IMG/VR virus record: IMGVR_UViG_3300011691_000001 | DNA: 59,431 bases | Strand: one strand, 5' to 3' | DNA from: an uncultured virus (IMG/VR IMGVR_UViG_3300011691_000001) | Taxonomy: Duplodnaviria > Heunggongvirae > Uroviricota > Caudoviricetes | In this document: positions 1-59,431 of the stretch, piece after piece | Position numbering within the stretch: position 1 is the first letter of the stretch | Layout of the letters: each line of letters begins with the position of its first letter | The notes under the pieces: model-generated | Told to the model about the DNA's origin: nothing | What the model saw: the letters and a program-made list of their open reading frames with translations, nothing else | Databases searched by the model: none | Made by a program: the position numbers and the translations under genes

Positions 1-49
1 AAGGTATGCTGCTATTTATATACCAGATGTAAGATTTAAGGAGCTTCCA

Positions 50-244
50 GTGTTTGTTTATAAAGAAGAGGAAAATAAATTTTACAGTTATTCAGGAATT
101 GAATATACTGCGGATGTGATTTTAATAGATAAAGATTGGATGCTGTTTACTGTAAATGGAGAAGAATTTGACAATGTTGAGAAATACTATTTTAATAATC
201 TAATGGGAAAAATTGTTGAGGATCATGAAATTAATGAATACTAA
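50..244 (+). CDS. hypothetical phage protein
   Basis: ORF with AAGGAG RBS; ends at palindrome 245-262. Confidence 0.55.
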   Translation: MFVYKEEENKFYSYSGIEYTADVILIDKDWMLFTVNGEEFDNVEKYYFNNLMGKIVEDHEINEY

Positions 245-287
245 ATAACAGCCGTCTATTATTTAATTAAGGAGTGTGTAATTTATA

Positions 288-575
288 ATGTTGGCAGCAG
301 AGGCGAGAAAATTAAGTGAAAGCAATAAGCAACAATATAATGAGTGGCTACAAAGAGCTATTGAGAAGATTAAAAAAGCTTCACTAAATGGTGAAAACAA
401 AGTATTTATATACTTAGGGGAGGGCAGCTACCACAATAAAGAATTTTCGAAAATGCTCAACGCAAAAGAACAGATATTGAGGAATTTGGGATATAAAACA
501 TGTAAAGAAATGGAATCATCTTGGAGTTCTATATTCTATAAGACATTTAAATACTGGTTAAAGGTTGAATGGTGA
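288..575 (+). CDS. hypothetical phage protein
   Basis: 95-aa ORF with AAGGAG RBS, flanked by palindromes. Confidence 0.7.
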   Translation: MLAAEARKLSESNKQQYNEWLQRAIEKIKKASLNGENKVFIYLGEGSYHNKEFSKMLNAKEQILRNLGYKTCKEMESSWSSIFYKTFKYWLKVEW

Positions 576-628
576 TAGTAAAATTAAAAATTACATAAAT
601 CAGATTTATTATTGAAAGGAGAGTTTAT

Positions 629-1060
629 ATGAAATTTCTAGAAGTTAAAGGTGATTTATTTAAAGTTTCCAATGAACATGTGTTGGTTCATTGTATAAGT
701 GCTGATTGTAAAATGGGTGCAGGAATTGCGGTAGAATTTGTTAAACGCTATCCTTCTATGAGAAATTTATTACTGAGTATGAAACCAGAGGTAGGGCAAG
801 CTTTATATTACAATGGTGCAAATAAACGTTTTGTTATTAATCTTATAACAAAGGAAAGATATTACCATAAACCCACTAGAGACAATTTTAATAAGACAAT
901 TCTGGATATGAAGCGTGTTATTGATTTTTATAATATCCAAAAGATTGCAATGCCGTTAATTGGCAGTGGACTGGATCGATTAAATTGGGATGAAAGTAGT
1001 AAATTTATTCAAGAAACATTCGTAGATACAGACATTGAAATATTAGTGGTGAAACTGTGA
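629..1060 (+). CDS. macrodomain protein (TARG1/Poa1/DarG-like ADP-ribose hydrolase)
   Basis: Motifs KGDLF, VHCISADCKMGAGIA, NLITK, MPLIGSGLDRLNW typical of TARG1-class macrodomains. Confidence 0.88.
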   Translation: MKFLEVKGDLFKVSNEHVLVHCISADCKMGAGIAVEFVKRYPSMRNLLLSMKPEVGQALYYNGANKRFVINLITKERYYHKPTRDNFNKTILDMKRVIDFYNIQKIAMPLIGSGLDRLNWDESSKFIQETFVDTDIEILVVKL

Positions 1061-1101
1061 TTTAATAAAAGAGATATATTAATGAAAGGAGATGGTTTAT
1101 T

Positions 1102-1314
1102 ATGTCTAAAGTTACCATCAAAGAATATAATGGTGGCGTGTCTTCAGGAGGAAAGAGTGAATGTGTAATCGATAATTTAGAGATTGTATGTGACACGTCA
1201 AAAGGAAAGCAGGAAGTATTAGTTTATATTAATAATGAGGTTGTTTTTGGTCGAGATTTTTCCAGAGTGGGAAGACTAATTAAAAATCATGTTCAAGTCT
1301 ATGATGAAAATTGA
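1102..1314 (+). CDS. hypothetical phage protein
   Basis: ORF with AAAGGAG RBS. Confidence 0.6.
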   Translation: MSKVTIKEYNGGVSSGGKSECVIDNLEIVCDTSKGKQEVLVYINNEVVFGRDFSRVGRLIKNHVQVYDEN

Positions 1315-1351
1315 ATAATAGGAATCTATTATAGGAACGGAGTAAATCAAG

Positions 1352-1519
1352 ATGAATAACAAATTAAGTATTCGTATAAATGGCAAACTGTCTAATCGAT
1401 ATTCTAAGAGAGAAGTGGATAATTTGTTGTTTGCTATAAATGATTATATTGGATTAAATGATCAATTAAAGCAGCATATAAACAAAGGAGTGATTAAATG
1501 TTTAAAATTATTCCAGTAA
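1352..1519 (+). CDS. small hypothetical protein (55 aa, MNNKLSIRING...)
   Basis: Translated by hand; GGAG RBS upstream. Confidence 0.5.
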   Translation: MNNKLSIRINGKLSNRYSKREVDNLLFAINDYIGLNDQLKQHINKGVIKCLKLFQ

Positions 1520-1728
1520 TGCAGTATCAAAACACATTCTCCGCAAATCTATACTTTCAAGGAAGGAATGTAGGAGGCATTGGTAAGGACAAAGAAGGGA
1601 TATATGTGAACTTAAACAAAAGACTCAATGTTTCTCAGATGTCTGAATTGATAAAAACTATTAATGGTATTAATGAGAACTTTGATAAAGAGGAATTGAA
1701 GTTTCAGTATGCTGAGGATTTTTCATAA
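1498..1728 (+). CDS. hypothetical phage protein
   Basis: ORF with AAAGGAG RBS. Confidence 0.6.
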   Translation: MFKIIPVMQYQNTFSANLYFQGRNVGGIGKDKEGIYVNLNKRLNVSQMSELIKTINGINENFDKEELKFQYAEDFS

Positions 1729-1752
1729 AAACTAAATATTATTTAATACATA

Positions 1753-1971
1753 ATGAAAGGAAGTATAATATCTATGGCGTCTTTAAACAATGAAACCAAC
1801 CCATATAAAACTGTTAAGAAATTCATTAAGGAACGTGGGTATAGTTATCATGTAGGTGATGTAGTGGAAGGTTACTATAAAAGACTTGAAGGCTATTATA
1901 ACAGCTATACTATGAATGACTGTATTGATCATTTAGAAGATGAGTTAAAGCAGTTGATGGACAGGTATTAA
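1753..1971 (+). CDS. hypothetical phage protein
   Basis: ORF between two palindromes. Confidence 0.55.
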   Translation: MKGSIISMASLNNETNPYKTVKKFIKERGYSYHVGDVVEGYYKRLEGYYNSYTMNDCIDHLEDELKQLMDRY

Positions 1972-2008
1972 ATAAAAGGTAAGTATTATGGAAAGGAGTG
2001 ATGTATTC

Positions 2009-2152
2009 TTGCCAAATGATTTATGGTCGTATCGTTGGGTTATATTAAGAAGCTTATTAATACTACCATTGATTTTATTAGCTTCTGTATCTAGTAGATT
2101 TAACAATAGATATGGAAACAAAATTGATCGTTTTATAACATGGGATTTTTAA
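2009..2152 (+). CDS. small membrane peptide (47 aa, MPNDLWSYRWVILRSLLILPLILLA...)
   Basis: TTG start after AAAGGAGTGA; hydrophobic stretch; flanked by palindromes 1972 and 2160. Confidence 0.5.
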   Translation: MPNDLWSYRWVILRSLLILPLILLASVSSRFNNRYGNKIDRFITWDF

Positions 2153-2206
2153 ATATTACATAATATTTAACTATTATTAAATACATGAATATGGAGGAGG
2201 ATAATT

Positions 2207-2590
2207 ATGAAATACTTATATAAATTTTATTGGAATTGTGGTAGAAGTGGTAACTTAGAAGGCTTATTTGTAGCGACAGAAAAAGAAGTGGAGGATGCAA
2301 TTGGAAAAGAAGCTTACTTTGGAGAAGTTTTAGGTAAGCATAGTGAAGTTTATGGAACCATCAATGAAAGAGATATTAGAAAGTTAGACGTATCTCCAGA
2401 AGCAATAGCAGAAATGTGTAAATATTTAAATGGAACTTGGAGTGGATTTAATCCATTGAGATATGTCAAATCTACATGCGATGAATGTGAAGAAAGTTAT
2501 AGAGATGATGAGTGGGATTGTGAATACCGTGAAGAATTTGGTAGAACATTGTGTTATGAATGTATGGAAGAGTTAAAAAGCATTAAATAA
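2207..2590 (+). CDS. hypothetical phage protein with C-terminal CxxC pairs
   Basis: GGAGG RBS; CDEC...CYEC. Confidence 0.7.
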   Translation: MKYLYKFYWNCGRSGNLEGLFVATEKEVEDAIGKEAYFGEVLGKHSEVYGTINERDIRKLDVSPEAIAEMCKYLNGTWSGFNPLRYVKSTCDECEESYRDDEWDCEYREEFGRTLCYECMEELKSIK

Positions 2591-2625
2591 AAGGAACATT
2601 TTAATAAAATAAATACATAAATAAC

Positions 2626-2654
2626 TTTACTTTGTATTAAAAATAACTTATACT
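2626..2654 (+). promoter_or_regulatory. sigma-A-type promoter for the repression operon
   Basis: TTTACT-N17-TATACT, preceded by AAATACATAA. Confidence 0.6.
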
Positions 2655-2686
2655 GTTAATAATAAGAGTATAAGGGGGAAGTTGTA

Positions 2687-3739
2687 GTGGTAGCTTTGAA
2701 TACAGTCAAGTTGGAAAATTATATCGGTGATCACATTGAAGCCTTCTTAAATGAATACAAATCAAATTCAATACACAGTTATAAGAGTTACAAAAGCAGC
2801 TTGAACAAATTATTTAAAGATATATTAAATAAAAGCGACTTTAAATTCATAACGGTTTCTGATATAGAAGGATTGACGGTACATGTATTAAAAGAATACT
2901 TCAATACGTTACATGAAGAAGTAAATACTGATGATGAACCGAAGCATAAAAATTCAACAATAAATAAGCACATTTCGGTTATAAAGAAGTTCATTGAGTA
3001 TTTAGCAGCTTGGGATATAATTTCATATGATGTAAATAAGCTATCACTACTTAAATTCTTCCCTGATACAAGAGAAGAAATTGAAATGATACCATTTGAA
3101 TTAGCAATGAAGTACACTTCTTACTTTAGAAGTGAGGATCAAGGGTTGGAAAAACAATTAATAATTAAATTAGCTATTGAAACTGCTCTTAGAGCAACCG
3201 AATTATTAGAGTTGAAGTGGAGTAACTTTACAGTTGTTGAAGATGGTGTAATCATGAAATCTCATGGAAATAATAAAGGTAAAGGGAATAAAGAGTGGAT
3301 TGATAAAATAAATAAAGAATTATACGAAGAACTTTTACATTTAAAGTACTTAGGGAATGATCATAAGTTATTTACTCTCACATACAAACAATTAACTGGT
3401 ATGATGGATAGAGGAAATGAACTTTTAAATGACACTGGAGTTAAATATTCATTCCATTCATTTAAAAAATTAGCTGTGACAATGTGTTACTTAAATAATA
3501 ACAACTGTATTGATACTGCAATGAAGAAAGCTCGTCACAGTAATGTTAATACGACTATGAGGTATCTTCGATTAACAAATTTAAATGTTACTGGTATAAT
3601 ATCATCTAAATTAAATACGGAACAAGATATTTATAAAACAGTATCATACGAATTACTTTTAGAAGCATTAAGTGAAATGCGTCCAGAAATGCTTCTACTT
3701 TTAAATAATAAAATAAAAAATAAGAAAAATAATATGTAA
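2687..3739 (+). CDS. tyrosine recombinase family protein (SPbeta YopP/SroD-like)
   Basis: ETALRATEL (R), KGK (K), FHSFKK (HxxK), ARHSN (H), TMRY (Y); first gene of the trio. Confidence 0.85.
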   Translation: MVALNTVKLENYIGDHIEAFLNEYKSNSIHSYKSYKSSLNKLFKDILNKSDFKFITVSDIEGLTVHVLKEYFNTLHEEVNTDDEPKHKNSTINKHISVIKKFIEYLAAWDIISYDVNKLSLLKFFPDTREEIEMIPFELAMKYTSYFRSEDQGLEKQLIIKLAIETALRATELLELKWSNFTVVEDGVIMKSHGNNKGKGNKEWIDKINKELYEELLHLKYLGNDHKLFTLTYKQLTGMMDRGNELLNDTGVKYSFHSFKKLAVTMCYLNNNNCIDTAMKKARHSNVNTTMRYLRLTNLNVTGIISSKLNTEQDIYKTVSYELLLEALSEMRPEMLLLLNNKIKNKKNNM

Positions 3740-3802
3740 TAATTAATGAAAAAATAATTACTAGATGATAAAATATCATTTGTAATTAAGGGAGGGAAAT
3801 TA

Positions 3803-5143
3803 ATGAAATTAGGTAAAGATAATGAACAATTAGAGATTGAAGTTAAAAGTTTAATAAATGCTTTTTCATCTAATGTAGACAAAGATGAAGTAGATTTAAT
3901 TGTTGAACACCTAAATATGAAACATGGTATTGAAAGTGCTAAGATTTATTCCTTATTTAACAATGTTAATAATGTAAGTAAGTTAGAATTTGAAGAGATT
4001 GCATTATTTGGGCAGCAATTAGTCGTTAAATTAGGAATGAACCAGAGTGAATGGATGAATGAATGGTTTACTGATCGTGAACAAAAAGAAATTGGTGGAT
4101 ATCAATTTGTAGGATCTTCATCAACAGATATTATTGATTTCCCAATGACAATTCATAATGTAACTGACTTAGGTGATGGTTATTATAATGCAACCCTGAC
4201 AAGAAAAGAATTGGCTAGATTATATAAATCAGGAAAGTTAGATTATAACGCCAATGTTCAACGTGGTATGAAGAAAGTTGTTCGGTTTGGCGTAGAAATA
4301 GAGAAGCCAATTATTTATCAAAGTAAAATTACTCAAATTAGAAATGAAATTTTAAAAGGTGTTTTAAGACCAACTACAATTACACTTAATGCACATCAAA
4401 TGACTGCTCTAGAAGGGGTAGAACTTGTATACGATGATAAAAATCATACTCTAAAAATAAATGAAGGTACTGTTTTAGATATTGTTGATGGAATGCATAG
4501 GCTATTAGGTAATTACAGTGCTTATAATAAAGACTCTAATATCAAAGGTTCTTTCCCAATAACAATTTCTAATAAATCAGATGCTGAAGTTAAGAGATAT
4601 CAAGTTGATCTGGATAAACATACTCCACTATCAAGAAGTCGAGTAGAAGAGTTAGATAATAAATCATATTCAAATGAAGTTGTGAATATTTTAAAAGTAG
4701 AGGGACAACTGAAAAATAGAATAACATCTGCAAGTGATGCTAAGTCATCTATAAAAGGTAGTGACTTTACGACATATAAGATAATTAATACGCAAATAAA
4801 TAATGTATTTAAACTAGAGAGTATATTAGACGCAAGAAAACTAGCAAAATCTATTAATGAATATTTGGTTTACTTATTTGGAATTTATAAAAAATATATT
4901 GTTAGTGATTATAACCTAATATTTGACGCAGATGTATTTGAAGGACACTTACATTTAATCAAGTTAATGAATGATGAAGGTGTATCTTATGAAAAGATAG
5001 AAGATATTATAGATATAAATGAATTCCATAAGTCAGAATCCAAATTAAGTAAAATTATTAATGGGAATATGAAATTAAATGCAAAAGACCGCAAAGCATT
5101 GATTAAATTATTTACAGATATGTATAAGAAAGGCGTGAAGTGA
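3803..5143 (+). CDS. DGQHR/DndB/ParB-fold protein (SPbeta YopQ/SroE-like)
   Basis: VQRG and IVDGMHRL motifs; synteny between two recombinase-fold genes. Confidence 0.75.
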   Translation: MKLGKDNEQLEIEVKSLINAFSSNVDKDEVDLIVEHLNMKHGIESAKIYSLFNNVNNVSKLEFEEIALFGQQLVVKLGMNQSEWMNEWFTDREQKEIGGYQFVGSSSTDIIDFPMTIHNVTDLGDGYYNATLTRKELARLYKSGKLDYNANVQRGMKKVVRFGVEIEKPIIYQSKITQIRNEILKGVLRPTTITLNAHQMTALEGVELVYDDKNHTLKINEGTVLDIVDGMHRLLGNYSAYNKDSNIKGSFPITISNKSDAEVKRYQVDLDKHTPLSRSRVEELDNKSYSNEVVNILKVEGQLKNRITSASDAKSSIKGSDFTTYKIINTQINNVFKLESILDARKLAKSINEYLVYLFGIYKKYIVSDYNLIFDADVFEGHLHLIKLMNDEGVSYEKIEDIIDINEFHKSESKLSKIINGNMKLNAKDRKALIKLFTDMYKKGVK

Positions 5144-6129
5144 TTATGTATAATGAGGAATACAAGAAATCATTTCTTGAAACATTAAATTTATCTGAAT
5201 CATCTTTGAAAACCTACTACTCAATATTTAATAAAACAGAACCGTTTGAACGAAAACATGAAACTGATTTATACGACATGGATAATTCCATGTTGGATCT
5301 ATTATTTAGGCAAGCGAAAAGACAAACAAAAAGGTCAGCAATTATATTTATTAATACTATTAAAAACTATATTACATGGGCAATTGATAACGGACATAGT
5401 GCTTCACCAACACACCCTATTGTAGATGTTATCAATGACGAATACGTTTCTACTTATGTATGGAATGCAGGTAAAAATTATTATAATAGAGAAGAACTAC
5501 TTAAAAAAATTGAATTACTGGATAACAACAGAGACATGGCTATTGTACTTTTATTGTTTGAAGGTATAGTTGGATCTTCATTTTCTGAAATAAGAAACTT
5601 AAGAATAGATGATATAACTACAAAAGATGATAAATTCTTTTTGAATGTACTTTCTGATGAAATAAACTTAACGAGTAGACAAATTGAAATTACAAAAGAA
5701 CTACATGATTTATTAATCAAAACATATAATACATCTGAAATAAAAAGTCCTAGTGGGAAAATGGCTCGATTAGTTGACGGGGAATATATATTTAGAAAAA
5801 ATAGACTTGGAAAAGATAATGATGTTCGTATAACTCCATCTATGATAAGTACTATAATAATGCAGCGAATAAAAGACTCATTTAGTGACAGTAACATTAC
5901 TGCAACTACTATAGAGATAAGCGGCATGATGTGGTATGCAAATGAATGGATGAACGAAAAGGGAAATCGAATCTTTGATTTAAATATTGTTGAAAAACTA
6001 GTTAAAAAATATAATTTAAGTACAATAAGCTTGAATAATAAAGAATATCCTCAGCTACAAAGGATCAGAGAAACAATGGATTTTGACTATATGCAAGATG
6101 AATTTGGTCACTTTGAAGTAAAAATATAG
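5140..6129 (+). CDS. MrpR (YopR/SroF)-like lytic-cycle master repressor, catalytically degenerate tyrosine-recombinase fold
   Basis: MYNEEYKKSFL N-terminus; LLFEGI..SEIRNLR lacks catalytic R and HxxR; synteny. Confidence 0.78.
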   Translation: MIMYNEEYKKSFLETLNLSESSLKTYYSIFNKTEPFERKHETDLYDMDNSMLDLLFRQAKRQTKRSAIIFINTIKNYITWAIDNGHSASPTHPIVDVINDEYVSTYVWNAGKNYYNREELLKKIELLDNNRDMAIVLLLFEGIVGSSFSEIRNLRIDDITTKDDKFFLNVLSDEINLTSRQIEITKELHDLLIKTYNTSEIKSPSGKMARLVDGEYIFRKNRLGKDNDVRITPSMISTIIMQRIKDSFSDSNITATTIEISGMMWYANEWMNEKGNRIFDLNIVEKLVKKYNLSTISLNNKEYPQLQRIRETMDFDYMQDEFGHFEVKI

Positions 6130-6141
6130 AAAACAGAAAGA

Positions 6142-6162
6142 CTGAATGAATTTATCATTCAG
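6142..6162 (+). terminator. putative intrinsic terminator
   Basis: CTGAATGA...TCATTCAG hairpin after repressor gene. Confidence 0.45.
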
Positions 6163-6272
6163 CTCTCTTATACATATAAATATATAAATATATAAAAGAA
6201 ATTTGATATTTTTCAAGAGTATATAAATTATAAGATAATTAATATGTTCTTAAAAAATATCGAACAAAAATA

Positions 6273-6286
6273 CGAACAAATGTTTT
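6273..6286. promoter_or_regulatory. LexA (DinR/Cheo) SOS box
   Basis: CGAACAAATGTTTT matches Bacillus CGAAC-RNRY-GTTY consensus, just upstream of a -35. Confidence 0.7.
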
Positions 6287-6296
6287 CATTTTGAGA

Positions 6297-6325
6297 TTGA
6301 CAATATTTAAGTCAATTGGTAAAAT
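6297..6325 (+). promoter_or_regulatory. strong sigma-A promoter
   Basis: TTGACA-N17-TAAAAT with TG extended -10. Confidence 0.8.
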
Positions 6326-6393
6326 TGTATTAATAAAGCAACTATTTATATCATAGATAAGCTAATTAATAAAAAAAGGGGGAATATATAATT

Positions 6394-6843
6394 ATGACAA
6401 TAGTAGCAAAGATTCAGTCTGAAGTAGTGATTCAGAACAACAACCCAGAAGAATTGTTGTCACTTTATGATAGGCTAATACCTACTAATGGACTACAGGT
6501 AACAAATGTGAGAGGTAATAAACTAATAGCAGAATGCTCAGATTTCCATTTTGTTGAAATTGCTGAGATAACTGAAGATGGAGACTTAATTGAACTATTT
6601 AAACGTACACCAGAAGTAAAATACTATCTTTCTGAAAATAAATCTTTCAATATGGATGATTTGATTAGAATTGATGGTAGAGGTGACTACAGCTTAATTT
6701 TAATGCACAATAATATATTTTTATATAATGCAGAAGATTTAACTACAATGGAAGCAGGTAGTGCAACTAGTATAGATGAGATAACAAAATACTTAAATAT
6801 TAACTATCCAAGTTACGAAGTACTGAGGAAAATTAAGGGGTGA
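6394..6843 (+). CDS. hypothetical protein (first gene after the SOS-boxed promoter)
   Basis: 149-aa ORF with GGGGG RBS. Confidence 0.7.
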   Translation: MTIVAKIQSEVVIQNNNPEELLSLYDRLIPTNGLQVTNVRGNKLIAECSDFHFVEIAEITEDGDLIELFKRTPEVKYYLSENKSFNMDDLIRIDGRGDYSLILMHNNIFLYNAEDLTTMEAGSATSIDEITKYLNINYPSYEVLRKIKG

Positions 6844-6950
6844 ATTTGATAATGTTGTCTTTGTGAGAATATGATGTGGTATGGTAATGGAGCCAATATC
6901 ACATCAATATAAATATAAAATGCATAAATACATAAAAAGGTGGTTATAAA

Positions 6951-7130
6951 ATGAATAATATTTCGTTTGCAATTGATCTTTTTGTTATACCTAATAGATG
7001 GGGAGAGGGCTACAAAATAATAAGGGATGAAGATGGTTACATCTATGAAAAAACATACAAGTCGAAAAATGCTGCAAATGATTGGATACTATACATAAAT
7101 GATTTATTAATTAATTCAAAGAACCTTTGA
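6951..7130 (+). CDS. small hypothetical protein (59 aa)
   Basis: Translated by hand; AAGGTGG RBS. Confidence 0.5.
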   Translation: MNNISFAIDLFVIPNRWGEGYKIIRDEDGYIYEKTYKSKNAANDWILYINDLLINSKNL

Positions 7131-7185
7131 AATGTGTATACGCTTGGTTAATATGAAGTAATTTAAAAAAGGCAGGTGAAATTCA

Positions 7186-7578
7186 ATGTTAAAGATATAT
7201 ACAGACAGTAGCTATAAGGATGGTACTTCAACGCACCATTACTTTGTAATGAAAGGGAATAATAAAATTAAAAGAAGAACATTTATAGGATTTGATTCAT
7301 CGTCTATGAAAGCTGAAGCAACTACAATCATAAAGGCTTTACAAATGGTATTAAAGAAAGATTGGGAAGGGGTGACAATATATACAGATTCATTAGCGAC
7401 AGTGTTTGGTGTTAAACATGGAAACTTTAGTAATGAAGATTATCGATACATAGCACATTTACTTAAAGTAACAAAATCCAATATTAATTGGAAGAACAGA
7501 AAGCATCATCAGATTAAGATTGCTGATGCAGAATGTCGTAAGATGATGCAAACTAAACTTAGAAGAGTAGTAATTTAA
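7186..7578 (+). CDS. RNase H-like protein
   Basis: KIYTDSS, KAEA, IYTDSL, KIADAEC acidic motif pattern. Confidence 0.75.
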   Translation: MLKIYTDSSYKDGTSTHHYFVMKGNNKIKRRTFIGFDSSSMKAEATTIIKALQMVLKKDWEGVTIYTDSLATVFGVKHGNFSNEDYRYIAHLLKVTKSNINWKNRKHHQIKIADAECRKMMQTKLRRVVI

Positions 7579-7605
7579 ATACGTATACATAAAGGTGAGA
7601 TAAAA

Positions 7606-7845
7606 ATGAATAAGGATATTGAAAATTTAAGAAACACTTTTGATTTTATTATTAATGACTATGATAATGGATCAATGTTTAAAGATGATGACAGTATGAA
7701 GTCTTGGATTGCTAAATGTGAATGGTTTGTTAAACAGATGGTTGACATTAAAGTAGGTGTAGGATTCAAGTATTTTGAGTTACAAAGGGAATATAATCCA
7801 CTTCAAGAGAACAATAAGGTTGGAGAAGGTGAAGAGTCTGAATAG
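7606..7845 (+). CDS. hypothetical protein
   Basis: ORF with AAGGTGA RBS. Confidence 0.55.
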   Translation: MNKDIENLRNTFDFIINDYDNGSMFKDDDSMKSWIAKCEWFVKQMVDIKVGVGFKYFELQREYNPLQENNKVGEGEESE

Positions 7846-8011
7846 ATATAATGAAATTAATGTGATTGGTTGTTGTGCCAATAAGGAATGCTCAAATGAG
7901 TTAAGCAGAAAAGACGAGTACCTTATTGACGATTCTAATTTATATTGTGATTCCATATGCTATGCTAAATACATGCTGAGTGTTGGAGCAGTAAAAGAAG
8001 TTAGATATTAA
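7838..8011 (+). CDS. small Cys-rich protein (probable CTG start)
   Basis: AAGGTGA RBS before CTG at 7838; CCANKEC...YCDSIC. Confidence 0.5.
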   Translation: MNRYNEINVIGCCANKECSNELSRKDEYLIDDSNLYCDSICYAKYMLSVGAVKEVRY

Positions 8012-8039
8012 ATAAATACATAATTGGAGAATATACATA

Positions 8040-8312
8040 ATGAATCAATACATAGTTTCGCTAGTCTTAAATGGTGATGAATATAACATGAATGTAAAGA
8101 CAAAAAGCAAAGAATCTGCTTTACAATATGCGAAGGACAAGCTTAAATTTGACAAAATAATAGGTGTTGCAGAAAAGCTAGAATTTAAACGTAAACGATT
8201 TGGTTATTTAGGAAATCCAGATCGCACTCCATACGGAAGCAAAAGTAAAGATATTAAGGTAGCTAAAAATACTAAACGTGGTAAGTCTGCTCAAAAGAAG
8301 TTCGTAAAATAA
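8040..8312 (+). CDS. basic hypothetical protein
   Basis: GGAG RBS. Confidence 0.6.
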   Translation: MNQYIVSLVLNGDEYNMNVKTKSKESALQYAKDKLKFDKIIGVAEKLEFKRKRFGYLGNPDRTPYGSKSKDIKVAKNTKRGKSAQKKFVK

Positions 8313-8337
8313 TACATACATAAAAGGAGATTATATT

Positions 8338-8670
8338 ATGAATAAAAATAAACATGTGTTACATAGTTTGAAGAATGGTGATATTATTCGATTTCCAAAT
8401 GATGAATTTGATTATATAGTACGCCATACAGGATTGCGATACGTATTTGCAGGTTCTGATTGTGGTTGCGTATATACTGTGATCGATAAAAAGGACGAAA
8501 TTTTAGCATCAACTACAATGCTGTTTGAAGAATTCGCTAACTTTACCGTTGTAGGAAACCCTCAAAAATTAGAAATGTTGTTAACTAACGGTGAGCGTGA
8601 GTTATCTAGAAAATATCGTGATACATTTCAAGCATTTAATTTATACAAAGGGAAGGTAATTAAAGCGTAA
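8338..8670 (+). CDS. hypothetical protein
   Basis: AAAGGAG RBS. Confidence 0.6.
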   Translation: MNKNKHVLHSLKNGDIIRFPNDEFDYIVRHTGLRYVFAGSDCGCVYTVIDKKDEILASTTMLFEEFANFTVVGNPQKLEMLLTNGERELSRKYRDTFQAFNLYKGKVIKA

Positions 8671-8719
8671 TAAAATAATACATATCATATACATACAACA
8701 TATATATAGAAATGGAGAA

Positions 8720-9313
8720 TTGGATATGCGTAAAGATATTATGGTTGATATTGAAACACTAGGTACTGGAGAAAATGCAACTGTATTTCAAATTTCAGCA
8801 ATGAGCTTCAACATTCAAACAGGGGACAAGCATGATTCGATTAATTTGATTGGAGATATTGAAAAGTACAGCAGCTTAAATGTCGATGGTTCAACTTTAA
8901 AATGGTGGTTAAATACAGATAAAGAATTACTTACTGAATTACTGAATAAAGGTACATACGAGGAATATGACTTATTTGAAGCTCTACATAAATGGTTAGA
9001 GAATCAATCAACTACAGGAGATATGAAGGATGTTTACTTGTGGGGTAATGGTATTTTATTCGATAATGCTAAATTACAAACTAATTTGAACGGCTGTAGT
9101 GGGTTAAAGTATCCAATCTATTATAAAAATGATCGTGATGTTCGTACAATCTTAGAATTAGCTAGTATGAAATCAGGATTAACTGAAGAAGAAATTAAAG
9201 AGTCTGTAACAGATGAGAATGAACGTAAACATGATGCTTTTGATGACATTTCTTATCAAATTAGATTAGTAGTTGAATGTTACAAAATTTTGATGAATAA
9301 AGAGGTGGAATAA
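8720..9313 (+). CDS. 3'-5' exonuclease/exoribonuclease (DEDDh, Rv2179c-like)
   Basis: MVDIETLG, WGNG..FD, RDVRT, HDAFDD motifs. Confidence 0.82.
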   Translation: MDMRKDIMVDIETLGTGENATVFQISAMSFNIQTGDKHDSINLIGDIEKYSSLNVDGSTLKWWLNTDKELLTELLNKGTYEEYDLFEALHKWLENQSTTGDMKDVYLWGNGILFDNAKLQTNLNGCSGLKYPIYYKNDRDVRTILELASMKSGLTEEEIKESVTDENERKHDAFDDISYQIRLVVECYKILMNKEVE

Positions 9314-9318
9314 ATATT

Positions 9319-10020
9319 ATGGATAAAATAATTATTTATACTGATGGAGCATGTTCAGGTAATCAAAATGAAACTAACTATGGTGGTTGGGGAGTAGTGT
9401 TAAGACAAGGTGAAAATACAAAAGAATTGTTTGGTGGAGCAGTAAATACAACGAATAATAAGATGGAATTACAAGGAGCTATTGAAGGACTAAAAGCGTT
9501 AAATAAAACTAATATTCCAGTAGAGTTGTATTCAGATAGTAATTATGTGATTCAAGGTATTACTTCTTGGATTCATGGATGGAAAAAGAATGGTTGGAAG
9601 AATGCAAGCAAGAAACCTGTTGAAAATAAAGAATTGTGGATCGAATTAGATGAATTAAAAAGCAAATTTAAGGACATTCAATTCATTAAGGTTAAAGGTC
9701 ATAACGGAGTGGAATTAAATGAATTAGCGGATGATCTAGCTAACAAGGGAGTTGAACAAGCTAAATTAGATTCAAAAAATGCAGTAAACGAAATTAAAGA
9801 AGTGATCAAAGAGGAAATAGCCCAGAGCCATATAAGTATATGGGACAAATTAAAATTACAAATTGATAATCTAGAGATAATGTACAAACAATCTTTATCA
9901 GGAGCAGATATTGGTACATCTGTTTATTGGCAAGTTGAAACAATCAATGAAATTTTAAAAGGATTAGAAGAGCAAGTAGGTGCTGATAAAGTACGAGAAA
10001 AGTATACCGAAGCTTTTTGA
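9319..10020 (+). CDS. rnhA: ribonuclease HI with C-terminal extension
   Basis: YTDGACSGN, TTNNKMEL, SDSNYV, WKKNGWK, VKGH, NELAD. Confidence 0.9.
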   Translation: MDKIIIYTDGACSGNQNETNYGGWGVVLRQGENTKELFGGAVNTTNNKMELQGAIEGLKALNKTNIPVELYSDSNYVIQGITSWIHGWKKNGWKNASKKPVENKELWIELDELKSKFKDIQFIKVKGHNGVELNELADDLANKGVEQAKLDSKNAVNEIKEVIKEEIAQSHISIWDKLKLQIDNLEIMYKQSLSGADIGTSVYWQVETINEILKGLEEQVGADKVREKYTEAF

Positions 10021-10057
10021 TAATACCACTCTATTATTAAAAAAGGAGAAGATGTAG

Positions 10058-10642
10058 ATGACATTCAAATTTCCAAAAGAATATGAAGAAAAATTGAAAC
10101 AGGAAAATGATTTAAAGTATGTATTATTTGAGGATGGATCACAGAAGCATATATCTGAATTTGAAAATAAGAGTATAACACCAGATGAATATCATACTTT
10201 TAGAATGAATTCTTATGCTAGAAATGATATTTATCCTAAATTAACGAACGAAACATTACTTGAACAGGCTGAGTATTACATTTCACAATGCCATAAGCCA
10301 TATAGAATAAGCACATATAATGATGCGATTATTCATTTGATTTTACCTGAATTAATAAATAGATTTAAAAAATTGCAGTTATCTGACGTAAGTAAAGAAG
10401 AGTCTTCTATTCAATATTATAATGAAATGAAAATATTAGAAGAAAGTTTGAAAATATATAAAAATGAAAACGAATTGTACGAGACTTCTACTCACATTGA
10501 TGATTTTATGTACGAGTTACATCCAAATGAAAAAGGTGAAATTCCAATACTAATTAAAGTTCATGATGTAGAACATAGTTTAGGAATTACAGAAAAAGAT
10601 GCATATTCATTTATTCATATATTCCAAATGCATAAGGATTAA
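10058..10642 (+). CDS. hypothetical protein
   Basis: 194-aa ORF, AAAGGAG RBS. Confidence 0.65.
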   Translation: MTFKFPKEYEEKLKQENDLKYVLFEDGSQKHISEFENKSITPDEYHTFRMNSYARNDIYPKLTNETLLEQAEYYISQCHKPYRISTYNDAIIHLILPELINRFKKLQLSDVSKEESSIQYYNEMKILEESLKIYKNENELYETSTHIDDFMYELHPNEKGEIPILIKVHDVEHSLGITEKDAYSFIHIFQMHKD

Positions 10643-10778
10643 TTGGAAGAAAATGTTAAGTGGGTGATGTAGTGGATAGTTATACGTTTATATTTATATT
10701 AGGGTGGATTATTGGCGTATTAAATGGGGTAGCAGTAGGGATAGCAGAAAGAATTAAGAAAAGTCACTAATACATAAT

Positions 10779-10982
10779 TTGGTAGTCGTGCCAGAAAAAC
10801 TTTGTTTAGAAAGGATGAAAAATATGTTGCCAAAAAGATTAACCGCTAAAGAATTACGAGAAGAACTTAACAATTATGAGGATGATGCGGAAGTCTATTT
10901 TAATGCAAATGGGGAAATTTACAGTGTTACAGAAGTTAGTGAATCAGAAGTATTGAACGATAATGACATTGTTTTAGTTTAA
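10779..10982 (+). CDS. small acidic hypothetical protein
   Basis: ORF; true start probably downstream after AAAGGA. Confidence 0.5.
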   Translation: MVVVPEKLCLERMKNMLPKRLTAKELREELNNYEDDAEVYFNANGEIYSVTEVSESEVLNDNDIVLV

Positions 10983-11021
10983 ATAAAAGTGGAATTTTAT
11001 ATAAATAAATACATAAAACTA

Positions 11022-11050
11022 TTGATTATTTAAACTTAATATAGTAAGAT
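11022..11050 (+). promoter_or_regulatory. sigma-A-type promoter
   Basis: TTGATT-N17-TAAGAT preceded by ATAAATACATAA. Confidence 0.55.
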
Positions 11051-11172
11051 ATACATATTCTAGTAGAAATAAAGGAATGTAAATCCATTCTCAATCAGTA
11101 GTGAAGTTGTTATGTAGCAAATTGTCGGTGATTAATTAAATAAATACATAATGATGAATGGAGATGGGTGGT

Positions 11173-11358
11173 ATGAATGAAGAAATAAAGCAGCTAAATG
11201 AAGACTCCAGAATACAGGACAAGCTTCGAGAAGCATGGATCAAGCAGATGGAAATAGGGTATCAAGAAATGGCTGAAATTAATCTCGGATTAGCTGATGA
11301 GTGGTACAGTGCCGAAAATGAAGCAGAAGTGATTAATGAAGATTTTTTGAAACAATAA
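11173..11358 (+). CDS. MazE/EndoAI C-terminal-like antitoxin mimic (SPbeta YosL-like MazF inhibitor)
   Basis: MEIGYQEMAEINLGLADEWYSAENEAE resembles B. subtilis MazE toxin-binding segment MRRGYMEMAKINLNISSEAHFAECEAE (recalled); no RHH domain. Confidence 0.8.
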   Translation: MNEEIKQLNEDSRIQDKLREAWIKQMEIGYQEMAEINLGLADEWYSAENEAEVINEDFLKQ

Positions 11359-11374
11359 TAAAAAGTCAAAATTA

Positions 11375-11406
11375 GCAAGAGTACTTGTATTGAAAGGTAC
11401 TCTTGC
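11375..11406 (+). terminator. hairpin after the MazE-like gene
   Basis: GCAAGAGTAC...GTACTCTTGC inverted repeat. Confidence 0.5.
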
Positions 11407-11448
11407 AAGAGAGACTTGTTTAAACACTACACAAAAGGAGTGAATTAG

Positions 11449-11706
11449 ATGGCGAAAGATTGGAGCAGTAAGTCACACTTTAACAGGAAATCGACTCAAC
11501 AGTTTATTGTTACATACAGAGATAATAAAGTACTTGAAGGGCTGTCTGAGCTAGGGTCTATTACATATAAATCAAAAGTAATTAATGTTTTGTTTATTGA
11601 TACATATAAAGAGAAATATGATTTATTGAAAGTTGATGGTATATTGAGTGTGAGATCATCAAGTAATGGTAGATTACTAAATAATAAAGAGAGATATTAT
11701 ACATAG
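11449..11706 (+). CDS. hypothetical protein
   Basis: AAAGGAG RBS. Confidence 0.6.
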   Translation: MAKDWSSKSHFNRKSTQQFIVTYRDNKVLEGLSELGSITYKSKVINVLFIDTYKEKYDLLKVDGILSVRSSSNGRLLNNKERYYT

Positions 11707-11717
11707 AGGATAATTGA

Positions 11718-12338
11718 ATGGGAAAACTTACAAATGAAGAATTAGTAGAGTTATTCAATAGTGGGTTAGAAGATGCAGGTAATGAATTGTTCAATAAAAA
11801 TAAAGGATTAATTTGTAAAATAATCATTAAATATAATATGAAATGTAGACTAAGTGAAGAAGACATAACAAGTGCAGCTCATTATGGATTCGTTAATGCA
11901 ATTAAAACTTTCGATGTATCAAAAGGAATTAAATTCAGTACATATTGCTATAGGGTTATGAACAATGAAATCTATAAAAATATAAACTTCTATAAATATA
12001 AGAAAAACGATGACTCTAAATTGACCTTTTCATCATTGAATCAAGAGGTAAATGAAGAAGGTAGTATACTGGTGGATATTTTAGATGCATCAGAAAAAGA
12101 TGTTTTACATAAGAGTGATTTTACATACTTACATAATGCAATCGAATACGCAAAAACATGGGTTATTGATAAGTATCATCCATACTTGATCCCATTAATG
12201 TTCAGGGAAATTACAACTAATGAAGTAGCTCCATTAATAGGGGTTAGTGTAAGTACAGTAAGATATACAGTTCTATTGTTTAAAGAACATGTTCGTGAAT
12301 ACATATATCATTACTCAAGTGGTGAGATTGTTTCTTAA
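11718..12338 (+). CDS. phage sigma-70 family RNA polymerase sigma factor
   Basis: Region 2 motif EDITSAAHYGFVNAIKTFDVSKGIKFSTYCYRVMNNEI; region 4 HTH TTNEVAPLIGVSVSTVR. Confidence 0.85.
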   Translation: MGKLTNEELVELFNSGLEDAGNELFNKNKGLICKIIIKYNMKCRLSEEDITSAAHYGFVNAIKTFDVSKGIKFSTYCYRVMNNEIYKNINFYKYKKNDDSKLTFSSLNQEVNEEGSILVDILDASEKDVLHKSDFTYLHNAIEYAKTWVIDKYHPYLIPLMFREITTNEVAPLIGVSVSTVRYTVLLFKEHVREYIYHYSSGEIVS

Positions 12339-12384
12339 AATTAAATAAAAGAATTATATTATAGAAATAAAAAAAAGGATGATC

Positions 12385-12549
12385 TCATCCTTTGGGTTTA
12401 TTCTCAGACTTCTTATTAAGTTTTTGTAATGCTTCAATATACTTCTTAGCGATTTCTAATTCATCATCAGAAATTTCATTGAATAGGTTTTTCAATGCTA
12501 GGTGCTCATCACAATTAACTGTATTTGTATTAAGCTTTTCAGTCAACAT
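12385..12549 (-). CDS. small counter-oriented protein (54 aa, MLTEKLNTNTVNCDEHLALKNLF...)
   Basis: Translated by hand; AAGGA RBS; minus-strand terminator at 12371-12393. Confidence 0.5.
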   Translation of the reverse strand: MLTEKLNTNTVNCDEHLALKNLFNEISDDELEIAKKYIEALQKLNKKSENKPKG

Positions 12550-12662
12550 AATCAATCCTTTACAACTTATATCACATTCATGTTAGCATTTCGCATTGAT
12601 CATTTTCAAATAAAATGATTAAGGAGCCTAAATATGAATGATGGAGAGAAGGAGGGTTTAAT

Positions 12663-12848
12663 ATTAAGTTTTATCAGTTGCTTGAGGTAATTAGTACGAA
12701 ACAAATATTAACAATAATAATTGAGGGAATTCCAATATTCTCTGGGTTCGTTCAGCATATATCTGTAGATGATTTAGACATAAGGAATAAAGAAGTAGTA
12801 TGTATTATTACAACTTGGGATGGAACTTTGAAAATAGAGCTTCAATAA
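12663..12848 (+). CDS. hypothetical protein with probable ATT start
   Basis: Open frame after GGAGG RBS, ending in palindrome 12845. Confidence 0.4.
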   Translation: MKFYQLLEVISTKQILTIIIEGIPIFSGFVQHISVDDLDIRNKEVVCIITTWDGTLKIELQ

Positions 12849-12878
12849 AAAATAAGTATTATCGAAAGGAAACTGATA

Positions 12879-13109
12879 ATGAATAAATTAGAAATAATTA
12901 AGAAGCAATGGAATAAATATGAGACAGAATTTGGTGAAAGTGATTATATGGACATCGATACCCATACGAGCATGGCATTTAATGTTCCGAAATTATTAAA
13001 CAAATTAGATAAAATACATAAAGATTTAGTTCAGATGAAGAAGGTTGGAAATTGCACATATGTAGATATCGATTATATGTTAAATGCAATTGAAAATGAT
13101 AAATATTAA
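12879..13109 (+). CDS. hypothetical protein
   Basis: ORF with AAAGGA RBS. Confidence 0.55.
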   Translation: MNKLEIIKKQWNKYETEFGESDYMDIDTHTSMAFNVPKLLNKLDKIHKDLVQMKKVGNCTYVDIDYMLNAIENDKY

Positions 13110-13125
13110 TTAAGAGGTGACACTC

Positions 13126-13296
13126 ATGAGCTTAGATGGTTTTAAGTCCCATGTATTGAGAGAAATCGATACTCTTTATAAACAGTCAGAGAAGAGTAAT
13201 TTTGTTGCTAAATCATCAGAAGAGTTCAATAGGTTTGTATTTTTAAATGAAATTCTTGATGAATTAGAATTGTATGAGAAGAACGAAGTTAAATAA
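13126..13296 (+). CDS. small hypothetical protein (56 aa)
   Basis: GAGGTGA RBS; stop codon inside palindrome 13293. Confidence 0.55.
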   Translation: MSLDGFKSHVLREIDTLYKQSEKSNFVAKSSEEFNRFVFLNEILDELELYEKNEVK

Positions 13297-13326
13297 TAAT
13301 TCACTTTTATAAAAGGAGAGATAGTA

Positions 13327-13578
13327 ATGGATGAATTTTGTTATGATTTACCAAGGTTGAAAGCACGAGTGAAAGAATTAGAAGAACGTGAAGAGAATCT
13401 AGCAAAAATAAAATCTAAGCTAACTATTGGTACAATTATCCTTGACTTAGATGCAAATAAAGAAGCAAGGGTTACTAAATTGAAAAATGGAAGTAATGAC
13501 TTTGAAGCCGACTATTTAGATGGTTCGTATGGTAGAGGATATTACTATTTAGTGCCTAATTGGAAATTTATTAATTAA
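13327..13578 (+). CDS. hypothetical protein
   Basis: AAAGGAG RBS; flanked by palindromes. Confidence 0.6.
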   Translation: MDEFCYDLPRLKARVKELEEREENLAKIKSKLTIGTIILDLDANKEARVTKLKNGSNDFEADYLDGSYGRGYYYLVPNWKFIN

Positions 13579-13788
13579 ATAATAGTGCGATTTTATTTAA
13601 AAGGGGTGAATAAGTTGAAATTAAAAGGATTTCTATACAATTGTACTCCAAGGCTAGAAAACACTAGATACTACTACATTTTCAGATGGTTTGGATATGA
13701 ATTAGTTATTAATAAATAAAAATACATAATTAAAACTAAATAAAATACACGTTTTATTAAAAATACATAAGAAAAAGGAGATGATAAA

Positions 13789-14043
13789 TTGAATGATTTT
13801 GTAATCAATACCTTATCAATTTGTTCATATATATCAGCAGTATTAATTATAATTCTAGGATGTCTAGTGGTAACTAGTTTACTTCTATATCCTATTTGGT
13901 ACATATTTAACTTCTGGTTATATAAACGCATTAAAGGTGTTACTTATTTTGTGAAATTTATAAGATATAAGAAACAATTTATCAAGTGGTATAAAGATAC
14001 ACGACCAGATGTTTATAAACCTAAATTGAAAGAGGGAGAATAA
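13789..14043 (+). CDS. small membrane protein, paralog of 29926-30186
   Basis: Hydrophobic N-half; shared LYKRxKGVxYFVxFxRYKKQFIKWYK..RPDV. Confidence 0.75.
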   Translation: MNDFVINTLSICSYISAVLIIILGCLVVTSLLLYPIWYIFNFWLYKRIKGVTYFVKFIRYKKQFIKWYKDTRPDVYKPKLKEGE

Positions 14044-14047
14044 TATT

Positions 14048-14455
14048 ATGAATAAGTTAAACAAAAAGGAAGTAGTCAATGCTTTAAATAGTCTAGAGGT
14101 TATTGAAGCTAGTGGAGGAGATTGTGCATACGTACTAGTTGAAAATAGCAAAGAAAATCATGAAATACTAAATGAAGTAGGTATTTCAAGTGATACTATC
14201 AATCAATATGGTGATGGAGAAACATTCTGCATCTTGTCCTTAGGTTTTAGTGAGGGATTAATTGATTTATATGATGGAAGCAAATGTATTTGTTTTGATA
14301 ATGAAATTAAATTAAAAATCGATACTGGTAAAGAAATAGTTCTATATAAAACAGATGATAGTGTTAACATTTCAATCCATGAGGACAGTGGTGATGTGTA
14401 CATTAAAGAACTGTCTAAAGAGCAGATTAACGATATTGTTAATTTCTTATCTTAA
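14048..14455 (+). CDS. hypothetical protein
   Basis: 135-aa ORF with GGGAG RBS. Confidence 0.65.
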   Translation: MNKLNKKEVVNALNSLEVIEASGGDCAYVLVENSKENHEILNEVGISSDTINQYGDGETFCILSLGFSEGLIDLYDGSKCICFDNEIKLKIDTGKEIVLYKTDDSVNISIHEDSGDVYIKELSKEQINDIVNFLS

Positions 14456-14492
14456 ATAATAATCACATTTTATAAAAATTGGAGGAAGATAG

Positions 14493-15059
14493 ATGCATAA
14501 ATTTTATAAGGATTTAAAAGAAATGATCCTTAATCAAGATGAGTCGAATAAAAAGACTCTAATTCCTTACTATGAAACGTTATTTCAACTTAGTAATTAT
14601 CAAGAAATGAAAGAACTATTAGATACTTATCAGGAAAAAGAGTATATAATTGACTATAATGACGCAGATGAAAATGATTACCACTCTAATGGTTGGTTGG
14701 AGATTTACAGTCATAATGAATCTATTTCATTTACAATTGAATTAGATATTGGAGATATGCAAGGCGAGTACTGTCAATGTAATCCTAATGATGAAGGTTA
14801 TAGTGTAATTAAAGATTGCTGCGGAGTAAACTGCGATGTGCATTTACCAAAGGTAAGTATTCTAAAAGAAGTTAAACTGATTAATTATGAGTTTCAAGGA
14901 CAAGAGTGTGATCTATGGTCTTTAGAAGATAAGTGGTTATTAGATTTTGAAAAAGAATTATTATATAAGAAAAAGTTAGAAAAGGTAAGTAGTCTAGAAG
15001 CAGAAATTGAGCAGTTACAAAAACAATTAGCTGCTGTAAAATCCGATATTAAAAATTAA
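14493..15059 (+). CDS. hypothetical protein with Cys cluster and C-terminal coiled coil
   Basis: YCQC...CCGVNCD; GGAGG RBS. Confidence 0.7.
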   Translation: MHKFYKDLKEMILNQDESNKKTLIPYYETLFQLSNYQEMKELLDTYQEKEYIIDYNDADENDYHSNGWLEIYSHNESISFTIELDIGDMQGEYCQCNPNDEGYSVIKDCCGVNCDVHLPKVSILKEVKLINYEFQGQECDLWSLEDKWLLDFEKELLYKKKLEKVSSLEAEIEQLQKQLAAVKSDIKN

Positions 15060-15081
15060 TTAAATAAATACATAAAATAAC

Positions 15082-15109
15082 TTGAAATATAGAATAGTGG
15101 TGTTATACT
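15082..15109 (+). promoter_or_regulatory. sigma-A-type promoter
   Basis: TTGAAA-N16-TATACT with TG; near-identical context at 31492-31519. Confidence 0.6.
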
Positions 15110-15328
15110 AAGAGTATAGTTAAGAAAGGGAGTGAGGGCAATGGTCAGTAGATTGACTTACGAAGAAGAACAGGGAATTTTAAACGAATTGGATTACATA
15201 AATGATCAAACAGAATTTAATCGTGAAAATGCTGTTTGGTGTAGTAAGACAATCAAAAAGCTGCTACTAGAATTACATTTTATGAGAAATGATATTATAA
15301 ATAAAAATACATAAAAAAGGGTGATTGA

Positions 15329-15772
15329 ATGGTTGAGCCTCCTTTAGAGAAAAATGAAGTACAAATTACTTCTCAACACAGGATTGCAGTAGATAAATTA
15401 AACTTTGCATTAATGAATAAGTATGAGAAGAAAATATCCAGAGGTAAAAACGCTGAAGGTAGTGGTGAATTTGCTTATAACAAACAAAATGCAAGCTATT
15501 TTGGAAATCTAAAAGCATTAGGTAAACGCCTCATTGAAAAAGAATTTCTAGAGAATCTGAGCGAACAAGACTTAAGTCAAGTTGAGGATTTAAAAGAAGC
15601 AATTAATAAGGCGCTTGTACATATTGATAAGGTAGCGAAAGAAGTGTCAGAACATCTTACAGAAAATGTTATTGTTGATCTAGGAGAATCTACGAAGGGA
15701 AGAGGAAGAAAGAAAGTAAAAGGTGTAGAAATTGTAGATGAGGAAAATATCGATGATGGTGATGCTGATTGA
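15329..15772 (+). CDS. hypothetical protein
   Basis: 147-aa ORF. Confidence 0.65.
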   Translation: MVEPPLEKNEVQITSQHRIAVDKLNFALMNKYEKKISRGKNAEGSGEFAYNKQNASYFGNLKALGKRLIEKEFLENLSEQDLSQVEDLKEAINKALVHIDKVAKEVSEHLTENVIVDLGESTKGRGRKKVKGVEIVDEENIDDGDAD

Positions 15773-16185
15773 CAAAGTACGGTGCTAAAAAAGTAGTAGA
15801 AGATGATATTAAATTCGATTCAAAAATGGAACGTGATTACTACTTATATTTAAAGCAGCAACGTTTACAAGGTAAGATTAAAGGATTTACTTTACAACCG
15901 TCTTTCGAATTACAATCAAAGTTTGAAAAGGATGGTAAGAAGTACCGAGCAATTACATATAAAGCAGATTTTAAAGTTATACATAATGATGACAGTGTAG
16001 AAATAATTGATGTTAAAGGAATGACACAACCACTTTTCTTACTTAAAGAAAAGATGTATCATTACAAATTTGACTATCCACTTACTCTTATAACTTATAG
16101 TAAAATAGATGGTGGATGGATCACTCTTGAAGCTTTGAAGCAAGCTAGAGCATTACGAAAAAAGAATAAAAGTAAAAAGAAGTAA
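15769..16185 (+). CDS. DUF1064 family putative endonuclease/resolvase
   Basis: KYGAKK..FDSKME..Y, LQPSFEL, ITYKADF, IDVKG. Confidence 0.82.
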   Translation: MTKYGAKKVVEDDIKFDSKMERDYYLYLKQQRLQGKIKGFTLQPSFELQSKFEKDGKKYRAITYKADFKVIHNDDSVEIIDVKGMTQPLFLLKEKMYHYKFDYPLTLITYSKIDGGWITLEALKQARALRKKNKSKKK

Positions 16186-16193
16186 TCTAGACA

Positions 16194-16346
16194 AATTATC
16201 GAACCATAACCGATGTAAATAATTAAAATTTATCTATTGTTAGGTAATATATAAATAACACATGTTCTCAACTCATCAAATGTTCTCAATAAAATCCTAA
16301 TATTATTTAAGCTTTAGTTAGGTATATTGTGATTGGTTCGATAATT
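16194..16346. repeat. 13-bp perfect inverted repeat enclosing an AT-rich non-coding segment
   Basis: AATTATCGAACCA (16194-16206) / TGGTTCGATAATT (16334-16346); internal ATGTTCTCAA direct repeat. Confidence 0.7.
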
Positions 16347-16387
16347 AAAAAAGAAAATACATAATTGAAATGGAGAGATTTATTTAT

Positions 16388-17635
16388 ATGGTAAAACTGA
16401 ATAACACGTTTGAATTTGTAGGGAACTTAAAGTTTATGAGCGAGCCTGTAAAAACTAATGAATATACTTCTGGATGGACAAAGAAGGAATTAAAAGCAGT
16501 ATTAAATGAGTCAACAAAAAATGGAGTATTTTTATCTTTAGAAGGTGGATATTACAAATCAGCAGGTAAACCTGATAAAGTCTTCTCATTCACCAAAGGA
16601 ATGTTTGGAGAAAAAGGTAGTAAGTTAGAAGTTGCATGGGATGACCGTCATATTCCTACGATTGTAAATTCAGTAGCAGATTTCAGTAAAACAATTATTG
16701 ATCTAACAACAGATACTCAAGTTAAAGAAAAATATTATAAATTACGTGGAGACATTTGGACAATTGAAAGTAATGAAAATGCAACTGATGAAGACAAGCT
16801 GAAATTAGAAGAATTATATTCAGAATTGAAGACAACAGCTCCACACCGTTATGAATTTATTCATGAACTAGATGCTTTGGAATTTTTAGAAAAACATTCA
16901 GAAAAATTAAATGGTAAAAAGTTTAAGATTAAAGGTGAAGTACAAGTATCACATTGGAATGGGAAATTCTATACAAATTACGTACCGTCAATTATGGAGT
17001 TGGTGGATGAAGAAGTTCCTAATCAATTACTTGTAGATTTAGATTTATATTTTGGTAAAGATGTAATCAATGACACTCGTTTCAAAAAAGATAAAGTGAA
17101 AGTTTTTAATACATATATTTTAGCGTATGACTCAGGACATAAAAAAGACGTATTCTTCCCATTAACAACAGTATTAAATGCAAAAGATTACGATTTAGAA
17201 GGTAATCCTAAACATAAAGCTCATGTTGAAATTGTTGAAAAGTTTTTCACAGTAAAAGGTAAAAAAGTATTCCAACTACCCTATTCTGCAAAAGTAATAA
17301 ATGGATCTGAAGTTGGTGATTTCTCTGAAGCAAATCTAACAGAAGATCAAAAGCAACTTATTGATATTGGAATGGCTACATTAAATGATTTTAAACCTAA
17401 AGGACAAACATTTGGTGATAATGTAAATGAAATTCGTTTATTGTTCCCAAAAATTAAGAATTTGGGAGAAAATGCAGACTTCACTAAAGGAGCAATTGAA
17501 ACTAACTACGAACTATCTGCATTAGAATATAAAGCTATTGAACGAGGAAGTATAGTTTCAGATGTGAAAAATGAAGTGACTCAAGAGACAGAATCTAATC
17601 CATTTGATATCGACCCTGATGATTTGCCATTCTGA
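16388..17635 (+). CDS. putative ssDNA-binding/replication protein
   Basis: First gene of replication operon; acidic SSB-like tail DIDPDDLPF. Confidence 0.6.
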   Translation: MVKLNNTFEFVGNLKFMSEPVKTNEYTSGWTKKELKAVLNESTKNGVFLSLEGGYYKSAGKPDKVFSFTKGMFGEKGSKLEVAWDDRHIPTIVNSVADFSKTIIDLTTDTQVKEKYYKLRGDIWTIESNENATDEDKLKLEELYSELKTTAPHRYEFIHELDALEFLEKHSEKLNGKKFKIKGEVQVSHWNGKFYTNYVPSIMELVDEEVPNQLLVDLDLYFGKDVINDTRFKKDKVKVFNTYILAYDSGHKKDVFFPLTTVLNAKDYDLEGNPKHKAHVEIVEKFFTVKGKKVFQLPYSAKVINGSEVGDFSEANLTEDQKQLIDIGMATLNDFKPKGQTFGDNVNEIRLLFPKIKNLGENADFTKGAIETNYELSALEYKAIERGSIVSDVKNEVTQETESNPFDIDPDDLPF

Positions 17636-17725
17636 TAATCAATAATAAAGTAAATAATTTGAGTAGGAACAAGTTCTTACTGGATCATATTAAAATGAAT
17701 ACTAAAATAATGGAGGAATTAATTT

Positions 17726-18721
17726 ATGGCATTACGTAAACCATCTACAAAAAAAATCGGTGTAAAAGTTTTAACAACTGGAAATACAGGTACTGGTAAA
17801 TCATTATTTGGTCTATCATTCCCAAAGATTGCTGCATTAGATTCTGAAGCAGGTTTAGCTTTATATGAAGGAACTGAAGTGGGAGAAAACATTGTTGTAA
17901 TTGATAACACTATGTCTGTTACTGACTTAGAATCCACGTTTACTGAAATTGAAGAGATGTTAGAAGATGATCCAAATTCGATTGCAACATTAGTGATTGA
18001 TTCTGAAACTAAATTCTATCAAAACTTACAACATTCATGCTTAGACGTTGAAGAAAGACGTGCCGTAAGTAAGGGTGGAGACGTTAATGATACTAACCTT
18101 TCAGTTCGTTCATGGGGGCGTATTAAGCAAGTCGCACAACGTCTACAAAACTTGAAAATCGACTTATCAGCTAAGGGTGTAAATATCATTTCGGTTTCTC
18201 AAGTTGAAGATGTTAAGAAAAAAGTAGGCGAAAACTTTGTTAAAATTGGTGAAAAACCAGTAATGCCGAAGAATTCTGAATATGATTACGATATCATCAT
18301 TGATTTGTTTATTGAAAAAGATGAGAACGGGAACGAAGTATATAAAGGTGTAATTAAGAAAGACCGTACACGAGTTACTAAAGTTGGTGATGTATTTGAA
18401 AATCCTTCGTATGATATTTGGAAGAGTCATTTAGAGGGACGTAAAGATGCGGACACTATCTCATCTTCATTAACTAAAGATTTAGATAAAGACAAGAAAG
18501 CATTAGAACAAGAAGATCATGAAAAAGAGAACCCTATTGATGGTGTAAACGTGGAGCGAAATAAAGAATTAGCTCGTGAAATCTTAGAAAAATCAAATAA
18601 TACTACGGATGAAATTAAGAAGAAAGTTATTACATATATGACTGAAAATAAAGTGTCACTTAAAGCAGTTGATACTACATTGACTTCAGTTTATGAAGCT
18701 ACATTGTCTCAATTTAACTAA
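17726..18721 (+). CDS. AAA family ATPase (AAA_24/Sak4-like)
   Basis: Walker A GNTGTGKS, LDSE, LVIDS. Confidence 0.8.
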   Translation: MALRKPSTKKIGVKVLTTGNTGTGKSLFGLSFPKIAALDSEAGLALYEGTEVGENIVVIDNTMSVTDLESTFTEIEEMLEDDPNSIATLVIDSETKFYQNLQHSCLDVEERRAVSKGGDVNDTNLSVRSWGRIKQVAQRLQNLKIDLSAKGVNIISVSQVEDVKKKVGENFVKIGEKPVMPKNSEYDYDIIIDLFIEKDENGNEVYKGVIKKDRTRVTKVGDVFENPSYDIWKSHLEGRKDADTISSSLTKDLDKDKKALEQEDHEKENPIDGVNVERNKELAREILEKSNNTTDEIKKKVITYMTENKVSLKAVDTTLTSVYEATLSQFN

Positions 18722-18788
18722 TGCATAATTATATATGGAGGAGATTAATTTCTCCTCCTACATTTATAACAATGAGGTGTACATAATA

Positions 18789-19340
18789 ATGGCTAGAAAA
18801 GTTAAATGCACGTACTGTAAAAAAGATGGGACGAATGAAACTTTCCATAGGGAAGTAATTAAAGGAAAGAATAAATACTTTTGCAATCAGATTGAATATG
18901 AATTATTTGAAATGAATGAAGCTAAAAAACGATCAGAAACAGAAGAAAGAAATGAACTTATGAATTGGATAATGGATGAAATTTATAATTATGAAAAGGG
19001 AATGGTATTTCCTAATACATTGAAAAGTAGAGTTTTTAAATTACTTGAATTTTATCCTTGTACAGTTGTTAAAGAAGCATTTGTTATTAATTATGAGGTT
19101 CTATCTTGGGCAATCAAGAATAAAAATCTCTCCGAATTTCATATGACATGTTATATTATGTCGATAGTTGAAAAAAGCATTAATGATATCTATTTAGAAT
19201 TTAAAAGAAATCAGAAGCAAAATGATAAAGTAAGTGAGAAGAGTGTGGATGTTCAATTATTTGATGAAGTTTCAAATACTACAGTAATAAACAAAACAAA
19301 TAAAAAAGACATATCTCACTTTTTAGAAGATGATTTTTAA
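18789..19340 (+). CDS. replication-associated protein (possible helicase loader)
   Basis: MARKVKCTYC zinc motif; directly upstream of DnaB. Confidence 0.55.
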   Translation: MARKVKCTYCKKDGTNETFHREVIKGKNKYFCNQIEYELFEMNEAKKRSETEERNELMNWIMDEIYNYEKGMVFPNTLKSRVFKLLEFYPCTVVKEAFVINYEVLSWAIKNKNLSEFHMTCYIMSIVEKSINDIYLEFKRNQKQNDKVSEKSVDVQLFDEVSNTTVINKTNKKDISHFLEDDF

Positions 19341-19346
19341 GGAGGA

Positions 19347-20819
19347 ATGTTAGTGACAGTATTAAGTAATTATCCTAGTGAGTTAGTTGACACTAGAAAA
19401 ATCATTGAGGCATCGTTTGTATTTTGCTTATGGAAAGATCCAGAATTGTTTGATGATTATTCAGAGTTTAATCCTAGTAAAGAATTATTACTGGATGATT
19501 CCAAGTTTTACTATTCTATTGCTCATAAAATGAAAGAGTTAGAGTATAAATCATTAGACAATGCGTCAGTTTTTACATATTTGAAAGACAATCCGTTATT
19601 AGCTGAAGAATTTAGTTTAAAAGGTGGATTCCAGACTGTTGACAAAATGTGCAAGATTCTTAATTCAAATAACATTGAATCATACCATGATGCATTATCA
19701 AAAAGTAATATGTTGATTAGTTTACATGACAAAGGATTCAATGTACTAAGTGAGTTGGGCAAATTTAAACAAATGACTACTTCACAACTCTACGATTATT
19801 ATGAATACCAATTAGATAATGTTTTCTTGGGTAGGGGATCAGGCGTACAAATTGTAGATTTAGATATTAGTGATGACTTTATTGAGAGAAACAATTCAGG
19901 AGCAGGAAGAGGATTGAGTTATCATTCAACATCACCAATCATGAACTATCATACTATGGGTTTACATCGTTCTAATGTACAAATATTTGCAGGTTTTAGT
20001 GGTACAGGGAAGAGTAGTTATGTAGTCAATTCATACATGTTGCCTATTTTAGACAGTGGAGAAAAATTAACAATCATTGCAAATGAAATGAATATTGATG
20101 CATGGCGACATATCTTTCTTGCTACTGTTTTATCTCAAAAGTTAGGTTATTTCGGATTGACCAGAAAGAAACAAAAGTTAGGTTCATATACAGATGAACA
20201 ATTACAGAAAATTAAAGAGGCTCAAAAATACATAGATGATCACTATAAAGGAAGAATTAAGTTTGTAAAAATATTCGACTATAGCGTAGATGACGTAAAA
20301 CGAATTGCTCGCAAGATGGCTAAAAGAGGATTTGGATATATAGTTTACGATACTTTTAAATCAGAAAATGCTGCTTCAGATAAAGTTACAGGTGAATTAA
20401 TAGAAGCATCAAAACAACTACTTCAGGTAGCAGAGAAGGAAGATATCTGCATCATCATTACAATGCAATTAGCTATTTATATGGAAAATACACGTTATTT
20501 AACTGCTGCTACATTATCCAATGCAAAAGGAGTTAAGGAAGTTGTTTCTGAATTAATCCTGATGAGAAAATTATGGGATGACGAATATACTGGAGAAAAA
20601 TTTGACATTAAAGCATGGAAATACATAAAAGATGAAAATGGTAAAATTACAGGAAGTAAAGAGTACATTACTTTAGACAAAGAAAAAAGGTATCGCCTGA
20701 TGTTCCTAGATAAAACACGTAATGATGAGGATGATATTTGTGTCATTTCAAGATTCGACGGTCAGTGGAATCAATGGAAGGAAATAGGGTACTGTAATCC
20801 AAAGCACCAGAATAGATAG
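19347..20819 (+). CDS. DnaB-like replicative helicase
   Basis: AGFSGTGKSS Walker A, IANEM, VYDTFK, ITMQL. Confidence 0.85.
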   Translation: MLVTVLSNYPSELVDTRKIIEASFVFCLWKDPELFDDYSEFNPSKELLLDDSKFYYSIAHKMKELEYKSLDNASVFTYLKDNPLLAEEFSLKGGFQTVDKMCKILNSNNIESYHDALSKSNMLISLHDKGFNVLSELGKFKQMTTSQLYDYYEYQLDNVFLGRGSGVQIVDLDISDDFIERNNSGAGRGLSYHSTSPIMNYHTMGLHRSNVQIFAGFSGTGKSSYVVNSYMLPILDSGEKLTIIANEMNIDAWRHIFLATVLSQKLGYFGLTRKKQKLGSYTDEQLQKIKEAQKYIDDHYKGRIKFVKIFDYSVDDVKRIARKMAKRGFGYIVYDTFKSENAASDKVTGELIEASKQLLQVAEKEDICIIITMQLAIYMENTRYLTAATLSNAKGVKEVVSELILMRKLWDDEYTGEKFDIKAWKYIKDENGKITGSKEYITLDKEKRYRLMFLDKTRNDEDDICVISRFDGQWNQWKEIGYCNPKHQNR

Positions 20820-20830
20820 GGTGTGACTAA

Positions 20831-21850
20831 TTGAATATATACGCATTAAAACAACAGATTATAGATAATGAAGAATTAATTGAATTAATACTTAATGATT
20901 CAGGATTTACCGATATCAATGGAGAATTCAATCAAGGGAATGAATATAGATGTTCTTGGGAAGAAGGAGGCAATCCTACTTCAGTTAGAGTTAACAAGTC
21001 TACATTGTCATCTGATTGTTTTTCTAAGGGGATCAAAGGTGACATCATCACATTAGTAAGTGAAAAATTGAACCTTTCCTTTACAAAAACAATAGATAGG
21101 TTGTCCAGATTAATAAATTTTGAAGACATTAACGAGGAAATCACCTTACCATTCGATGGATTCTTTAATGAAATATTAAATTTAGTTGATGATAATTTCG
21201 ATGATCTTGAAACTTTTGACGAATCAATACTTGATGATTATTTAATTTTACCTTCTGAAAGGTTTTTAAAAGATGGGATAAATTATGAAGTACAGCAGAA
21301 ATACAACGTAGGATATGATGTTACAACGGGTAGAATAATTGTTCCTTGGAGAAATTTAGAAGGTAAATTAGTTGGGATCATGGGCAGGTTAAATAAAGAA
21401 GAAATAGAAGAGTATGAAAATAAGTACCTACCAATCATCTCATTTCCTAAAAGTAAGACTATTTTTGGATTTAGTGAGAATTACAGATCAATACAAGAAC
21501 AAGGATTAGTTATTATAGTTGAGCCAGAAAAAGGAGTAATGAAGCTAGAGTCAATGGGAGTAAATGTTGGCTTAGGACTAGGTGGAAGTTCTCTTAGTAC
21601 TTTTCAAGCAAATAACATTAAATCATTGTTCCCAAAAAGAATTATTGTTGGTCTTGATGAAGGATTATCTGAAGAAGTATCGCTCAATATGGCTAAACAA
21701 TTAAAAATTGATACCTTCTTTGAAAATGAAGTTGGATACATATATGATGCAGAAAATAAATACTTGCCTAAAGGATCAAAAATGAGTCCGTCAGATTTAC
21801 CATTGGAGCAATTTAAAAAGTTAATAGTTGAGTGTACTAGGAGAGTTTAG
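20831..21850 (+). CDS. DNA primase (Toprim)
   Basis: GRIIVPWRNLEGKLVGIMGR, VEPEKG, GLDEG. Confidence 0.8.
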   Translation: MNIYALKQQIIDNEELIELILNDSGFTDINGEFNQGNEYRCSWEEGGNPTSVRVNKSTLSSDCFSKGIKGDIITLVSEKLNLSFTKTIDRLSRLINFEDINEEITLPFDGFFNEILNLVDDNFDDLETFDESILDDYLILPSERFLKDGINYEVQQKYNVGYDVTTGRIIVPWRNLEGKLVGIMGRLNKEEIEEYENKYLPIISFPKSKTIFGFSENYRSIQEQGLVIIVEPEKGVMKLESMGVNVGLGLGGSSLSTFQANNIKSLFPKRIIVGLDEGLSEEVSLNMAKQLKIDTFFENEVGYIYDAENKYLPKGSKMSPSDLPLEQFKKLIVECTRRV

Positions 21851-21862
21851 GAGGTAATTTAC

Positions 21863-22912
21863 ATAAAAAGAATTAATAATGAAGTAGAAGAAGAGTTAGT
21901 TAAAAAACTAAGAGATGATGGTAAAACAATATACTCAATATCAAGAATAAATACGATGAATACGTGTAACTTTGAATACTATAATACATACATAAAAAAG
22001 AACAGAGGAATTAGTAATTGTTATGGTGAAGTTGGAAGTGAAACGCATGATTATATTGAAAATGTATATAGAGGAAACATCACAGACACATCTGACTTTA
22101 ATCAAAAACTACATAATAAATTGTTGGAATTAGAAATAATGGACTTAGACTTTCCTAGTGAAGTAATCAAAAATTCATTTGTAAAAGATTTGGATCACTT
22201 TACAAAGAACTTTAATAAATTAGATGGTAATTTTACATTAGAGAAAATGTTTGTTACTCAGATAAGAGAGTATTATCTACTTGGTTATATAGATGCTATT
22301 CAGCAGCTAGATGAAAAAATTAATATTATAGACTGGAAAACATCAAGTAAATTTACAGGGACAAAATTAGAACAAGCAGGAAGACAATTAGTAATTTATA
22401 AACTAGGACTAGAAAACACATCTAATATCCAAATAAATGAAATTAAATGGGCTATGCTCAAATACATAAATGTTTGTTGGAAACTAAAAAATGGTAATAT
22501 CAAAAAGAAAATGGTGAATCGTGGTAAATTAATTAAGGAAATGCATAATACATTTGAAAAAGAAATGTTGAAGTCTGGAATGAATGAAATTGATGTAGGA
22601 CTAGCTTTAATGAATGCTGAAACCAATAATTCATTTACTGATTTACCAAGTGTCATTACAGATAAATACTGGTTAGAAGATTGTTTTGTTGAATATGAAG
22701 CAACTGATGAAGTAATTAAAGAAGTAGAGGATTACGTAGTCAATACAATTGAAGAAATTGAAAATAAAGATATACATAATGAAAGTGAATGGAAACCTTT
22801 AGACTTTGATAAGGAAGGTACGTTTTATTGTAATACTTTATGTAGCCACAGAAAAACGTGCCCATTTATTAGAGAATATAATCAAAAGAATCCATACAAG
22901 AAAAGCTTTTAA
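21863..22912 (+). CDS. PD-(D/E)XK (Cas4/AddB-like) nuclease, probable ATA start
   Basis: GYIDAI, IIDWKTS, QLVIY, C-terminal CxxxC...CP; frame extends upstream to ATA at 21863 after GGAGG. Confidence 0.78.
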   Translation: MKRINNEVEEELVKKLRDDGKTIYSISRINTMNTCNFEYYNTYIKKNRGISNCYGEVGSETHDYIENVYRGNITDTSDFNQKLHNKLLELEIMDLDFPSEVIKNSFVKDLDHFTKNFNKLDGNFTLEKMFVTQIREYYLLGYIDAIQQLDEKINIIDWKTSSKFTGTKLEQAGRQLVIYKLGLENTSNIQINEIKWAMLKYINVCWKLKNGNIKKKMVNRGKLIKEMHNTFEKEMLKSGMNEIDVGLALMNAETNNSFTDLPSVITDKYWLEDCFVEYEATDEVIKEVEDYVVNTIEEIENKDIHNESEWKPLDFDKEGTFYCNTLCSHRKTCPFIREYNQKNPYKKSF

Positions 22913-22924
22913 GGAGGATTTAAA

Positions 22925-25900
22925 TTGAGATATAACAACTATCATAAACATACTCATTATAGTAATGTGCATACTCCTGACTCTATTGCTAAAGTTGAAG
23001 ACTATGCTAAACGAGCCATTGAATTGGGACATACATCATTGGCAACTACTGAACATGGATATGCAGGTAATATATTTGAATATTATGATGTTGCTAAGAA
23101 ATATGGTTTAAAATTTGTATTTGGGATTGAGTATTATTATGTAAATGATCGTTTTGAAAAAGATAAAACAAATTCACACCTAATGGTTTTAGCAAAGAAT
23201 AAAAATGGAATGAAACAAATGCTAAAAATTATGTCTGAAGCAAGTAAGACAGGATACTACTATAAGCCTCGCATTGATAAGAAATTGTTATTCTCATTAA
23301 ATCCAGAAGATGTTGTAGTCACTTCAACTTGTGTAATTAGTTATATTAATAAGTACGATGATTATGAAGAAAACTTTGTTATACCTTTGATGGAATATTT
23401 TGGAGAGAATTTTTACTTGGAGATTCATGATAATACCCACCCAATGCAAGTTGAATACAATAAAGCAATATTAGAATTACACAATAAATATAAGATTCCG
23501 TTTATCCATGCAACAGACTCGCACTATATTTATGCTGAAGATGATAAATATCGAACAATTTTCTTAAATGGCAAAGGGATTTTCTATCCTGAAGAAGAAG
23601 GATTTATTTTAGATTATCCTGATTCAAATACAATCTTTGACCGATACGAAGAACAAGGTGTATTCACAAGAGAACAAGTTGAAAGTTCCCTAAAGAATAC
23701 TTGGATTATAGATGACTTTGAAGACATTGAAATGGACAAAGAGATAAAAATGCCTTCTTTATATCCTGAATTATCACATGAAGAAAAGGTTAAGAAATTA
23801 AAAAACGTCATTAATCATGAATGGATAAAAGATAGAGAACATATCGCTAATGAAGATTATCAGAAATACATAGAAGCAATTAGACTAGAGACATCAATTA
23901 TCGAAGACACTAAAATGGAAGACTACTTTTTACTTAATTACGAGATTATAAAGAGAGCAAAAGAATTAGGAGGAGTATTGACTCGTACTGGTCGTGGCTC
24001 AGCTCCAAGTTTTTATGTAAATAAGTTGTTAGGGTTTACGGAAATTGACCGACTAGAAGCACCTATTACTCTATATCCAACTCGCTTTATGAGTAAATCA
24101 CGAATCATTGAATCTAAATCTTTACCAGATATCGATTTCAATACTGCTAATCCTAAGCCATTTATTCAAGCAAGTCGTGAAATTTTAGGCGAAGATAATG
24201 TTTATTACATGACTGCTTATGGTACTATGCAAGCATCATCAGCATTTAGAAATTTGTGTCGATCATATGGATACAATATGGATGAATATAATGAAGTTGC
24301 TAAAGATTTAGACAGATATAAAAATCATGAAAAGTGGAAGGATGTAATTGAAGAATCACAACGGTTTATTGGAGTAATTGATTCGGTAGCTCCTCATCCA
24401 TGCGCTAATATTCTATTGAGCGAATCAGTATCAGAAGAAATTGGCGTAATCAAGGTTGGAGATGAGTTATGTGTACTTATTGACTCAACTACTTCGGATA
24501 CATGGAAATTCTTAAAAAATGATTATCTTTCAGTTACTGTGTGGGACATTATTGCAGAAACTTATAAAATGCTAGATCAACCAATCCCTAATATTCGTGA
24601 ATTGAATAGTCTTATGATGAACAACAGTAAGATGTGGGATTTATATGAAAAAGGTTTAACTGCAACATTAAATCAAGTTGGTACTGAAAGTGGTACATCA
24701 CAAGTAATGCAGTATAAACCAAAGTCTGTACGAGAGTTATCAGGTTTCGTGGCTGCAATACGTCCGTCATTTGAAAGTATGAAACACTTATTTCTTGATC
24801 GTAAGGAGTTTTCATATGGTATTCCTGAATTTGATAAGATCCTTGAGACTTCAGATAACTTTGTACTTTACCAAGAAAATATTATGGAAACGCTTGTTTA
24901 TTCAGGATTTAACGAAGATGAAACTTATTCATTACTAAAAGCAATTGCCAAGAAAAAAGAAGGTATTATTGAACCAATCTATGAGCGATTTATTAATGGA
25001 TTTACAGAAAAAACAGGTAGTCAAGAAAATGCTCAAAAAGTATGGAAAATCATTGAGGATGCAGTTGCTTATGGATTCAATAGTTCTCACTCGTTATCAG
25101 TTGCTTACGATTCACTATATGGAGCATATTTGAAGGCAAATTATCCTCTTGAATATTACGCAGTAGTTCTAAACATTTACGAAGACAATACAGAAATGAC
25201 TGCTAGAATATACAAAGAATTATCTCATTTCAAAATTAAAGTTGTATCGCCTTTGTTTGGTAAGGCACGTAGTAAATATTCAGTAGATAAAGTGAATAAT
25301 CAAATTGTAAAAGGCATGAAGTCAATCAAATTTGTGAATGATTTAGTATCAGAGCAGCTATATGAGCTAGCACAAATAAAGCAGCATGAAAATTTCATTG
25401 ATCTATTAGTTGATATTACCAGTGATACAAAAGTAAATACTAGACAACTCAACATATTAATTCGACTTGGATTCTTTAGAGAGTTTGGAAATTCTAAATA
25501 CCTTGAATTACTGTCAGCAAAATTTACTGAGAGATATAAGAAATCTCATAAAGAAGAGACTAAATTGAAGCGATTAGAAGAAATTCAACTATATGAATTA
25601 GAAATCAAGGACATTGAAGATTACCATATTAGCGAGAAAGTAGTATTTGAGAAGGAAGCATTAGGTTACTCACAAAGTACAGATAAAAAATATGATCTTT
25701 CATATGCAGTTGTAACAGAAGTTGATACTAAATATGCACCATCAATTAAACTGTATCTAGTTAATAATGGCATTGAGATGATCTTACGAGTACAAAAGAA
25801 TATCTTCTTTGATGAAAATAAAGAGGCATTTTTAAAAGTTGGAGATATGATCAAAGTTACTCAAGTAGAGAAGAAACCTAAAATGCAAAAAGTTGTAGGC

Positions 25901-25969
25901 AAATGGTTGCCTACTGATATCATGCAGACATGGTTAACTTCATGGCAGAAAGTAGAAATTAATAAATAA
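22925..25969 (+). CDS. dnaE: DNA polymerase III alpha subunit
   Basis: PHP HKHTHYS, TEHG, GRGSA, LPDIDF, YGFNSSHS. Confidence 0.93.
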   Translation: MRYNNYHKHTHYSNVHTPDSIAKVEDYAKRAIELGHTSLATTEHGYAGNIFEYYDVAKKYGLKFVFGIEYYYVNDRFEKDKTNSHLMVLAKNKNGMKQMLKIMSEASKTGYYYKPRIDKKLLFSLNPEDVVVTSTCVISYINKYDDYEENFVIPLMEYFGENFYLEIHDNTHPMQVEYNKAILELHNKYKIPFIHATDSHYIYAEDDKYRTIFLNGKGIFYPEEEGFILDYPDSNTIFDRYEEQGVFTREQVESSLKNTWIIDDFEDIEMDKEIKMPSLYPELSHEEKVKKLKNVINHEWIKDREHIANEDYQKYIEAIRLETSIIEDTKMEDYFLLNYEIIKRAKELGGVLTRTGRGSAPSFYVNKLLGFTEIDRLEAPITLYPTRFMSKSRIIESKSLPDIDFNTANPKPFIQASREILGEDNVYYMTAYGTMQASSAFRNLCRSYGYNMDEYNEVAKDLDRYKNHEKWKDVIEESQRFIGVIDSVAPHPCANILLSESVSEEIGVIKVGDELCVLIDSTTSDTWKFLKNDYLSVTVWDIIAETYKMLDQPIPNIRELNSLMMNNSKMWDLYEKGLTATLNQVGTESGTSQVMQYKPKSVRELSGFVAAIRPSFESMKHLFLDRKEFSYGIPEFDKILETSDNFVLYQENIMETLVYSGFNEDETYSLLKAIAKKKEGIIEPIYERFINGFTEKTGSQENAQKVWKIIEDAVAYGFNSSHSLSVAYDSLYGAYLKANYPLEYYAVVLNIYEDNTEMTARIYKELSHFKIKVVSPLFGKARSKYSVDKVNNQIVKGMKSIKFVNDLVSEQLYELAQIKQHENFIDLLVDITSDTKVNTRQLNILIRLGFFREFGNSKYLELLSAKFTERYKKSHKEETKLKRLEEIQLYELEIKDIEDYHISEKVVFEKEALGYSQSTDKKYDLSYAVVTEVDTKYAPSIKLYLVNNGIEMILRVQKNIFFDENKEAFLKVGDMIKVTQVEKKPKMQKVVGKWLPTDIMQTWLTSWQKVEINK

Positions 25970-25995
25970 AATACATAACAAAAGGTGGAATATAA

Positions 25996-26229
25996 ATGTT
26001 TAATGAACTATCTAAATACTTTTCGGAATCAAAACACAATCATCCAATTAGTAATTATGCTTTGAAAGACAAAGTAATTGTACTTGAGCATAAAGGTGAA
26101 GGGTTAACTAGAATGATTTATTCTTATCAAATGGAAAGTGTTATTGAAATATTTGAATCGAACAGGAATAACACATCATCACTATATATTTTTGATTTGG
26201 GCAAAGTAAATTATTTAAATAAAAATTAA
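25996..26229 (+). CDS. hypothetical protein
   Basis: AAGGTGG RBS. Confidence 0.55.
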   Translation: MFNELSKYFSESKHNHPISNYALKDKVIVLEHKGEGLTRMIYSYQMESVIEIFESNRNNTSSLYIFDLGKVNYLNKN

Positions 26230-26246
26230 ATTTTATTAAAAGGGAG

Positions 26247-26537
26247 ATGTTAGTTATATTAAAAGAGGCTAAATTAATCGGAGAATTAACAAGTAAAAGC
26301 GGAGAATTGATTGGGATATCATTAAAAAGTGTCAAAAAAGCTATTAAGAATCATGTTGTTAAACGGATTAACTTCTTGGAGACAGCATTAAAGTACACTA
26401 ATAAAACAACCTCAAAGAATAAAATTAAAAAACAACTTATTTATTTAAATGTAAAATTAAATGAGATGAATATGTACGATAAAATGGACGAGTATTTAAA
26501 TTCAGTTAATGAGTTCGCCAAAACTGGTACTAAATAA
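26247..26537 (+). CDS. hypothetical protein
   Basis: ORF between palindromes 26219 and 26534. Confidence 0.55.
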   Translation: MLVILKEAKLIGELTSKSGELIGISLKSVKKAIKNHVVKRINFLETALKYTNKTTSKNKIKKQLIYLNVKLNEMNMYDKMDEYLNSVNEFAKTGTK

Positions 26538-26580
26538 AAGAAACCTATTAATAAAACTAATAATGAAAGAGAGTGGTTTT

Positions 26581-27252
26581 TTGAAAGTATTAGAGTTATT
26601 TGCAGGTACTAGATCGATTGGAAAAGCATTTGAAGAAAATGGACATGAGGTATTTAGTGTTGAGTGGGACAAACAACATGAAAATATTAACTGGTATACA
26701 GATATTGGTCAAATTAAAGCTCAAGACATTATTGCAAAGTTCGGAAAGCCTGATGTTATTTGGGCTAGTCCAGATTGTACTTCTTACTCAATAGCGGCTA
26801 TATCACATCATAGAACGAGAGAAGTAGACGGAAACCTTGCTCCTAAAAGCGATTATGCTAAATTTTGTGACAGTGTAAATGCTAACATGTTGCAACTAAT
26901 TAAAGAATTGAATCCTACATACTTTTACATAGAAAATCCAAGAGGTGGTATGCGTAAGATGAGATTTATGCAAGATTTGCCGAGACATACTGTTACGTAT
27001 TGCCAATATGAAACCGAAAAGCCAGTAAACAAAAGACGTATGAAACCTACTGATATCTGGACGAACCATCCTAATCCGCAGTTCAAACCGATGTGTAAGA
27101 ACGGAGCACCATGTCATGAAGCAGCACCTAGAGGTTCAAAAACAGGAACGCAAGGGTTAAAGAAAATTGATAGATCTAGAATTCCTAGTGATTTATGCAA
27201 ACATATTGTAAAAATAAGTGAAGAAGTATCTATTAATAATAAAAATACATAA
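26581..27252 (+). CDS. DNA cytosine-5 methyltransferase (compact, orphan)
   Basis: Motif I LELFAG, motif IV ASPDC, motif VI IENP. Confidence 0.82.
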   Translation: MKVLELFAGTRSIGKAFEENGHEVFSVEWDKQHENINWYTDIGQIKAQDIIAKFGKPDVIWASPDCTSYSIAAISHHRTREVDGNLAPKSDYAKFCDSVNANMLQLIKELNPTYFYIENPRGGMRKMRFMQDLPRHTVTYCQYETEKPVNKRRMKPTDIWTNHPNPQFKPMCKNGAPCHEAAPRGSKTGTQGLKKIDRSRIPSDLCKHIVKISEEVSINNKNT

Positions 27253-27636
27253 GTAGTTTTAACAAAAGAAATGTGTTATTGAAAGTAGGCGATCTAATGG
27301 TATTCGACAAGATGATTGAAAAATTAAGGAATGGTATAGACATAGAGTTGGAAACTATTGATATAACTGAAGAATTTCAATGTGAATATGAGAGGTATCA
27401 AGAAAGAGCGAAAGACAGATATGCTGATGAAAAATTAGATTAAATAATATTCATCTTTTATTAAATAGTGAGGTAATGTAATGCGAGCGACTACTTCATA
27501 TGCACTAATATGGATTGCTGTAGGATTAACTATCTCTGTAGGAATGATTGTTTCTAATAGCTTGATGCCATTAAGGGCTTTCTTATTTCCTGCAATGATA
27601 TCAATGAAAGATTGAATTTGAAAATACATAAACAAA

Positions 27637-28050
27637 TTGGAGGAATTAATAATGGGAGTAGATGCAAGTTATTTATATGGGTACGGTGCTGATGTTAGTA
27701 AAATTGAATGGGATATTGGTTACTTAAAAGAAAAACACAAAGATCAATTGTATAGTTATATTGATGAAACTCGTTATTCAAAAACCACTTGGATTGAATT
27801 TATTGACCAATTGGAGGAAGCAATAGAGAATGATGAGGATGTGACAGAGGTATTAGAAGCAATTAGTAATTTACTAGAGATTAATTACGATGATGAAAAT
27901 TATTTGACATTCAATCATAATCATCTAGCTAAACTGTATCCAGATGCTAAATTAAAAGACTTAGATGAAGTATCAAAACACTACGCTAAAGAATTAGGGA
28001 TTAAAAATGTAGAAGAAATTAACTGGATTGAGTGGGGTTACTTTAGTTAG
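27637..28050 (+). CDS. acidic hypothetical protein
   Basis: GGAGG RBS before MGVDAS. Confidence 0.65.
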   Translation: MEELIMGVDASYLYGYGADVSKIEWDIGYLKEKHKDQLYSYIDETRYSKTTWIEFIDQLEEAIENDEDVTEVLEAISNLLEINYDDENYLTFNHNHLAKLYPDAKLKDLDEVSKHYAKELGIKNVEEINWIEWGYFS

Positions 28051-28099
28051 TAGAAGTTAAATAAAACACGCATTTTATAAAAGTATTAGGAGGAATTAA

Positions 28100-29038
28100 A
28101 TGAAGAAATACGATATTAAACTGTCATTTAAAGAATTAGAATTGATTGATGGTAAGGTTTCTGAAGATGCCCAGAAAGTAATTGAACTGGCTAGAAAAGA
28201 AAACTCATTTGGATTTTCATTGGTAGTCATGAATGAAATTCTAAGAAAATCAGAAGAAAATGGATTGTTAAATTGGAGATACAAAGAGATCGACAATTGC
28301 AGCTATTGTGATGACAAACCTCGTGATTACTATACATATCCAAGGAGTGGGAAATACCATAGAAAAGGGGAAAAGAATTACAGTAAACCGAAATACTATT
28401 CAGGAGTTAAATTTAACGAAGGTTTTGTAACTATACAAGGACAAGGGGATATGTGTCGAGAGTGTTGCGAAAAACATAATGTAATTAATCAATTGATCGA
28501 TTATATACTAGTCAATGATTTAAAAATACAAATACAAAAGAATGATTATAAAGACAGTAAGTATTTAAAAGATGACATCAGAATATGTTACAACTGCGAA
28601 ACTGAAATGAAAGAATCGGAAATGGGTAAAACTTCAACTATGATGGGAGATGGTAATTATCCATCTACTTGTCCGAAATGTGAAGCCAAAGGTTCAGCAT
28701 TTGGTAAAAGCCATATTACAACTAATAAATTTACACATAGAATAAATCCATTACATTTAGAAGAAGTACAAAAAATTAAAGAACTAATTAAAATACATAA
28801 TCAAAATAATGAAAAAGATTTACACATTAGTTTAGGACAATTGAAAAGAAACGAGAATGCAATTATCGTACAAGAAACTGAATTCAAAAACGGATATCGT
28901 GAAATAGTGGACTTTGATCTAGTTAAGAAAATCTATTATGTAGGTCATTTTTGGAAGGATAAAGCACATGAGTTTGTTGAGGTGTTGGTCAATAATGGTT
29001 ACGAAGAAACAGAAAACAAGTATTTAATAGTAATGTAA
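28100..29038 (+). CDS. Cys-rich hypothetical protein
   Basis: 312-aa ORF with four CxxC pairs; flanked by palindromes. Confidence 0.7.
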   Translation: MKKYDIKLSFKELELIDGKVSEDAQKVIELARKENSFGFSLVVMNEILRKSEENGLLNWRYKEIDNCSYCDDKPRDYYTYPRSGKYHRKGEKNYSKPKYYSGVKFNEGFVTIQGQGDMCRECCEKHNVINQLIDYILVNDLKIQIQKNDYKDSKYLKDDIRICYNCETEMKESEMGKTSTMMGDGNYPSTCPKCEAKGSAFGKSHITTNKFTHRINPLHLEEVQKIKELIKIHNQNNEKDLHISLGQLKRNENAIIVQETEFKNGYREIVDFDLVKKIYYVGHFWKDKAHEFVEVLVNNGYEETENKYLIVM

Positions 29039-29083
29039 TTAAATAATATCACACTATTACTTAAATTAGAAGGAGATGGGATT

Positions 29084-29359
29084 ATGACAAAATATCGTAA
29101 AAAGCCTGTAGAGATTGAAGCGTTCCGATGGACTGGTGGTCATGAACAAGTAGAAGATCCAAAATAGATTATCGATGCTATTGAAAAAGGTGAAGTGTGG
29201 TTTATTGGCTCAAATGACACTTCTAGGTACATGCAAATAGATACACTAGAAGGAGTTATGACTGCTAACAAAGGCGATTATATTATTCAAGGTGTACAAG
29301 GCGAGATTTACCCATGTAAGCCAGATATTTTTGAAATGACTTATGAAATCGTTGAATAA
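29084..29359 (+). pseudogene. conserved small phage protein (KYRKKPV...GDYII...YPCKPDIFE family) with in-frame TAG
   Basis: TAG at 29165-29167; the frame continues intact to TAA at 29359. Confidence 0.75.
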
Positions 29360-29390
29360 AAGATTAGTATTATTAAATACATAAACGGAG

Positions 29391-29609
29391 TTGATACTTA
29401 TGCAAGATGAACAAACAGTAAATGAACAGAATGCATGGGGGTATTATAAAAATGTGGAAGCAGAAAACTTTCACCTCAAGAAACAACTCGTTAACAAAAA
29501 CAAGCAAATTAAGCAACTTAAACGTGTGATAAGTACATGGAAAGGTAAGTATGAAAAGCTAACAGAAAATCGTAAACCAAAATATAAAAATACAAATAGA
29601 AGAAAGTAG
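29391..29609 (+). CDS. coiled-coil hypothetical protein
   Basis: ORF. Confidence 0.55.
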   Translation: MILMQDEQTVNEQNAWGYYKNVEAENFHLKKQLVNKNKQIKQLKRVISTWKGKYEKLTENRKPKYKNTNRRK

Positions 29610-29610
29610 G

Positions 29611-29883
29611 ATGATTAATTATATGAAAATTTTATTTATTAACGGAGAATCAGATTCTTATACAGCTATGACGATTGAGGATGGTATTGGTATTGAAAAC
29701 TTTGTAAAGGAAGTTGAGCTTCATGGAGGAAAATTTAAGTTTGATGATATGGATCGTGAAATTTTTGGAGAAGCAGAAATTATTGAATATGACAATGTTG
29801 ACAAAGACTTTGTTAAGTTTATAAGAAATAACTTTATAGACTATGATGAAGCAAAACATCGAGATTTCTATGTTTTAGATTAG
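29611..29883 (+). CDS. hypothetical protein
   Basis: ORF. Confidence 0.55.
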   Translation: MINYMKILFINGESDSYTAMTIEDGIGIENFVKEVELHGGKFKFDDMDREIFGEAEIIEYDNVDKDFVKFIRNNFIDYDEAKHRDFYVLD

Positions 29884-29925
29884 TTAAAATGACAATATTA
29901 TTTAAGAAAGGAGAATAGAGAGCGT

Positions 29926-30186
29926 ATGAATGATTTTATGATTGAAGTATTGTCAGTCAGTACACAAATCTCAGCATTATTAATCATTTCGATTGGTTGT
30001 TTAACTGTTATCGCTTTGCTTTTATATCCACTATGGTATTTGATGAGTACGGTTCTATATAAGCGTACTAAAGGCGTAGTTTATTTTGTGCAATTTGTTA
30101 GATATAAAAAGCAATTTATTAAATGGTATAAAGAGCAGCGACCAGATGTACATAAAGGAGAAGTTAAAAACGATTTGTTTAAATAA
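29926..30186 (+). CDS. small membrane protein, paralog of 13789-14043
   Basis: Clear sequence similarity; flanked by palindromes 29884 and 30183. Confidence 0.75.
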   Translation: MNDFMIEVLSVSTQISALLIISIGCLTVIALLLYPLWYLMSTVLYKRTKGVVYFVQFVRYKKQFIKWYKEQRPDVHKGEVKNDLFK

Positions 30187-30315
30187 TATTTTGATTTTAT
30201 AAAAGAAAATACATATAAGAAAGAAGGGAGTTTATTTCTGCATAATGAAGCGCACAATTTAAAGTTGTCATAAGAGCTTCAGATGAGATAAATCTTGTAG
30301 AGAATAAGCGAATAA

Positions 30316-31020
30316 ATGAACGAATCCAAAAAGTCTTTTATTGTAACAACCATTATTACATGTACATTGGCGTGGACTTGGTTTATATCACATGTCATTG
30401 AAGAAAATAATAATGAAGGTACAAATGAATTCTTAGATGCTGCCAATCTTATAGAAAGGATCAAAGAGAACACTATTACAAGTAAAGTTGACTCATTCTA
30501 TATTGAGTTTGAGCGTTTAAAGGAAGAAGAGCGAAAAAGATTAGAGGAATTGGAACGACAACGCTTAGATAGGTTAGAAAAAATTAGATTAGCTAAAATT
30601 GAAGAAGCAAAAAAGATAGCTGAACAAAAACGAATTGAAGAGTTAAAGAAGCAACAGCAGCGAGAAAAAGTAATAAGTAGAGGCGATACAAATAATACAG
30701 GAAATTGGATGACTTTTAATGCAAGCTATTACACAGCATATTGTTCAGAAGGATGTACAGGAGTTACAGCAACAGGTTATGATGTTTCTAATACCATTTA
30801 TTATAATGGATTAAGAATTATTGCAACCGATCCAAATGTAATTAAGTTGGGAACAATTGTGGAAGTAAAAACTCCATTTGAAACCTTTAAGGCGATTTCA
30901 CTTGATACAGGTGGGGCTATTAAGAATCACAAGGTAGATATCTTAGTTTCATCTACACAAGAAGCTATTAATTTAGGAAGACATAATATTCAAATCAAAG
31001 TATTAAAAACTCCAAAATAA
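30316..31020 (+). CDS. membrane-anchored 3D-domain cell-wall protein
   Basis: N-terminal TM, coiled coil, ASYYTA..TATG..IATDP..LGT..DTGGAIK..VDI. Confidence 0.88.
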   Translation: MNESKKSFIVTTIITCTLAWTWFISHVIEENNNEGTNEFLDAANLIERIKENTITSKVDSFYIEFERLKEEERKRLEELERQRLDRLEKIRLAKIEEAKKIAEQKRIEELKKQQQREKVISRGDTNNTGNWMTFNASYYTAYCSEGCTGVTATGYDVSNTIYYNGLRIIATDPNVIKLGTIVEVKTPFETFKAISLDTGGAIKNHKVDILVSSTQEAINLGRHNIQIKVLKTPK

Positions 31021-31084
31021 TACATAAAAAATAGAGTGGGGTAGTTATTCTACCTCAACTCAGTTCTAAGGAAGGTGAATTTTA

Positions 31085-31462
31085 TTGAAGTTTAGGAAAA
31101 GAATCAAGTGGATTAAAAGACTTAAGAAGCTAAAAGTTAAATTAAGAGATTTATTATTCAAGAAACCATTTTATAAATACCTTTATCAGCATATTAAGAA
31201 TGAATTCACTAATAACAATAAAACTGCAATTAGGTACTATATGAATGCCAATACTTTACGTGACGAGTCATTTAAATTTGAAATTGAACTATATCATAAA
31301 GCATATTATACTTCGTTTGATTTAAGGTATTTGGAACAAATCTTTATGTTCACAAAGGACTACATTACAGAAAAGGTAAGTAAGTATTCTGATCTGCAGT
31401 TTATTTATGGAGAAGATGAACTTGGTCTGTATTTTGAAGTAAGCTACATTGATAGTTATTAA
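31085..31462 (+). CDS. hypothetical protein
   Basis: AAGGTGA RBS, TTG start. Confidence 0.55.
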   Translation: MKFRKRIKWIKRLKKLKVKLRDLLFKKPFYKYLYQHIKNEFTNNNKTAIRYYMNANTLRDESFKFEIELYHKAYYTSFDLRYLEQIFMFTKDYITEKVSKYSDLQFIYGEDELGLYFEVSYIDSY

Positions 31463-31491
31463 AAATTAATTAAATAAATACATAATAATAC

Positions 31492-31519
31492 TTGAAATAT
31501 TAGAACGTGATGATATAAT
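31492..31519 (+). promoter_or_regulatory. sigma-A-type promoter for the nucleotide metabolism operon
   Basis: TTGAAA-N16-TATAAT with TG, preceded by TAAATAAATACATAA. Confidence 0.65.
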
Positions 31520-31660
31520 AAAATCATACAACAAGTAAGGGAGATGAGAAGATGAAAGTCAGTGATTCAGTATTGGAGTACTATGGTTATAAATTTGTAA
31601 ATTGTAAGATTCACGAATCTGAAGGAATTACTTTTGAGGAATACCTTAAACGAGAGTTAG

Positions 31661-32092
31661 GTGATTAATTTGACCAAAGACACTTTAAAAGAAGTCATTC
31701 AGTTTGAAAAGGATTTAGCATTTGTTAGGGATTTTTTAGATAAGCTTCCTAAAGAGGTGGAATATTTATTACAATTAGTTGATCAGAAACAACGTGAACA
31801 AGAAGACTTATTACATCACATTGAGTTTGAAACGCTACCTGCTAATAAGGGCTACGAAGCATATCGCAAATTACATATAGTTAGGAATGAACGTAGGAAA
31901 GCTAAGGATATGTTGGATGTTATGAAAAGTGCAAATGACAAGTTAAAACCTAAGCTTCCAAACATAAGTATTTTCAACAATACATTAGGTGATGTAAGAG
32001 GAATTATTAATAAGCAGAAGAATAGAAATTATAAACCTAGAGTACTGACAGAGATAACATATGGAAATAATAATACATATACAAATACATAG
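31661..32092 (+). CDS. conserved phage coiled-coil protein
   Basis: EDLLHHIE...RRKAKD...YKPR pattern. Confidence 0.65.
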   Translation: MINLTKDTLKEVIQFEKDLAFVRDFLDKLPKEVEYLLQLVDQKQREQEDLLHHIEFETLPANKGYEAYRKLHIVRNERRKAKDMLDVMKSANDKLKPKLPNISIFNNTLGDVRGIINKQKNRNYKPRVLTEITYGNNNTYTNT

Positions 32093-32097
32093 GGATT

Positions 32098-32604
32098 GTG
32101 GTGATTAATATAAATTATATTATAGTAGGAACTGATTGTAGTGGTAAGACAAGTTTAGTTGATATGCTTTCTGACATTACAGAGTTTAAAGTGGTTAAGG
32201 GAAGCTCATTTTCTCATTCGCAATGTACTCAAGATGAATTGTTTGAGAAGTTCTTAGAGTTCACGAAGATGGATAATGTAGTATTCGATAGGTTCACTTA
32301 TTGTAATGAAGTATATGCGGAGATGTATGATGACTTTGCAATGTTATCAGATGAGCAGCGTAGATTTATTGAACAAGAAATGAAAAATAAAGCGACAATC
32401 ATTTACTTATATGCAGATGATGAAGTATTAGAGAATCGATTTAATTCTCGTGGTGATGATTATGTATCACTGGATAAGTTGAAATATGCTAAAGGTAAAT
32501 ACGAAAAAGCATTACATAAGGTTGAACATTTAGAAGTAGTTAAATTTGATACTGGAAAGATGACTACAAAAGAAATAGTGGAACAGATATTACTCAATTA
32601 TTAG
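32098..32604 (+). CDS. nucleoside monophosphate (dTMP-type) kinase
   Basis: GTDCSGKTS P-loop, FDRF. Confidence 0.8.
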   Translation: MVININYIIVGTDCSGKTSLVDMLSDITEFKVVKGSSFSHSQCTQDELFEKFLEFTKMDNVVFDRFTYCNEVYAEMYDDFAMLSDEQRRFIEQEMKNKATIIYLYADDEVLENRFNSRGDDYVSLDKLKYAKGKYEKALHKVEHLEVVKFDTGKMTTKEIVEQILLNY

Positions 32605-32646
32605 TTTAATTAATACATAATAAATATAAATGAAAGAGGTTTTGTA

Positions 32647-32862
32647 ATGAAATTATATACACAAACGATTTGCCCTAAATGTATGTTAGCTAAAGTATGG
32701 ATTAATGAATCAGGGAAGAATGTAGAATTAATTAACTTGGATCATAATGAAGAATTACGTGACGAATTAAAATCAAAAGGATATTCTTCGTTACCTATTC
32801 TAGAAGTAGATGACACGCTCTACACTGATATTAAAGAAATTCAGGACATTATTGAACAATGA
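32647..32862 (+). CDS. nrdH: NrdH-like glutaredoxin
   Basis: CPKC motif, SLP; upstream of nrdI. Confidence 0.8.
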   Translation: MKLYTQTICPKCMLAKVWINESGKNVELINLDHNEELRDELKSKGYSSLPILEVDDTLYTDIKEIQDIIEQ

Positions 32863-33221
32863 TTATTTATGCAAGTCGAACAGGCAATGTCAGATACATA
32901 GTAAGTAAATTAGATTTACCATCAATCGAAATCACCGAAAGTTTAATAGTTAACGAACCATACATAATATTTACATACACAGATAAATTGGGGGAGGTTC
33001 CTGAAAAGGTAGAAAACTTCCTTCAACTGAATCACGAATTTTGCAAAGGCGTAATAGCAAGTGGAAACAGTAACTTTGGAAAGAAAATGTTCTGTGAATC
33101 AGCACAAAAGATTAGTGATCAATATAATATTCCAATAATCCATAAGGTTGAGTTAAGAGGATTTCAATATGATTATGATTTGATTGTTGAGAAATATAAC
33201 AAATTAATACAGGGTGAGTGA
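32859..33221 (+). CDS. nrdI: class Ib RNR flavodoxin NrdI
   Basis: YASRTGNVR, GVIASGNSNFG. Confidence 0.9.
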   Translation: MIIYASRTGNVRYIVSKLDLPSIEITESLIVNEPYIIFTYTDKLGEVPEKVENFLQLNHEFCKGVIASGNSNFGKKMFCESAQKISDQYNIPIIHKVELRGFQYDYDLIVEKYNKLIQGE

Positions 33222-35319
33222 TAATTTGAAAGAGTACTTAAAGTTGAATAATGAGGTTTTAAATACATATGAACGAACTGGAAGATTAGTATCAGAAAAA
33301 GATAAAGAAGCAACTAGGAAGTACTTCTTAGAGCATGTGAATGTTAAGTTACGATACTTTATTGATCTAGAAGAAAAACTTAAATACCTTGTGTCAGAAG
33401 GTTATTATGAAAAAGAATTCTTAGACATGTACTCATTTGATTTCATTAAGAAAATCTATAAGATTGCATATTCATATAATTTCCGTTTCCCTTCATTTAT
33501 GAGTGCAAGCAAATTCTATGATAGTTATGCAATGAAGAGTCGTGATGGGGAGGAAATCTTAGAAAAATACGAGGATAGAATTTCTATAATTGCATTGTAC
33601 CTTTCCCAAGGTGATGAGCATCTAGCAGAGAAATCAGTAAGGGTAATGATGGAAGCCTATCAACCTGCGACACCTACTGCCTTAAATAGTGGTAAGAAAG
33701 CTCGTGGCGAATTAGTAAGTTGCTTTAAATTATCCATGGATGACTCCATGAATAGCATCGCTGAAAATATTGGTTATTGTTTAGAGCTATCACGTCTAGG
33801 TGGAGGGGTCGGGGTCAACTTAACTGATTTACGTCCTTTAGGTGATCCAATTAAAGAAATACTAAATCGTGCAAGTGGTGTGATTCCAGTGGCGAAGCTA
33901 TTAGAAAATTCTTTTAGTTATTCTAATCAGCTTGGTCAACGTAATGGCTCAGGAGTTGTTTACCTAAATATTTTCCATGCAGATATAGAGAATTTTATTT
34001 CATCAAAAAAACCAAATGCTGATGATAAAATTCGCCTCGCAACACTATCAACAGGTATTATTATACCAAGTATTTTCTTTGAGTTAATGAAAAAGGATAA
34101 GGATATTGTTCTATTTAGCCCATATGACATCCATAAGGAATATGGCAAGCGTATGTCTGAAATCAGTATTACTGATATGTACTATGAGTTACTAGATAAT
34201 CCTAGAATTCGAAAAATTAAACGTCTAAATGCACGTAATTTATACACTGAAGTAAAAAAAGCACAATTTGAATCAGGATATCCTTTTGAAATATTTGATG
34301 ATAATGTAAACGAAGTACATCCACTCAAAGGTATTGGACGAGTACAAATGTCTAACCTCTGTTCGGAAATCCTACAATTACAACAAAAAAGTATTATCAC
34401 TGATCAAGATCAGCCTAACGAATATGGGTTAGATGTGTCATGTAATTTAGGGTCGATTGATATTCATGCAGCAGTTGAATCAGATAGCTTTGAAGATTTA
34501 ATTGACACATCAATGCGGTTACTTACAAATGTTACAACAAAGACCAATATTGTGAATGTACCATCTGTTGCAAAAGCCAATCAATTAATGCATTCCGTAG
34601 GTTTGGGAGTTATGAACCTTCATGGTCATTTAGCAACACAAGATATTATGTACGGCTCTCCTGATTCGATTAAATTTGTAGATCATTTTATGGAAGCGTT
34701 GAACTATTACTCACTTAAATCATCAATGGTGTTAGCTAAAGAAAAATGCGAAAGTTTCTTTGGATTTGAGAAGAGTGAATATGCGAATGGCAAATACTTT
34801 GATGCGTATGTTTCCAAAGAAGACACATTACCAAATCAGAAAGTGCAAAAAGCACTAGGTAACGTACCAATTATAACTTCTGCGATGTGGAAGAAACTTA
34901 AATTAGAAGTAATGAAATTTGGTCTATTTCATTCATATCGTTTAGCTACTGCACCTACAGGAAGTATCAGTTATATTCGAAGTTGTACAGCATCAATGTC
35001 TCCGATTACTGAAAGAGTAGAAATTCGTGATTATGCTGATAGTCGTACAATTTATCCTATGCCATACATGACTAATGACAATATGCATTTATATCAAGAA
35101 GCATACGATGTTAACCCTTATAAATTAATTGATTTATATGCTGCGGCACAAAAACATGTTGACCAAGGTATTTCAATGACACTATATGTAACGGATCAAT
35201 GGACAACAGAACAACTAGCTAAAGTTTACATTTATGCATGGATTAAAGGGATTAAGTCCGTTTACTATGTCCGTCAACGATTACTGAGCTTAGAGGAGTG
35301 TGTAGCATGTCAAATATAG
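33214..35319 (+). CDS. nrdE: class Ib ribonucleotide reductase alpha subunit
   Basis: QPATPT, VSCF, SNLCSE, APTGSISY, C-terminal CVAC. Confidence 0.95.
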   Translation: MSDNLKEYLKLNNEVLNTYERTGRLVSEKDKEATRKYFLEHVNVKLRYFIDLEEKLKYLVSEGYYEKEFLDMYSFDFIKKIYKIAYSYNFRFPSFMSASKFYDSYAMKSRDGEEILEKYEDRISIIALYLSQGDEHLAEKSVRVMMEAYQPATPTALNSGKKARGELVSCFKLSMDDSMNSIAENIGYCLELSRLGGGVGVNLTDLRPLGDPIKEILNRASGVIPVAKLLENSFSYSNQLGQRNGSGVVYLNIFHADIENFISSKKPNADDKIRLATLSTGIIIPSIFFELMKKDKDIVLFSPYDIHKEYGKRMSEISITDMYYELLDNPRIRKIKRLNARNLYTEVKKAQFESGYPFEIFDDNVNEVHPLKGIGRVQMSNLCSEILQLQQKSIITDQDQPNEYGLDVSCNLGSIDIHAAVESDSFEDLIDTSMRLLTNVTTKTNIVNVPSVAKANQLMHSVGLGVMNLHGHLATQDIMYGSPDSIKFVDHFMEALNYYSLKSSMVLAKEKCESFFGFEKSEYANGKYFDAYVSKEDTLPNQKVQKALGNVPIITSAMWKKLKLEVMKFGLFHSYRLATAPTGSISYIRSCTASMSPITERVEIRDYADSRTIYPMPYMTNDNMHLYQEAYDVNPYKLIDLYAAAQKHVDQGISMTLYVTDQWTTEQLAKVYIYAWIKGIKSVYYVRQRLLSLEECVACQI

Positions 35320-36281
35320 TTTATGAGGCAGTCAACTGGAATAAGACATCAAGTGAACTTGCTCAAGTTTTCTGGGATCAGCAATGGAAGCAAATCTGGT
35401 TTCCTGAAGAAATTGCAGTGAGTAAAGATATTCAACAGTGGAAAAGTTTTGAGCATCAGGGCACGTATAAAAAAGTGTTCGCAGGATTAACTTTACTTGA
35501 TACTGTCCAGACAAATATAGGAATGAATCGCGTTGCAGCTTATACAGACGATTTACAGGAAAAGGCGGTATTAACTGTTTTTGATGCATTTGAAGCAATT
35601 CATGCTAAATCATATTCGTATATATTTACAACGCTCTGTACAAATAAGGAAATAGAAGAACTCTTTGAATGGATTAAAAAGAATGAATTTCTACAATACA
35701 AGGCAAATAAAATTGCAGATATTTATACATCAATTAAAGAAAATGACAATGAATCTTTATGGAAAGCAATGTTTGCTTCAGTAATGTTGGAGAGCTTCTT
35801 ATTTTATTCAGGATTCTTCTATCCATTATATTTAGGTGGACAAGGGGTATTGCGTAATAGCGCAGAGATAATTTCGCTTATATTACGAGATGAATCTATA
35901 CATGGCGTAGCTGTTGGATTTTTTGCACAAGGTATTTTCAGCAAGTTTGACGCTGAAAAGCAAAACGAATTAAAAGTATGGGGATATGAATTGTTACTAG
36001 ACTTATATCAAAATGAAATGAAATACACTGACGACATCTATGCAGAGACAGGATTAAGTCCTGATGTTAAAGCTTATGTAAGATATAACGCTAACAAAGC
36101 CTTAATGAATCTTGGATTAGATACTATGTTCCCAGACGAGGAAGTTAATCCTATAGTAATGAACGGTATTCGTAATGAAGGAAGTACCTATGACTTCTTT
36201 TCACAAAAGGGAGCTACCTATGCTAAAGCTAAAGTAGTACCAATTAGCGATGACACATTTAACTTTTCAAACTTAAATTAA
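35307..36281 (+). CDS. nrdF: class Ib ribonucleotide reductase beta subunit
   Basis: GLTLLDT, EAIHAKSYS, ESFLFYSGF, RDESIHG. Confidence 0.95.
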   Translation: MSNIVYEAVNWNKTSSELAQVFWDQQWKQIWFPEEIAVSKDIQQWKSFEHQGTYKKVFAGLTLLDTVQTNIGMNRVAAYTDDLQEKAVLTVFDAFEAIHAKSYSYIFTTLCTNKEIEELFEWIKKNEFLQYKANKIADIYTSIKENDNESLWKAMFASVMLESFLFYSGFFYPLYLGGQGVLRNSAEIISLILRDESIHGVAVGFFAQGIFSKFDAEKQNELKVWGYELLLDLYQNEMKYTDDIYAETGLSPDVKAYVRYNANKALMNLGLDTMFPDEEVNPIVMNGIRNEGSTYDFFSQKGATYAKAKVVPISDDTFNFSNLN

Positions 36282-36298
36282 AAGGGGAAATCTTTATT

Positions 36299-36799
36299 AT
36301 GAATTTAAATGACACATTATATTTCGCAAAAGTAAAAGAAAATGCAGTTATTCCAACTAAACGAAAAGAAGATGGATGTTATGACATCTATATATTGTTT
36401 AATGAGGATGAAGTAACAATTAAACCGCACGAAATTGTTGGATTTAATACAGGAATTGCAACAGCAGTGAGTTACAAGTATCGTCTTGACTTCAAACGTG
36501 AACGTGGTTCAACAGGATCAATTGGTTTAGTACCTCGATGTGGACAAGTGGATAGTGGATATCGTGGTGAAGTTTTCTTAAAACTACAAAATACAACTAA
36601 TAAAAACATTGTAATTTCTAAGTTAGTTACTGATAAAGTAGAAACTAAAACAGAAGTTAAATATCCAATTACTAAAGCAGTTTGTCAAATGGCAGTTGAA
36701 ATTGTACCAGAAGTAATAGAAGAAGTGATTTCTTATGAAGAATTATTAAAGATTCCATCTGAACGTGGTACAGGTGCTTTAGGTAGTAGTGGTAAATAA
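36299..36799 (+). CDS. dut: trimeric dUTPase
   Basis: GQVDSGYRGE, RGTGALGSSG. Confidence 0.9.
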   Translation: MNLNDTLYFAKVKENAVIPTKRKEDGCYDIYILFNEDEVTIKPHEIVGFNTGIATAVSYKYRLDFKRERGSTGSIGLVPRCGQVDSGYRGEVFLKLQNTTNKNIVISKLVTDKVETKTEVKYPITKAVCQMAVEIVPEVIEEVISYEELLKIPSERGTGALGSSGK

Positions 36800-36924
36800 T
36801 AAAATCTATATTGTATATATGATAATTTGAAATATTTAGTGGTATTAATATCATATTTGTATCACTGAATTTCAATAAAACATGGATATTATTAAAAATA
36901 CATAACTAAGGGGAGATTGATTTA

Positions 36925-37278
36925 ATGAAAAAATCACGTAAACAACGTAAATCAGAAGCAAAACAAAATGGAGTACCTTTTGAGCCACAATATAATGGTA
37001 ATGGAGTAATTTCATTTGAAGAACATTCTGGACTTGGAATTGAACGATTTAACAATAAGTTTGTACAGTTTTCAAAGCCTTCAGAACTACCAAATGAGGT
37101 ATCAGAAGGAACTTTGATTGACAATAATGATGTTGAAGCTTTATCAGATGATATTCTAATTGCAAATGAGCGAACTAATGATGAAATGATTGAGGCAGAG
37201 TTAGCATTAGACACTCCTAAAAAGAAGAAAAAGAAAAGTAAGTTTAAAAAAGTACTTAAGAAGCTTTTTAATAAATAA
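36925..37278 (+). CDS. hypothetical protein with basic termini
   Basis: GGGGAG RBS; follows palindrome 36875. Confidence 0.65.
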   Translation: MKKSRKQRKSEAKQNGVPFEPQYNGNGVISFEEHSGLGIERFNNKFVQFSKPSELPNEVSEGTLIDNNDVEALSDDILIANERTNDEMIEAELALDTPKKKKKKSKFKKVLKKLFNK

Positions 37279-37349
37279 AATACATAACTTTATATGAGAG
37301 TGGATTAATTTCTACTCTCATTACTTTTTACATAAAGGAGAATATAATA

Positions 37350-38234
37350 ATGCAGGTAGATTTAGTATACAAAGATTTGGTTAAGAAAGTTTTGTCAAAT
37401 GGAATTAAGAAAGGGGATCGTACAAATACAGGAACAATTAGTTTATTCGGCAACCAAATTGAAATTGACTTACAAGAAGGCTTTCCGTTATTAACAACAA
37501 AGAGAGTTTACTGGAAAGGTATATTATCTGAAACAATCATGTTTCTGAAAGGTATTACTGATTTAAAATTTCTACTCGAAAAAGATGTTGATATTTGGAC
37601 TCGTGATGCATATAAGAAGTATTTGAAAGAGATGAGTGAATACTCAGATGCACTAACATTTACTTTAGATGAGTTTCGTGAAGATGCAAAAATAAATGGT
37701 TATGATTTAGGAGTAATCTATGGATCTCAGTGGGTTGATTTTAATGGTGAAGGAGTAAATCAGTTAAGTTATTTAAATGAAGAAATTAAAAATAATCCTA
37801 ACAGTAGACGTTTAAAAGTTTATTCTGCTAATCCATCAAAAGTACATAATCAAACATTACCACCATGTCATGATGCATTTCAATTTAATGTTCGTGGTGA
37901 ATATCTAGATTGTTTATTTCAAATGAGATCAAGTGATATTTTTCATGGACTACCATTTAATATTGCGAGTTATGCCTTGATTACACATATCCAAGCAAAA
38001 ATGAGGGGTTTAAAGGTGGGAAGATTGGTTGCTCAATTAGGTGACACTCATATATATACAACTCATCTAGATGCAATTAAAGAGCAGTTAAAGCGAGAAC
38101 CTAAAGTACTACCTCAATTAAATCTAAGTGATAGGGTATCAACATTTGAAAGTATTTCAGAAATTGAATTCGAGGATATTGAGTTATTAAATTACAGTCC
38201 ACATTCACCAATAAAAGCACCTCAAGCATTTTAA
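37350..38234 (+). CDS. thyA: thymidylate synthase
   Basis: DRTNTGT, FPLLTTK, LPPCH, RSSDIFHGLPFNIASY. Confidence 0.95.
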   Translation: MQVDLVYKDLVKKVLSNGIKKGDRTNTGTISLFGNQIEIDLQEGFPLLTTKRVYWKGILSETIMFLKGITDLKFLLEKDVDIWTRDAYKKYLKEMSEYSDALTFTLDEFREDAKINGYDLGVIYGSQWVDFNGEGVNQLSYLNEEIKNNPNSRRLKVYSANPSKVHNQTLPPCHDAFQFNVRGEYLDCLFQMRSSDIFHGLPFNIASYALITHIQAKMRGLKVGRLVAQLGDTHIYTTHLDAIKEQLKREPKVLPQLNLSDRVSTFESISEIEFEDIELLNYSPHSPIKAPQAF

Positions 38235-38345
38235 ATAAAAAGAGTGAATGCAATGAAGCACTCACTTAAAGGAAGATGCGGTTTAGTCACAATTACATTT
38301 TACAATTTTAACCCATATATAGTCAATTTTGAGCAGGAGGATTTA

Positions 38346-38876
38346 ATGTCAATTAATATCATTGCAGCTTTAAATGAAACACACTCAATTGGTAAGAATG
38401 GACAATTACTATATAGAATTAAAAAGGATTTGCAGCGATTCAAACAACTCACTCAAAGTAATAGTGGTCATCCAAATATATGCTTGATGGGCAAAAGAAC
38501 ATTTGAAGAATTACCTAAACCATTAGATAAAAGATTAAACGTAGTTTTAACTTCGAATAAGAAATACAAAGCTCCTAAAGAAGTAATAATAGAATCATCT
38601 TTTGATAAGGTAATTAATCATTATTTGGAATCTGGTAATCAGGATAAAGATTTATGGATTTGCGGTGGACAGTCTTTATATGAACAAGCTTTACCGTTTG
38701 CTGATAAAGTTTTTATTACCTACATACATGATAATAAAAAAGGTGATACGCAATTTCCATTTGAACAAGTTAAACAGCAATTCAAGAAAATACATAGCGA
38801 AGAACATGAAGAAAATGGACTAAGGTTTGAATTCATTAACTATGAAAGAAAGGAGGTTACGAATGGGGAAACTTAG
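38346..38876 (+). CDS. dfrA: dihydrofolate reductase
   Basis: IGKNGQL, MGKRTFEEL.KPL..RLNVVLT, CGGQSLY, GDTQFP. Confidence 0.92.
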   Translation: MSINIIAALNETHSIGKNGQLLYRIKKDLQRFKQLTQSNSGHPNICLMGKRTFEELPKPLDKRLNVVLTSNKKYKAPKEVIIESSFDKVINHYLESGNQDKDLWICGGQSLYEQALPFADKVFITYIHDNKKGDTQFPFEQVKQQFKKIHSEEHEENGLRFEFINYERKEVTNGET

Positions 38877-39015
38877 GAATAAGCCAATTTTAAAAGAAAT
38901 TACATATGGAGAAAGAGAACCGTCATTCGAAGAGAAGAATAAAGCAGTGAATGGACTAGAAGAGGTACTTATAAACATGTTCCTTCATTATTATAAAACG
39001 AATAAAAATAAATAA
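38863..39015 (+). CDS. small protein, candidate recombination directionality factor (SprB-like)
   Basis: 50 aa, AGGAGG RBS, last gene of the early operon and directly before the serine recombinase. Confidence 0.45.
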   Translation: MGKLRNKPILKEITYGEREPSFEEKNKAVNGLEEVLINMFLHYYKTNKNK

Positions 39016-39022
39016 ATACATA

Positions 39023-39061
39023 AAATAAGTACAAGTTATTTGAAATTACTTGTACTTATTT
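39023..39061. repeat. 14-bp perfect inverted repeat overlapping the recombinase promoter
   Basis: AAATAAGTACAAGT / ACTTGTACTTATTT; overlaps TTGAAA(39040)-N18-TATTAT. Confidence 0.7.
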
Positions 39062-39126
39062 GTTATTATTGTTGTATTGAACATAAATAAAGTGTTATAA
39101 AAAACATAATAAAGGGATGAGTCAAA

Positions 39127-41601
39127 ATGACATTAGAAGTCAAAGATATATTTTCTGTAGAAAATAAATATAGAAAATCAATAGAAAAGAATAGCAATAA
39201 TGGCTTTGGAAAAGAGAAGATAGTTATTGGAGTTCATAAACGTGTATCTACAGATAAACAATTTCAAGATGGTGATTCCTTAGAAATGCAACAGGAGTTA
39301 GCTAATAAACATGCAAATGAAATAGGAGGGGTTATTTACAAGTACTATGAAGAGAACGGGTTATCTGCTAAAAAGAACCCCCTTGATAAACGTCCAGTTA
39401 TGCAAGATATTATTCAAGACATAGAGGACGGAAAGATTAATTATCTCATTGCATATAGACGAGATCGATTGTTTAGAAACCAAGCTGAGAATATGTGGTT
39501 CTGGTCTTTATTAGCTGAACATGATTGTAAGATATTTCTAACTGCAAGTGGAGAGACACAAGTTAATATTGAGGAAATTAAAAAAGCAGGAACAACAAAA
39601 ATGATGGAATCCATTCTCGCCATGTTAGCAGAAATGGAATCAGAAATTACATCGACTCGTGTTTCAGATACAATGATTTCAAAAGCTAAAAAGGGAGAGT
39701 ATACAGGTGGTGCTACTCCAATAGGGTATGACAGAATTGAGGGGAGATTTGTTCCTAAAAATGGAGTGAAAGAGCTATTTTGTATGGTTGAGGATTTGTA
39801 TTTGCAGGGTTTTGGATTATTATCTATAGCCAAATGGTTAAATGGTGAAAAAGTAGCTGATCTACCGCAACTTGAATCTAGTATTAAAAAACCCATAGAC
39901 TGTCACAAGGATACATTATGGAATCATAGAAATATAAATACAATTTTATTTAATCCATTCTATACTGGTCATGTTTCATATCAAAGTAAGAAAAATATAG
40001 AAATGAATCGCATTATCAAAGAAGTGGACTATATTGAACCTATTAGAACATTAGAAAGACAAAAACAAATTAATTCATTTAAAAAGAAAAAAGAAGAGGG
40101 AAAGAAAGCTCCTAGAGCCTACAACACATCATTCTTATTGACAGGGTTACTTTATTGCGGTGAATGTGGGGCAAAAATGTTAGGGTCAACTACACAGAAA
40201 AAGGGTAGTGAAAAGAAGTATTGTTATTACAGTTGTCCTACTAAGAAGAGTTATTATGGTGGTGTGAAAAAATGTGAAAACGTACATTACAATAAAGATG
40301 TCCTTGAAGCTGTAGTGATAAAAGCAACAAAAGAAAAAACACAATTTATTATGTCAGATGATTTTTATAAAAAAGCAAGTAAAAAAATTAAAGACGATAA
40401 AAAGACTTATGCAAGTCAATATGATCTAATATCAGAAGAAGTTACTAAGAAAGAAAAAGAACTATCAAGATTGATAAAGATGACTACTCAAATAGAGGAT
40501 GTAGAATTGCAAAAGGTATATTTTGCTGAACAGTCCCAACTTATTACAAAAATAAATGAAATGAAAGATAGTATGCTGTTAGTTGCAGAAAAAGCAAACG
40601 GAGAAGTGAGTGATGATTTTAATTTTGAATCATTCGTTGAATTATCTAAAGACTACTCTAAAATGATTGGAGTAGCACCAATCGGAATTCAGAAACAATT
40701 AATTGAAAATCTATTTGCTGATATAAGAATAGATAAAAATGGAGAGGTGTCTATGCAATGGAATATAGGATTAGTTGAACTATTAGCTCCTGTAAAAGAG
40801 GTTGATGATAGTAATAATACTGACGAAGTTATGTTCTATACAACGGTAGGTTCGCCAATGGTTACAAAGAACATAATAAATCACCAACAGAATAATATGT
40901 CAGTTAAATTCAACTACCATAATGAATTAGTTGAAGTAGCTAATTTTATAACAGAAAGGTTTTACGATTTTATAGAAGGATATGATAAATATCTACATCC
41001 TAAAAATAGATCACTCCTCATTTCTAAAGACACACCTAGTAAAAAGAAAGATAAATTATCTGACAATTCCTATATGAAATACGTAATGAATAATTACGAT
41101 ATACCATATACATCCATTACACATTCATTTAAGAATGGATTATCTGCACCTTTCATAAATAAGATATTGGATGTATTAAACTTATCTGTGATTGACTTTA
41201 AAAAGTACCTTTTAGAAAAGCATTCATTTAATTTGGAAGAAGAGTCATTGACACATTATTTATACTTTGGAAGAGAAAAAAGAACAGAATACCACAAGAG
41301 AAGAAATCAAGAAAAAATGCAAAATAAAGTGTTCTTTAGAGGTAAAATAATTTGTCAAGGTTGTGGGGAATATATGTCTGTTAGAGGATTATCTGAAATG
41401 GTTAGATATTGTTGCAGAACGCACGATAAGAAAAATGATGAATGTAAAGGTAGAATGAAGACAATATCGCAGAGTAAAATATTGAATCATATAAAGGATG
41501 AAAAAGGTCTTGAATTATTGAATAAGACAAAAGCATTTGACACTATCCATCATATTTACTTGGAAATCGATGGATCGATCACAGTCAAATATAAAGATTA
41601 A
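39127..41601 (+). CDS. large serine recombinase (integrase) with extended C-terminus
   Basis: KRVSTDKQ catalytic Ser, RDRLFRN, recombinase domain, zinc ribbon GLLYCGECG..YYSC..C, coiled coil; extra ~270 aa with a second zinc ribbon. Confidence 0.92.
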   Translation: MTLEVKDIFSVENKYRKSIEKNSNNGFGKEKIVIGVHKRVSTDKQFQDGDSLEMQQELANKHANEIGGVIYKYYEENGLSAKKNPLDKRPVMQDIIQDIEDGKINYLIAYRRDRLFRNQAENMWFWSLLAEHDCKIFLTASGETQVNIEEIKKAGTTKMMESILAMLAEMESEITSTRVSDTMISKAKKGEYTGGATPIGYDRIEGRFVPKNGVKELFCMVEDLYLQGFGLLSIAKWLNGEKVADLPQLESSIKKPIDCHKDTLWNHRNINTILFNPFYTGHVSYQSKKNIEMNRIIKEVDYIEPIRTLERQKQINSFKKKKEEGKKAPRAYNTSFLLTGLLYCGECGAKMLGSTTQKKGSEKKYCYYSCPTKKSYYGGVKKCENVHYNKDVLEAVVIKATKEKTQFIMSDDFYKKASKKIKDDKKTYASQYDLISEEVTKKEKELSRLIKMTTQIEDVELQKVYFAEQSQLITKINEMKDSMLLVAEKANGEVSDDFNFESFVELSKDYSKMIGVAPIGIQKQLIENLFADIRIDKNGEVSMQWNIGLVELLAPVKEVDDSNNTDEVMFYTTVGSPMVTKNIINHQQNNMSVKFNYHNELVEVANFITERFYDFIEGYDKYLHPKNRSLLISKDTPSKKKDKLSDNSYMKYVMNNYDIPYTSITHSFKNGLSAPFINKILDVLNLSVIDFKKYLLEKHSFNLEEESLTHYLYFGREKRTEYHKRRNQEKMQNKVFFRGKIICQGCGEYMSVRGLSEMVRYCCRTHDKKNDECKGRMKTISQSKILNHIKDEKGLELLNKTKAFDTIHHIYLEIDGSITVKYKD
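40829..40876. other. candidate attP site inside the recombinase ORF
   Basis: 48-bp imperfect inverted repeat TTATGTTCTATACAAC-N16-GTTACAAAGAACATAA centred on a TC dinucleotide. Confidence 0.55.
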
Positions 41602-41663
41602 GTACTTTATTATCTCTTCAAACTATGCGAAAATTGTATAGCAGAAAAGGAGATTTTTTATAT

Positions 41664-42767
41664 ATGAACACTATAACTAAGCCATATGACACATGGGAGA
41701 GCTATCATGACATTGAGAAATATGGAAAACTAACTTTATCAAACATTGAATTTACAACTACAAATTTGTGTAATATGCGATGTGCTCATTGTGCGGTAGG
41801 CTATGCTTTAACAAATAAAGAAGCCCAATCGCTTCCAATTGATGATATCCTAAGACAATTAGATGAAGTTGATACCCTACGTACAATGAGTTTTACTGGT
41901 GGAGAGCCTTTATTAACTAAGAAGGGCATTAGAGATAATTTATTGCCACTTCTTAAATATGCCAAAAGTAGAAATATTAAAACACAAATCAACTCCAATT
42001 TAACTTTACCAATGGATCATTATGAATTGGTTGCTCCGTATCTTGACGTTATGCATATTTCTCATAACTGGTGTACTGAAGAGGAATTTGTTGAAACAGG
42101 GTTTGCTATGATGGAAAGAAAACCTCCAGTACAAAAGAGAGCCGAGCTATACAGAAACATTTTAGATAATGCTAGGGAACTTTCAAAGGGAGGTATGTTT
42201 GTATCTGCTGAAACAATGCTAAATCGTAACACAGTTCCTTATCTTGAGAAAATTCACAATGAAGTAGCTAATGAGATGAAATGTAAAAGGCATGAAATTC
42301 ACCCTATGTATTCGAGTGACTTCGCTGAAAATTTAGAAACTATAGGTTTGGATGAATACAGAGAAACAGTTAATAATATTCTAGACTTCAGAAATGAAGA
42401 TATTTGGATACTATTTGGTACATTACCTTTCTATGCTTGTAGTTCAGATAAGCGTGACTTAGACTTATTACAAAGAATTAACAATACATCTAATACTACA
42501 ATCAGAAATGATGTAGATGGTCGCTCAAGAATGAACCTAAACATATTCACTGGAGATATTTCAGTATCAGATTTCACTGATGATGGAGCAGCATTAGGTA
42601 ATATTAAAGAACAATCACTGATTAATATTTATGACAAGTGGTTAAATACTAACATTTCAAACAGTATCAACTGTCACTGTCCTGCTGTTAAGTGTCTTGG
42701 TTCAAATATCATTGTTAAAAATATGTACTATCCTGATAAAACTTTTGTTAGTGGGTCAGTAAAGTAG
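41664..42767 (+). CDS. yfkA: radical SAM/CxCxxxxC protein, YfkAB family
   Basis: IEFTTTNLCNMRCAHCAVG, SFTGGEP, TQINSNLT, LDVMHISHNW, CHCPAVKCLG. Confidence 0.9.
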   Translation: MNTITKPYDTWESYHDIEKYGKLTLSNIEFTTTNLCNMRCAHCAVGYALTNKEAQSLPIDDILRQLDEVDTLRTMSFTGGEPLLTKKGIRDNLLPLLKYAKSRNIKTQINSNLTLPMDHYELVAPYLDVMHISHNWCTEEEFVETGFAMMERKPPVQKRAELYRNILDNARELSKGGMFVSAETMLNRNTVPYLEKIHNEVANEMKCKRHEIHPMYSSDFAENLETIGLDEYRETVNNILDFRNEDIWILFGTLPFYACSSDKRDLDLLQRINNTSNTTIRNDVDGRSRMNLNIFTGDISVSDFTDDGAALGNIKEQSLINIYDKWLNTNISNSINCHCPAVKCLGSNIIVKNMYYPDKTFVSGSVK

Positions 42768-42778
42768 TATTCAATATT

Positions 42779-42831
42779 ATAAGAAATCATGTACTATCTT
42801 CATACTTTTAAAGATATGCATGATTTCTTAT
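42779..42831. terminator. bidirectional terminator between convergent genes
   Basis: ATAAGAAATCATG...CATGATTTCTTAT long inverted repeat. Confidence 0.7.
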
Positions 42832-42887
42832 TTAAATTAAAATAATTTTAAATGTGTTACTTGTTGAATTTAAATTATTATTAAAGT

Positions 42888-43193
42888 TTATAAAAGAAAG
42901 TTCCCAGTATCCTTTTTTTCTACAATTTCTGTTTGTTTAAAAGTAGTTGAAGTAGGGGAAATAGTGGTTTTATTTTCTCGAATACCAACTTCGCTTTCAA
43001 ATTTTTCTGCAATTAATTCCTTGCCAAGTCCACTAAAGGATGTAGAATGCATTAAAGCATATTTCAAAAGCTCCATTTGACGTTCACTTTCTTTATTAAA
43101 GGTGACTGCTTGAGTTATATACTTACCTTTAGTCTTCCTCTTCATCTCTCTAATCATTGCTTCGGCTTCTTCTTCTGATCTAAGATATCCCAT
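42888..43193 (-). CDS. ParR-like adaptor/DNA-binding protein
   Basis: Overlaps ParM stop; beta-helix-helix pattern KYITQAVTF...FSGLGKELI; GGAGG RBS. Confidence 0.6.
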   Translation of the reverse strand: MGYLRSEEEAEAMIREMKRKTKGKYITQAVTFNKESERQMELLKYALMHSTSFSGLGKELIAEKFESEVGIRENKTTISPTSTTFKQTEIVEKKDTGNFLL

Positions 43194-44016
43194 ATGCCGA
43201 CCTCCCTGAGTTATACATTCCAATTGCATTACACATTTTAGGATTTTCCATTACTTCTGCATTTGGAAAGAATTCTTTAACATACGTAACTAATTGAATA
43301 TCTAACGCTCCACCACCAAGAAGATATACAATATCGTGTTTACCCCACATTTTACATAACATTCCACAGATATAATCTGCCAATCCTTTGGGGCTATAAT
43401 TACCATCTAAAGCTTCTAATCCTACTCCAAAAAATGTATCACTTTCAGTATCTATAAATCTAATTACATCGCCTTCTTTTATTGTTGTGGCAGCACCAAT
43501 GGTACGTGATCCAAAATCTATGAATCTTGACTTTCCATTGGGTTCATTTATAAAAAATGCTGAAGCCGTTTCAGGAGCAACTTTTACTTCATTAATAGAA
43601 AAGGTTTTGGAAACTCCATTTATCATAATGGTATGCGATCCCTTGAGGCGTTGTAATCGACCATCTCTTTCTTGTAATGAATAGCTTTTTATTGGAACAG
43701 AAACAACAATGTTATTTGCCAAGTATCCATATTGATGTATTGCAATTAAGACAGACAAGTCATAAAACTCATGTTGTTTTGTTTCTGTATGCATTTGTAA
43801 GGGAAGGGTGCAATCATATTTAGCTAACATTCCTGCAACGTATTTCTGTCCTTTGTAGTCAACAATGAAATCATGTTTATGAGTTATTTCAGTTAGATTT
43901 CTTTTGCCGAAATATCCTTTAACACTAGGGAAATTTTCTTTCACATCTTTCGTTACAACACAAGTTGAATTGCCTCCGTCATCAATTGCAACTACTCCCA
44001 CAACATTGTTATTCAA
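43180..44016 (-). CDS. ParM/StbA family actin-like ATPase
   Basis: AIDDGGNST, VAPET, FIDFGSRT, LLGGGA, NAIG actin-fold motifs. Confidence 0.85.
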   Translation of the reverse strand: MNNNVVGVVAIDDGGNSTCVVTKDVKENFPSVKGYFGKRNLTEITHKHDFIVDYKGQKYVAGMLAKYDCTLPLQMHTETKQHEFYDLSVLIAIHQYGYLANNIVVSVPIKSYSLQERDGRLQRLKGSHTIMINGVSKTFSINEVKVAPETASAFFINEPNGKSRFIDFGSRTIGAATTIKEGDVIRFIDTESDTFFGVGLEALDGNYSPKGLADYICGMLCKMWGKHDIVYLLGGGALDIQLVTYVKEFFPNAEVMENPKMCNAIGMYNSGRSAYGIS

Positions 44017-44268
44017 TAAAATCCCCTTTCGCTCAATTTATTGATGTTAATTTAGCTTATGTGAGACATTTATAAAAATGAGTAAAATTTTAAAGATATT
44101 TGAGATGTTTTAAACTTTTTTGATTTAGAAACCCTTGTAAACATTGGGTTTTAAAGTTCTTAAAATTAAATAAAATGGGGGTTTTATTAAAAGAAATAAA
44201 TTAAGTCTCAAAACAAATAAAAACCATCCTGAATCCCTTAATTAGAGATAATTGATGGTTTCTTACTT

Positions 44269-44481
44269 TTATTTATTTTCAGTTTCTAGATGTTCAATCA
44301 AAGCCTTCCGAGCATATTCGCCAAATGAAGTAGTCCTCATCAACACATTCTTTAATAATTCAATCTGTTGGGGGCTATCCTTTTTAAATAAAACACTCTG
44401 AGTGATGTATTTTCCTTTTCCTTTTTGCAACAGTTCTTCTATTATACGTTCAGCTTCTTTTTCTGATCTGACTATAGCCAA
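44269..44481 (-). CDS. second ParR-like paralog
   Basis: RSEKEAERII..KGKYITQSVLF..Q.ELLK similar to 42888-43193. Confidence 0.65.
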   Translation of the reverse strand: MAIVRSEKEAERIIEELLQKGKGKYITQSVLFKKDSPQQIELLKNVLMRTTSFGEYARKALIEHLETENK

Positions 44482-44878
44482 GACATACCACTCCCTCCAT
44501 ATATATTACATATGTCAAACTGGAAGGGGATATGTTTGAAATTATTTAAAATAGTTTTTAATTATTAGTAATTCTTTTTAGCATCCCTACATAAATTACG
44601 AGTAAGTTCAAAAGAATTTAAAACATTTTTAAATTAAAAATCCCATTACAAATATGCAACGAGTCATATCAATCGAAACATCAAAACTGTTTTTAAAAGT
44701 TAAGGTATATTTTCAATTTATTTGAGATAATATGGCATTGAACAGCTAAAGGTTGGCTAATTATCAAATAATCAAATTATCGCTAAGAATTAGCTTAATT
44801 ATCACAGGGATTAACACATTGACAACGATAATAATAAGAAAAATGAGCATTAAAATTACACAAATATATAAATAAGAA

Positions 44879-45055
44879 TTACTCTTCGTAATGTACTTTT
44901 GCAAATACTCCAAACTCATCAAGAATTTCTAAAATCTCTTCAACTTCTTTTCTTTCCATTTTTAATTCACTAAATACTCTAGGGTCGCAACTATCTAAAT
45001 TTACTTTCCAATCAGATTGAGGACGATGTAACCAATCATTAAAGAACATACCCAT
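44879..45055 (-). CDS. small hypothetical protein (58 aa, MGMFFNDWLHRPQ...)
   Basis: Translated by hand; AAAAGGAG RBS. Confidence 0.55.
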   Translation of the reverse strand: MGMFFNDWLHRPQSDWKVNLDSCDPRVFSELKMERKEVEEILEILDEFGVFAKVHYEE

Positions 45056-45135
45056 ACAACAGCAACTCCTTTTTATGCTTTGTTATCAATCTGTCCATTT
45101 TAATTTAATTAATACATTTTAAAAGGAGGAATATT

Positions 45136-45273
45136 GTGAGTGGAATTGTTGTCTTATTAGGACAAATAGGAATTGCATTAGGTGGATTTATAGGAATGTC
45201 GTCTATTTTGAATTGGTATCATGGAGGAGGTAAGAAAGATGACAAGTCTAATAGCAAGCTACCATTACAATAA
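45136..45273 (+). CDS. small membrane peptide (45 aa, MSGIVVLLGQIGIALGGFIGM...)
   Basis: AAAGGAGG RBS, GTG start; translated by hand. Confidence 0.55.
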   Translation: MSGIVVLLGQIGIALGGFIGMSSILNWYHGGGKKDDKSNSKLPLQ

Positions 45274-45793
45274 TGGAATTCGTCAAATGTCGATAAATAG
45301 TAAATGTTTAGATGATTTAAAAATAGAAAGAAATGAAAAAGATGAGTTCATACCTTTTATAGAAGAGTTAACAAAGGAGGTGACACTGCTAACCAAGAAA
45401 GCACAACATCAATTTTATACAAAACTAAAAAAGTTATCCTTGATGATAATTCCTTTACTTGCACCAACAAAAATAACTCATGCACAAGAAATAACAAGCT
45501 TCCCACTGTTAGAGAAATCACACGGAATAGAATTATTACCTCCAGAAGTTATAGACATCCTGAAGCAATTGATCTTAGCCTTCGGGACAGTTTCAGTTGC
45601 ATTGGCAATTCTGTTTCTAATGGGAGCAGGAGTTTACAGAATGATAGGGAACGAAAGAAAAGCAAGGGAATGGTCAGTGAATGTGATAAAAGGCTTTGGT
45701 CAAGTGTTACTAGCACCAGTAATTATTCTCATATTAACTACACTAACTGCTTTAATCTTCAAAAACGTCCGTGGCTTAGATGCATTCTTTTAA
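45221..45793 (+). CDS. VirB2/TrbC pilin-like membrane protein
   Basis: Signal-like segment ending THA-QE, then two TM helices separated by ERKAREWSVNVIKG; alternative CTG start at 45386. Confidence 0.55.
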   Translation: MEEVRKMTSLIASYHYNNGIRQMSINSKCLDDLKIERNEKDEFIPFIEELTKEVTLLTKKAQHQFYTKLKKLSLMIIPLLAPTKITHAQEITSFPLLEKSHGIELLPPEVIDILKQLILAFGTVSVALAILFLMGAGVYRMIGNERKAREWSVNVIKGFGQVLLAPVIILILTTLTALIFKNVRGLDAFF

Positions 45794-46830
45794 CATTAAC
45801 TGTACCATTTGCAACCCTAAGTACTTTTCAAATAAAAGCATCGGCTGCTTGGTATGACAAATTTAATCCTATTCCTAAAGAAACACAAACAAAAGTAAAC
45901 TCAATCATTGATACCATATATAAAATATTTGATTGGTTTAAAAACATAAAACAAAACATAACTGAATTATCAACTGACTTAATGTTTTGGGTTTATGAGA
46001 CATTGTCAAAAGTAGTGCTACATACACCTTCACTTTTATTTAATACTGAGTGGTTTAAAGGGAATATCTTAACTTTCACAGGATTATCTATTGCAGCAAC
46101 CATATTACTTTCAATGGTTGAAGGGTTGAAAATGATGTCTGGTGATCTGATAGAAAATAAAAAGCCTACTGATTTAAAACGGATAACCAAAAGGATTCCA
46201 TTAGTTGTATTAGGTTCTGCAATTGCACCTAGTGCGTTTTATTACATGTTTAAAGGATTAAATAAACTTACTGATATAATAATTGATTTCGGAAAGTTTC
46301 AAATGGAAAAGGGCATGAGCCAACTATCAGTTAATGACATATCTTTGCTGCAAATGTTTGGTTTTATCGGTTTTGACATTGCGTTAATCACTATGATGAT
46401 TCCTATACTTTTGCAGAATTTTAGAAGGTGGTTTGATCTACTTGCTTTAGGTGTTATGACACCATTGGCATTAGCATGTTGGGTATTTGCATCACAAGAA
46501 CATTGGTTCATTATGTGGAGAGAACACATCAAAAAATGTACCTTAGTTCAAGTTATCTATGCAATATTCTTACTGTTAATTGGAACTTTATTATTTGGAA
46601 CGAAAATAACTAATGATTCATGGGATGTTTTAATTCAATTAGGAATTGTTATTGGAGGTTTATGGAGAATGAATACGCCCCCAAATTTTTTATCTCGATA
46701 TATTGATAGAGGAGAAGATGTTACTTCGATGTGGAACGGTGCATTCAATGCTGTAAGACCTGTGACTATGATTAAGAAAAAGTTTAAGTTAAACAATAGA
46801 AATACAGTAAGGGGTGTGAAATCTAGATGA
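45670..46830 (+). CDS. VirB6/TrbL-like polytopic membrane protein
   Basis: Multiple TM segments; RRWFDLLALGVMTPLALACW pattern; start uncertain. Confidence 0.55.
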   Translation: MVSECDKRLWSSVTSTSNYSHINYTNCFNLQKRPWLRCILLTLTVPFATLSTFQIKASAAWYDKFNPIPKETQTKVNSIIDTIYKIFDWFKNIKQNITELSTDLMFWVYETLSKVVLHTPSLLFNTEWFKGNILTFTGLSIAATILLSMVEGLKMMSGDLIENKKPTDLKRITKRIPLVVLGSAIAPSAFYYMFKGLNKLTDIIIDFGKFQMEKGMSQLSVNDISLLQMFGFIGFDIALITMMIPILLQNFRRWFDLLALGVMTPLALACWVFASQEHWFIMWREHIKKCTLVQVIYAIFLLLIGTLLFGTKITNDSWDVLIQLGIVIGGLWRMNTPPNFLSRYIDRGEDVTSMWNGAFNAVRPVTMIKKKFKLNNRNTVRGVKSR

Positions 46831-49103
46831 GCTTGAAAAGGCTAATAAATCCAAGCATCACTTCAAATGAAAAATACAGTGATTACAACATATCCTCTTT
46901 GAGTAAGAGTGCTGTAAAAGAAATATTAACGAATTCATTTATTGATGGAGTTTTTGGAGTAGAAGCTAATAGAGTATCAAATGAAGAAAGTTTCATATTC
47001 TTTTCTCCACCAAACTTTAAATTTAAATTTGATAATTCAATAGGTAGTAAAAATCCACAATATAATTTAAATCCAAAGAGTGAGAATTTGACATGTGGAG
47101 AGCTGTTCACTTCTAAAAGCTCATTATTTCCTGTAGAAATGAATATGAATGACTCATTTTGGAAATTAATTTGCTCAGTATGTCCACCTCATATTGATAT
47201 CATGTACCAGATTGTACTTGTATTCAGACAAGATAACTGGAAAGAAAGACTATATGATCAGTATGAAGACTATTTAAATGGTGTTCAGAACCCATCTAAT
47301 TATGGATTTCTTAGAAAAATACAACGTGGAATAAATGATAAACTTGATAATTTTCTAAAATGGGAAAATAAACATTCAGAAATAGAAGAGATAAAGAGAA
47401 AATTAAAAGAGAATGGGTATCGTTTCAACATGAGATTTATTTTGAGTGGTGGAAATAGAAAAGAACATAAAAATTTAATTCGACAAATTGAAAGTAAAAT
47501 TAATGAGTATTCATACACAAATCAATGGATGCTCAATACTGATTCTTCGGAGTTAATCAGTAATATAGTGAAGAGGAAATTAGATTACAATAGTAAGTAT
47601 TATGTACTTTCAACTTCAGAAGTCATTCCATTCATGACGATTGATAAAGGATTGTATGTAGGAAAAACAACTACAAAAGATCAATTAACAAATATAGAAA
47701 CAGGTAATAATCTTGTAAAATTACTTCCATTAGGAAATGATTTATCAGAGGTAAATAGTAAGGTAATAGCAGAAAAATTTATTACAGCATTGAGAGAATT
47801 TAAAAATTTAAATAAAGAAATAACACTGAAACGATATAGATCAGGATCTACCTTAACTAAGTTTACTTTTGAATTACCTGATGAGGTTAGATTCTCAGAA
47901 TTAAATAAATCTACTGTAGTTAATGATATTCAATTAAAAATGGGTGTTAAACATTTACAGATAAAACAAGGGGATGGGGTAGGTGAGATTGATATATCGC
48001 TGCCATTGGAGAAAAGGCAGAAGGTATTATTGAGAAATTACATTGATGCCGATGATTTCAAACAGTATTCAAAAGAAAATCCACTTGCATTTTTAGTTGG
48101 TGTAAATGAGGTTGGAGATCCTGTATTTTCGTGTATGAGTAAAGTAAAGCACTTGTTGGTTGCAGGAACAACTGGTTCAGGAAAATCGGTATGGTTAAAT
48201 CAATTAATATTGACTCTTTTGACAACTAAAAATCCATCAGAAGTACAATTCTATATGATCGATATTAAACAAGTTGAATTAACTGTATTTGAAGATTTCC
48301 CACAAGTTCAATCAGTTGTTACAGAGGTCAATGACGCAGTTGTTTTATTAAATCAATTAATTAAAGAAATGAATAGAAGATATGATTTATTTAAGAAATG
48401 TAATGTGAAAAATATCGCTCATTACAATAAACAATTTCCTAATAAACTGCCTTATATTATTTGTGTTATAGATGAGTATGCGGAATTGAGTAGTAGAGAT
48501 AACATGGTGCATGATCATGTAACAAGTTTATCCCAATTAGCTAGGGCAGCAGGAATCCATCTAGTTATTGCCACACAAAGACCAAGTGTGGATGTAATTC
48601 CTTCAATAATTAAAAGTAATTTGCCAAGCAAAATAGGGTTTTATTGTTCAAATACACGCACTTATTTAACGTTTTTAAATACAAAGCCACCATACGAATT
48701 GTTGGGTAATGGGGATGGAACAATGTGTTTAGAAGGTCAAATGGAAGAACACGTTAGGTTTCAAGGTTGTTTAATTGTCGATGATCCAAATGAAGAGGGG
48801 CTAGAAGGTAAATTGATTAGGAGTATAGCAAGAAAGATTACTCAGAAGAAGGTGAAATTTGACTTACCTGAAGTTGAGGTAGTAGTTGAAGAAAGTGAAT
48901 TGGATAAATTAAAAAGAATTATAGCTACTACAGGAGAAACAAGAGTGTCGCCTTTACGTAATTTAATGAAAATAAATATAAATAAATTGAATGATTTAAT
49001 GAAAGAATTGGTTGAGGAGGGGTGGTTGGAAGCACCAAAAACTAAGCAGTCAGGGTATAGCCTTATAATTGAAGAAGAGGAACTTATAAAGTGGAGAAGT
49101 TGA
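46827..49103 (+). CDS. FtsK/SpoIIIE family DNA translocase
   Basis: HLLVAGTTGSGKS, IDIK.VEL, VIDEYAEL, ARAAGIHLVIATQRPS; C-terminal winged helix. Confidence 0.92.
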   Translation: MSLKRLINPSITSNEKYSDYNISSLSKSAVKEILTNSFIDGVFGVEANRVSNEESFIFFSPPNFKFKFDNSIGSKNPQYNLNPKSENLTCGELFTSKSSLFPVEMNMNDSFWKLICSVCPPHIDIMYQIVLVFRQDNWKERLYDQYEDYLNGVQNPSNYGFLRKIQRGINDKLDNFLKWENKHSEIEEIKRKLKENGYRFNMRFILSGGNRKEHKNLIRQIESKINEYSYTNQWMLNTDSSELISNIVKRKLDYNSKYYVLSTSEVIPFMTIDKGLYVGKTTTKDQLTNIETGNNLVKLLPLGNDLSEVNSKVIAEKFITALREFKNLNKEITLKRYRSGSTLTKFTFELPDEVRFSELNKSTVVNDIQLKMGVKHLQIKQGDGVGEIDISLPLEKRQKVLLRNYIDADDFKQYSKENPLAFLVGVNEVGDPVFSCMSKVKHLLVAGTTGSGKSVWLNQLILTLLTTKNPSEVQFYMIDIKQVELTVFEDFPQVQSVVTEVNDAVVLLNQLIKEMNRRYDLFKKCNVKNIAHYNKQFPNKLPYIICVIDEYAELSSRDNMVHDHVTSLSQLARAAGIHLVIATQRPSVDVIPSIIKSNLPSKIGFYCSNTRTYLTFLNTKPPYELLGNGDGTMCLEGQMEEHVRFQGCLIVDDPNEEGLEGKLIRSIARKITQKKVKFDLPEVEVVVEESELDKLKRIIATTGETRVSPLRNLMKININKLNDLMKELVEEGWLEAPKTKQSGYSLIIEEEELIKWRS

Positions 49104-49126
49104 ATTGGAATATAAATAAAGAAAAC

Positions 49127-49167
49127 ATAAATCCCTATACAGAGGTTGAATTCTGTTAGGGATTTAT
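49127..49167. terminator. bidirectional terminator
   Basis: ATAAATCCCTA...TAGGGATTTAT between convergent genes. Confidence 0.7.
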
Positions 49168-49249
49168 AAAATGCTGTAAAACTGACTTATTAAGATATGT
49201 ATTTGATTAGAATGATGTTCTCTCACCGTTACAAACTGTGTATTATTAA

Positions 49250-49945
49250 CTACTTTTTAAATTTTTTTGTATTAAATGAATCCACGCGATGTGTTATTGT
49301 TGCTAACTGTTCACGAGTCACATAATCTTGTGGATTTGTTCCATCAGTAATCCCATTAGCTTTAAACCATGTCCAGTCATCTTTATGACAGTCTAATGGT
49401 TGTCTTACTTTTTGTTTATCCAATTTATTTTCTAATTGTTTCTTGAGTTCTGTATTTTCTTTTTGAATTTCAGTGATCATATTCTTTAATTCATTGTACT
49501 GTGACATAGTAAGCTCATCTCCATTTTCTTTAAATTTACCAAATGTATCTGTACCATAACCTTTATATTCATACTGTAGGTGAGGAGCATCCCATCCCCA
49601 ATCACGCCCACTAACAAAACCTAATTTTTTAGCGTAATTAATTACTTTATCAGCATTTGGAGTTTTATAAGCATTCCATAATGCATTGCCATTTGAATCT
49701 ACAAGCACCCAATCTAACGCTTGTCCAACTAGATGATATGATTTCATAGTTTGTGAAACTCCATTGGCAACGTTTATTTCTTGTTGCTTAATTGTGCGAA
49801 TAGTTTCGTAGATTAATATTTGAATGTTATTATCAATGCAATATTGGTACAATTTCAATGTTAAAAGCTTTGTATTGTCTGCTAAATTTGAAATGTTGTT
49901 TCGATTTCTAACATCATATCTCATTGTAAATGCCACGATATACAA
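49250..49945 (-). CDS. endolysin, M15 L-Ala-D-Glu peptidase with C-terminal SLH-like binding domain
   Basis: ETIRT..QQ, SYHLVGQALD, WDAPHLQ; GITDGTNP..VTREQLA. Confidence 0.88.
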   Translation of the reverse strand: MYIVAFTMRYDVRNRNNISNLADNTKLLTLKLYQYCIDNNIQILIYETIRTIKQQEINVANGVSQTMKSYHLVGQALDWVLVDSNGNALWNAYKTPNADKVINYAKKLGFVSGRDWGWDAPHLQYEYKGYGTDTFGKFKENGDELTMSQYNELKNMITEIQKENTELKKQLENKLDKQKVRQPLDCHKDDWTWFKANGITDGTNPQDYVTREQLATITHRVDSFNTKKFKK

Positions 49946-49965
49946 CTTCCTTTCTTATTCAATTT

Positions 49966-50148
49966 TCATTCTTTAATATTCGATGTTTTACCAAAATAAA
50001 ATGAAATTACACTAATTACTACTGTTTGGATGAAATTAGTTTCTAATGTACCCATAAGTGAAAGTACAACGAATAATAATACAATTGATAAAGCAATCAG
50101 TTTTCTAACTTCAATTAAGGCTGAAAGCTTTTGTTTCATATTTATCAT
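49966..50148 (-). CDS. holin
   Basis: Two TM helices ending VISFYFG, directly upstream of the endolysin. Confidence 0.75.
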   Translation of the reverse strand: MINMKQKLSALIEVRKLIALSIVLLFVVLSLMGTLETNFIQTVVISVISFYFGKTSNIKE

Positions 50149-50168
50149 TTCCTTTCTTATAAGTATTT

Positions 50169-50504
50169 TTATTTATTGTTTCTTTCGATATTTGTCACTC
50201 TATCATCCAATGAGTTTAATCCTTGTTCTAAGGACACTAGCGATTTTTCCACTTGTACCAATGATTGTGCTGTTCTTTGTTGTATCTCATTACTCTCTGA
50301 TAGGTGTTCCATTAATTTATTTTCACGTTCTTTACTTTCAGTTCTATATTCATCATGTAAATTAGTCAGACGCTCTTCTTGCTTATCATTCTTTTCATAA
50401 ATCTTTTTTAGAATGAAGCCTACCAAGGCAATACAACATATTGCCCAAACAGCAGGACTGTTTGCAACATCACTCAACGTTTTAACATCCATACATTTAA
50501 TCAC
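50169..50504 (-). CDS. BhlA/UviB-like holin-associated protein
   Basis: N-terminal TM plus coiled coil with ERENKL. Confidence 0.7.
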   Translation of the reverse strand: MIKCMDVKTLSDVANSPAVWAICCIALVGFILKKIYEKNDKQEERLTNLHDEYRTESKERENKLMEHLSESNEIQQRTAQSLVQVEKSLVSLEQGLNSLDDRVTNIERNNK

Positions 50505-50615
50505 CGACTTTCTAAATAATAAAAAGAGTAGGGGAGATTAATCTCACACCTACTCTAAATTGAATTTCCTGATTCACTTCTAATTTTATTATATGCTTAT
50601 TATGTTATAATCGTC

Positions 50616-51827
50616 TTACCGATTTACCTTCAGTTCCCATCTACAATCCATCCAAATCTCACTATTCTCACAATATTTCTTAATACTATCATTACTCACC
50701 TTTAATGACTTTCTTACTTCTGTTATACTATTCCATTCTTTTATCAATTCACCGTTTAGATTGAATTGTAATACTTTCTTGCTATTTTTCTTTCTTGCAA
50801 AATTAGTTTTCATTTCTAAAAATTCTTTATGGTCATAGTCAATCCATCCGTAACTAGAAGCTTGCTTTAAATATCTAGCAACTGTCGTTCTACTTATCTT
50901 TAGTAATTTGCCTATTTCACGAGAGCTAATAATACCGCTTCTATATAGTTCACATATTCTTAGAATGAATGACTTTGACGAATCTACAAATAAAACATCC
51001 CAATCAACAGATGAAATATCAATGATGTTATTTAAATCACTATTTATTATACTAGATTTTATAAAATTTAAATCATTATTTCTAGCATCTATAATTATGT
51101 AGTTTTTTATGCCGTTGTTTAATGCTAAATCCTGTTTATATTTGTCGTTATTTTGTATGCACTCTAACGGTTCATAACCCAGTTTAGTGTCTTGATAATG
51201 CTGTAAGCCATGTACTTCGATGATAGTTTGAAGGGAAGAAATATAAAAGTCGTACCTCTTTTTATCAGACCAAGGTAGCATCCTATCGTACTCAAAATCT
51301 ATACCCATATTATTCAATAAATTATATACTAACTTCTCACCACATGACCTATTATCTGAACATTTAGTACACCTTAATCCATAATATGTAGCTTTTTGTA
51401 TTGGATACCTCTTTACTATGTCTTTGCAATTTGGACATCTCCAGTCTACTTTAACAGTAGCTCCTTTTGAGTATTTATATCCATAATATGGATTATTTAA
51501 CATATTAGCTACTTCTGGGTTAGTAGTCCATAAATCATTATATCCAATCAATATTTTTTGATTTGAACAATAAGGACATCCTCTTCCTAATAAGTATCTG
51601 TTTGATACAACACCATTCCATTCATGTCCCTTCTCACAAACCCACCAAACTTTCTTATTACTTCCTTTTGTTATTGCATACACATCAAAACATAGCTCAT
51701 CATTCTTTTTAAAGTTCCACTCAATGAAGAATTGTGGTTTAGTTTTAACCATTGCATTATCTTTCAATTTACTTATTCTATTTAAATCTAATTCTTCTTT
51801 TGTTTGGGAATTTATATATTTATTCAT
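50616..51827 (-). CDS. zinc-ribbon/PD-(D/E)XK/NUMOD1 putative homing endonuclease
   Basis: KVWWVCEKGHEW..GCPYC repeats, RYDFY..IIEVHGLQHY, HTH, KVLQFNLNGELIKEWNSI. Confidence 0.7.
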   Translation of the reverse strand: MNKYINSQTKEELDLNRISKLKDNAMVKTKPQFFIEWNFKKNDELCFDVYAITKGSNKKVWWVCEKGHEWNGVVSNRYLLGRGCPYCSNQKILIGYNDLWTTNPEVANMLNNPYYGYKYSKGATVKVDWRCPNCKDIVKRYPIQKATYYGLRCTKCSDNRSCGEKLVYNLLNNMGIDFEYDRMLPWSDKKRYDFYISSLQTIIEVHGLQHYQDTKLGYEPLECIQNNDKYKQDLALNNGIKNYIIIDARNNDLNFIKSSIINSDLNNIIDISSVDWDVLFVDSSKSFILRICELYRSGIISSREIGKLLKISRTTVARYLKQASSYGWIDYDHKEFLEMKTNFARKKNSKKVLQFNLNGELIKEWNSITEVRKSLKVSNDSIKKYCENSEIWMDCRWELKVNR

Positions 51828-51911
51828 TATAATAATTCCTACCTTTATTAGTTTGATTCTTAGGCAAATAAAAAAGACTTCTCAAAACGATTAGCCTTTA
51901 ATGATTCATGC

Positions 51912-52088
51912 TTATTTAGTTGATTTAAAATTGCGAACGAAGTTAATTAATTGTGTTGATTCATTGAATATAAACACATTTCGTCTAACGCCATCTTTAT
52001 TACTAGGTTTTAATTTCTGTAGTACAAACCCATTTTGCATCAATGCTCCTGCCATACGTTGGGATAAAACTATGTAATCTTTTTTCAT
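51912..52088 (-). CDS. small hypothetical protein (DUF5659-like)
   Basis: MKKDYIVLSQRMAGALMQNGF...NVFIF; translated by hand. Confidence 0.55.
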   Translation of the reverse strand: MKKDYIVLSQRMAGALMQNGFVLQKLKPSNKDGVRRNVFIFNESTQLINFVRNFKSTK

Positions 52089-52093
52089 TTAAC

Positions 52094-52501
52094 TTATAGG
52101 ATAACCTCACGAACTGAACTGAATAAGTCTGGTTTTGATTTAAGCTTATCAATAATTGCTTTCGCTCGTGTTTCAATTAATTTACCATATTCCTTAGCAA
52201 TAAACTCAGCATCATCACCATACTGTACAACAGAGAATGATTTAGTGATAGGAAAATCTGTTAACATGTATTTGTATGAAGCACCTTCATTAACCAGTGT
52301 AACTTCCTTAGAAATAGGGGTAGTTGTACCATCGCCATTGTCAACTTCTTCAGTTACAGTTTTCTTAATTAAAGCAGAGACATCAATACGTTGTTCTCCA
52401 TAGTCACTAAATAATTCAGTATCATCTTTAGTTACATCTCTAATATTCACATTAACAGTATAAATATTATTTTTTAAATCATCTGTAATAACTAATTTCA
52501 T
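52094..52501 (-). CDS. hypothetical late protein
   Basis: GGAGG RBS. Confidence 0.65.
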   Translation of the reverse strand: MKLVITDDLKNNIYTVNVNIRDVTKDDTELFSDYGEQRIDVSALIKKTVTEEVDNGDGTTTPISKEVTLVNEGASYKYMLTDFPITKSFSVVQYGDDAEFIAKEYGKLIETRAKAIIDKLKSKPDLFSSVREVIL

Positions 52502-52528
52502 TAATTGACTTCCTCCGATATTATGTAT

Positions 52529-52801
52529 TTATTTTGTTTCGTCACTGCTAATTTCTTTTGCCATTCTTTGTAATAGTCTAATGTATTCCAAAATTTCTTT
52601 CTGTGAATATTTCTTTAAAATCACATTACTTAGTCGCTCATCATGAATGGCAATTTCTACATAGCGTTCAATCTCAGTTTTTCCGTTTGTTTCTAACTTT
52701 TTAATAGTAGGTGTGATCACTTGATAAATATCTTTTTCGATTGGAATTTTTGCAGATTGAATTGTTTCGTTATAAGTTATATATTCAACTTGTACAGCCA
52801 C
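52529..52801 (-). CDS. hypothetical late protein
   Basis: GAGGTG RBS. Confidence 0.6.
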   Translation of the reverse strand: MAVQVEYITYNETIQSAKIPIEKDIYQVITPTIKKLETNGKTEIERYVEIAIHDERLSNVILKKYSQKEILEYIRLLQRMAKEISSDETK

Positions 52802-52881
52802 TTAAACACCTCACTTTTAAAATTGATTTTATTACAAAATAAAAAAGCATCCTTCAATTTAGGACACTCAACTTTGCCAAA

Positions 52882-53046
52882 CTATACACCTTCAGTAGAT
52901 GTTAAAATATAATCTTCAACAGCAACACGATAATCCTCGTTAGTAACATCGTCAAGAACATACACTTGACTAGTCTTAGGATTTAAACCGCCTGAAATAA
53001 TTCGTTCTGCTGCAATTCGTACAACAATTTGATTAATTTCATTCAT
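52882..53046 (-). CDS. small tail-module protein (54 aa, MNEINQIVVRIAAERIISGGLNPK...)
   Basis: Translated by hand; overlaps upstream stop; AGGAGG RBS. Confidence 0.6.
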   Translation of the reverse strand: MNEINQIVVRIAAERIISGGLNPKTSQVYVLDDVTNEDYRVAVEDYILTSTEGV

Positions 53047-53360
53047 TATAAAATTCCTCCTACTTGTGCATCTGTTTTCAATAGTAAAATATCATCTTCC
53101 AATTCTTTAATGCGTAATTGTTCTTCTGTTAATTCTGGAACTGGATAAAATTCAAAAACAGGCTCTTTTGTTTCTGGATTAATTCCAGATATAAAGCATT
53201 TCAATGAGTCATATGATTTAATTTCTATATCTATATACTTAATTTCACCCTTAATTTCTTGATGGTTCATAGGTTCTGTAGATTCAAATATTTCACCTGT
53301 TTCCCATAATTTCATTCCAGTTTCAGAGTCATAAAAAATGCGATTACCACGATTGTACAT
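53046..53360 (-). CDS. tail fibre assembly/chaperone-like protein (paralog of 55491-55823)
   Basis: MYNRGNRIFYDSETG...RIKELEDDILLLK. Confidence 0.65.
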   Translation of the reverse strand: MYNRGNRIFYDSETGMKLWETGEIFESTEPMNHQEIKGEIKYIDIEIKSYDSLKCFISGINPETKEPVFEFYPVPELTEEQLRIKELEDDILLLKTDAQVGGIL

Positions 53361-53418
53361 AATTTTCCTCCCTTATTTTATTTTTTAATACTGTAATATT
53401 GAAAGTAAAGGGGAGTGG

Positions 53419-53568
53419 TCAATTATTAACTTCTGAACCTTCTTCTGTTAATACTTCAGTTGCAAAATCTCTAAGATTGTGGAAGTCTGGTACATCTTCT
53501 ACCGTTTTCTCACCTAATTTTATTAGCAACACATAGTCTTTAACTATTTGACTCTCTTTTGTAAACAT
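53419..53568 (-). CDS. CD1375-like small phage protein
   Basis: YVLLIKLGEKTVEDVP motif; translated by hand. Confidence 0.55.
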   Translation of the reverse strand: MFTKESQIVKDYVLLIKLGEKTVEDVPDFHNLRDFATEVLTEEGSEVNN

Positions 53569-53569
53569 G

Positions 53570-53833
53570 TCATTTCACCCCTGTAAGTGCGATTATATGC
53601 TCCATCATTTGCGTATTACTTCTAGCCAGTTCCAATCTCAAGTTTTCTACATCTGTCAATTTTGGCTTATCGAACACTTGCCCTTCGTCAAGAGTAAAAT
53701 GACTAAAATCTGATATACCTCTGATTGAGAAAACTTCATTACCATTTACGTAGCCAATAATACTATCTTTTGTTTTGACAATTTCTTCTGCTTGGTAAGT
53801 TTGATCTGCAAAATACAATGTTTTCATGAGCAA
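53570..53833 (-). CDS. tail-associated hypothetical protein
   Basis: AAAGGAG RBS; position in tail module. Confidence 0.6.
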   Translation of the reverse strand: MLMKTLYFADQTYQAEEIVKTKDSIIGYVNGNEVFSIRGISDFSHFTLDEGQVFDKPKLTDVENLRLELARSNTQMMEHIIALTGVK

Positions 53834-53922
53834 ATTCTCACTCCTTTATTAATCAATTTTGGATTAAGACCACCAGTAGCTATACGTTTTGCAATTATTT
53901 CTACTAATTCTTGATTGACCAT
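53824..53922 (-). pseudogene. truncated paralog of 52882-53046
   Basis: MVNQELVEIIAKRIATGGLNPK matches the paralog then diverges; AGGAGG RBS. Confidence 0.55.
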
Positions 53923-53939
53923 GCTATACCTCCTATATT

Positions 53940-55478
53940 CTAGTAAGACCTAATAATTCCACCTGATACAGTGGATTCTGCTGTAGTTCCTGTAGGAAGT
54001 GTACCGCCTTTCACTATTGTTGCACCATTCCCTGCAAAGAGTACAACATTATTGTTAGAACCTGTATTACCTGCAAATATCACATTAGCAAAGAAGTTGC
54101 TTAGTAAAACATTATTCCTACCCATAAACTCTGAGTTATTCACAATCATATAGGATGTATCTGCTGATATAGCTGTTGTAGTACTAACATTAGAAAACGC
54201 GCAATAGTTCACAAAAACATAGTTTGTTCTCTGCAACAGGATATTAGTAGAGTTACCAATAAACTCAATACCACGTACATCAATACGTATAGTGCATGAG
54301 AGAAAATGTAAAAAGTTTAATTTATATTTTTTAGAATCAGTTACATTGGAGGCGTTTGAACCTATTATACTAATTGTACCTGAACCTGTTATACCATTAA
54401 AAGAAGCTCCTACACTATGCGTGCCTTCATCTAGATATATTGCTATACTATGATTTAAAATATTGGGTAACTGACTAATTACCCCTGCTATTGTTTGAAA
54501 CTTAAATGCTGTACTCCCCACTTCTCCTGTCTGGTCATTACCTGTTGTAGAGTTAACATAGTAACTACCACCACCATATGATTTAGTTGCGGCACTACGA
54601 ATAGTTTCAAGAGTTGATTGTTGAGGTCTAGATGAAAATGGTTCAGTATATGATGATACTAAATTAAGAGTAACACCTTCCAACAATTCTGCTGCATTTC
54701 CATCATAAGTAAACAATTCTATTTCAACTGCTATAGGTCTACGTGTGCTCTTTTTTATTAAACTAAAATAAGGTTTCCATCCTGTATCCTCTACTGCTAC
54801 CATACCAGTACCGACATAAAATTCTTTAGTAAACATTAAGTTAGACCGTAGTATACTCCACTCTGATACATAAACAGCATTAGTGCCATCATTACCTCTT
54901 TGAGCAAACCATGAAGCTTCTGCCATAGGTGTTGTATTAGAACCTGTAGATGCTCTATCACCCGAATATTTTACTTTAATATATCCTGACTTAAAGTTGG
55001 CAGGAAACAAAAATTGTAACACTTCTTGATTTATGTTATTTACCCACCCATCAAACGGTTCAAACGTTCTTACTGCATGACTAGCACCTAAAGAAAAAGT
55101 TCCATATTCTTTACTACCATTACTACTACCGCCTGACTCTCTAGCAGCTAACCAGTTTTCATTAAGGTTGTAACGTGTGAAACGTTTTGTCTCTGTACCT
55201 GATGCAACAATAATATCCTGTAGTGCATGTAACCTATCTTTATCAATACGTGTAATAACAAATAATCTAGTGAATGATGTATCTACACCTAATGCAGTTT
55301 GCCATGACGCAATGTTAGGTGATGTATTTGCAAAGAATGATTCTCCTAATGGATAATCAGCAGGTGCATTAGTTGCTTCTAGGGGAACTATATTTTCATA
55401 TAGTCCACCCTGTTCTATCATTTCTTGTAATTCAGCATTCATATTACCAAAAGCTAACTTATTACCTTCATATGCCAT
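53940..55478 (-). CDS. tail fibre/receptor-binding protein with C-terminal beta-helix-like region
   Basis: YYVNSTTGNDQTG..FQTI motif followed by beta-rich repeats. Confidence 0.7.
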   Translation of the reverse strand: MAYEGNKLAFGNMNAELQEMIEQGGLYENIVPLEATNAPADYPLGESFFANTSPNIASWQTALGVDTSFTRLFVITRIDKDRLHALQDIIVASGTETKRFTRYNLNENWLAARESGGSSNGSKEYGTFSLGASHAVRTFEPFDGWVNNINQEVLQFLFPANFKSGYIKVKYSGDRASTGSNTTPMAEASWFAQRGNDGTNAVYVSEWSILRSNLMFTKEFYVGTGMVAVEDTGWKPYFSLIKKSTRRPIAVEIELFTYDGNAAELLEGVTLNLVSSYTEPFSSRPQQSTLETIRSAATKSYGGGSYYVNSTTGNDQTGEVGSTAFKFQTIAGVISQLPNILNHSIAIYLDEGTHSVGASFNGITGSGTISIIGSNASNVTDSKKYKLNFLHFLSCTIRIDVRGIEFIGNSTNILLQRTNYVFVNYCAFSNVSTTTAISADTSYMIVNNSEFMGRNNVLLSNFFANVIFAGNTGSNNNVVLFAGNGATIVKGGTLPTGTTAESTVSGGIIRSY

Positions 55479-55490
55479 GTGTACCCCTCC

Positions 55491-55823
55491 TTACATTATC
55501 CCATCTATTTCATAACTAGCTTTAAGTAACATGTTCTCTTCTTGTAGTTCACTAATACGTTTTTCTTGTTGTGTTGGTGTACGTTCAATCGCTTTCAGTA
55601 CTGGTTTTTTAGTTACAGGGTCAACACGCTCAATCTGATTCTTAGAGTAATCAATTACTCCAATATCTAAATCAATATGAGAGAGTCCTTTAATGGGGTC
55701 ATGTTTTACAGGCTCAGAACTAGCTGTTACTTCACCAGTTTGATATATAATCTTCCCCGATTCTGTTTCATAGTAAACCCTATTGCCACGTGTGTACATA
55801 GTACCTTCCCCCTTATTTTTCAT
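55491..55823 (-). CDS. tail fibre assembly/chaperone-like protein
   Basis: MYTRGNRVYYETESG; follows the tail fibre gene. Confidence 0.65.
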   Translation of the reverse strand: MKNKGEGTMYTRGNRVYYETESGKIIYQTGEVTASSEPVKHDPIKGLSHIDLDIGVIDYSKNQIERVDPVTKKPVLKAIERTPTQQEKRISELQEENMLLKASYEIDGIM

Positions 55824-58473
55824 ATGCTACCCATTTACATTGTTTACTACTTGCTAACATGGGAATATCTGCAACCCATCTAGTAGGTGTAGAAACAGAA
55901 ATAGGTGTTCTTAAATTATAAGTAACCATTCCTGAGTTACCAACACCATTGTTGTATTGAGAAATCTTTGTGCCATTCAGAACATAGTAATCATCACTAT
56001 CTACTGTAAACTCAGCAACATGAACAATACTACCTACAATATAGGTCACCCTTACTAATGCAGGGCTAAATGGTATATCTAAGCTTACAAAGTTCATTAA
56101 AACTGAGTTACCACCGTCAGCATACGTAAAGTTTTTAGAACTAGAATTAGAGGTAACTGTGCCATCAGCATATCCTTTACCTGATGAAATAGCTGCTATG
56201 TTTATTGCCATTGTATCAAATGTTGCATCTGCTGCTGTTGTTACACCTTTTGTCGTGATGGCAGCAGCAATTTTCCCTTTTCCATCAACGACAGATTGCT
56301 TTAAATCAGAAAGCTTAGTCCAAAAACCATCATTGTCTTTAAATTGAACATCTTTATCACCGATAACCCTCAATGCTGTATTACCATCTATTAAGAAGTC
56401 TACACCTTTACTAGTGTTACTTATATCTCTACGGTGCATTATTTGAGTACTACTTACTAGTCCATCTGAACCCTTACCGTAAAACTGCAATTGACCACTA
56501 GGTTTATCAATTGTTAGGTTACCAGTCATTGTGCCACCAGTAAGATTTAACTTAGTATCATTCAATTGTTTAACTGCTTTAGATGTAGCTGCTTTAGTTT
56601 CATCATCAAGCGTTAAAGAGCTAGAGAAATAAGTAGTAGGTATTGCATCAATCATAGCTTTAATAGCTACACCCATTGCAGCAGATAACGTTTTATTAGG
56701 GTCATCAGTTACTAGGTTATTGACAATCTCAGCACCACCACCGTTAATCATATCCTGTAGTGATTGTTCCAATCTATCCATGCCAATAGTGGCAGGTGTA
56801 ATACGTGTACCCTCAATTGTTTGTGTATCTCCAAAAGGCATATTACGGAATATAGCAATTGATACATTGTTGTTTTCAATTTTCCCTTTTAAACTCTCAG
56901 GATTATCAGGGATACTCAGAATATGGTTAGGTGCTATTCCTTTTAAACTCCATGATGCAGATGGAAGATACACACCATTGTGGAATACCAACAATGAGTC
57001 AGTTGATGGGTCAAATGTTCCTGATGGTATATTCCAATCAACCTGTCCTACAGTAGTAGTAGATAGCTTAATAGCATTCACAGAAGTAGTACCAGTTCCG
57101 CCACCGCCTGAACCACCGCCACCTTCAATCCAACCAGTGTCAGTTAAATCATTTGCTTCATCGTTAATAACGCAACGTGTATATGTAATGCCTGATGACA
57201 AACGCACTAGTTCATATAATGTGAATGAGCTTCCACTAGATAGATGCTTAGAGATTGTTCCGAAAAAAGTTTCTTGTTCAGGAAGGAATCCTGAATTATC
57301 GGGCGATACATAGAAATGACCAGTGTTTTGTTGATCTTTATATTGAGTTTCAGTTAATCGTGTTACTGACTTTGTGTTGTATCCTAATCCTTCAAGTGTT
57401 TCCACTACATTTTCAATAGCTGTCTCTGTTTCTTCCTTTGTAAATGCCCCAACATTTGTCGCACTTATTAATACATCACCGTCAGTATTAGGGTTTTGTC
57501 CATTAACACTAACTACAGAACCAGTTCCATCTATACCACGTTGAGCGACAAGTCTCCAATACGCATTTTCTCTGGAAGGTAAGATGGGGAGGGGATTATC
57601 TTTAGTATTTTGTAAAGCAATCCAAGTTGAACCATTATGTAGGACTGTATTATTCCTTTTATATTGATTAGACAAAACAAATTCTCCGACAGATTTTGTC
57701 TCGTCAATTAATAACTGCGCATTACTAGTGACTTGTTCTACTTCATCAATGACACTTTGTCCATCTGTAATTAATGAGTTAACATCTTCAATTGATTGAT
57801 TAGCATTTTGAATAGTATTATTCATATCTAGTAATGCATTGTCTACTGTGGATAGCTTAGAATCAACAGTTGTTAATTTTTCATCTACAATACCAATTCT
57901 ACTGTCCATCTCTTCAATTTTGTTTGTTGCATTTTCAATTACTTGATTACCTCTATTAATTACATCTCTAGCGTCATTGGTAGCTGAAACAGTATCTTCA
58001 GTAGCAGTAATAGCATTATTAGTAGCTTCAGTTACCTCTAGTAGTTTTTCATTTAGAGATCCAAGAGCATCTAAAGCATCTTTTCCACCATCTATAATGT
58101 CTCCAAGTGTTTCAACAACTGTTTTTTCTTCTAATTTCGTATAGATAGAATGGACACTATAGTAATGATTTCCTTCACCTAAGTACTTAAAATGAAGCTG
58201 TTTTCCTACATGTTTCGAATTAAAGGTCACTAATTTATTAATATAATCCACTTTAAATCCATTTTCAGGTATTTGACCTTCAGTAATTTCGTACCAAGTA
58301 GCATTATCTTCAGAGGTTACTATAACTCGATTTAATTCATTGGGAATCTCAGATAATAAAACTTTTCCATCACCTGTTACAACAAGTGTTTCATTCATAT
58401 TGCTGAAAGGGGAGTCGGGCGTACCTTTTCTTCGTTCAATAACTACGGCAGGACTACCTTCGTATCTCTTCAT
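55813..58473 (-). CDS. long tail fibre protein
   Basis: Coiled coil, GSVVSVNG, ATSKAVKQL, LTGGTMTGNL, DGKGKIAAAITTKGV fibre motifs. Confidence 0.8.
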   Translation of the reverse strand: MKRYEGSPAVVIERRKGTPDSPFSNMNETLVVTGDGKVLLSEIPNELNRVIVTSEDNATWYEITEGQIPENGFKVDYINKLVTFNSKHVGKQLHFKYLGEGNHYYSVHSIYTKLEEKTVVETLGDIIDGGKDALDALGSLNEKLLEVTEATNNAITATEDTVSATNDARDVINRGNQVIENATNKIEEMDSRIGIVDEKLTTVDSKLSTVDNALLDMNNTIQNANQSIEDVNSLITDGQSVIDEVEQVTSNAQLLIDETKSVGEFVLSNQYKRNNTVLHNGSTWIALQNTKDNPLPILPSRENAYWRLVAQRGIDGTGSVVSVNGQNPNTDGDVLISATNVGAFTKEETETAIENVVETLEGLGYNTKSVTRLTETQYKDQQNTGHFYVSPDNSGFLPEQETFFGTISKHLSSGSSFTLYELVRLSSGITYTRCVINDEANDLTDTGWIEGGGGSGGGGTGTTSVNAIKLSTTTVGQVDWNIPSGTFDPSTDSLLVFHNGVYLPSASWSLKGIAPNHILSIPDNPESLKGKIENNNVSIAIFRNMPFGDTQTIEGTRITPATIGMDRLEQSLQDMINGGGAEIVNNLVTDDPNKTLSAAMGVAIKAMIDAIPTTYFSSSLTLDDETKAATSKAVKQLNDTKLNLTGGTMTGNLTIDKPSGQLQFYGKGSDGLVSSTQIMHRRDISNTSKGVDFLIDGNTALRVIGDKDVQFKDNDGFWTKLSDLKQSVVDGKGKIAAAITTKGVTTAADATFDTMAINIAAISSGKGYADGTVTSNSSSKNFTYADGGNSVLMNFVSLDIPFSPALVRVTYIVGSIVHVAEFTVDSDDYYVLNGTKISQYNNGVGNSGMVTYNLRTPISVSTPTRWVADIPMLASSKQCKWVAYEK

Positions 58474-58497
58474 AATTTACCTCCTCTATAAAATAAA

Positions 58498-58529
58498 AAG
58501 GTAACTAATCTTAATTAATTAGTTACCTT
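58498..58529 (-). terminator. intrinsic terminator
   Basis: AAGGTAACTAAT...ATTAGTTACCTT followed by a T-run on the minus strand. Confidence 0.6.
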
Positions 58530-58691
58530 GTGAATGCATTCAATATGATGTTTGTTAACAATGATGTCGCCAATTTGTACAATGACACTTTCTGAATCAC
58601 TAATTGATTTAGTTAATTCCAAAGCATTATAAGATTCAACTTTTGTATCGAATTCTTTGTTATTTTGTAAGATTACTTTGATTGTATCCAT
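58515..58691 (-). CDS. small hypothetical protein (58 aa, MDTIKVILQNNKEF...)
   Basis: GGAGG RBS; translated by hand. Confidence 0.55.
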   Translation of the reverse strand: MDTIKVILQNNKEFDTKVESYNALELTKSISDSESVIVQIGDIIVNKHHIECIHKVTN

Positions 58692-58732
58692 AACTACCTC
58701 CGTTTAAATAATATTTATATTTTATGTAATTA

Positions 58733-59431
58733 TTATTCATATCCCATTAATGCTTGAATAAATACCGTAGCATCTAATCTTCCTAATTGACTACTATACA
58801 AATCTATAACATTCCATTGCCCTTTAACTAAGTAGGGGGTAATATTTAAATTGAATTTATCGATATTGAATTTCCCACCTAGTTCTACATCACGATTTAC
58901 TCCATTAATATGTACCGAAACTTGTCTAGCTGAAGTACTTTTATATATCCCATGTGAAATAGGGTGGGAGTGTGAAGGTACTGAAAACGAGTGAGAATGA
59001 GAAGGTATGTCGACCATATGTGAGTGTGAAGGAATATTAATAGTATGTGAGTGAGCAGATACAGAGAATGAATGTGAGTGGGAGGGAAGTGTTATATTGT
59101 GTTTATGACCTTCCACCGTTCTGAATGTGTGACTATGACCTGCTGCGGGATCAGTTTGTCCAGTTCCATAAATAACATCAATACCACTATTTCCAGAAGT
59201 AACAATTGCATTTCCTCCACTATCAGTAGAAGAATAAGTACCTCCACCACTATCAGTAGAACCATAAGTTCCACCCCCTGAACCAGTAGATGTATAATTA
59301 CCGCCACCAGAACTAGTTGATGAAAATGTACCTCCACCACTTTCAGTTGTTTGGCTGTATGCTCTAAATTCTAATAATTTAAACCTTAGTAGTGCTTTTT
59401 TTATAGATAAGGTTTGTTCAGGAATATACAC
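58733..59431 (-). CDS. tail/baseplate protein, C-terminal part (runs off the window)
   Basis: SGGGTYSSTD and PSHSH repeats typical of phage tail proteins. Confidence 0.7.
   Translation of the reverse strand: MYIPEQTLSIKKALLRFKLLEFRAYSQTTESGGGTFSSTSSGGGNYTSTGSGGGTYGSTDSGGGTYSSTDSGGNAIVTSGNSGIDVIYGTGQTDPAAGHSHTFRTVEGHKHNITLPSHSHSFSVSAHSHTINIPSHSHMVDIPSHSHSFSVPSHSHPISHGIYKSTSARQVSVHINGVNRDVELGGKFNIDKFNLNITPYLVKGQWNVIDLYSSQLGRLDATVFIQALMGYE

What the first reader, a model, noticed from the sequence alone, without database searches (positions are those of the whole stretch)
245..36892. Palindromic ATAAWA-N6-TWTTAT sites punctuate accessory genes like cassette boundaries
Seen: exact copies of ATAA[AT]A-N6-T[AT]TTAT start at 1315, 1725, 1972, 2160, 10020, 10983, 12345, 12845, 13293, 13579, 13740, 14456, 16289, 26219, 27444, 28061, 29356, 30183, 36875, 44170 and 58708. 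One-mismatch copies start at 245, 595, 1065, 2587, 26534, 29043 and 29884. Most overlap or directly follow a stop codon (often the TAA lies in the left arm) and precede the next RBS. They cluster in the small-ORF regions (0-2.6, 10-14.5, 26-30 kb), and I saw none at junctions inside the replication or nrd operons. Every 6-bp spacer is different. Known: two inverted arms around a 6-8 bp spacer is tyrosine-recombinase core-site geometry, and some enzymes (Tn916 Int, integron IntI) tolerate unequal spacers. Inference: these may be recombination sites of an integron-like phage gene-cassette system, with the recombinase at 2687-3739 next to the densest array as candidate enzyme. The alternative is operators for the recombinase-fold MrpR-like repressor (compare the SPbeta SPBRE element).
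Basis: partly seen in the sequence, partly recalled or inferred. Interest (0 to 1): 0.88.

Follow-up and report, generated by a model that had tools for sequence, protein, structure and literature searches.

The report
Conserved palindrome at phage gene junctions
A 26-base AT-rich palindrome sits between the stop codon of one small gene and the ribosome-binding site of the next dozens of times in this large Bacillus-type phage and in its relatives including SPbeta; it looks like a protein-binding junction signal whose binder is still unknown, not an integron-like recombination site.

Summary
All 21 exact ATAAWA-N6-TWTTAT copies are at the stated coordinates, against 0.40 expected. Only the 6-bp spacing is enriched. 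18 copies lie in 4.6 kb of gene junctions, against 0.11 in shuffles. The site is really a 26-bp palindrome, TTNAATAAWA-N6-TWTTATNNAA. The same phage contig carries 18 more copies left of the window.

The same core, ATRAAA-N6-TTTYAT, is enriched in SPbeta, Perkons, E3 and Tsamsa. It is not enriched in five other phages.

It is not the SPBRE/MrpR operator. That element is a different sequence, and its analogue here is a second junction motif, TTAAATAA-ATACATAA.

The arms do not covary and no hairpin is predicted. It is therefore a double-stranded DNA site for a dimeric protein.

Relatives' genomes do break at these sites, but at their edges and never in the spacer. They break about as often at the non-palindromic motif. 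In SPbeta versus phi3T, breaks at palindromes are no more frequent than the palindromes' share of gene junctions predicts.

Best reading: an operator-like junction module that also serves as microhomology for gene shuffling. The binder is unidentified. Integron-like recombination is unsupported but not excluded.

The parts
245..262 (.). palindrome, 1 mismatch
   Evidence: starts right after the stop, 25 nt before the next start
595..612 (.). palindrome, 1 mismatch
1065..1082 (.). palindrome, 1 mismatch
1315..1332 (.). palindrome, exact
   Evidence: 37-nt junction
1725..1742 (.). palindrome, exact, followed by an ATACATA box
1972..1989 (.). palindrome, exact
2160..2177 (.). palindrome, exact
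2587..2604 (.). palindrome, 1 mismatch, upstream of the ATACATA box and promoter-like site of the recombinase-fold operon
10020..10037 (.). palindrome, exact
   Evidence: 37-nt junction
10983..11000 (.). palindrome, exact; relatives' similarity starts at 10978, 10979 and 11002 in three runs
12345..12362 (.). palindrome, exact, after the sigma-like gene and before a terminator-like hairpin at 12374-12393
12845..12862 (.). palindrome, exact
13293..13310 (.). palindrome, exact
13579..13596 (.). palindrome, exact; a relative's similarity ends at 13602
13740..13757 (.). palindrome, exact, flanked by ATACATA boxes at 13722 and 13763
14456..14473 (.). palindrome, exact; relatives' break points at 14451 and 14455
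16289..16306 (.). palindrome, exact, in the 184-nt gap before the replication genes
26219..26236 (.). palindrome, exact; same left arm and spacer as the copy in relative L007, which lacks gene 25996-26229
26534..26551 (.). palindrome, 1 mismatch; stop codon in the left arm, RBS and a TTG start follow
27444..27461 (.). palindrome, exact
   Evidence: 37-nt junction
28061..28078 (.). palindrome, exact; a relative's joint at 28055
29043..29060 (.). palindrome, 1 mismatch, before an RBS and a short ORF starting at 29084
29356..29373 (.). palindrome, exact, followed by an ATACATA box
29884..29901 (.). palindrome, 1 mismatch
30183..30200 (.). palindrome, exact, followed by an ATACATA box
36875..36892 (.). 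palindrome, exact, followed by an ATACATA box; in one relative this copy is joined to window 13717 through the shared box
44170..44187 (.). palindrome, exact, in the plasmid-like module
58708..58725 (.). palindrome, exact, between two minus-strand late genes, just upstream of the RBS of 58515-58691
2605..2654 (+). ATACATA box (2613) about 7 nt upstream of a sigma-A-like promoter (2626-2654)
15060..15109 (+). ATACATA box (15068) plus promoter-like site 15082-15109; relatives' similarity ends at 15090 and 15091
25963..25978 (+). ATACATA box after the polymerase gene; break point in L007 and in run X3
31470..31519 (+). ATACATA box (31478) plus promoter-like site 31492-31519; 81% identical to the 15047-15136 module
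39008..39069 (+). ATACATA box (39016) plus promoter-like site 39040-39069, before the serine recombinase gene
2687..3739 (+). YopP-like tyrosine-recombinase-fold protein (candidate binder)
   Evidence: Pfam Phage_integrase 2.7e-9; motif residues
3803..5143 (+). YopQ-like protein
   Evidence: phrog_5732, 9.4e-69
5140..6129 (+). MrpR-like recombinase-fold repressor homologue
   Evidence: Pfam MrpR_N_CB 3.7e-16

Best explanation
Each palindrome is a binding site on double-stranded DNA for a dimer, or a pair, of a phage-encoded protein.

The palindrome is the core of a standard junction module: stop codon, 26-bp palindrome, often an ATACATA box, Shine-Dalgarno sequence, start codon. The phage places this module in front of small, lineage-specific early genes.

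Inferred mechanism: the bound protein controls how much transcription passes from one small gene into the next. It would act as a gene-by-gene roadblock or temporal shut-off, comparable to the dispersed 'stoperators' of cluster A mycobacteriophages.

Because dozens of near-identical modules lie in one genome and in related genomes, they also serve as short homologies at which genomes are re-joined. That makes the small genes behave like cassettes, as described for the PeSL motifs of T4-type phages.

Shown here: the site is real, strictly spaced, junction-bound, conserved across a phage lineage, not a hairpin, not SPBRE, and a frequent mosaic joint.

Inferred, not shown: that a protein binds it, which protein, and the effect on transcription. 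Candidate binders are the recombinase-fold proteins of this lineage (YopP-like 2687-3739, MrpR-like 5140-6129, and a YomM-like one outside the window) or an HTH protein.
For: **The site is real and strictly spaced.**
- 21 copies against 0.40 expected.
- Only k = 6 is enriched, in the window, Perkons, SPbeta and E3.
- 18 copies against 0.11 in AT-matched junction sequence.

**It is a double-stranded DNA site, not a fold.**
- In the 39 copies of this phage the variable arm positions are complementary in only 10. The pairs are AA 15, TT 14, AT 6, TA 4, which departs from independence towards non-pairing (p = 0.004).
- In Perkons the G/A and C/T positions are independent: AC 13, GT 10, AT 9, GC 8 (p = 0.53).
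- Predicted RNA MFE averages -1.03 kcal/mol against -0.71 for shuffles, and 15 of 39 copies are unfolded. ssDNA MFE averages -1.27.

**It keeps a fixed register with expression signals.**
- Stop codons lie in the left flank or arm. The distance from palindrome end to start codon is mostly 16 to 25 nt. A 37-nt junction recurs 5 times.
- The same layout occurs on the minus strand at 58708.

**It is specific to a phage lineage.** Counts, with the control pattern in brackets:
- Window's contig 36 (2), Perkons 40 (2), SPbeta 16 (1).
- E3 27 (0), Tsamsa 23 (2), Lactococcus PMBT69 5 (3).
- SPO1 0 (0), 0305phi8-36 0 (0), G 20 (15), SPP1 1 (0).
- The last four share host genera with the carriers, which argues for a phage-encoded factor.

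**It marks mosaic joints.**
- Of 46 break points shown for three runs' contigs, 12 lie within 12 nt of a palindrome (2.3% of the sequence) and 8 lie in ATACATA/promoter modules (2.7%).
- L007 lacks gene 25996-26229, with breaks at the ATACATA box and about 10 nt before palindrome 26219.

**Published analogues.** PeSLs (abstracts of PMC2839356 and PMC4122927). Stoperators (abstract of PMC9283540).
Against: - No binding protein is identified and no binding or expression data exist for any of these phages. No RNA run was available.
- Stoperators are asymmetric and oriented with transcription. These sites are palindromic, and their asymmetric variants occur in both orientations (15 against 14).
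- If the binder were the lysogeny repressor, SPbeta's MrpR ChAP-seq should have shown it. Only SPBRE peaks were reported (PMC10516654).
- Among five protein families tested, MrpR_N_CB-like is the only one that co-occurs perfectly with the motif: 5 of 5 carriers and 0 of 5 non-carriers. That sits awkwardly with the ChAP-seq result. It is also confounded by shared ancestry.
- The 10-6-10 geometry fits a recombinase core site as well as it fits an operator.
- Only 15 of 86 joints and 24 of 298 loose ends were shown. Several joints rest on matches of only 20 to 35 nt.
Confidence: 0.5

Rival explanations
1. First reader's model. The palindromes are core sites of a tyrosine recombinase (YopP-like 2687-3739, or the YomM-like enzyme of the structural module). 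The enzyme excises, inserts or exchanges the small genes as cassettes. One variant: exchange only between copies with the same spacer in co-infecting relatives.
For: - The 10-6-10 inverted-arm geometry fits.
- This lineage carries three recombinase-fold genes (PMC9703825 section 12).
- YopP-like keeps the first Arg, both His and the Tyr.
- In Perkons a palindrome lies 12 nt past the stop of the YomM-like gene.
- The Tyrovirus paper reports an 11-6-11 'attP' at the equivalent place.
- 12 of 46 shown break points lie at palindrome edges. An exchange inside a site with conserved arms would look like an edge break.
- L007 and the window share left arm and spacer at 26219 while the flanks differ.
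Against: - 0 of 46 shown break points fall in a spacer.
- Break points are similarly enriched at the non-palindromic ATACATA and promoter modules (8 of 46). In two cases the joint is demonstrably inside such a module (13717 and 15090).
- 0 of 741 spacer pairs are identical.
- Half-site asymmetry has no consistent orientation (15 against 14), yet all genes stay co-oriented, so there is no trace of inversions.
- The gene missing in L007 is not flanked by two palindromes.
- In SPbeta versus phi3T only 3 of 54 block ends are within 30 nt of a palindrome. 16 of about 185 junctions carry one (the junction count is my estimate from the annotation), so this is no excess over gene junctions.
- YopP-like has Lys at the second catalytic Arg in the window and in SPbeta.
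- The fixed distance to the RBS points to a role in expression.
Confidence: 0.12
2. First reader's alternative. The palindromes are operators of the MrpR-like recombinase-fold repressor (5140-6129), that is, this phage's version of SPBRE.
For: - MrpR_N_CB-like proteins are present in all 5 motif-carrying phages and in 0 of 5 non-carriers tested.
- The sites lie in junctions throughout the early region.
- MrpR is a proven DNA-binding repressor (PMC10516654, abstract and passages).
Against: - SPBRE as derived from the ten published target promoters is gACAAATACAAAwAATATGTATAta, which is not this palindrome.
- SPbeta carries both elements, and the ten ChAP-seq peaks are all at SPBRE.
- 13 of SPbeta's 16 palindromes are more than 250 bp from any SPBRE copy (my comparison).
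- In the window the positional analogue of SPBRE, about 7 nt upstream of a -35, is the ATACATA box.
- The paper's supplement could not be read, so weaker peaks cannot be excluded.
Confidence: 0.12
3. No dedicated binder. The module is a repeated junction sequence kept because it supplies stop codons in two frames, an unstructured A/U-rich leader for the next RBS, or intrinsic DNA curvature. It spreads through the recombination it promotes.
For: - TAA occurs in two frames of the left flank and arm.
- Pairing between the arms is avoided.
- It is associated with ORFan genes and with mosaic joints.
Against: - Exact dyad symmetry with a strict 6-bp gap and invariant positions (-3 T in 39 of 39 copies; A1, T2, A4, A6) is not needed for any of these roles.
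- The same core is kept in phages whose flanks differ.
Confidence: 0.1
4. The site binds a host factor common to Bacillaceae.
For: The same core occurs in phages of Bacillus subtilis, the B. cereus group, Geobacillus and Psychrobacillus.
Against: - It is not enriched in SPO1 or SPP1 (B. subtilis), 0305phi8-36 (B. thuringiensis) or G (B. megaterium).
- Half-site variants differ between phages: ATGAAA in Perkons, ATAATA here.
- No host genome could be scanned.
Confidence: 0.08
5. The element acts in RNA: a hairpin used as a terminator, a processing site or a translational operator.
For: - It is transcribed as part of every junction and abuts the RBS.
- 2 of SPbeta's 16 copies are annotated as stem_loop in the GenBank record.
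Against: - There is no covariation, and pairing is even avoided.
- RNA MFE averages -1.03 kcal/mol against -0.71 for shuffles, with 15 of 39 copies unfolded.
- No U-tract follows the site.
Confidence: 0.04

Closest known systems
PeSL motifs (promoter-early stem-loops) of T4-type phages (abstracts of PMC2839356 and PMC4122927)
   Same: A short conserved motif is repeated between small non-essential ORFan genes in plastic regions. Relatives differ by insertions, deletions and replacements whose ends lie at the motif. The motif's primary role is regulatory.
   Different: PeSLs consist of a strong sigma-70 promoter plus a terminator hairpin. The palindrome here contains neither. The phage lineage and host are different.
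Stoperators of cluster A mycobacteriophages (abstract of PMC9283540)
   Same: Dozens of copies of one protein-binding site lie in short intergenic gaps across the genome, in addition to sites at promoters.
   Different: Stoperators are asymmetric, oriented with transcription and bound by a monomeric immunity repressor. The sites here are dyad-symmetric and orientation-free. In SPbeta the immunity repressor was not found on them.
SPBRE, the MrpR operator of SPbeta (PMC10516654)
   Same: Same phage lineage, intergenic and repeated. The window encodes an MrpR-like protein.
   Different: The sequence is different and not dyad-symmetric. There are about 11 copies, at promoters. Its analogue in the window is the ATACATA box, not the palindrome.
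Tyrosine-recombinase core sites and integron attC sites
   Same: Two inverted arms lie around a 6-bp spacer. The sites follow open reading frames in a co-oriented array.
   Different: - No shared spacers between copies.
- No break points in spacers.
- No attC-like length or folding.
- The distance to the RBS is fixed.
- The motif occurs in late operons too.

Membership tests
Integron cassette array (attC sites) | attC: an imperfect palindrome of roughly 60-140 bp with conserved outer core sites, active as folded single-stranded DNA (definition recalled) | tested here: not met
   The site is 26 bp and consists almost entirely of A and T outside the spacer. ssDNA MFE averages -1.27 kcal/mol and 9 of 39 copies are unfolded.
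Integron cassette array (attC sites) | An integron-type integrase next to an attI site and a common promoter at one end of the array | tested here: inconclusive
   A generic Phage_integrase-fold gene lies at 2687-3739. But palindromes lie on both sides of it, for 18.7 kb to the left and 55 kb to the right. The integron-specific insertion was not tested.
Tyrosine-recombinase core site (dif/lox type) | Two inverted arms of about 9-13 bp around a 6-8 bp spacer | tested here: met
   TTNAATAAWA-N6-TWTTATNNAA, with only the 6-bp spacing enriched.
Tyrosine-recombinase core site (dif/lox type) | Partner sites share the spacer sequence | tested here: not met
   39 of 39 spacers are distinct here and 0 of 741 pairs are identical. 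In Perkons 40 of 40 are distinct.
Tyrosine-recombinase core site (dif/lox type) | A catalytically complete recombinase (Arg, His-x-x-Arg, His/Trp, Tyr) | tested here: inconclusive
   YopP-like has Arg, His-x-x-Lys, His and Tyr in the window and in SPbeta, and His-x-x-Arg in Perkons. MrpR-like proteins lack the first Arg. All from one six-sequence alignment read by eye.
Tyrosine-recombinase core site (dif/lox type) | Rearrangement break points inside the site | tested here: inconclusive
   12 of 46 shown break points are within 12 nt of a site and 0 are in a spacer. Conserved arms could hide an internal crossover.
SPBRE / MrpR operator | Matches the SPBRE consensus | tested here: not met
   The SPBRE derived from SPbeta's ten target promoters differs from the palindrome. 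SPbeta holds both elements.
SPBRE / MrpR operator | Bound by MrpR in vivo | not testable with these tools
   Published ChAP-seq in SPbeta reports ten peaks, all at SPBRE (passages). The supplement was unreadable.
PeSL-type mobile regulatory cassette | A repeated motif between ORFan genes at which relatives' genomes are re-joined | tested here: met
PeSL-type mobile regulatory cassette | A composite of a strong promoter and a terminator hairpin | tested here: not met
   No conserved -35 lies upstream. A start site 7 nt past the right arm would fall in the RBS. No stable hairpin is predicted.
Stoperator-type dispersed operator | Many copies in short intergenic gaps genome-wide | tested here: met
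   23 of 46 junctions of 20 nt or more carry one: 17 exact and 6 with one mismatch.
Stoperator-type dispersed operator | Asymmetric site with one orientation relative to transcription | tested here: not met
   The site is dyad-symmetric, and its mixed half-site forms occur 15 against 14 in the two orientations.
Intrinsic terminator / RNA hairpin | A stable stem kept by covariation, followed by a U-tract | tested here: not met
   The right flank is WWAA.

The most novel reading that the evidence does not exclude
The palindromes are core sites for one of this lineage's conserved tyrosine recombinases (YopP-like or the late-expressed YomM-like enzyme). Each site has its own spacer, so only copies at the same address in two co-infecting or resident relatives can recombine. 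That would give the phage programmed crossover points at the borders of accessory genes. It would be a site-specific system for swapping gene cassettes between related genomes, distinct from integrons.
Probability: 0.1. Interest if true: 0.85.

Novelty: new variant of a known kind. Interest (0 to 1): 0.58.

Why it matters
SPbeta is a model temperate phage, and its relatives include Tsamsa-like, E3-like and Perkons-like phages. All of them carry this strictly spaced palindrome 16 to 40 times.

I found no description of it in the papers I could search:
- Keyword finds in PMC13245101, PMC3903500, PMC9703825, PMC8270828 and PMC10516654.
- Literal-motif search.
- The original 1999 SPbeta genome paper is not in the library. 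Its GenBank record marks 2 of the 16 copies only as stem-loops.

If a protein binds these sites, there is a second genome-wide control layer in these phages beside MrpR/SPBRE. It would sit exactly where the ORFan genes are. The same modules help explain how these large phages shuffle accessory genes.

The question can be tested directly in Bacillus subtilis 168.

Tried and rejected
**Searches that gave nothing usable**
- Megablast of window 1-20000 against the phage collection: no match.
- Whole genome of the window: not held.
- Genome-contig scan with the polymerase: no relative.
- metagenome and viral scans: only the window's own contig plus three short relatives.
- PDB sequence search with the YopP-like protein: no hit.
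- RNA evidence: no RNA holder listed.
- Run X5 gave only pieces of 209 nt or less, mostly about 40 nt. I left it out of the break-point count.
- Supplement of the MrpR paper: unreadable.

**Readings rejected**
- Sigma-A promoter: there is no conserved -35, and the right arm has T at the second position of a would-be -10 in about half the copies (20 of 39 here).
- Promoter for the YonO-type polymerase: SPbeta's late genes have a single start site (PMC5467207 passage).
- HU-like protein as the specific binder: it is also present in motif-free 0305phi8-36.
- YopQ-like as required partner: it is absent from Tsamsa, which has 23 sites.
- YomM-like protein: it is also present in motif-poor PMBT69, at 31% identity, so the presence/absence pattern does not single it out.
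- PHROGs and Pfam on 67 and 126 ORFs respectively found only two recognisable regulators: a sigma factor at 11718-12338 and an Xre-type HTH in the left extension.

Full report
**What the window is.** By Pfam the window is part of a large temperate siphovirus of the SPbeta/Perkons type. It encodes:
- a YopP-like tyrosine-recombinase-fold protein (2687-3739), a YopQ-like protein (3803-5143) and an MrpR-like protein (5140-6129);
- a sigma factor (11718-12338);
- a replication block (16370-25969) and an nrdHIEF-dUTPase-thyA-DHFR block (32647-38876);
- a large serine recombinase (39127-41601);
- a plasmid-like ParM/FtsK module, and tail genes on the minus strand.

The polymerase is 79% identical to that of Psychrobacillus phage Perkons, 71% to Geobacillus virus E3 and 62% to Tsamsa-like Bacillus phages. 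A 52-kb IMG/VR contig is identical to window 1-33788 and runs 18.7 kb further left.

**The observation.**
- reproduces the 21 exact coordinates, against 0.40 expected by shuffling.
- The strongest control is internal. With the same arms, only a 6-bp gap is enriched: 21 against 0 to 4 for gaps of 0 to 15.
- In the junction sequence alone (53 segments, 4574 nt, 76% AT) there are 18 sites, against 0.11 in 2000 shuffles.
- The motif extends to TTNAATAAWA-N6-TWTTATNNAA. The T at -3 is present in 39 of 39 copies and the A at +3 and +4 in 36 of 39.
- The left extension holds 18 more copies, so this phage has at least 39 in 78 kb.
- Stop codons lie in the left flank or arm in 16 of 26 junction copies. 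The RBS follows the right arm at once. Five junctions are exactly 37 nt long.
- Of 46 plus-strand junctions of 20 nt or more in 1-42.7 kb, 17 carry an exact palindrome and 6 a one-mismatch copy. 24 carry a second motif (8 of them both), and only 7 carry neither.
- Genes preceded by a palindrome are mostly ORFans: 21 of 24 have no homologue in three relatives, against 28 of 45 for the others.

**A second motif.** AATACATA occurs 44 times against 8.95 expected, 38 times on the plus strand.
- In junctions it reads TTAAATAA-ATACATAA.
- At 2626, 15082, 31492 and 39040 it lies about 7 nt upstream of the -35 of the best sigma-A-like promoters.
- I derived SPbeta's SPBRE from the ten promoters that the MrpR paper names. 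It is gACAAATACAAAwAATATGTATAta. It shares the ATACATA half-site in the other orientation, and at aimR and yonX it also lies 7 nt upstream of a -35.
- So the ATACATA box, not the palindrome, is the likely counterpart of SPBRE.

**The palindrome is a lineage trait.** The top inverted repeat of 6-mers in SPbeta and Perkons is the same ATAAAA-N6-TTTTAT. Whole-record counts of ATRAWA-N6-TWTYAT, with the reversed-pattern control in brackets:

| Phage | Count (control) |
|---|---|
| window's contig | 36 (2) |
| Perkons | 40 (2) |
| SPbeta | 16 (1) |
| E3 | 27 (0) |
| Tsamsa | 23 (2) |
| Lactococcus PMBT69 | 5 (3) |
| SPO1 | 0 (0) |
| 0305phi8-36 | 0 (0) |
| G | 20 (15) |
| SPP1 | 1 (0) |

- Context is the same in the relatives: intergenic and just upstream of an RBS.
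- Flanks outside the 6+6 core differ between phages.
- Phages that share hosts with the carriers lack the motif. This argues for a phage-encoded partner.

**DNA site, not a fold.**
- In this phage the two variable arm positions are complementary in only 10 of 39 copies (AA 15, TT 14, AT 6, TA 4; p = 0.004). Most sites therefore pair an ATAAAA half with an ATAATA half, in either orientation.
- In Perkons the G/A and C/T positions vary independently.
- Predicted RNA and ssDNA folds are negligible.
- This excludes a terminator, a processing hairpin or an attC-like folded site. It leaves a dimeric, possibly heteromeric, DNA-binding protein.

**Who binds?** Unknown.
- MrpR_N_CB-like proteins co-occur perfectly with the motif: 5 of 5 carriers against 0 of 5 non-carriers.
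- But the published ChAP-seq in SPbeta found ten peaks, all at SPBRE. 13 of SPbeta's 16 palindromes are more than 250 bp from an SPBRE copy (my comparison).
- YopP-like proteins are in all carriers and, weakly, in PMBT69. Here and in SPbeta they have Lys at the second catalytic Arg.
- YopQ-like is missing from Tsamsa.
- A third recombinase, YomM-like and located in the structural module, is 59% identical between Perkons and SPbeta and 67% between Perkons and E3.
  - In Perkons a palindrome lies 12 nt past its stop.
  - The Tyrovirus paper describes an 11-6-11 'attP' at the equivalent gene.
  - PMBT69 has a 31%-identical homologue without the motif.
  - This gene is not in the window.
- An Xre-type HTH gene lies in the left extension.

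**Cassette behaviour.**
- L007 is 82% identical in nucleotides over the primase-polymerase block. It lacks gene 25996-26229. Similarity ends right after the ATACATA box at 25978. L007's next element is a palindrome with the same left arm and spacer as the window's copy at 26219.
- I laid contigs of four public runs on 9000-28999. For three of them (X5 left out) the shown tables give 46 distinct break points:

| Location of break point | Count | Share of sequence |
|---|---|---|
| within 12 nt of a palindrome | 12 | 2.3% |
| inside a spacer | 0 | 0.4% |
| ATACATA/promoter modules | 8 | 2.7% |
| other junctions | 4 | not compared |
| intragenic | 21 | not compared |
| other | 1 | not compared |

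- Two joints are clearly inside the non-palindromic module.
  - One relative joins the 36875 palindrome to window 13717 through the shared box.
  - Another joins 15090 to the 31500 promoter module. The loose-end letters match.
- In SPbeta versus phi3T, 3 of 54 block ends lie within 30 nt of a palindrome, against 0.48 at random. About 16 of 185 junctions carry one (the junction count is my estimate from the annotation), so this is no excess over gene junctions in general.
- Caveats: one search showed only 15 of 86 joints and 24 of 298 loose ends. Several joints rest on 20 to 35 nt.

**Reading.**
- The pattern fits conserved junction modules that are regulatory first. Because they are repeated, they also serve as short homologies for exchange.
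- That is what the PeSL papers describe for T4-type phages.
- The phage encodes the kind of recombination genes that could do this: an AAA_24 protein at 17726-18721 and a PD-(D/E)XK nuclease at 21956-22912. SPbeta's AAA_24 counterpart, YorG, is annotated as a Sak4-like annealing protein.
- The closest functional model for many operator-like sites in short intergenic gaps is the stoperator, although symmetry and orientation differ.
- A true site-specific cassette system is not excluded. Edge breaks are what conserved arms would produce. But nothing seen here requires it, and several features speak against it: unique spacers, no orientation, equal use of non-palindromic modules, and the fixed register with the RBS.

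**Novelty.** I found no description of this palindrome in the texts I could search. The 1999 SPbeta genome paper is not in the library, and its GenBank record labels 2 of the 16 copies as stem-loops. I rate the finding a new variant of a known kind.

Noticed in passing
window junctions, e.g. 2613, 6928, 8016, 11009, 15068, 25971, 31478, 36898, 37280, 39016: A second, oriented junction motif, TTAAATAA-ATACATAA. AATACATA occurs 44 times against 8.95 expected, 38 times on the plus strand. It lies about 7 nt upstream of the -35 of the best promoter-like sites and otherwise just before an RBS. It shares a half-site and this geometry with SPbeta's SPBRE, so it is the likelier MrpR-like operator.
   Followed up: partly
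L015 (18.7 kb left of window position 1, reverse strand): The same phage contig continues to the left with 18 more palindromes among ORFan genes. It also holds a minus-strand Xre-type HTH gene, a YolD-like gene, a DNA ligase and a GmrSD-like gene.
   Followed up: partly
window 2687-3739; L002:28691-29767; L004:25786-26835: The YopP-like recombinase-fold protein has Lys where the second catalytic Arg is expected in the window and in SPbeta. Perkons has Arg there. The Tyr and both His are kept in all three.
   Followed up: partly
Perkons (MT325768) record 114591-114608 (L146:14591-14608) and ORF195 at record 114621-115631 (L146:14621-15631): A palindrome lies 12 nt past the stop of the YomM-like recombinase of the structural module. 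This protein is 59% identical to SPbeta YomM and 67% to its E3 homologue. The 11-6-11 'attP' reported next to the equivalent Tyrovirus gene may be one copy of this dispersed family.
   Followed up: partly
window 13790-14019 vs 29927-30156; 15047-15136 vs 31457-31548: Internal paralogues: two small genes are 70% identical and each is preceded by a palindrome. Two ATACATA-promoter modules are 81% identical, and one relative's contig switches between them.
   Followed up: partly
window 11718-12393: A phage sigma-factor gene (Sigma70_r2, phrog_351) is followed by a palindrome and a bidirectional terminator-like hairpin. It has no homologue in Perkons, SPbeta or the held part of E3.
   Followed up: no
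window 39127-49103: A large serine recombinase is followed by a YfkB-like radical-SAM gene. Next comes a plasmid-like module (actin-like ParM on the minus strand, FtsK/SpoIIIE ATPase) resembling the one described for Tyroviruses.
   Followed up: no
window 26509-27252: The cytosine-methylase ORF probably starts at the TTG near 26583, after a one-mismatch palindrome and an RBS, rather than at 26509.
   Followed up: partly
SPbeta (NC_001884) 110881-111100: Both an SPBRE copy (110913) and a palindrome (111028) lie inside the annotated start of yorM. An RBS follows the palindrome. The real start is probably downstream, which would place the palindrome in the 5' leader of an MrpR-controlled gene.
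   Followed up: no

Follow-up and report, generated by a model that had tools for sequence, protein, structure and literature searches.

The lysis-lysogeny switch of the Bacillus phage phi3T is reportedly tuned by MazF and involves AimX/YosL, SroA/B and the sro operon (Guler et al., 2024; Zamora-Caballero et al., PMC10769878). In T7, RNase III cuts the early RNA and thereby defines 3′ ends that lie behind stem-loops. Known parts of the phi3T mechanism include the loading of lytic messages with MazF sites on the coding strand and a repressor message free of such sites. The measured MazF site comprises six bases, UACAUA (PMC11780869; bioRxiv 2026.08.06.743204). Further, the SroF/MrpR operators of phi3T (Phi3TRE) and SPbeta (SPBRE) are asymmetric A-tract boxes restricted to the coding strand, where they precede ribosome sites or lie 5–7 bases ahead of −35 boxes (PMC10516654; bioRxiv 2025.11.27.690993); the latter preprint describes binding of an SroF monomer to the asymmetric box.

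The window, i.e., the whole analyzed stretch of 59,431 nucleotides, resembles phi3T in several respects: its lytic genes are rich in the MazF site on the coding strand, sroD-F are free of it, the phage is predicted to encode a MazE mimic, and the genus that probably hosts it has a MazF of the EndoA type. In contrast to phi3T, where the mimic follows aimP, the single short mimic of the window follows a boxed promoter, and AimR (PF22871) with aimP was found neither in the window nor in four records of its clade, G007–G010 (100, 93, 88, and 81% complete, respectively), the control G011 being positive. No gene resembling the phage MazF activators SroA/B was found either: when the window, the sequence extending it upstream, and G007 were searched by tblastn, SroA and SroB had no match at E ≤ 0.05 and only weak ones (E 0.2–0.4) at E ≤ 1, although small fast-evolving proteins can be missed.

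Phage Identity and Likely Host

By its gene content, the source of the window is an SPbeta-like temperate phage. It has the yopP-yopQ-yopR (sroD-F) cluster with a repressor of the MrpR type, as well as a DnaE-type polymerase, nrd genes, and a large serine recombinase.

2687–3739, + strand: sroD/yopP-like integrase-fold gene, TACATA absent
3803–5143, + strand: sroE/yopQ-like gene, TACATA absent
5146–6129, + strand: sroF/mrpR/yopR homolog, master repressor (Pfam MrpR_N_CB, E 3.7e-16), TACATA absent
11718–12338, + strand: phage sigma-factor gene, 5 TACATA in 621 bases
39127–41601, + strand: large serine recombinase, TACATA absent

The SroF protein is 30% identical to that of phi3T over 229 aa. 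Megablast of positions 1–25000 against phages gave no matches, a scan of genome contigs with SroF and the polymerase yielded no relative, and an Rfam search had no match. The host genus is probably Lysinibacillus, one genome of which carries a related element. A mazF gene is present in each of the four genomes that gave the YfkA matches; the Lysinibacillus copy is arranged in the order alr-mazE-mazF-rsb and matches EndoA with E 3e-58.

TACATA Enrichment in the Early Region

The initial annotation had proposed that TACAT, read as the MazF site, recurs in intergenic leaders, and listed 29 copies. All 29 starts are exact, and every copy continues with A; these copies are, however, part of a larger set, as positions 1–39126 of the + strand contain 137 TACAT, of which 86 are TACATA.

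592–39022, + strand: 86 TACATA hexamers (MazF U^ACAUA sites, by counting), 34 intergenic and 52 in ORFs

According to our gene calls, the listed copies are located mainly in gaps (25/29), and the remaining four (15308, 27246, 32074, 32086) are in the last codons of ORFs, just before the next ribosome site. The unit of enrichment is the hexamer, and both leaders and gene interiors carry it. On the coding strand of the early region, the 86 copies compare with 28.8 expected under the Markov model of order 2, and TACATA ranks first among 4096 hexamers at orders 1–4 and first among the 60 permutations of its letters (median 26). The pentamer reading is rejected, since TACATC (10/11.1 observed/expected at order 2), TACATG (17/21.8), and TACATT (24/33.2) are all at or below expectation; the B. 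subtilis MazF target, given in the initial annotation as UACAU, is strictly UACAUA in the sources cited above. The antisense strand is not enriched (20 vs. 23.0 expected).

Intergenic regions of the early part contain 34 sites vs. 4.35 ± 1.92 in 500 dinucleotide shuffles (maximum 11), with a single antisense copy. Early genes contain 52 sites vs. 24.4 ± 3.9 in 500 synonymous-codon shuffles, and all three codon frames are used (16/15/21). The highest density among genes longer than 600 bases belongs to the sigma-factor gene. Coding sites are retained in the complete relative G007 more often than permuted hexamers (14/20 vs. 208/538, p = 0.005). General enrichment is absent from the minus-strand late genes (5 vs. 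4.2) and from the late region 49104–59431 (9 vs. 6.8).

The same excess was observed in phi3T (66 vs. 20.4 expected), E3 (74 vs. 23.0), Perkons (69 vs. 34.2), SPbeta (65 vs. 18.4), and Tsamsa (82 vs. 20.2). It is absent from Lactococcus phage phiL47 (7 vs. 11.4), which served only as a non-enriched comparison, phi105 (2 vs. 9.5), and SPP1 (5 vs. 13.8), and the pattern was not seen in four host-type loci.

The Repressor Operon

The sroDEF operon (2687–6129) contains no TACATA. In the window alone this gap is not significant (0 vs. 1.6 under neutral expectation, p = 0.17), and nrdE/F-dut lie in another stretch (33264–36899) that is just as long and likewise lacks sites. Among 19 SroE-bearing representatives, sroDEF contains 4 sites vs. 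35.7 expected and its flanks 399 vs. 175.7 (antisense 172 vs. 173.4), the flank ratio being below 1.5 in seven of the 19. In sroE and sroF of 32 representatives, 11 sites were observed vs. 26.7 ± 4.3 in synonymous shuffles.

We do not claim that the operon is bracketed by sites on both sides: those upstream are found at distances from 10 to 6307 bases, often within the promoter box or within small ORFs that resemble sroA. The idea that a site in a 5′ hairpin protects the integrase message was dropped, this layout being absent in the two relatives inspected.

Taken with strand specificity, conservation, the MazE mimic, and a likely host genus with EndoA-like mazEF, the site-free operon supports the prediction that early lytic mRNA is MazF-sensitive, as the initial annotation had suggested.

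A 14-base Box as a Putative SroF Operator

The long A-rich leader copies share a 14-base box, AAATAAATACATAA, with the TACATA core in the sense direction.

2607–2620, + strand: box built around TACATA, separated by 5 bases from the −35 (2626) of the downstream sroD promoter; by analogy with phi3T, a putative operator for SroF
8010–8023, + strand: exact box directly ahead of a ribosome site
11003–11016, + strand: exact box, 5 bases before a −35 (11022), promoter ahead of the MazE-like gene
11138–11151, + strand: exact box, leader region of the MazE-like gene
15062–15075, + strand: exact box, 6 bases before a −35 (15082)
31472–31485, + strand: exact box, 6 bases before a −35 (31492)
39010–39023, + strand: exact box, followed by a long inverted repeat and then by the serine recombinase gene
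52521–52534, − strand (the coding strand there): exact box before a ribosome site, late region

The last of these is the copy noticed earlier between minus-strand genes. In the window, seven boxes are on the coding strand and none on the other, with gaps of 5, 5, 6, 6, and 16. The core of the published phi3T SroF box has 18 coding-strand copies and none on the other strand, four of them 5–6 bases before a −35 and seven before a ribosome site. Hence the window has what characterizes SroF/MrpR operator boxes, an asymmetric coding-strand A-tract repeat just before −35 boxes.

The initial annotation had allowed that copies directly upstream of −35 boxes might be DNA operators. Since the long A-rich copies are placed like the phi3T SroF operator, 5–6 bases before −35 boxes, they are probably, by this analogy, the SroF operator of the clade, and the alternative probably stands for them, not for all sites. 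The box could also act as an UP element. Unlike the phi3T box, which lacks it, and the SPbeta promoter repeat, which has an antisense copy, the putative box of the window includes a sense copy of the MazF hexamer, and this would account for the unusually high intergenic density of sites (7.0/kb vs. 1.9/kb in phi3T).

One Signal or Two

We regard as clearly the best explanation, and a rather probable one, that two signals overlap, MazF sites acting in RNA and an SroF operator acting in DNA. Early lytic transcripts would have been selected for many UACAUA sites, while the sroDEF message has none. When host MazF is active, it would cut lytic RNAs while the repressor still accumulates, favoring lysogeny; once the MazE-like peptide (11173–11358) is made, MazF would be blocked and lysis would follow. 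The long boxes, just before early promoters and ribosome sites, would serve as SroF operators as in phi3T. Of this picture, the counts, strand, placement, conservation, and homologies are observed, whereas the host, RNA cleavage, binding by the peptide and by SroF, and the function of the site at the hairpin are inferred.

It is rather unlikely that all copies are MazF sites only, with A-rich flanks that keep them single-stranded or were spread by cassette duplication, and that SroF binds elsewhere. Near-matches of the box with a changed core are indeed rare (19 with TACATA vs. at most 2 with any other core), and the sites are slightly more unpaired than permutations (mean 0.59 vs. 0.50, p = 0.016), so that the earlier claim of unstructured leaders holds weakly. 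No U-tract terminator was seen upstream of boxed promoters, hence the copies can lie in read-through RNA. On the other hand, the spacing between the box and the −35 is fixed at 5–7 bases clade-wide, matching the phi3T repressor box; non-cleavable TACACA is tolerated at the box core of one orthologous promoter (L022); and no other clade-specific repeat tops the gap repeats.

Still less probable is a DNA element alone, SroF box or UP element, that matches the MazF site by chance. It would agree with the long copies being placed as phi3T SroF boxes, upstream of transcription starts, and with the hexamer on the opposite strand of the SPbeta promoter repeat, and a monomer on an asymmetric box, as described in bioRxiv 2025.11.27.690993, would explain the strand bias. 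However, after masking of 20 box-like copies, 64 sites remain vs. 26.0 expected and TACATA still ranks first; the 52 in-gene sites occur in all frames and have weak flanks; and genes of phi3T, SPbeta, and E3 are equally enriched, though the top gap repeats of these phages lack sense TACATA. Moreover, the sixth base is exactly the one that MazF requires, and the phage itself is predicted to encode a MazE mimic.

We give very little credence to a role of the leader sites in processing, i.e., MazF cutting 20–30 bases before starts and freeing single-gene messages with intact ribosome sites. Half of the intergenic sites (17/34, vs. 59/193 for permutations) are 15–37 bases ahead of a start codon, upstream of the ribosome site, but many sites are inside genes, and in a B. 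subtilis reporter UACAUA in the 5′ leader lowers expression, with neighboring cistrons dropping too (bioRxiv 2026.08.06.743204). Finally, an artifact of composition or codon usage, conceivable at a GC content of 30.6% and a strong A skew on the coding strand, is refuted by the Markov, dinucleotide, synonymous-codon, and permutation controls and by the lack of enrichment of sister hexamers.

The MazE-like Peptide

The inhibitor required by the two-signal explanation has a candidate in a small early gene.

11173–11358, + strand: 61-aa MazE/AimX/YosL-like peptide, predicted MazF inhibitor (sequence motif and model)

The peptide retains the motif MxxGYxEMxxIN and the tyrosine that AimX needs, and its top PDB matches are AimX (E 0.006) and EndoAI (E 0.015). 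Modeled with the Lysinibacillus MazF dimer, it scored 0.90 vs. 0.00 for the best control, with contact agreement of at least 88% and partner pLDDT of at least 85, a mark reached in the benchmark by 51 of 78 solved pairs and by 2 of 108 mismatched ones; the pass may be due to likeness to the solved MazE-MazF complex. Based on the motif and the model, the phage is predicted to encode a MazE-like inhibitor. The profile of the mimic had no matches in the enriched Perkons and phi6255, nor in four of five further enriched records, two of them 96–100% complete. By group, it was found in 0/5 non-enriched records (29–68% complete), 1/5 enriched, and 1/5 named ones, counts too weak to claim a correlation with site enrichment.

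A Site at the Hairpin Foot behind sroF

The repressor gene is directly followed by a hairpin and a site.

6135–6168, + strand: hairpin 3′ of sroF, core stem-loop 6142–6162, about −11.5 kcal/mol
6171–6176, + strand: TACATA at the 3′ foot of this hairpin

Equivalent hairpin-foot sites occur in phi3T, E3, Perkons, staphylococcal phages, and others. The site is 0–4 bases behind the hairpin in 13 of 32 diverse relatives and missing in 19. Post-sroF gaps contain a site more often than other long gaps (13/32 vs. 72/465, p = 0.001), and all 13 of these sites are at a hairpin foot, compared with 37/239 other intergenic sites. Such a site directly behind the repressor message in many relatives looks new. 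In FADO, Tsamsa, and BcoS-136, left out of the 70-locus set, the SroF-like gene has no SroE next to it and is followed by neither a site nor a clear hairpin.

In SPbeta, an intrinsic terminator likewise forms a hairpin directly 3′ of the repressor (yopR) stop codon, but it has a U-tract and no site, whereas the window, phi3T, E3, Perkons, and the staphylococcal phages have a site and no strong U-tract. The tail in the window has at most 4 U among the next 8 bases; a consensus scan lists its hairpin as terminator-like, and it could be a weak terminator. A site and a U-tract were never found together (0/42 hairpin tails), and therefore the 3′ end of repressor mRNA may, judging from these tails, be made by host MazF. 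Ten of the 42 tails have neither, none of 22 site-bearing tails reaches 6 U, and a rank test on U counts is not significant (p = 0.44). A cut at the hairpin foot would part the repressor message from lytic read-through, the stem-loop cap protecting the 3′ end. As with RNase III in T7, a host endonuclease would cut polycistronic phage RNA at a structured junction; unlike RNase III, MazF belongs to a toxin-antitoxin system, is regulated, is open to inhibition by the phage, and reads a six-base sequence.

For L035, a locus with a phi3T-like sro region, 4 of 24 RNA runs were examined. In two of three contig runs, a contig ends close to the sroF stop (12178), at position 12164 or 12173, and in one a contig spans this stop; a single raw-read run had no reads. 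These ends were not used, as contigs cannot show RNA ends.

Implications for SPbeta-like Phages

The core result extends a recently described phage-host trick to a new, apparently arbitrium-less clade. A joint reading, to our mind slightly short of an even chance, is that many SPbeta-like phages of Bacillus, Geobacillus, Psychrobacillus, Lysinibacillus, and staphylococci lack a true terminator of the repressor operon, and a MazF cut at the foot of a protective hairpin makes the 3′ end. The toxin would then both destroy lytic RNA and mature repressor mRNA, and without MazF the operon would be read through into the next lytic genes. Phages like SPbeta itself, whose lysogenization is MazF-independent, would use a U-tract terminator. 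In the AimR-less clade of the window, the DNA operator of the repressor would double as a MazF site, and the phage may respond to MazF activity itself as its signal for lysogeny.

If the toxin does make the 3′ end of the repressor message, with a hairpin protecting it, the link would be direct and positive, and the need for MazF in lysogeny of phi3T but not of SPbeta would be explained. It would also be unusual, if confirmed, for a single motif to act as both repressor operator and nuclease site.

Enrichment of the MazF hexamer

All 29 TACAT starts that the initial annotation had assigned to MazF cleavage in early intergenic leaders are exact and every one reads TACATA, so that its observation is confirmed. 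On the + strand of positions 1–39126, TACATA occurs 86 times versus 28.8 expected and ranks first among the 4096 hexamers, while in this region neither its three sister hexamers nor the antisense strand shows an excess. Thus, the proposed strand bias holds, and the target is TACATA rather than bare TACAT. According to PMC11780869, B. subtilis MazF cuts UACAU in vivo only when the next base is A; the enriched hexamer is this measured site. Listeria MazF has the same specificity and S. aureus MazF mainly the same (bioRxiv 2026.08.06.743204); background is also covered in PMC10769878, PMC10516654, PMC11323111, and PMC13714241.

The early gaps contain 34 copies (4.35 in shuffles, maximum 11) and only one antisense copy. 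The placement in leaders is hence correct but too narrow, as early genes hold 52 copies versus 24.4 in synonymous shuffles. Late genes show no excess (5 versus 4.2 expected). Gap density reaches 7.0 sites per kb, compared to 1.9 in phi3T and 1.1 in SPbeta, with coding densities alike in all three (1.4–1.5 per kb). Two features are central below:

2687–6129, sroD-sroE-sroF (yopP-Q-R) cluster, the repressor operon
11173–11358, 61-aa ORF, the window copy of the YosL match

The repressor operon has no TACATA (1.6 expected); a second site-free stretch over nrdE/F matches this gap, which counts against a repressor-sparing reading.

The 14-base box as a putative operator

Part of the gap excess comes from an A-rich 14-base box with a TACATA core. 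Seven perfect copies are on the + strand and one is on the minus strand, there the coding one, which bears out the minus-strand copy noted initially; allowing up to two mismatches gives 20 early copies. All 18 occurrences of the published SroF box core of phi3T are on the coding strand; four sit 5–6 bases before a −35 box and seven ahead of a ribosome site. For the window boxes, the gaps are 5, 5, 6, 6, and 16 bases, and two copies precede a ribosome site; the layout is repeated in four clade relatives, one carrying TACACA at the sroD promoter. By analogy, we consider it fairly probable that the box is the SroF operator of this clade; alternatively, it may be an UP element. In SPbeta, by contrast, the MazF hexamer within a repeated promoter element (aimR, yopM, yopV, yorE, yorZ) is on the non-coding strand.

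With the 20 copies masked, 64 TACATA remain versus 26.0 expected, still the top hexamer, and therefore the operator does not explain the remaining sites. The operator alternative raised initially is thus probably true for the long copies as well, given their phi3T-like placement, but not for the rest. The MazF reading, largely known already, is well supported by the enrichment, the MazF-exact hexamer, and a MazE-like peptide, with the qualification that long copies probably serve as operators too.

A second gap element, TAAWA-N5/6-TWTTAT-like, has 22–24 intergenic copies (raw count; 1316–58725, e.g., 10021, 10984, 13580, 14457, 27445, 29885), often begins at or just past a stop codon, and matches no Rfam family. 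Two SOS-box-like half matches (6261–6286) lie just ahead of a strong promoter (6297–6325) and a 149-aa ORF (6394–6843). At the equivalent position phi3T has an SOS-controlled antirepressor; the ORF is a candidate Sar analog whose sequence does not match that of phi3T Sar.

Comparison across phages

TACATA is also in excess in phi3T (66 versus 20.4 expected), E3 (74 versus 23.0), Perkons (69 versus 34.2), SPbeta (65 versus 18.4), and Tsamsa (82 versus 20.2), and is not enriched in phiL47 (7 versus 11.4), phi105 (2 versus 9.5), SPP1 (5 versus 13.8), or four host-type loci. In a complete relative (G007), the coding strand of both arms shows a 1.8- to 3.2-fold excess, and coding TACATA is retained more than permuted hexamers in six of seven relatives (p < 0.05).

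Among 66 loci examined, 51 have a complete sroD-E-F, yielding 19 representatives at an SroE identity below 70%. In these, the operons contain 4 sites versus 35.7 expected, and the flanks 399 versus 175.7 (antisense, 172 versus 173.4); the flank ratio is 1.5 or higher in 12 of the 19. In a codon-preserving test of sroE and sroF from 32 representatives, 11 sites were found versus 26.7 ± 4.3. Coding DNA of three SroE-bearing phages (L025, L028, L075) is nearly devoid of TACATA (0, 0, and 1 in ~16 kb each), so that the family also includes the opposite strategy. In phi3T, E3, and two further phages (L002 5678; L004; L040; L042), a TACATA falls within small sroA-like ORFs upstream of sroD, and this could be MazF feedback on its own activator.

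Phage identity and likely host

By gene content, the repressor cluster, DnaE polymerase, nrdIEF, and large serine recombinase mark an SPbeta-like temperate phage; lysis and tail genes follow the recombinase on the minus strand. The polymerase is 79% identical to that of Psychrobacillus phage Perkons and 71% to that of Geobacillus virus E3. The host is probably Lysinibacillus, since a YfkA-like gene 3′ of the recombinase is 94% identical to a copy in a Lysinibacillus genome and the surrounding 7.7 kb align at 78%. That genome has a single mazF (alr-mazE-mazF-rsb), whose product closely resembles EndoA of B. subtilis (E 3e-58).

The YfkA-like radical SAM gene is full-length and follows the recombinase (39127–42767). 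The Lysinibacillus locus (L010 7859–11104) is arranged alike, and an inverted fragment of a YfkB domain precedes its recombinase. This arrangement suggests that yfkA is the target of the phage, for which it brings a replacement copy. Between 42888 and 49103, the phage genome also encodes an actin-like partition protein and, with two conserved neighbours, an FtsK/SpoIIIE-type ATPase. It further has early macrodomain, two RNase H, and 3′-5′ exoribonuclease-like genes (629–1060, 7186–7578, 8720–10020); and an internal duplication of two small ORFs (13790–14019 and 29927–30156, 70% identical DNA).

MazE-like peptide and arbitrium components

YosL searches matched all five clade records. The 61-aa peptide has the motif common to AimX, YosL, and host MazE, and within it the tyrosine on which AimX depends; AimX and EndoAI are its best hits in the PDB. 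A model of the peptide together with the Lysinibacillus MazF dimer scored 0.90, against 0.00 for the best control, with contacts agreeing to at least 88% and a partner pLDDT of 85 or more. The model indicates likeness, not binding, as a MazE-MazF complex is already solved and the score mark is attained by 51 of 78 solved pairs and by 2 of 108 mismatched ones. Unlike phi3T, the clade has no detected AimR (0/4 records; a control matched in the same search) or SroA/B; a MazE mimic went undetected in several TACATA-enriched phages.

A site behind the repressor hairpin

In the window, a hairpin separates the sroF stop from a TACATA that lies 42 bases past the stop and 2 bases past the hairpin. The hexamer occurs within 60 bases after sroF in 29 of 70 loci with adjacent sroE-sroF, and in 13 of 32 representatives. 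Among other long gaps, 72 of 465 have it (p = 0.001), and a per-locus null predicts 5.8 representatives (p = 0.002). All 13 sites are 0–4 bases from the hairpin foot, versus 37 of 239 other intergenic sites. Hairpin sequences vary around an invariant hexamer in these rows, chosen for having the site. The site label is clustered on the SroF tree, needing six changes, and hence the 13 representatives are not independent.

Among 47 distinct tails, related ones included, 5 have no hairpin and 42 have one; with a U threshold set after seeing the data, the latter comprise 22 with the site and fewer than six U, 10 with a U-tract and no site, 10 with neither, and none with both. Ranking the representatives by U count showed no significant difference (p = 0.44). 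The SPbeta tail has the U-tract form; lysogenization is independent of MazF in SPbeta and depends on it in phi3T.

The simplest reading is release of a hairpin-protected repressor message: MazF would separate it from downstream lytic RNA, and the stem-loop would shield the resulting end. In a weaker version, MazF cleavage would only back up a leaky terminator. No mention of this site was found in the literature passages searched; Guler et al. (2024) and its supplements, outside that scope, may bear on novelty. The core MazF reading is largely known; what appears new is the apparent lack of AimR, the putative operator containing a cut site, and the hairpin-foot site.

Follow-up and report, generated by a model that had tools for sequence, protein, structure and literature searches.

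A phage attP site within the gene of a large serine integrase, with integration into host yfkA and an intact phage-borne yfkA alongside

Large serine recombinases (LSRs) are prized for genome engineering owing to their controlled direction, and the effect of C-terminal extensions on this control is posed as an open question in PMC12286644. The LSRs of SPbeta (SprA) and phi3T belong to large temperate phages and target a host coding gene through an inverted-repeat attP with a short core that, for SPbeta, is described as lying between sprA and sprB (PMC8270828). No spare copy of spsM is carried there, and excision restores the gene. For the small ssrA islands of Dehalococcoides, which sit at the tmRNA gene and encode the CcrB-like serine recombinase DsiB, the 3' end of the recombinase gene is described as always overlapping attL, and the authors suggested that DsiB is perhaps fully functional only on the circular element (McMurdie 2011, PMC3146451). 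As portrayed in that study, the islands come without a replacement gene, and the overlapping tail is short and divergent rather than a folded, conserved module (PMC3146451). In the literature outside subscription journals and bioRxiv supplements, DsiB was the only serine integrase that we found with attP inside its own gene. Among tyrosine integrases, IntP/IntX of myxophage Mx8 has its att site inside its own gene and is altered on integration. The SSV-type tyrosine integrases of archaea are likewise described as having the att site within their own gene and as being split on integration (PMC8371274), while in mycobacteriophages with integration-dependent immunity, as reported, attP lies inside the repressor gene, whose free and prophage products differ at the C terminus by a loss of 20 to 35 residues, and integration relies on a tyrosine integrase (PMC8092301). 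Finally, the Staphylococcus aureus prophages phiSA169, ASZ22RN, and phiST9-A have been placed at yfkA/yfkAB (PMC12323379, PMC11852059, PMC12282191), the gene family that is also targeted here. The insertion point in these reports is the 5' end of the gene (nucleotides 30/31), where at most N-terminal codons are replaced, and their integrase is ordinary and much smaller (348 codons in the phiST9-A record); from this length, our guess would be that phiST9-A encodes a tyrosine enzyme.

The locus described here lies in a window of 59,431 nucleotides from an uncultured virus (IMG/VR record IMGVR_UViG_3300011691_000001), which we show to represent a large temperate phage in its unintegrated (attP) form, with relatives that include a 121.9-kb circle and a ~157-kb prophage. 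As in the SSV-type, Mx8, and DsiB systems, the integrase ORF contains the att core and its product changes on integration. Unlike in SPbeta, attP is inside the integrase gene and not in the intergenic space between integrase and directionality factor (RDF), the phage carries a spare copy of the target gene yfkA, and the integrase has an extra module of 247 residues that is lost on integration. In contrast to the tyrosine chemistry of the SSV-type and Mx8 enzymes, the integrase belongs to serine recombinase Pfam families and not to the tyrosine enzymes, and whereas the SSV-type enzyme is itself partitioned, the N part of this integrase (residues 1-577) keeps all canonical domains. The review of such "suicidal" integrases calls them exclusive to archaea (PMC8371274), and the att-in-integrase design is now seen in a bacterial phage with serine chemistry. 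We consider the overall architecture nearly certain, that is, an attP in the integrase ORF, the splitting of both integrase and host gene on integration, and an intact phage yfkA beside the C module (Table 1).

Table 1. Features of the integration locus, with positions in the window.
Feature	Position	Strand	Content
Full-length (excised-state) large serine integrase, 824 aa	39127..41601	+	ORF; Pfam Resolvase, Recombinase, Zn_ribbon_recom (two stretches)
Integrase N part, complete canonical LSR	39127..40857	+	Catalytic domain, recombinase domain, zinc ribbon with coiled coil
attP	40829..40876	.	48-bp imperfect inverted repeat
Integrase C module, residues 578-824	40858..41601	+	Helical domain, second zinc ribbon, beta hairpin
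Intact phage yfkA/yfkB-type radical SAM gene	41625..42767	+	Pfam Radical_SAM, YfkB

The two arms of the repeat (40829-40844 and 40861-40876, 16 nt each around a spacer of 16 nt) are 81% complementary (13/16), with perfect pairing of the outer nine bases, and 16/23 positions are symmetric about the dinucleotide TC at 40852-40853, which agrees with the 48-bp imperfect repeat with central TC that a first-pass annotation of this DNA had proposed. Among 59,371 centres scored in the window (mean 6.5, sd 2.2), this symmetry of 16 is the maximum, reached at five centres of which only one falls within the integrase gene. The corresponding centres score 14/23 in relative G002 and 12/23 in relative L006, and attB scores 6/23. 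In the ORF of 824 codons, the TC forms bases 1-2 of the serine codon 576 (TCG), so that attP is centred on codons 575-577, and the minus strand reads TTGGCGAACCTACC at this centre, exactly as had been claimed. Lysogen contigs delimit the overlap of attL and attR to the nine nucleotides 40849-40857 (GGTTCGCCA), given that attR contigs stop at 40857 and attL contigs begin at 40849. The lineage of the G041 prophage has the core GGAGAAC and a perfect outer repeat of 10 bp, and the circular contig G002 is opened exactly at GTTCTCC. As is typical of LSRs, the site is thus an imperfect inverted repeat of about 50 bp that shares with attB no more than a short core and the central dinucleotide.

Lysogen junctions prove that this repeat is attP. 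Genome G041 bears out the proposal that host yfkA is the target, as a ~157-kb prophage interrupts this gene at the Glu codon of TGGEP. The 5' part of the host gene (residues 1-96) abuts the integrase N part, while its 3' part (residues 89-378), ~157 kb away, adjoins the homologue of the C module (3400779-3401444), and the intact phage yfkA lies at this same prophage end. Joining the host halves by script gave an open yfkA of 379 codons, as expected of a precise excision that restores the host gene, and joining the integrase halves gave an in-frame integrase. A second contig, L003, is classed as a provirus by IMG/VR and encodes an integrase that is 85% identical over residues 1-579 with divergence after 40857; its end beyond the integrase matches yfkA of L. 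fusiformis ATCC 7055 in 36/36 bases up to GGAGAACC. Close relatives of the window's phage are represented by junction contigs from three sequencing studies (X2, X9, and X10), which follow the integrase up to 40857 and then continue in yfkA-like sequence on the opposite strand. Other contigs of X2 and X9 start at 40849 behind 30 bases antisense to the 3' arm of L012 yfkA and run on through the phage yfkA, which adjoins the integrase C part in record 15 of X2 and record 20 of X9. In G041, L003, and the contigs of all three studies alike, the integrase is split where this had been predicted. None of the contigs seen in X2, X9, or X10 bridged attP, and the run closest to the window (X1) yielded six small low-depth contigs, none of them across the core, that are too fragmented to tell. 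A scan of metagenome contigs with the 30-base host arm of L003 found no match and missed the L003 source contig itself as well.

From these junctions we show that the crossover at TC 40852-53, read on the coding strand of host yfkA, is the GA in the Glu codon of TGGEP and that integration splits yfkA of Lysinibacillus-type hosts at residue ~94-96. The first-pass annotation had also expected the attP core to recur in host yfkA, and 27/27 fetched host loci indeed read GGNGGNGARCC at TGGEP, though these bases were set by the search pattern and what the loci add is flanking sequence that continues in yfkA-like codons. Host yfkA of L017 reads GGCGGCGAACCTATG, close to the predicted core. It is exceedingly improbable that the symmetry of the repeat within the integrase arose by chance and that phage DNA is instead joined at the palindrome at 39023-39061 or at the A+T-rich repeats behind yfkA (42760-42875). 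Such repeats do exist, and the symmetry score of attP is equalled elsewhere in the window, but all junctions found fall at 40849-40857 or the homologous position, so that G041, X2, X9, and X10 refute this reading unless they are misassembled. No lysogen was found with a junction at 39023-39061 and an intact 824-codon ORF, and this palindrome, a hairpin with a T-rich run behind it that comes after the DHFR operon, looks like a terminator.

The N part of the integrase stays at one prophage end after integration. It has a resolvase-type catalytic domain (PF00239, 5.2e-21, residues 39-191) in which R39-V40-S41 is invariant in 9/9 integrase sequences, with S41 presumably being the nucleophilic serine, followed by a recombinase domain and a zinc ribbon with coiled coil (PF07508 and PF13408). 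In an AF2 model, long helices at 411-490 lie between zinc-ribbon strands, the canonical LSR fold ends near residue 553, and a low-confidence linker spans 556-590. The best match among deposited phages, the integrase of Geobacillus virus E3, is only 34% identical and aligns to residues 19-575 only, so that alignment and model both place attP just past the end of a normal LSR, as had been noted before, and attP thus lies in this linker. We therefore show that integration leaves the canonical LSR (residues 1-577) whole and removes a module of 247 residues, and the prophage N part gains a short and variable tail encoded by antisense yfkA. Fused relatives of 821 and 828 aa are found in L006 and G002, alongside seven fused clusters of 811-845 aa, and a core coding for GSP or GEP is kept in only 4/8 fused family members; those without it may use other targets. 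The integrase region is absent from the nearest virus record (G001), and a scan of genome contigs with integrase peptides found no relative.

Because integration splits the integrase into a canonical N part and a distant C module, the phage would have a two-isoform enzyme. One reading of this split is that the truncated prophage enzyme is inactive and, like the SSV-type integrases, "suicidal", with excision requiring the C module in trans or a complete integrase encoded elsewhere. Split SSV-type integrases are indeed thought to need a complete gene for excision in the review cited above (PMC8371274), an ATG follows directly 3' of the core in the window lineage and several stand-alone forms of the C module (MV.K.I), and the predicted interface between the two parts would permit their association in trans. 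We nevertheless consider inactivation very unlikely, as the N part contains every canonical LSR domain and the normal-length integrase of Geobacillus virus E3 stops at the same place, while G002 and G041 have no start codon after the core and no ribosome-binding site is evident ahead of the ATG at 40858.

The C module comes to lie at the opposite prophage end, about 120-157 kb away from the N part. Five stand-alone C-module clusters (225-257 aa) start at the core, and the Zn_ribbon_recom signal is present in 4/4 members. The module is modelled by AF2 with a pLDDT of 80.8, and its best Foldseek match is the C-terminal domain of LI integrase on attP (6dnw_A, E 2.6e-4), so that the predicted fold resembles a second recombinase DNA-binding region. 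Across relatives, the module has diverged to 23-30% identity versus 42-56% for the N part, and its only invariant residue besides cysteines is Y597 in an FNY strand (9/9 sequences). A scan of viral contigs found no relative of the C module, and a protein homologue search with residues 578-824 had no match among proteins of 453-1442 aa, though the word index of this search misses identities of 23-30%; an HMMER library search did find C-module relatives, including those missed by the word index.

The fast divergence of the C module relative to the N part, and its own helical domain and zinc ribbon, would fit a separate DNA-binding regulator that is produced from free phage DNA alone, being fused in translation to the integrase across attP. 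Integration would then act as a switch, with the opposite sign to that in the mycobacteriophages, which are described as having attP inside a regulatory gene that is truncated at attL (PMC8092301). We find such a regulator quite unlikely, as the recombinase zinc ribbon is the one family to which the module gives a signal, LSR DNA-binding regions lead its structural matches, and it is predicted to dock onto the zinc-ribbon domain of the integrase itself with involvement of the invariant Y597. In models of this complex, the C module on the integrase reached an ipSAE of 0.61, compared to 0.00 for the best control, with at least 94% of contacts agreeing across three runs, a partner pLDDT of at least 77, and an interface of residues 388-404 and 530-550 with 591-598 and 704-714. 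Of 157 solved complexes, 116 reach this ipSAE mark, as do 2 of 215 mismatched pairs. The score expresses how confident the model itself is, given our own nine-row alignment and two parts of one chain, so that it speaks for a plausible packing and not for regulation.

RDFs are described as binding LSRs where the coiled coil joins DBD2, a site that may be blocked by C-terminal extensions (PMC12286644). The C module is predicted to dock at this very place, and the two isoforms might report the integration state of the phage. The 824-aa isoform would be made from free DNA only and perform integration, with the C module packing its conserved FNY strand and a helix onto the zinc-ribbon domain where the coiled coil joins it, thereby biasing the enzyme toward attP x attB. 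In the truncated prophage isoform, the RDF surface would be exposed and could respond to an excision factor. That the C module modulates directionality or activity in some way is a tentative proposal from these models, to which we give slightly less than an even chance. This integrase family would supply two natural isoforms that differ by the 247 residues of a module predicted to sit on the directionality-factor surface, and the question of isoform function is directly testable because the sequences of attP, attB, attL, and attR are known and lysogens exist. We note that a full-length form that ignores the RDF could re-integrate after excision, which would be awkward for the lytic cycle.

The phage-borne yfkA encodes a complete radical SAM enzyme with Radical_SAM (PF04055, 3.1e-13) and YfkB (PF08756, 1.8e-67) domains and an intact CxxxCxxC motif (codons tgt aat atg cga tgt gct cat tgt), and its true start is likely the ATG at 41664 behind aaaggag. 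No promoter-like site was found on the + strand between 40858 and 41625, and such sites are not enriched overall (23 found versus 24.7 expected). Copies of this gene in L004, L005, L006, and G041 are 86-95% identical and under strong purifying selection (dN/dS 0.04-0.08 at dS 0.65-1.5). As the intact phage gene lies beside the C module, lysogens keep one whole yfkA, and the preserved reading frame together with purifying selection suggests that the phage copy probably, if not firmly, compensates for the host gene. An enzyme with a role of its own that is swapped for the host version on integration would account for why phage and host YfkA are only 58-59% identical, whereas the copies of phages with 42-56%-identical integrases resemble each other so closely. 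This alternative is nonetheless unlikely given that the phage protein has the same length and two-domain architecture as host YfkA and that its gene is always found beside the att site that destroys host yfkA (4/4 relatives with context). Matches to yfkA in Staphylococcus phages were rejected as phage-borne copies, since the phiST9-A paper places the prophage beside host yfkA and the "yfkA" of its record is this neighbouring host gene and not a phage copy (PMC12282191). Perkons, a large phage of Psychrobacillus that is related and has a core of 18 bp, was likewise set aside as a different system, with no mention of "radical SAM" in its paper.

Compensation by the phage copy remains our preferred reading. 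The phage targets a conserved radical SAM motif coding for TGGEP while carrying a complete and selected spare copy, a fuller repair of the target than the usual replacement of a gene end. Taken as a whole, the explanation of split architecture, isoform switch, and a phage yfkA that would make up for the disrupted host gene seems to us evenly poised between right and wrong. Its most specific form, in which the C module would lock the free enzyme in integration mode, its loss would arm excision, and the spare yfkA would turn an invariant motif into a cost-free landing pad, is somewhat unlikely to hold in full. The codons of the phage copy at TGGEP (ACT GGT GGA GAG CCT at 41898) differ from the attP core as the first-pass annotation had stated, and this site, proposed there to belong to a non-targetable copy, has the central GA and 30-33 of 55 bases in common with attB.

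The first-pass annotation had described an attP-like inverted repeat inside the gene of the phage's large serine recombinase, with an intact yfkA next door, and had predicted that the phage integrates into the host radical SAM gene yfkA and splits its own integrase in doing so. We indeed find the repeat as it was described: its arms (40829-40844 and 40861-40876) are complementary at 13 of 16 positions, and symmetry about the central TC (40852-53), where integrase codon 576 begins, holds at 16 of 23 positions, the highest value in the whole window. This score occurs at 5 of 59,371 centres (background mean 6.5, sd 2.2), only one of them in the integrase gene.

Using integrase residues 1-577 (the N part) as query, we searched 370 genomes from the GTDB family to which Lysinibacillus fusiformis ATCC 7055 belongs. 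A single genome matched, the Lysinibacillus-type lysogen G041 (E 1e-147, 44% identity), in which the predictions are realized: yfkA halves bracket a prophage of ~157 kb, the N and C parts of the integrase lie at opposite prophage ends, and an intact phage yfkA adjoins the C part. The core GGAGAAC is common to both junctions, and joining the halves by script yields an open yfkA of 379 codons for the host and an in-frame integrase for the phage. In the attP inferred for this lineage, the outer inverted repeat is perfect over 10 bp and has its centre at the GA of the Glu codon. This lysogen is the proof that the repeat is attP.

Coordinates of features in the window and in the lysogen G041
Sequence	Feature	Location	Strand	Basis or context
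Window	Tyrosine-integrase-like gene	2687-3739		phrog_1
Window	446-aa ORF of unknown function, between the two tyrosine-integrase-like genes	3803-5143		phrog_5732
Window	Tyrosine-integrase-like gene	5140-6129		phrog_5830
Window	Near-perfect palindrome, 19-bp arms, 95% complementary, then a T-rich run	39023-39061		Between DHFR operon and integrase
Window	Large serine recombinase, 824 aa	39127-41601	+	Pfam Resolvase, Recombinase, two Zn_ribbon_recom stretches
Window	Radical SAM + YfkB protein (phage yfkA)	41625-42767	+	Pfam
Window	Actin-like (ALP_N) partition protein, just beyond yfkA, close to att region	43180-44016	-	Pfam and PHROG
Window	403-aa HNH/homing-endonuclease-like ORF	50616-51827	-	Within late genes
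G041	Host yfkA, residues 1-96	3244247-3244543	+	
G041	Integrase N part	3244591-3246252	-	
G041	Prophage body	about 157 kb		Between integrase N part and phage yfkA
G041	Phage yfkA, intact	3399578-3400717	-	93% identical to window copy
G041	Integrase C part	3400779-3401444	-	
G041	Host yfkA, residues 89-378	3401473-3402339	+	

Junctions were also found in the window's own lineage. The contig L003, classed as provirus in IMG/VR, encodes an integrase 85% identical to that of the window across residues 1-579; it tracks the window to 40857 and diverges beyond, and its final 36 bases are yfkA of L. fusiformis ATCC 7055, identical up to GGAGAACC. That L003 is a provirus explains why the contig ends together with the truncated integrase ORF, at its stop codon. 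Logan contigs of three sequencing runs from three studies (X2, X9 and X10; 90-99% like the window) extend from the integrase start to 40857 and then into opposite-strand yfkA-like sequence, 80% like 41722-41821; since this is the 5' part of host yfkA, the junction is attR. In a 3,491-bp contig of X2 and a 99,553-bp contig of X9, the match to the window starts at 40849, directly preceded by 30 bases antisense to the yfkA 3' arm of the host reference L012, which identifies this junction as attL, and both contigs run on through the C module of the integrase (residues 578-824) and phage yfkA. The overlap of attL and attR (40849-40857) and the lysogen G041 place attP inside the integrase gene; with L003, they confirm the first-pass observation and support its interpretation. 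No attP-bridging contig was found among the contigs of X2, X9 and X10; X1, the run nearest to the window, yielded six small contigs of low depth, and these do not reach across the core. In the circular virus record G002 (121,875 bp, 127-base terminal overlap), an 828-aa integrase spans attP, and the record begins precisely with the att core GTTCTCC. This circumstantially fits a branching of the assembly graph there, as would be expected if the sample mixed free and integrated forms, so that the points at which contigs break may indicate att sites.

We scanned for the LKTLSITGGEP codons of the host site, written as a degenerate pattern, and obtained 27 loci, of which 22 are titled Lysinibacillus (the tally of one title class is uncertain by one), two Solibacillus and one each Macrococcus, Thermoactinomyces and "uncultured Bacillus sp." (a MAG); yfkA-like codons go on past the core in every one of the 27. 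The gene downstream of host yfkA in L012 is convergent.

The phage yfkA copies of the window, of G041 and of the phage relatives L004 and L006 share 86-95% protein identity with a dN/dS of 0.04-0.08 (at dS 0.65-1.5), and only 58-59% identity with host YfkA. At the place equivalent to attB, the phage copy has the same central GA as the host sites and agrees with them at 30-33 of 55 bases. Our promoter scan of the window detected no promoter-like site ahead of phage yfkA after the core. Judging from the sequence, translation likely starts at the ATG at 41664 rather than at the listed ORF start, given a good ribosome-binding site (aaaggag) and a product of 367 aa, near the length of host YfkA (370 aa in L012).

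All four C modules compared match the recombinase zinc ribbon, and an AF2 model of the C module (12 sequences, pLDDT 80.8) comprises a helical domain, the zinc ribbon and a beta hairpin. The best-scoring PDB structure for it is that of the Listeria LI integrase on attP, in its C-terminal DNA-binding region (6dnw_A; E 2.6e-4 over 208 columns, TM about 0.3), and Bxb1 chains come next. A model of the full-length protein (pLDDT 69.7) puts the end of the canonical enzyme close to residue 553 and the C module at 592-824; confidence is low for residues 556-590, which include the attP codons. A predicted complex of residues 196-555 with 590-824 scored an ipSAE of 0.61 (best of three controls, 0.00), a value reached by 116 of 157 solved complexes and 2 of 215 mismatched pairs, with contact agreement between runs of at least 94% and partner pLDDT of at least 77. 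Its interface sets strand 591-598 (FNY), including Y597, invariant in 9 of 9 sequences, against hairpin 538-545 and residues 388-404 at the zinc-ribbon/coiled-coil junction. Joining two parts of one chain in an author-built alignment, the model supports packing of the C module on this junction and says nothing on regulation. In one published account, directionality factors (RDFs) bind at this surface, and C-terminal extensions are suggested as a possible obstruction to it (PMC12286644).

These data show where attP lies, which yfkA codon it targets, that host gene and integrase are both split, and that an intact phage yfkA is kept. As to the two integrase isoforms, the 824-aa form, made from free DNA only, would be the integrating enzyme, its C module modulating the coiled-coil and RDF surface, while the prophage form, in which antisense yfkA adds 9 to about 35 unrelated residues to the canonical enzyme, would be the one answering to an excision factor. 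We propose these roles tentatively, as a possibility. Less likely, the C module is a separate regulator coupled to integration state; a little less likely still, the truncated prophage enzyme is inactive and needs the C module in trans.

The fused integrase ORF is kept across relatives (824 aa in the window, 821 in L006 and 828 in G002), with identities of 42-56% among N parts and 23-30% among C parts. We built a profile from four C modules and searched 1.84 billion representative proteins with it, which gave 85 matches at E<=1e-3. Of these, seven have the fused form (811-845 aa), matching at about residues 566-845, and five stand alone (225-257 aa) and begin at the core position, several opening with MV.K.I as at M578 of the window; such proteins are exactly what gene callers would yield from lysogens. 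Among the fused integrases, four of eight aligned sequences retain G-[RSG]-S-P codons in the core; for the remaining four, the targets may be different ones. P0003, P0005 (65% identical to the final 113 residues of the window integrase) and about 25 more proteins of 100-115 aa match only the zinc ribbon and terminal hairpin (profile positions about 159-247); these could represent incomplete gene calls, or else a family of free mini-proteins.

The myxophage Mx8 reportedly has its att site inside its integrase gene. The same holds for SSV-type archaeal tyrosine integrases, a design that one review called exclusive to archaea (PMC8371274). In SPbeta, attP lies between sprA and sprB and spsM is restored by excision (PMC8270828); mycobacteriophages can carry attP inside their repressor gene (PMC8092301); and dsiB, the gene of a serine enzyme described by McMurdie et al., overlaps attL in every case and is perhaps whole only in the circular form (PMC3146451). 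For S. aureus phages, attB is described as lying at the 5' end of yfkA (PMC12323379, PMC11852059, PMC12282191). The "putative radical SAM protein YfkA" at 3965-5110, where the deposited phiST9-A record (OQ578993) ends, was rejected as a phage copy, being a host gene beside the prophage according to the phiST9-A paper; phage records cut from chromosomes can thus carry host flank. We found no paper that joins an exchanged module of this size and fold, its predicted seat on the RDF surface and, in a phage of >120 kb, a protein-coding target matched by a full spare gene under selection.

With a G+C content of ~30%, the window reads as a large temperate phage from its gene content, which includes PHROG matches to DNA polymerase, helicase, primase, ribonucleotide reductase, a sigma factor, an FtsK-like protein, endolysin, and tail and head proteins, besides Pfam matches to thymidylate synthase and dihydrofolate reductase. 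The two tyrosine-integrase-like genes beside the serine integrase bring the recombinases of this phage to three, and their cluster (2687-6129) may be a system for resolving dimers or a mobile element nested within the phage. The ALP_N partition protein hints that the genome of 120-157 kb may also segregate as an episome. No att junction maps to the palindrome ahead of the integrase gene, which looks like a terminator by its sequence; a promoter-like TTGAAA-18-TATTAT with TG (39040-39069) overlaps it.
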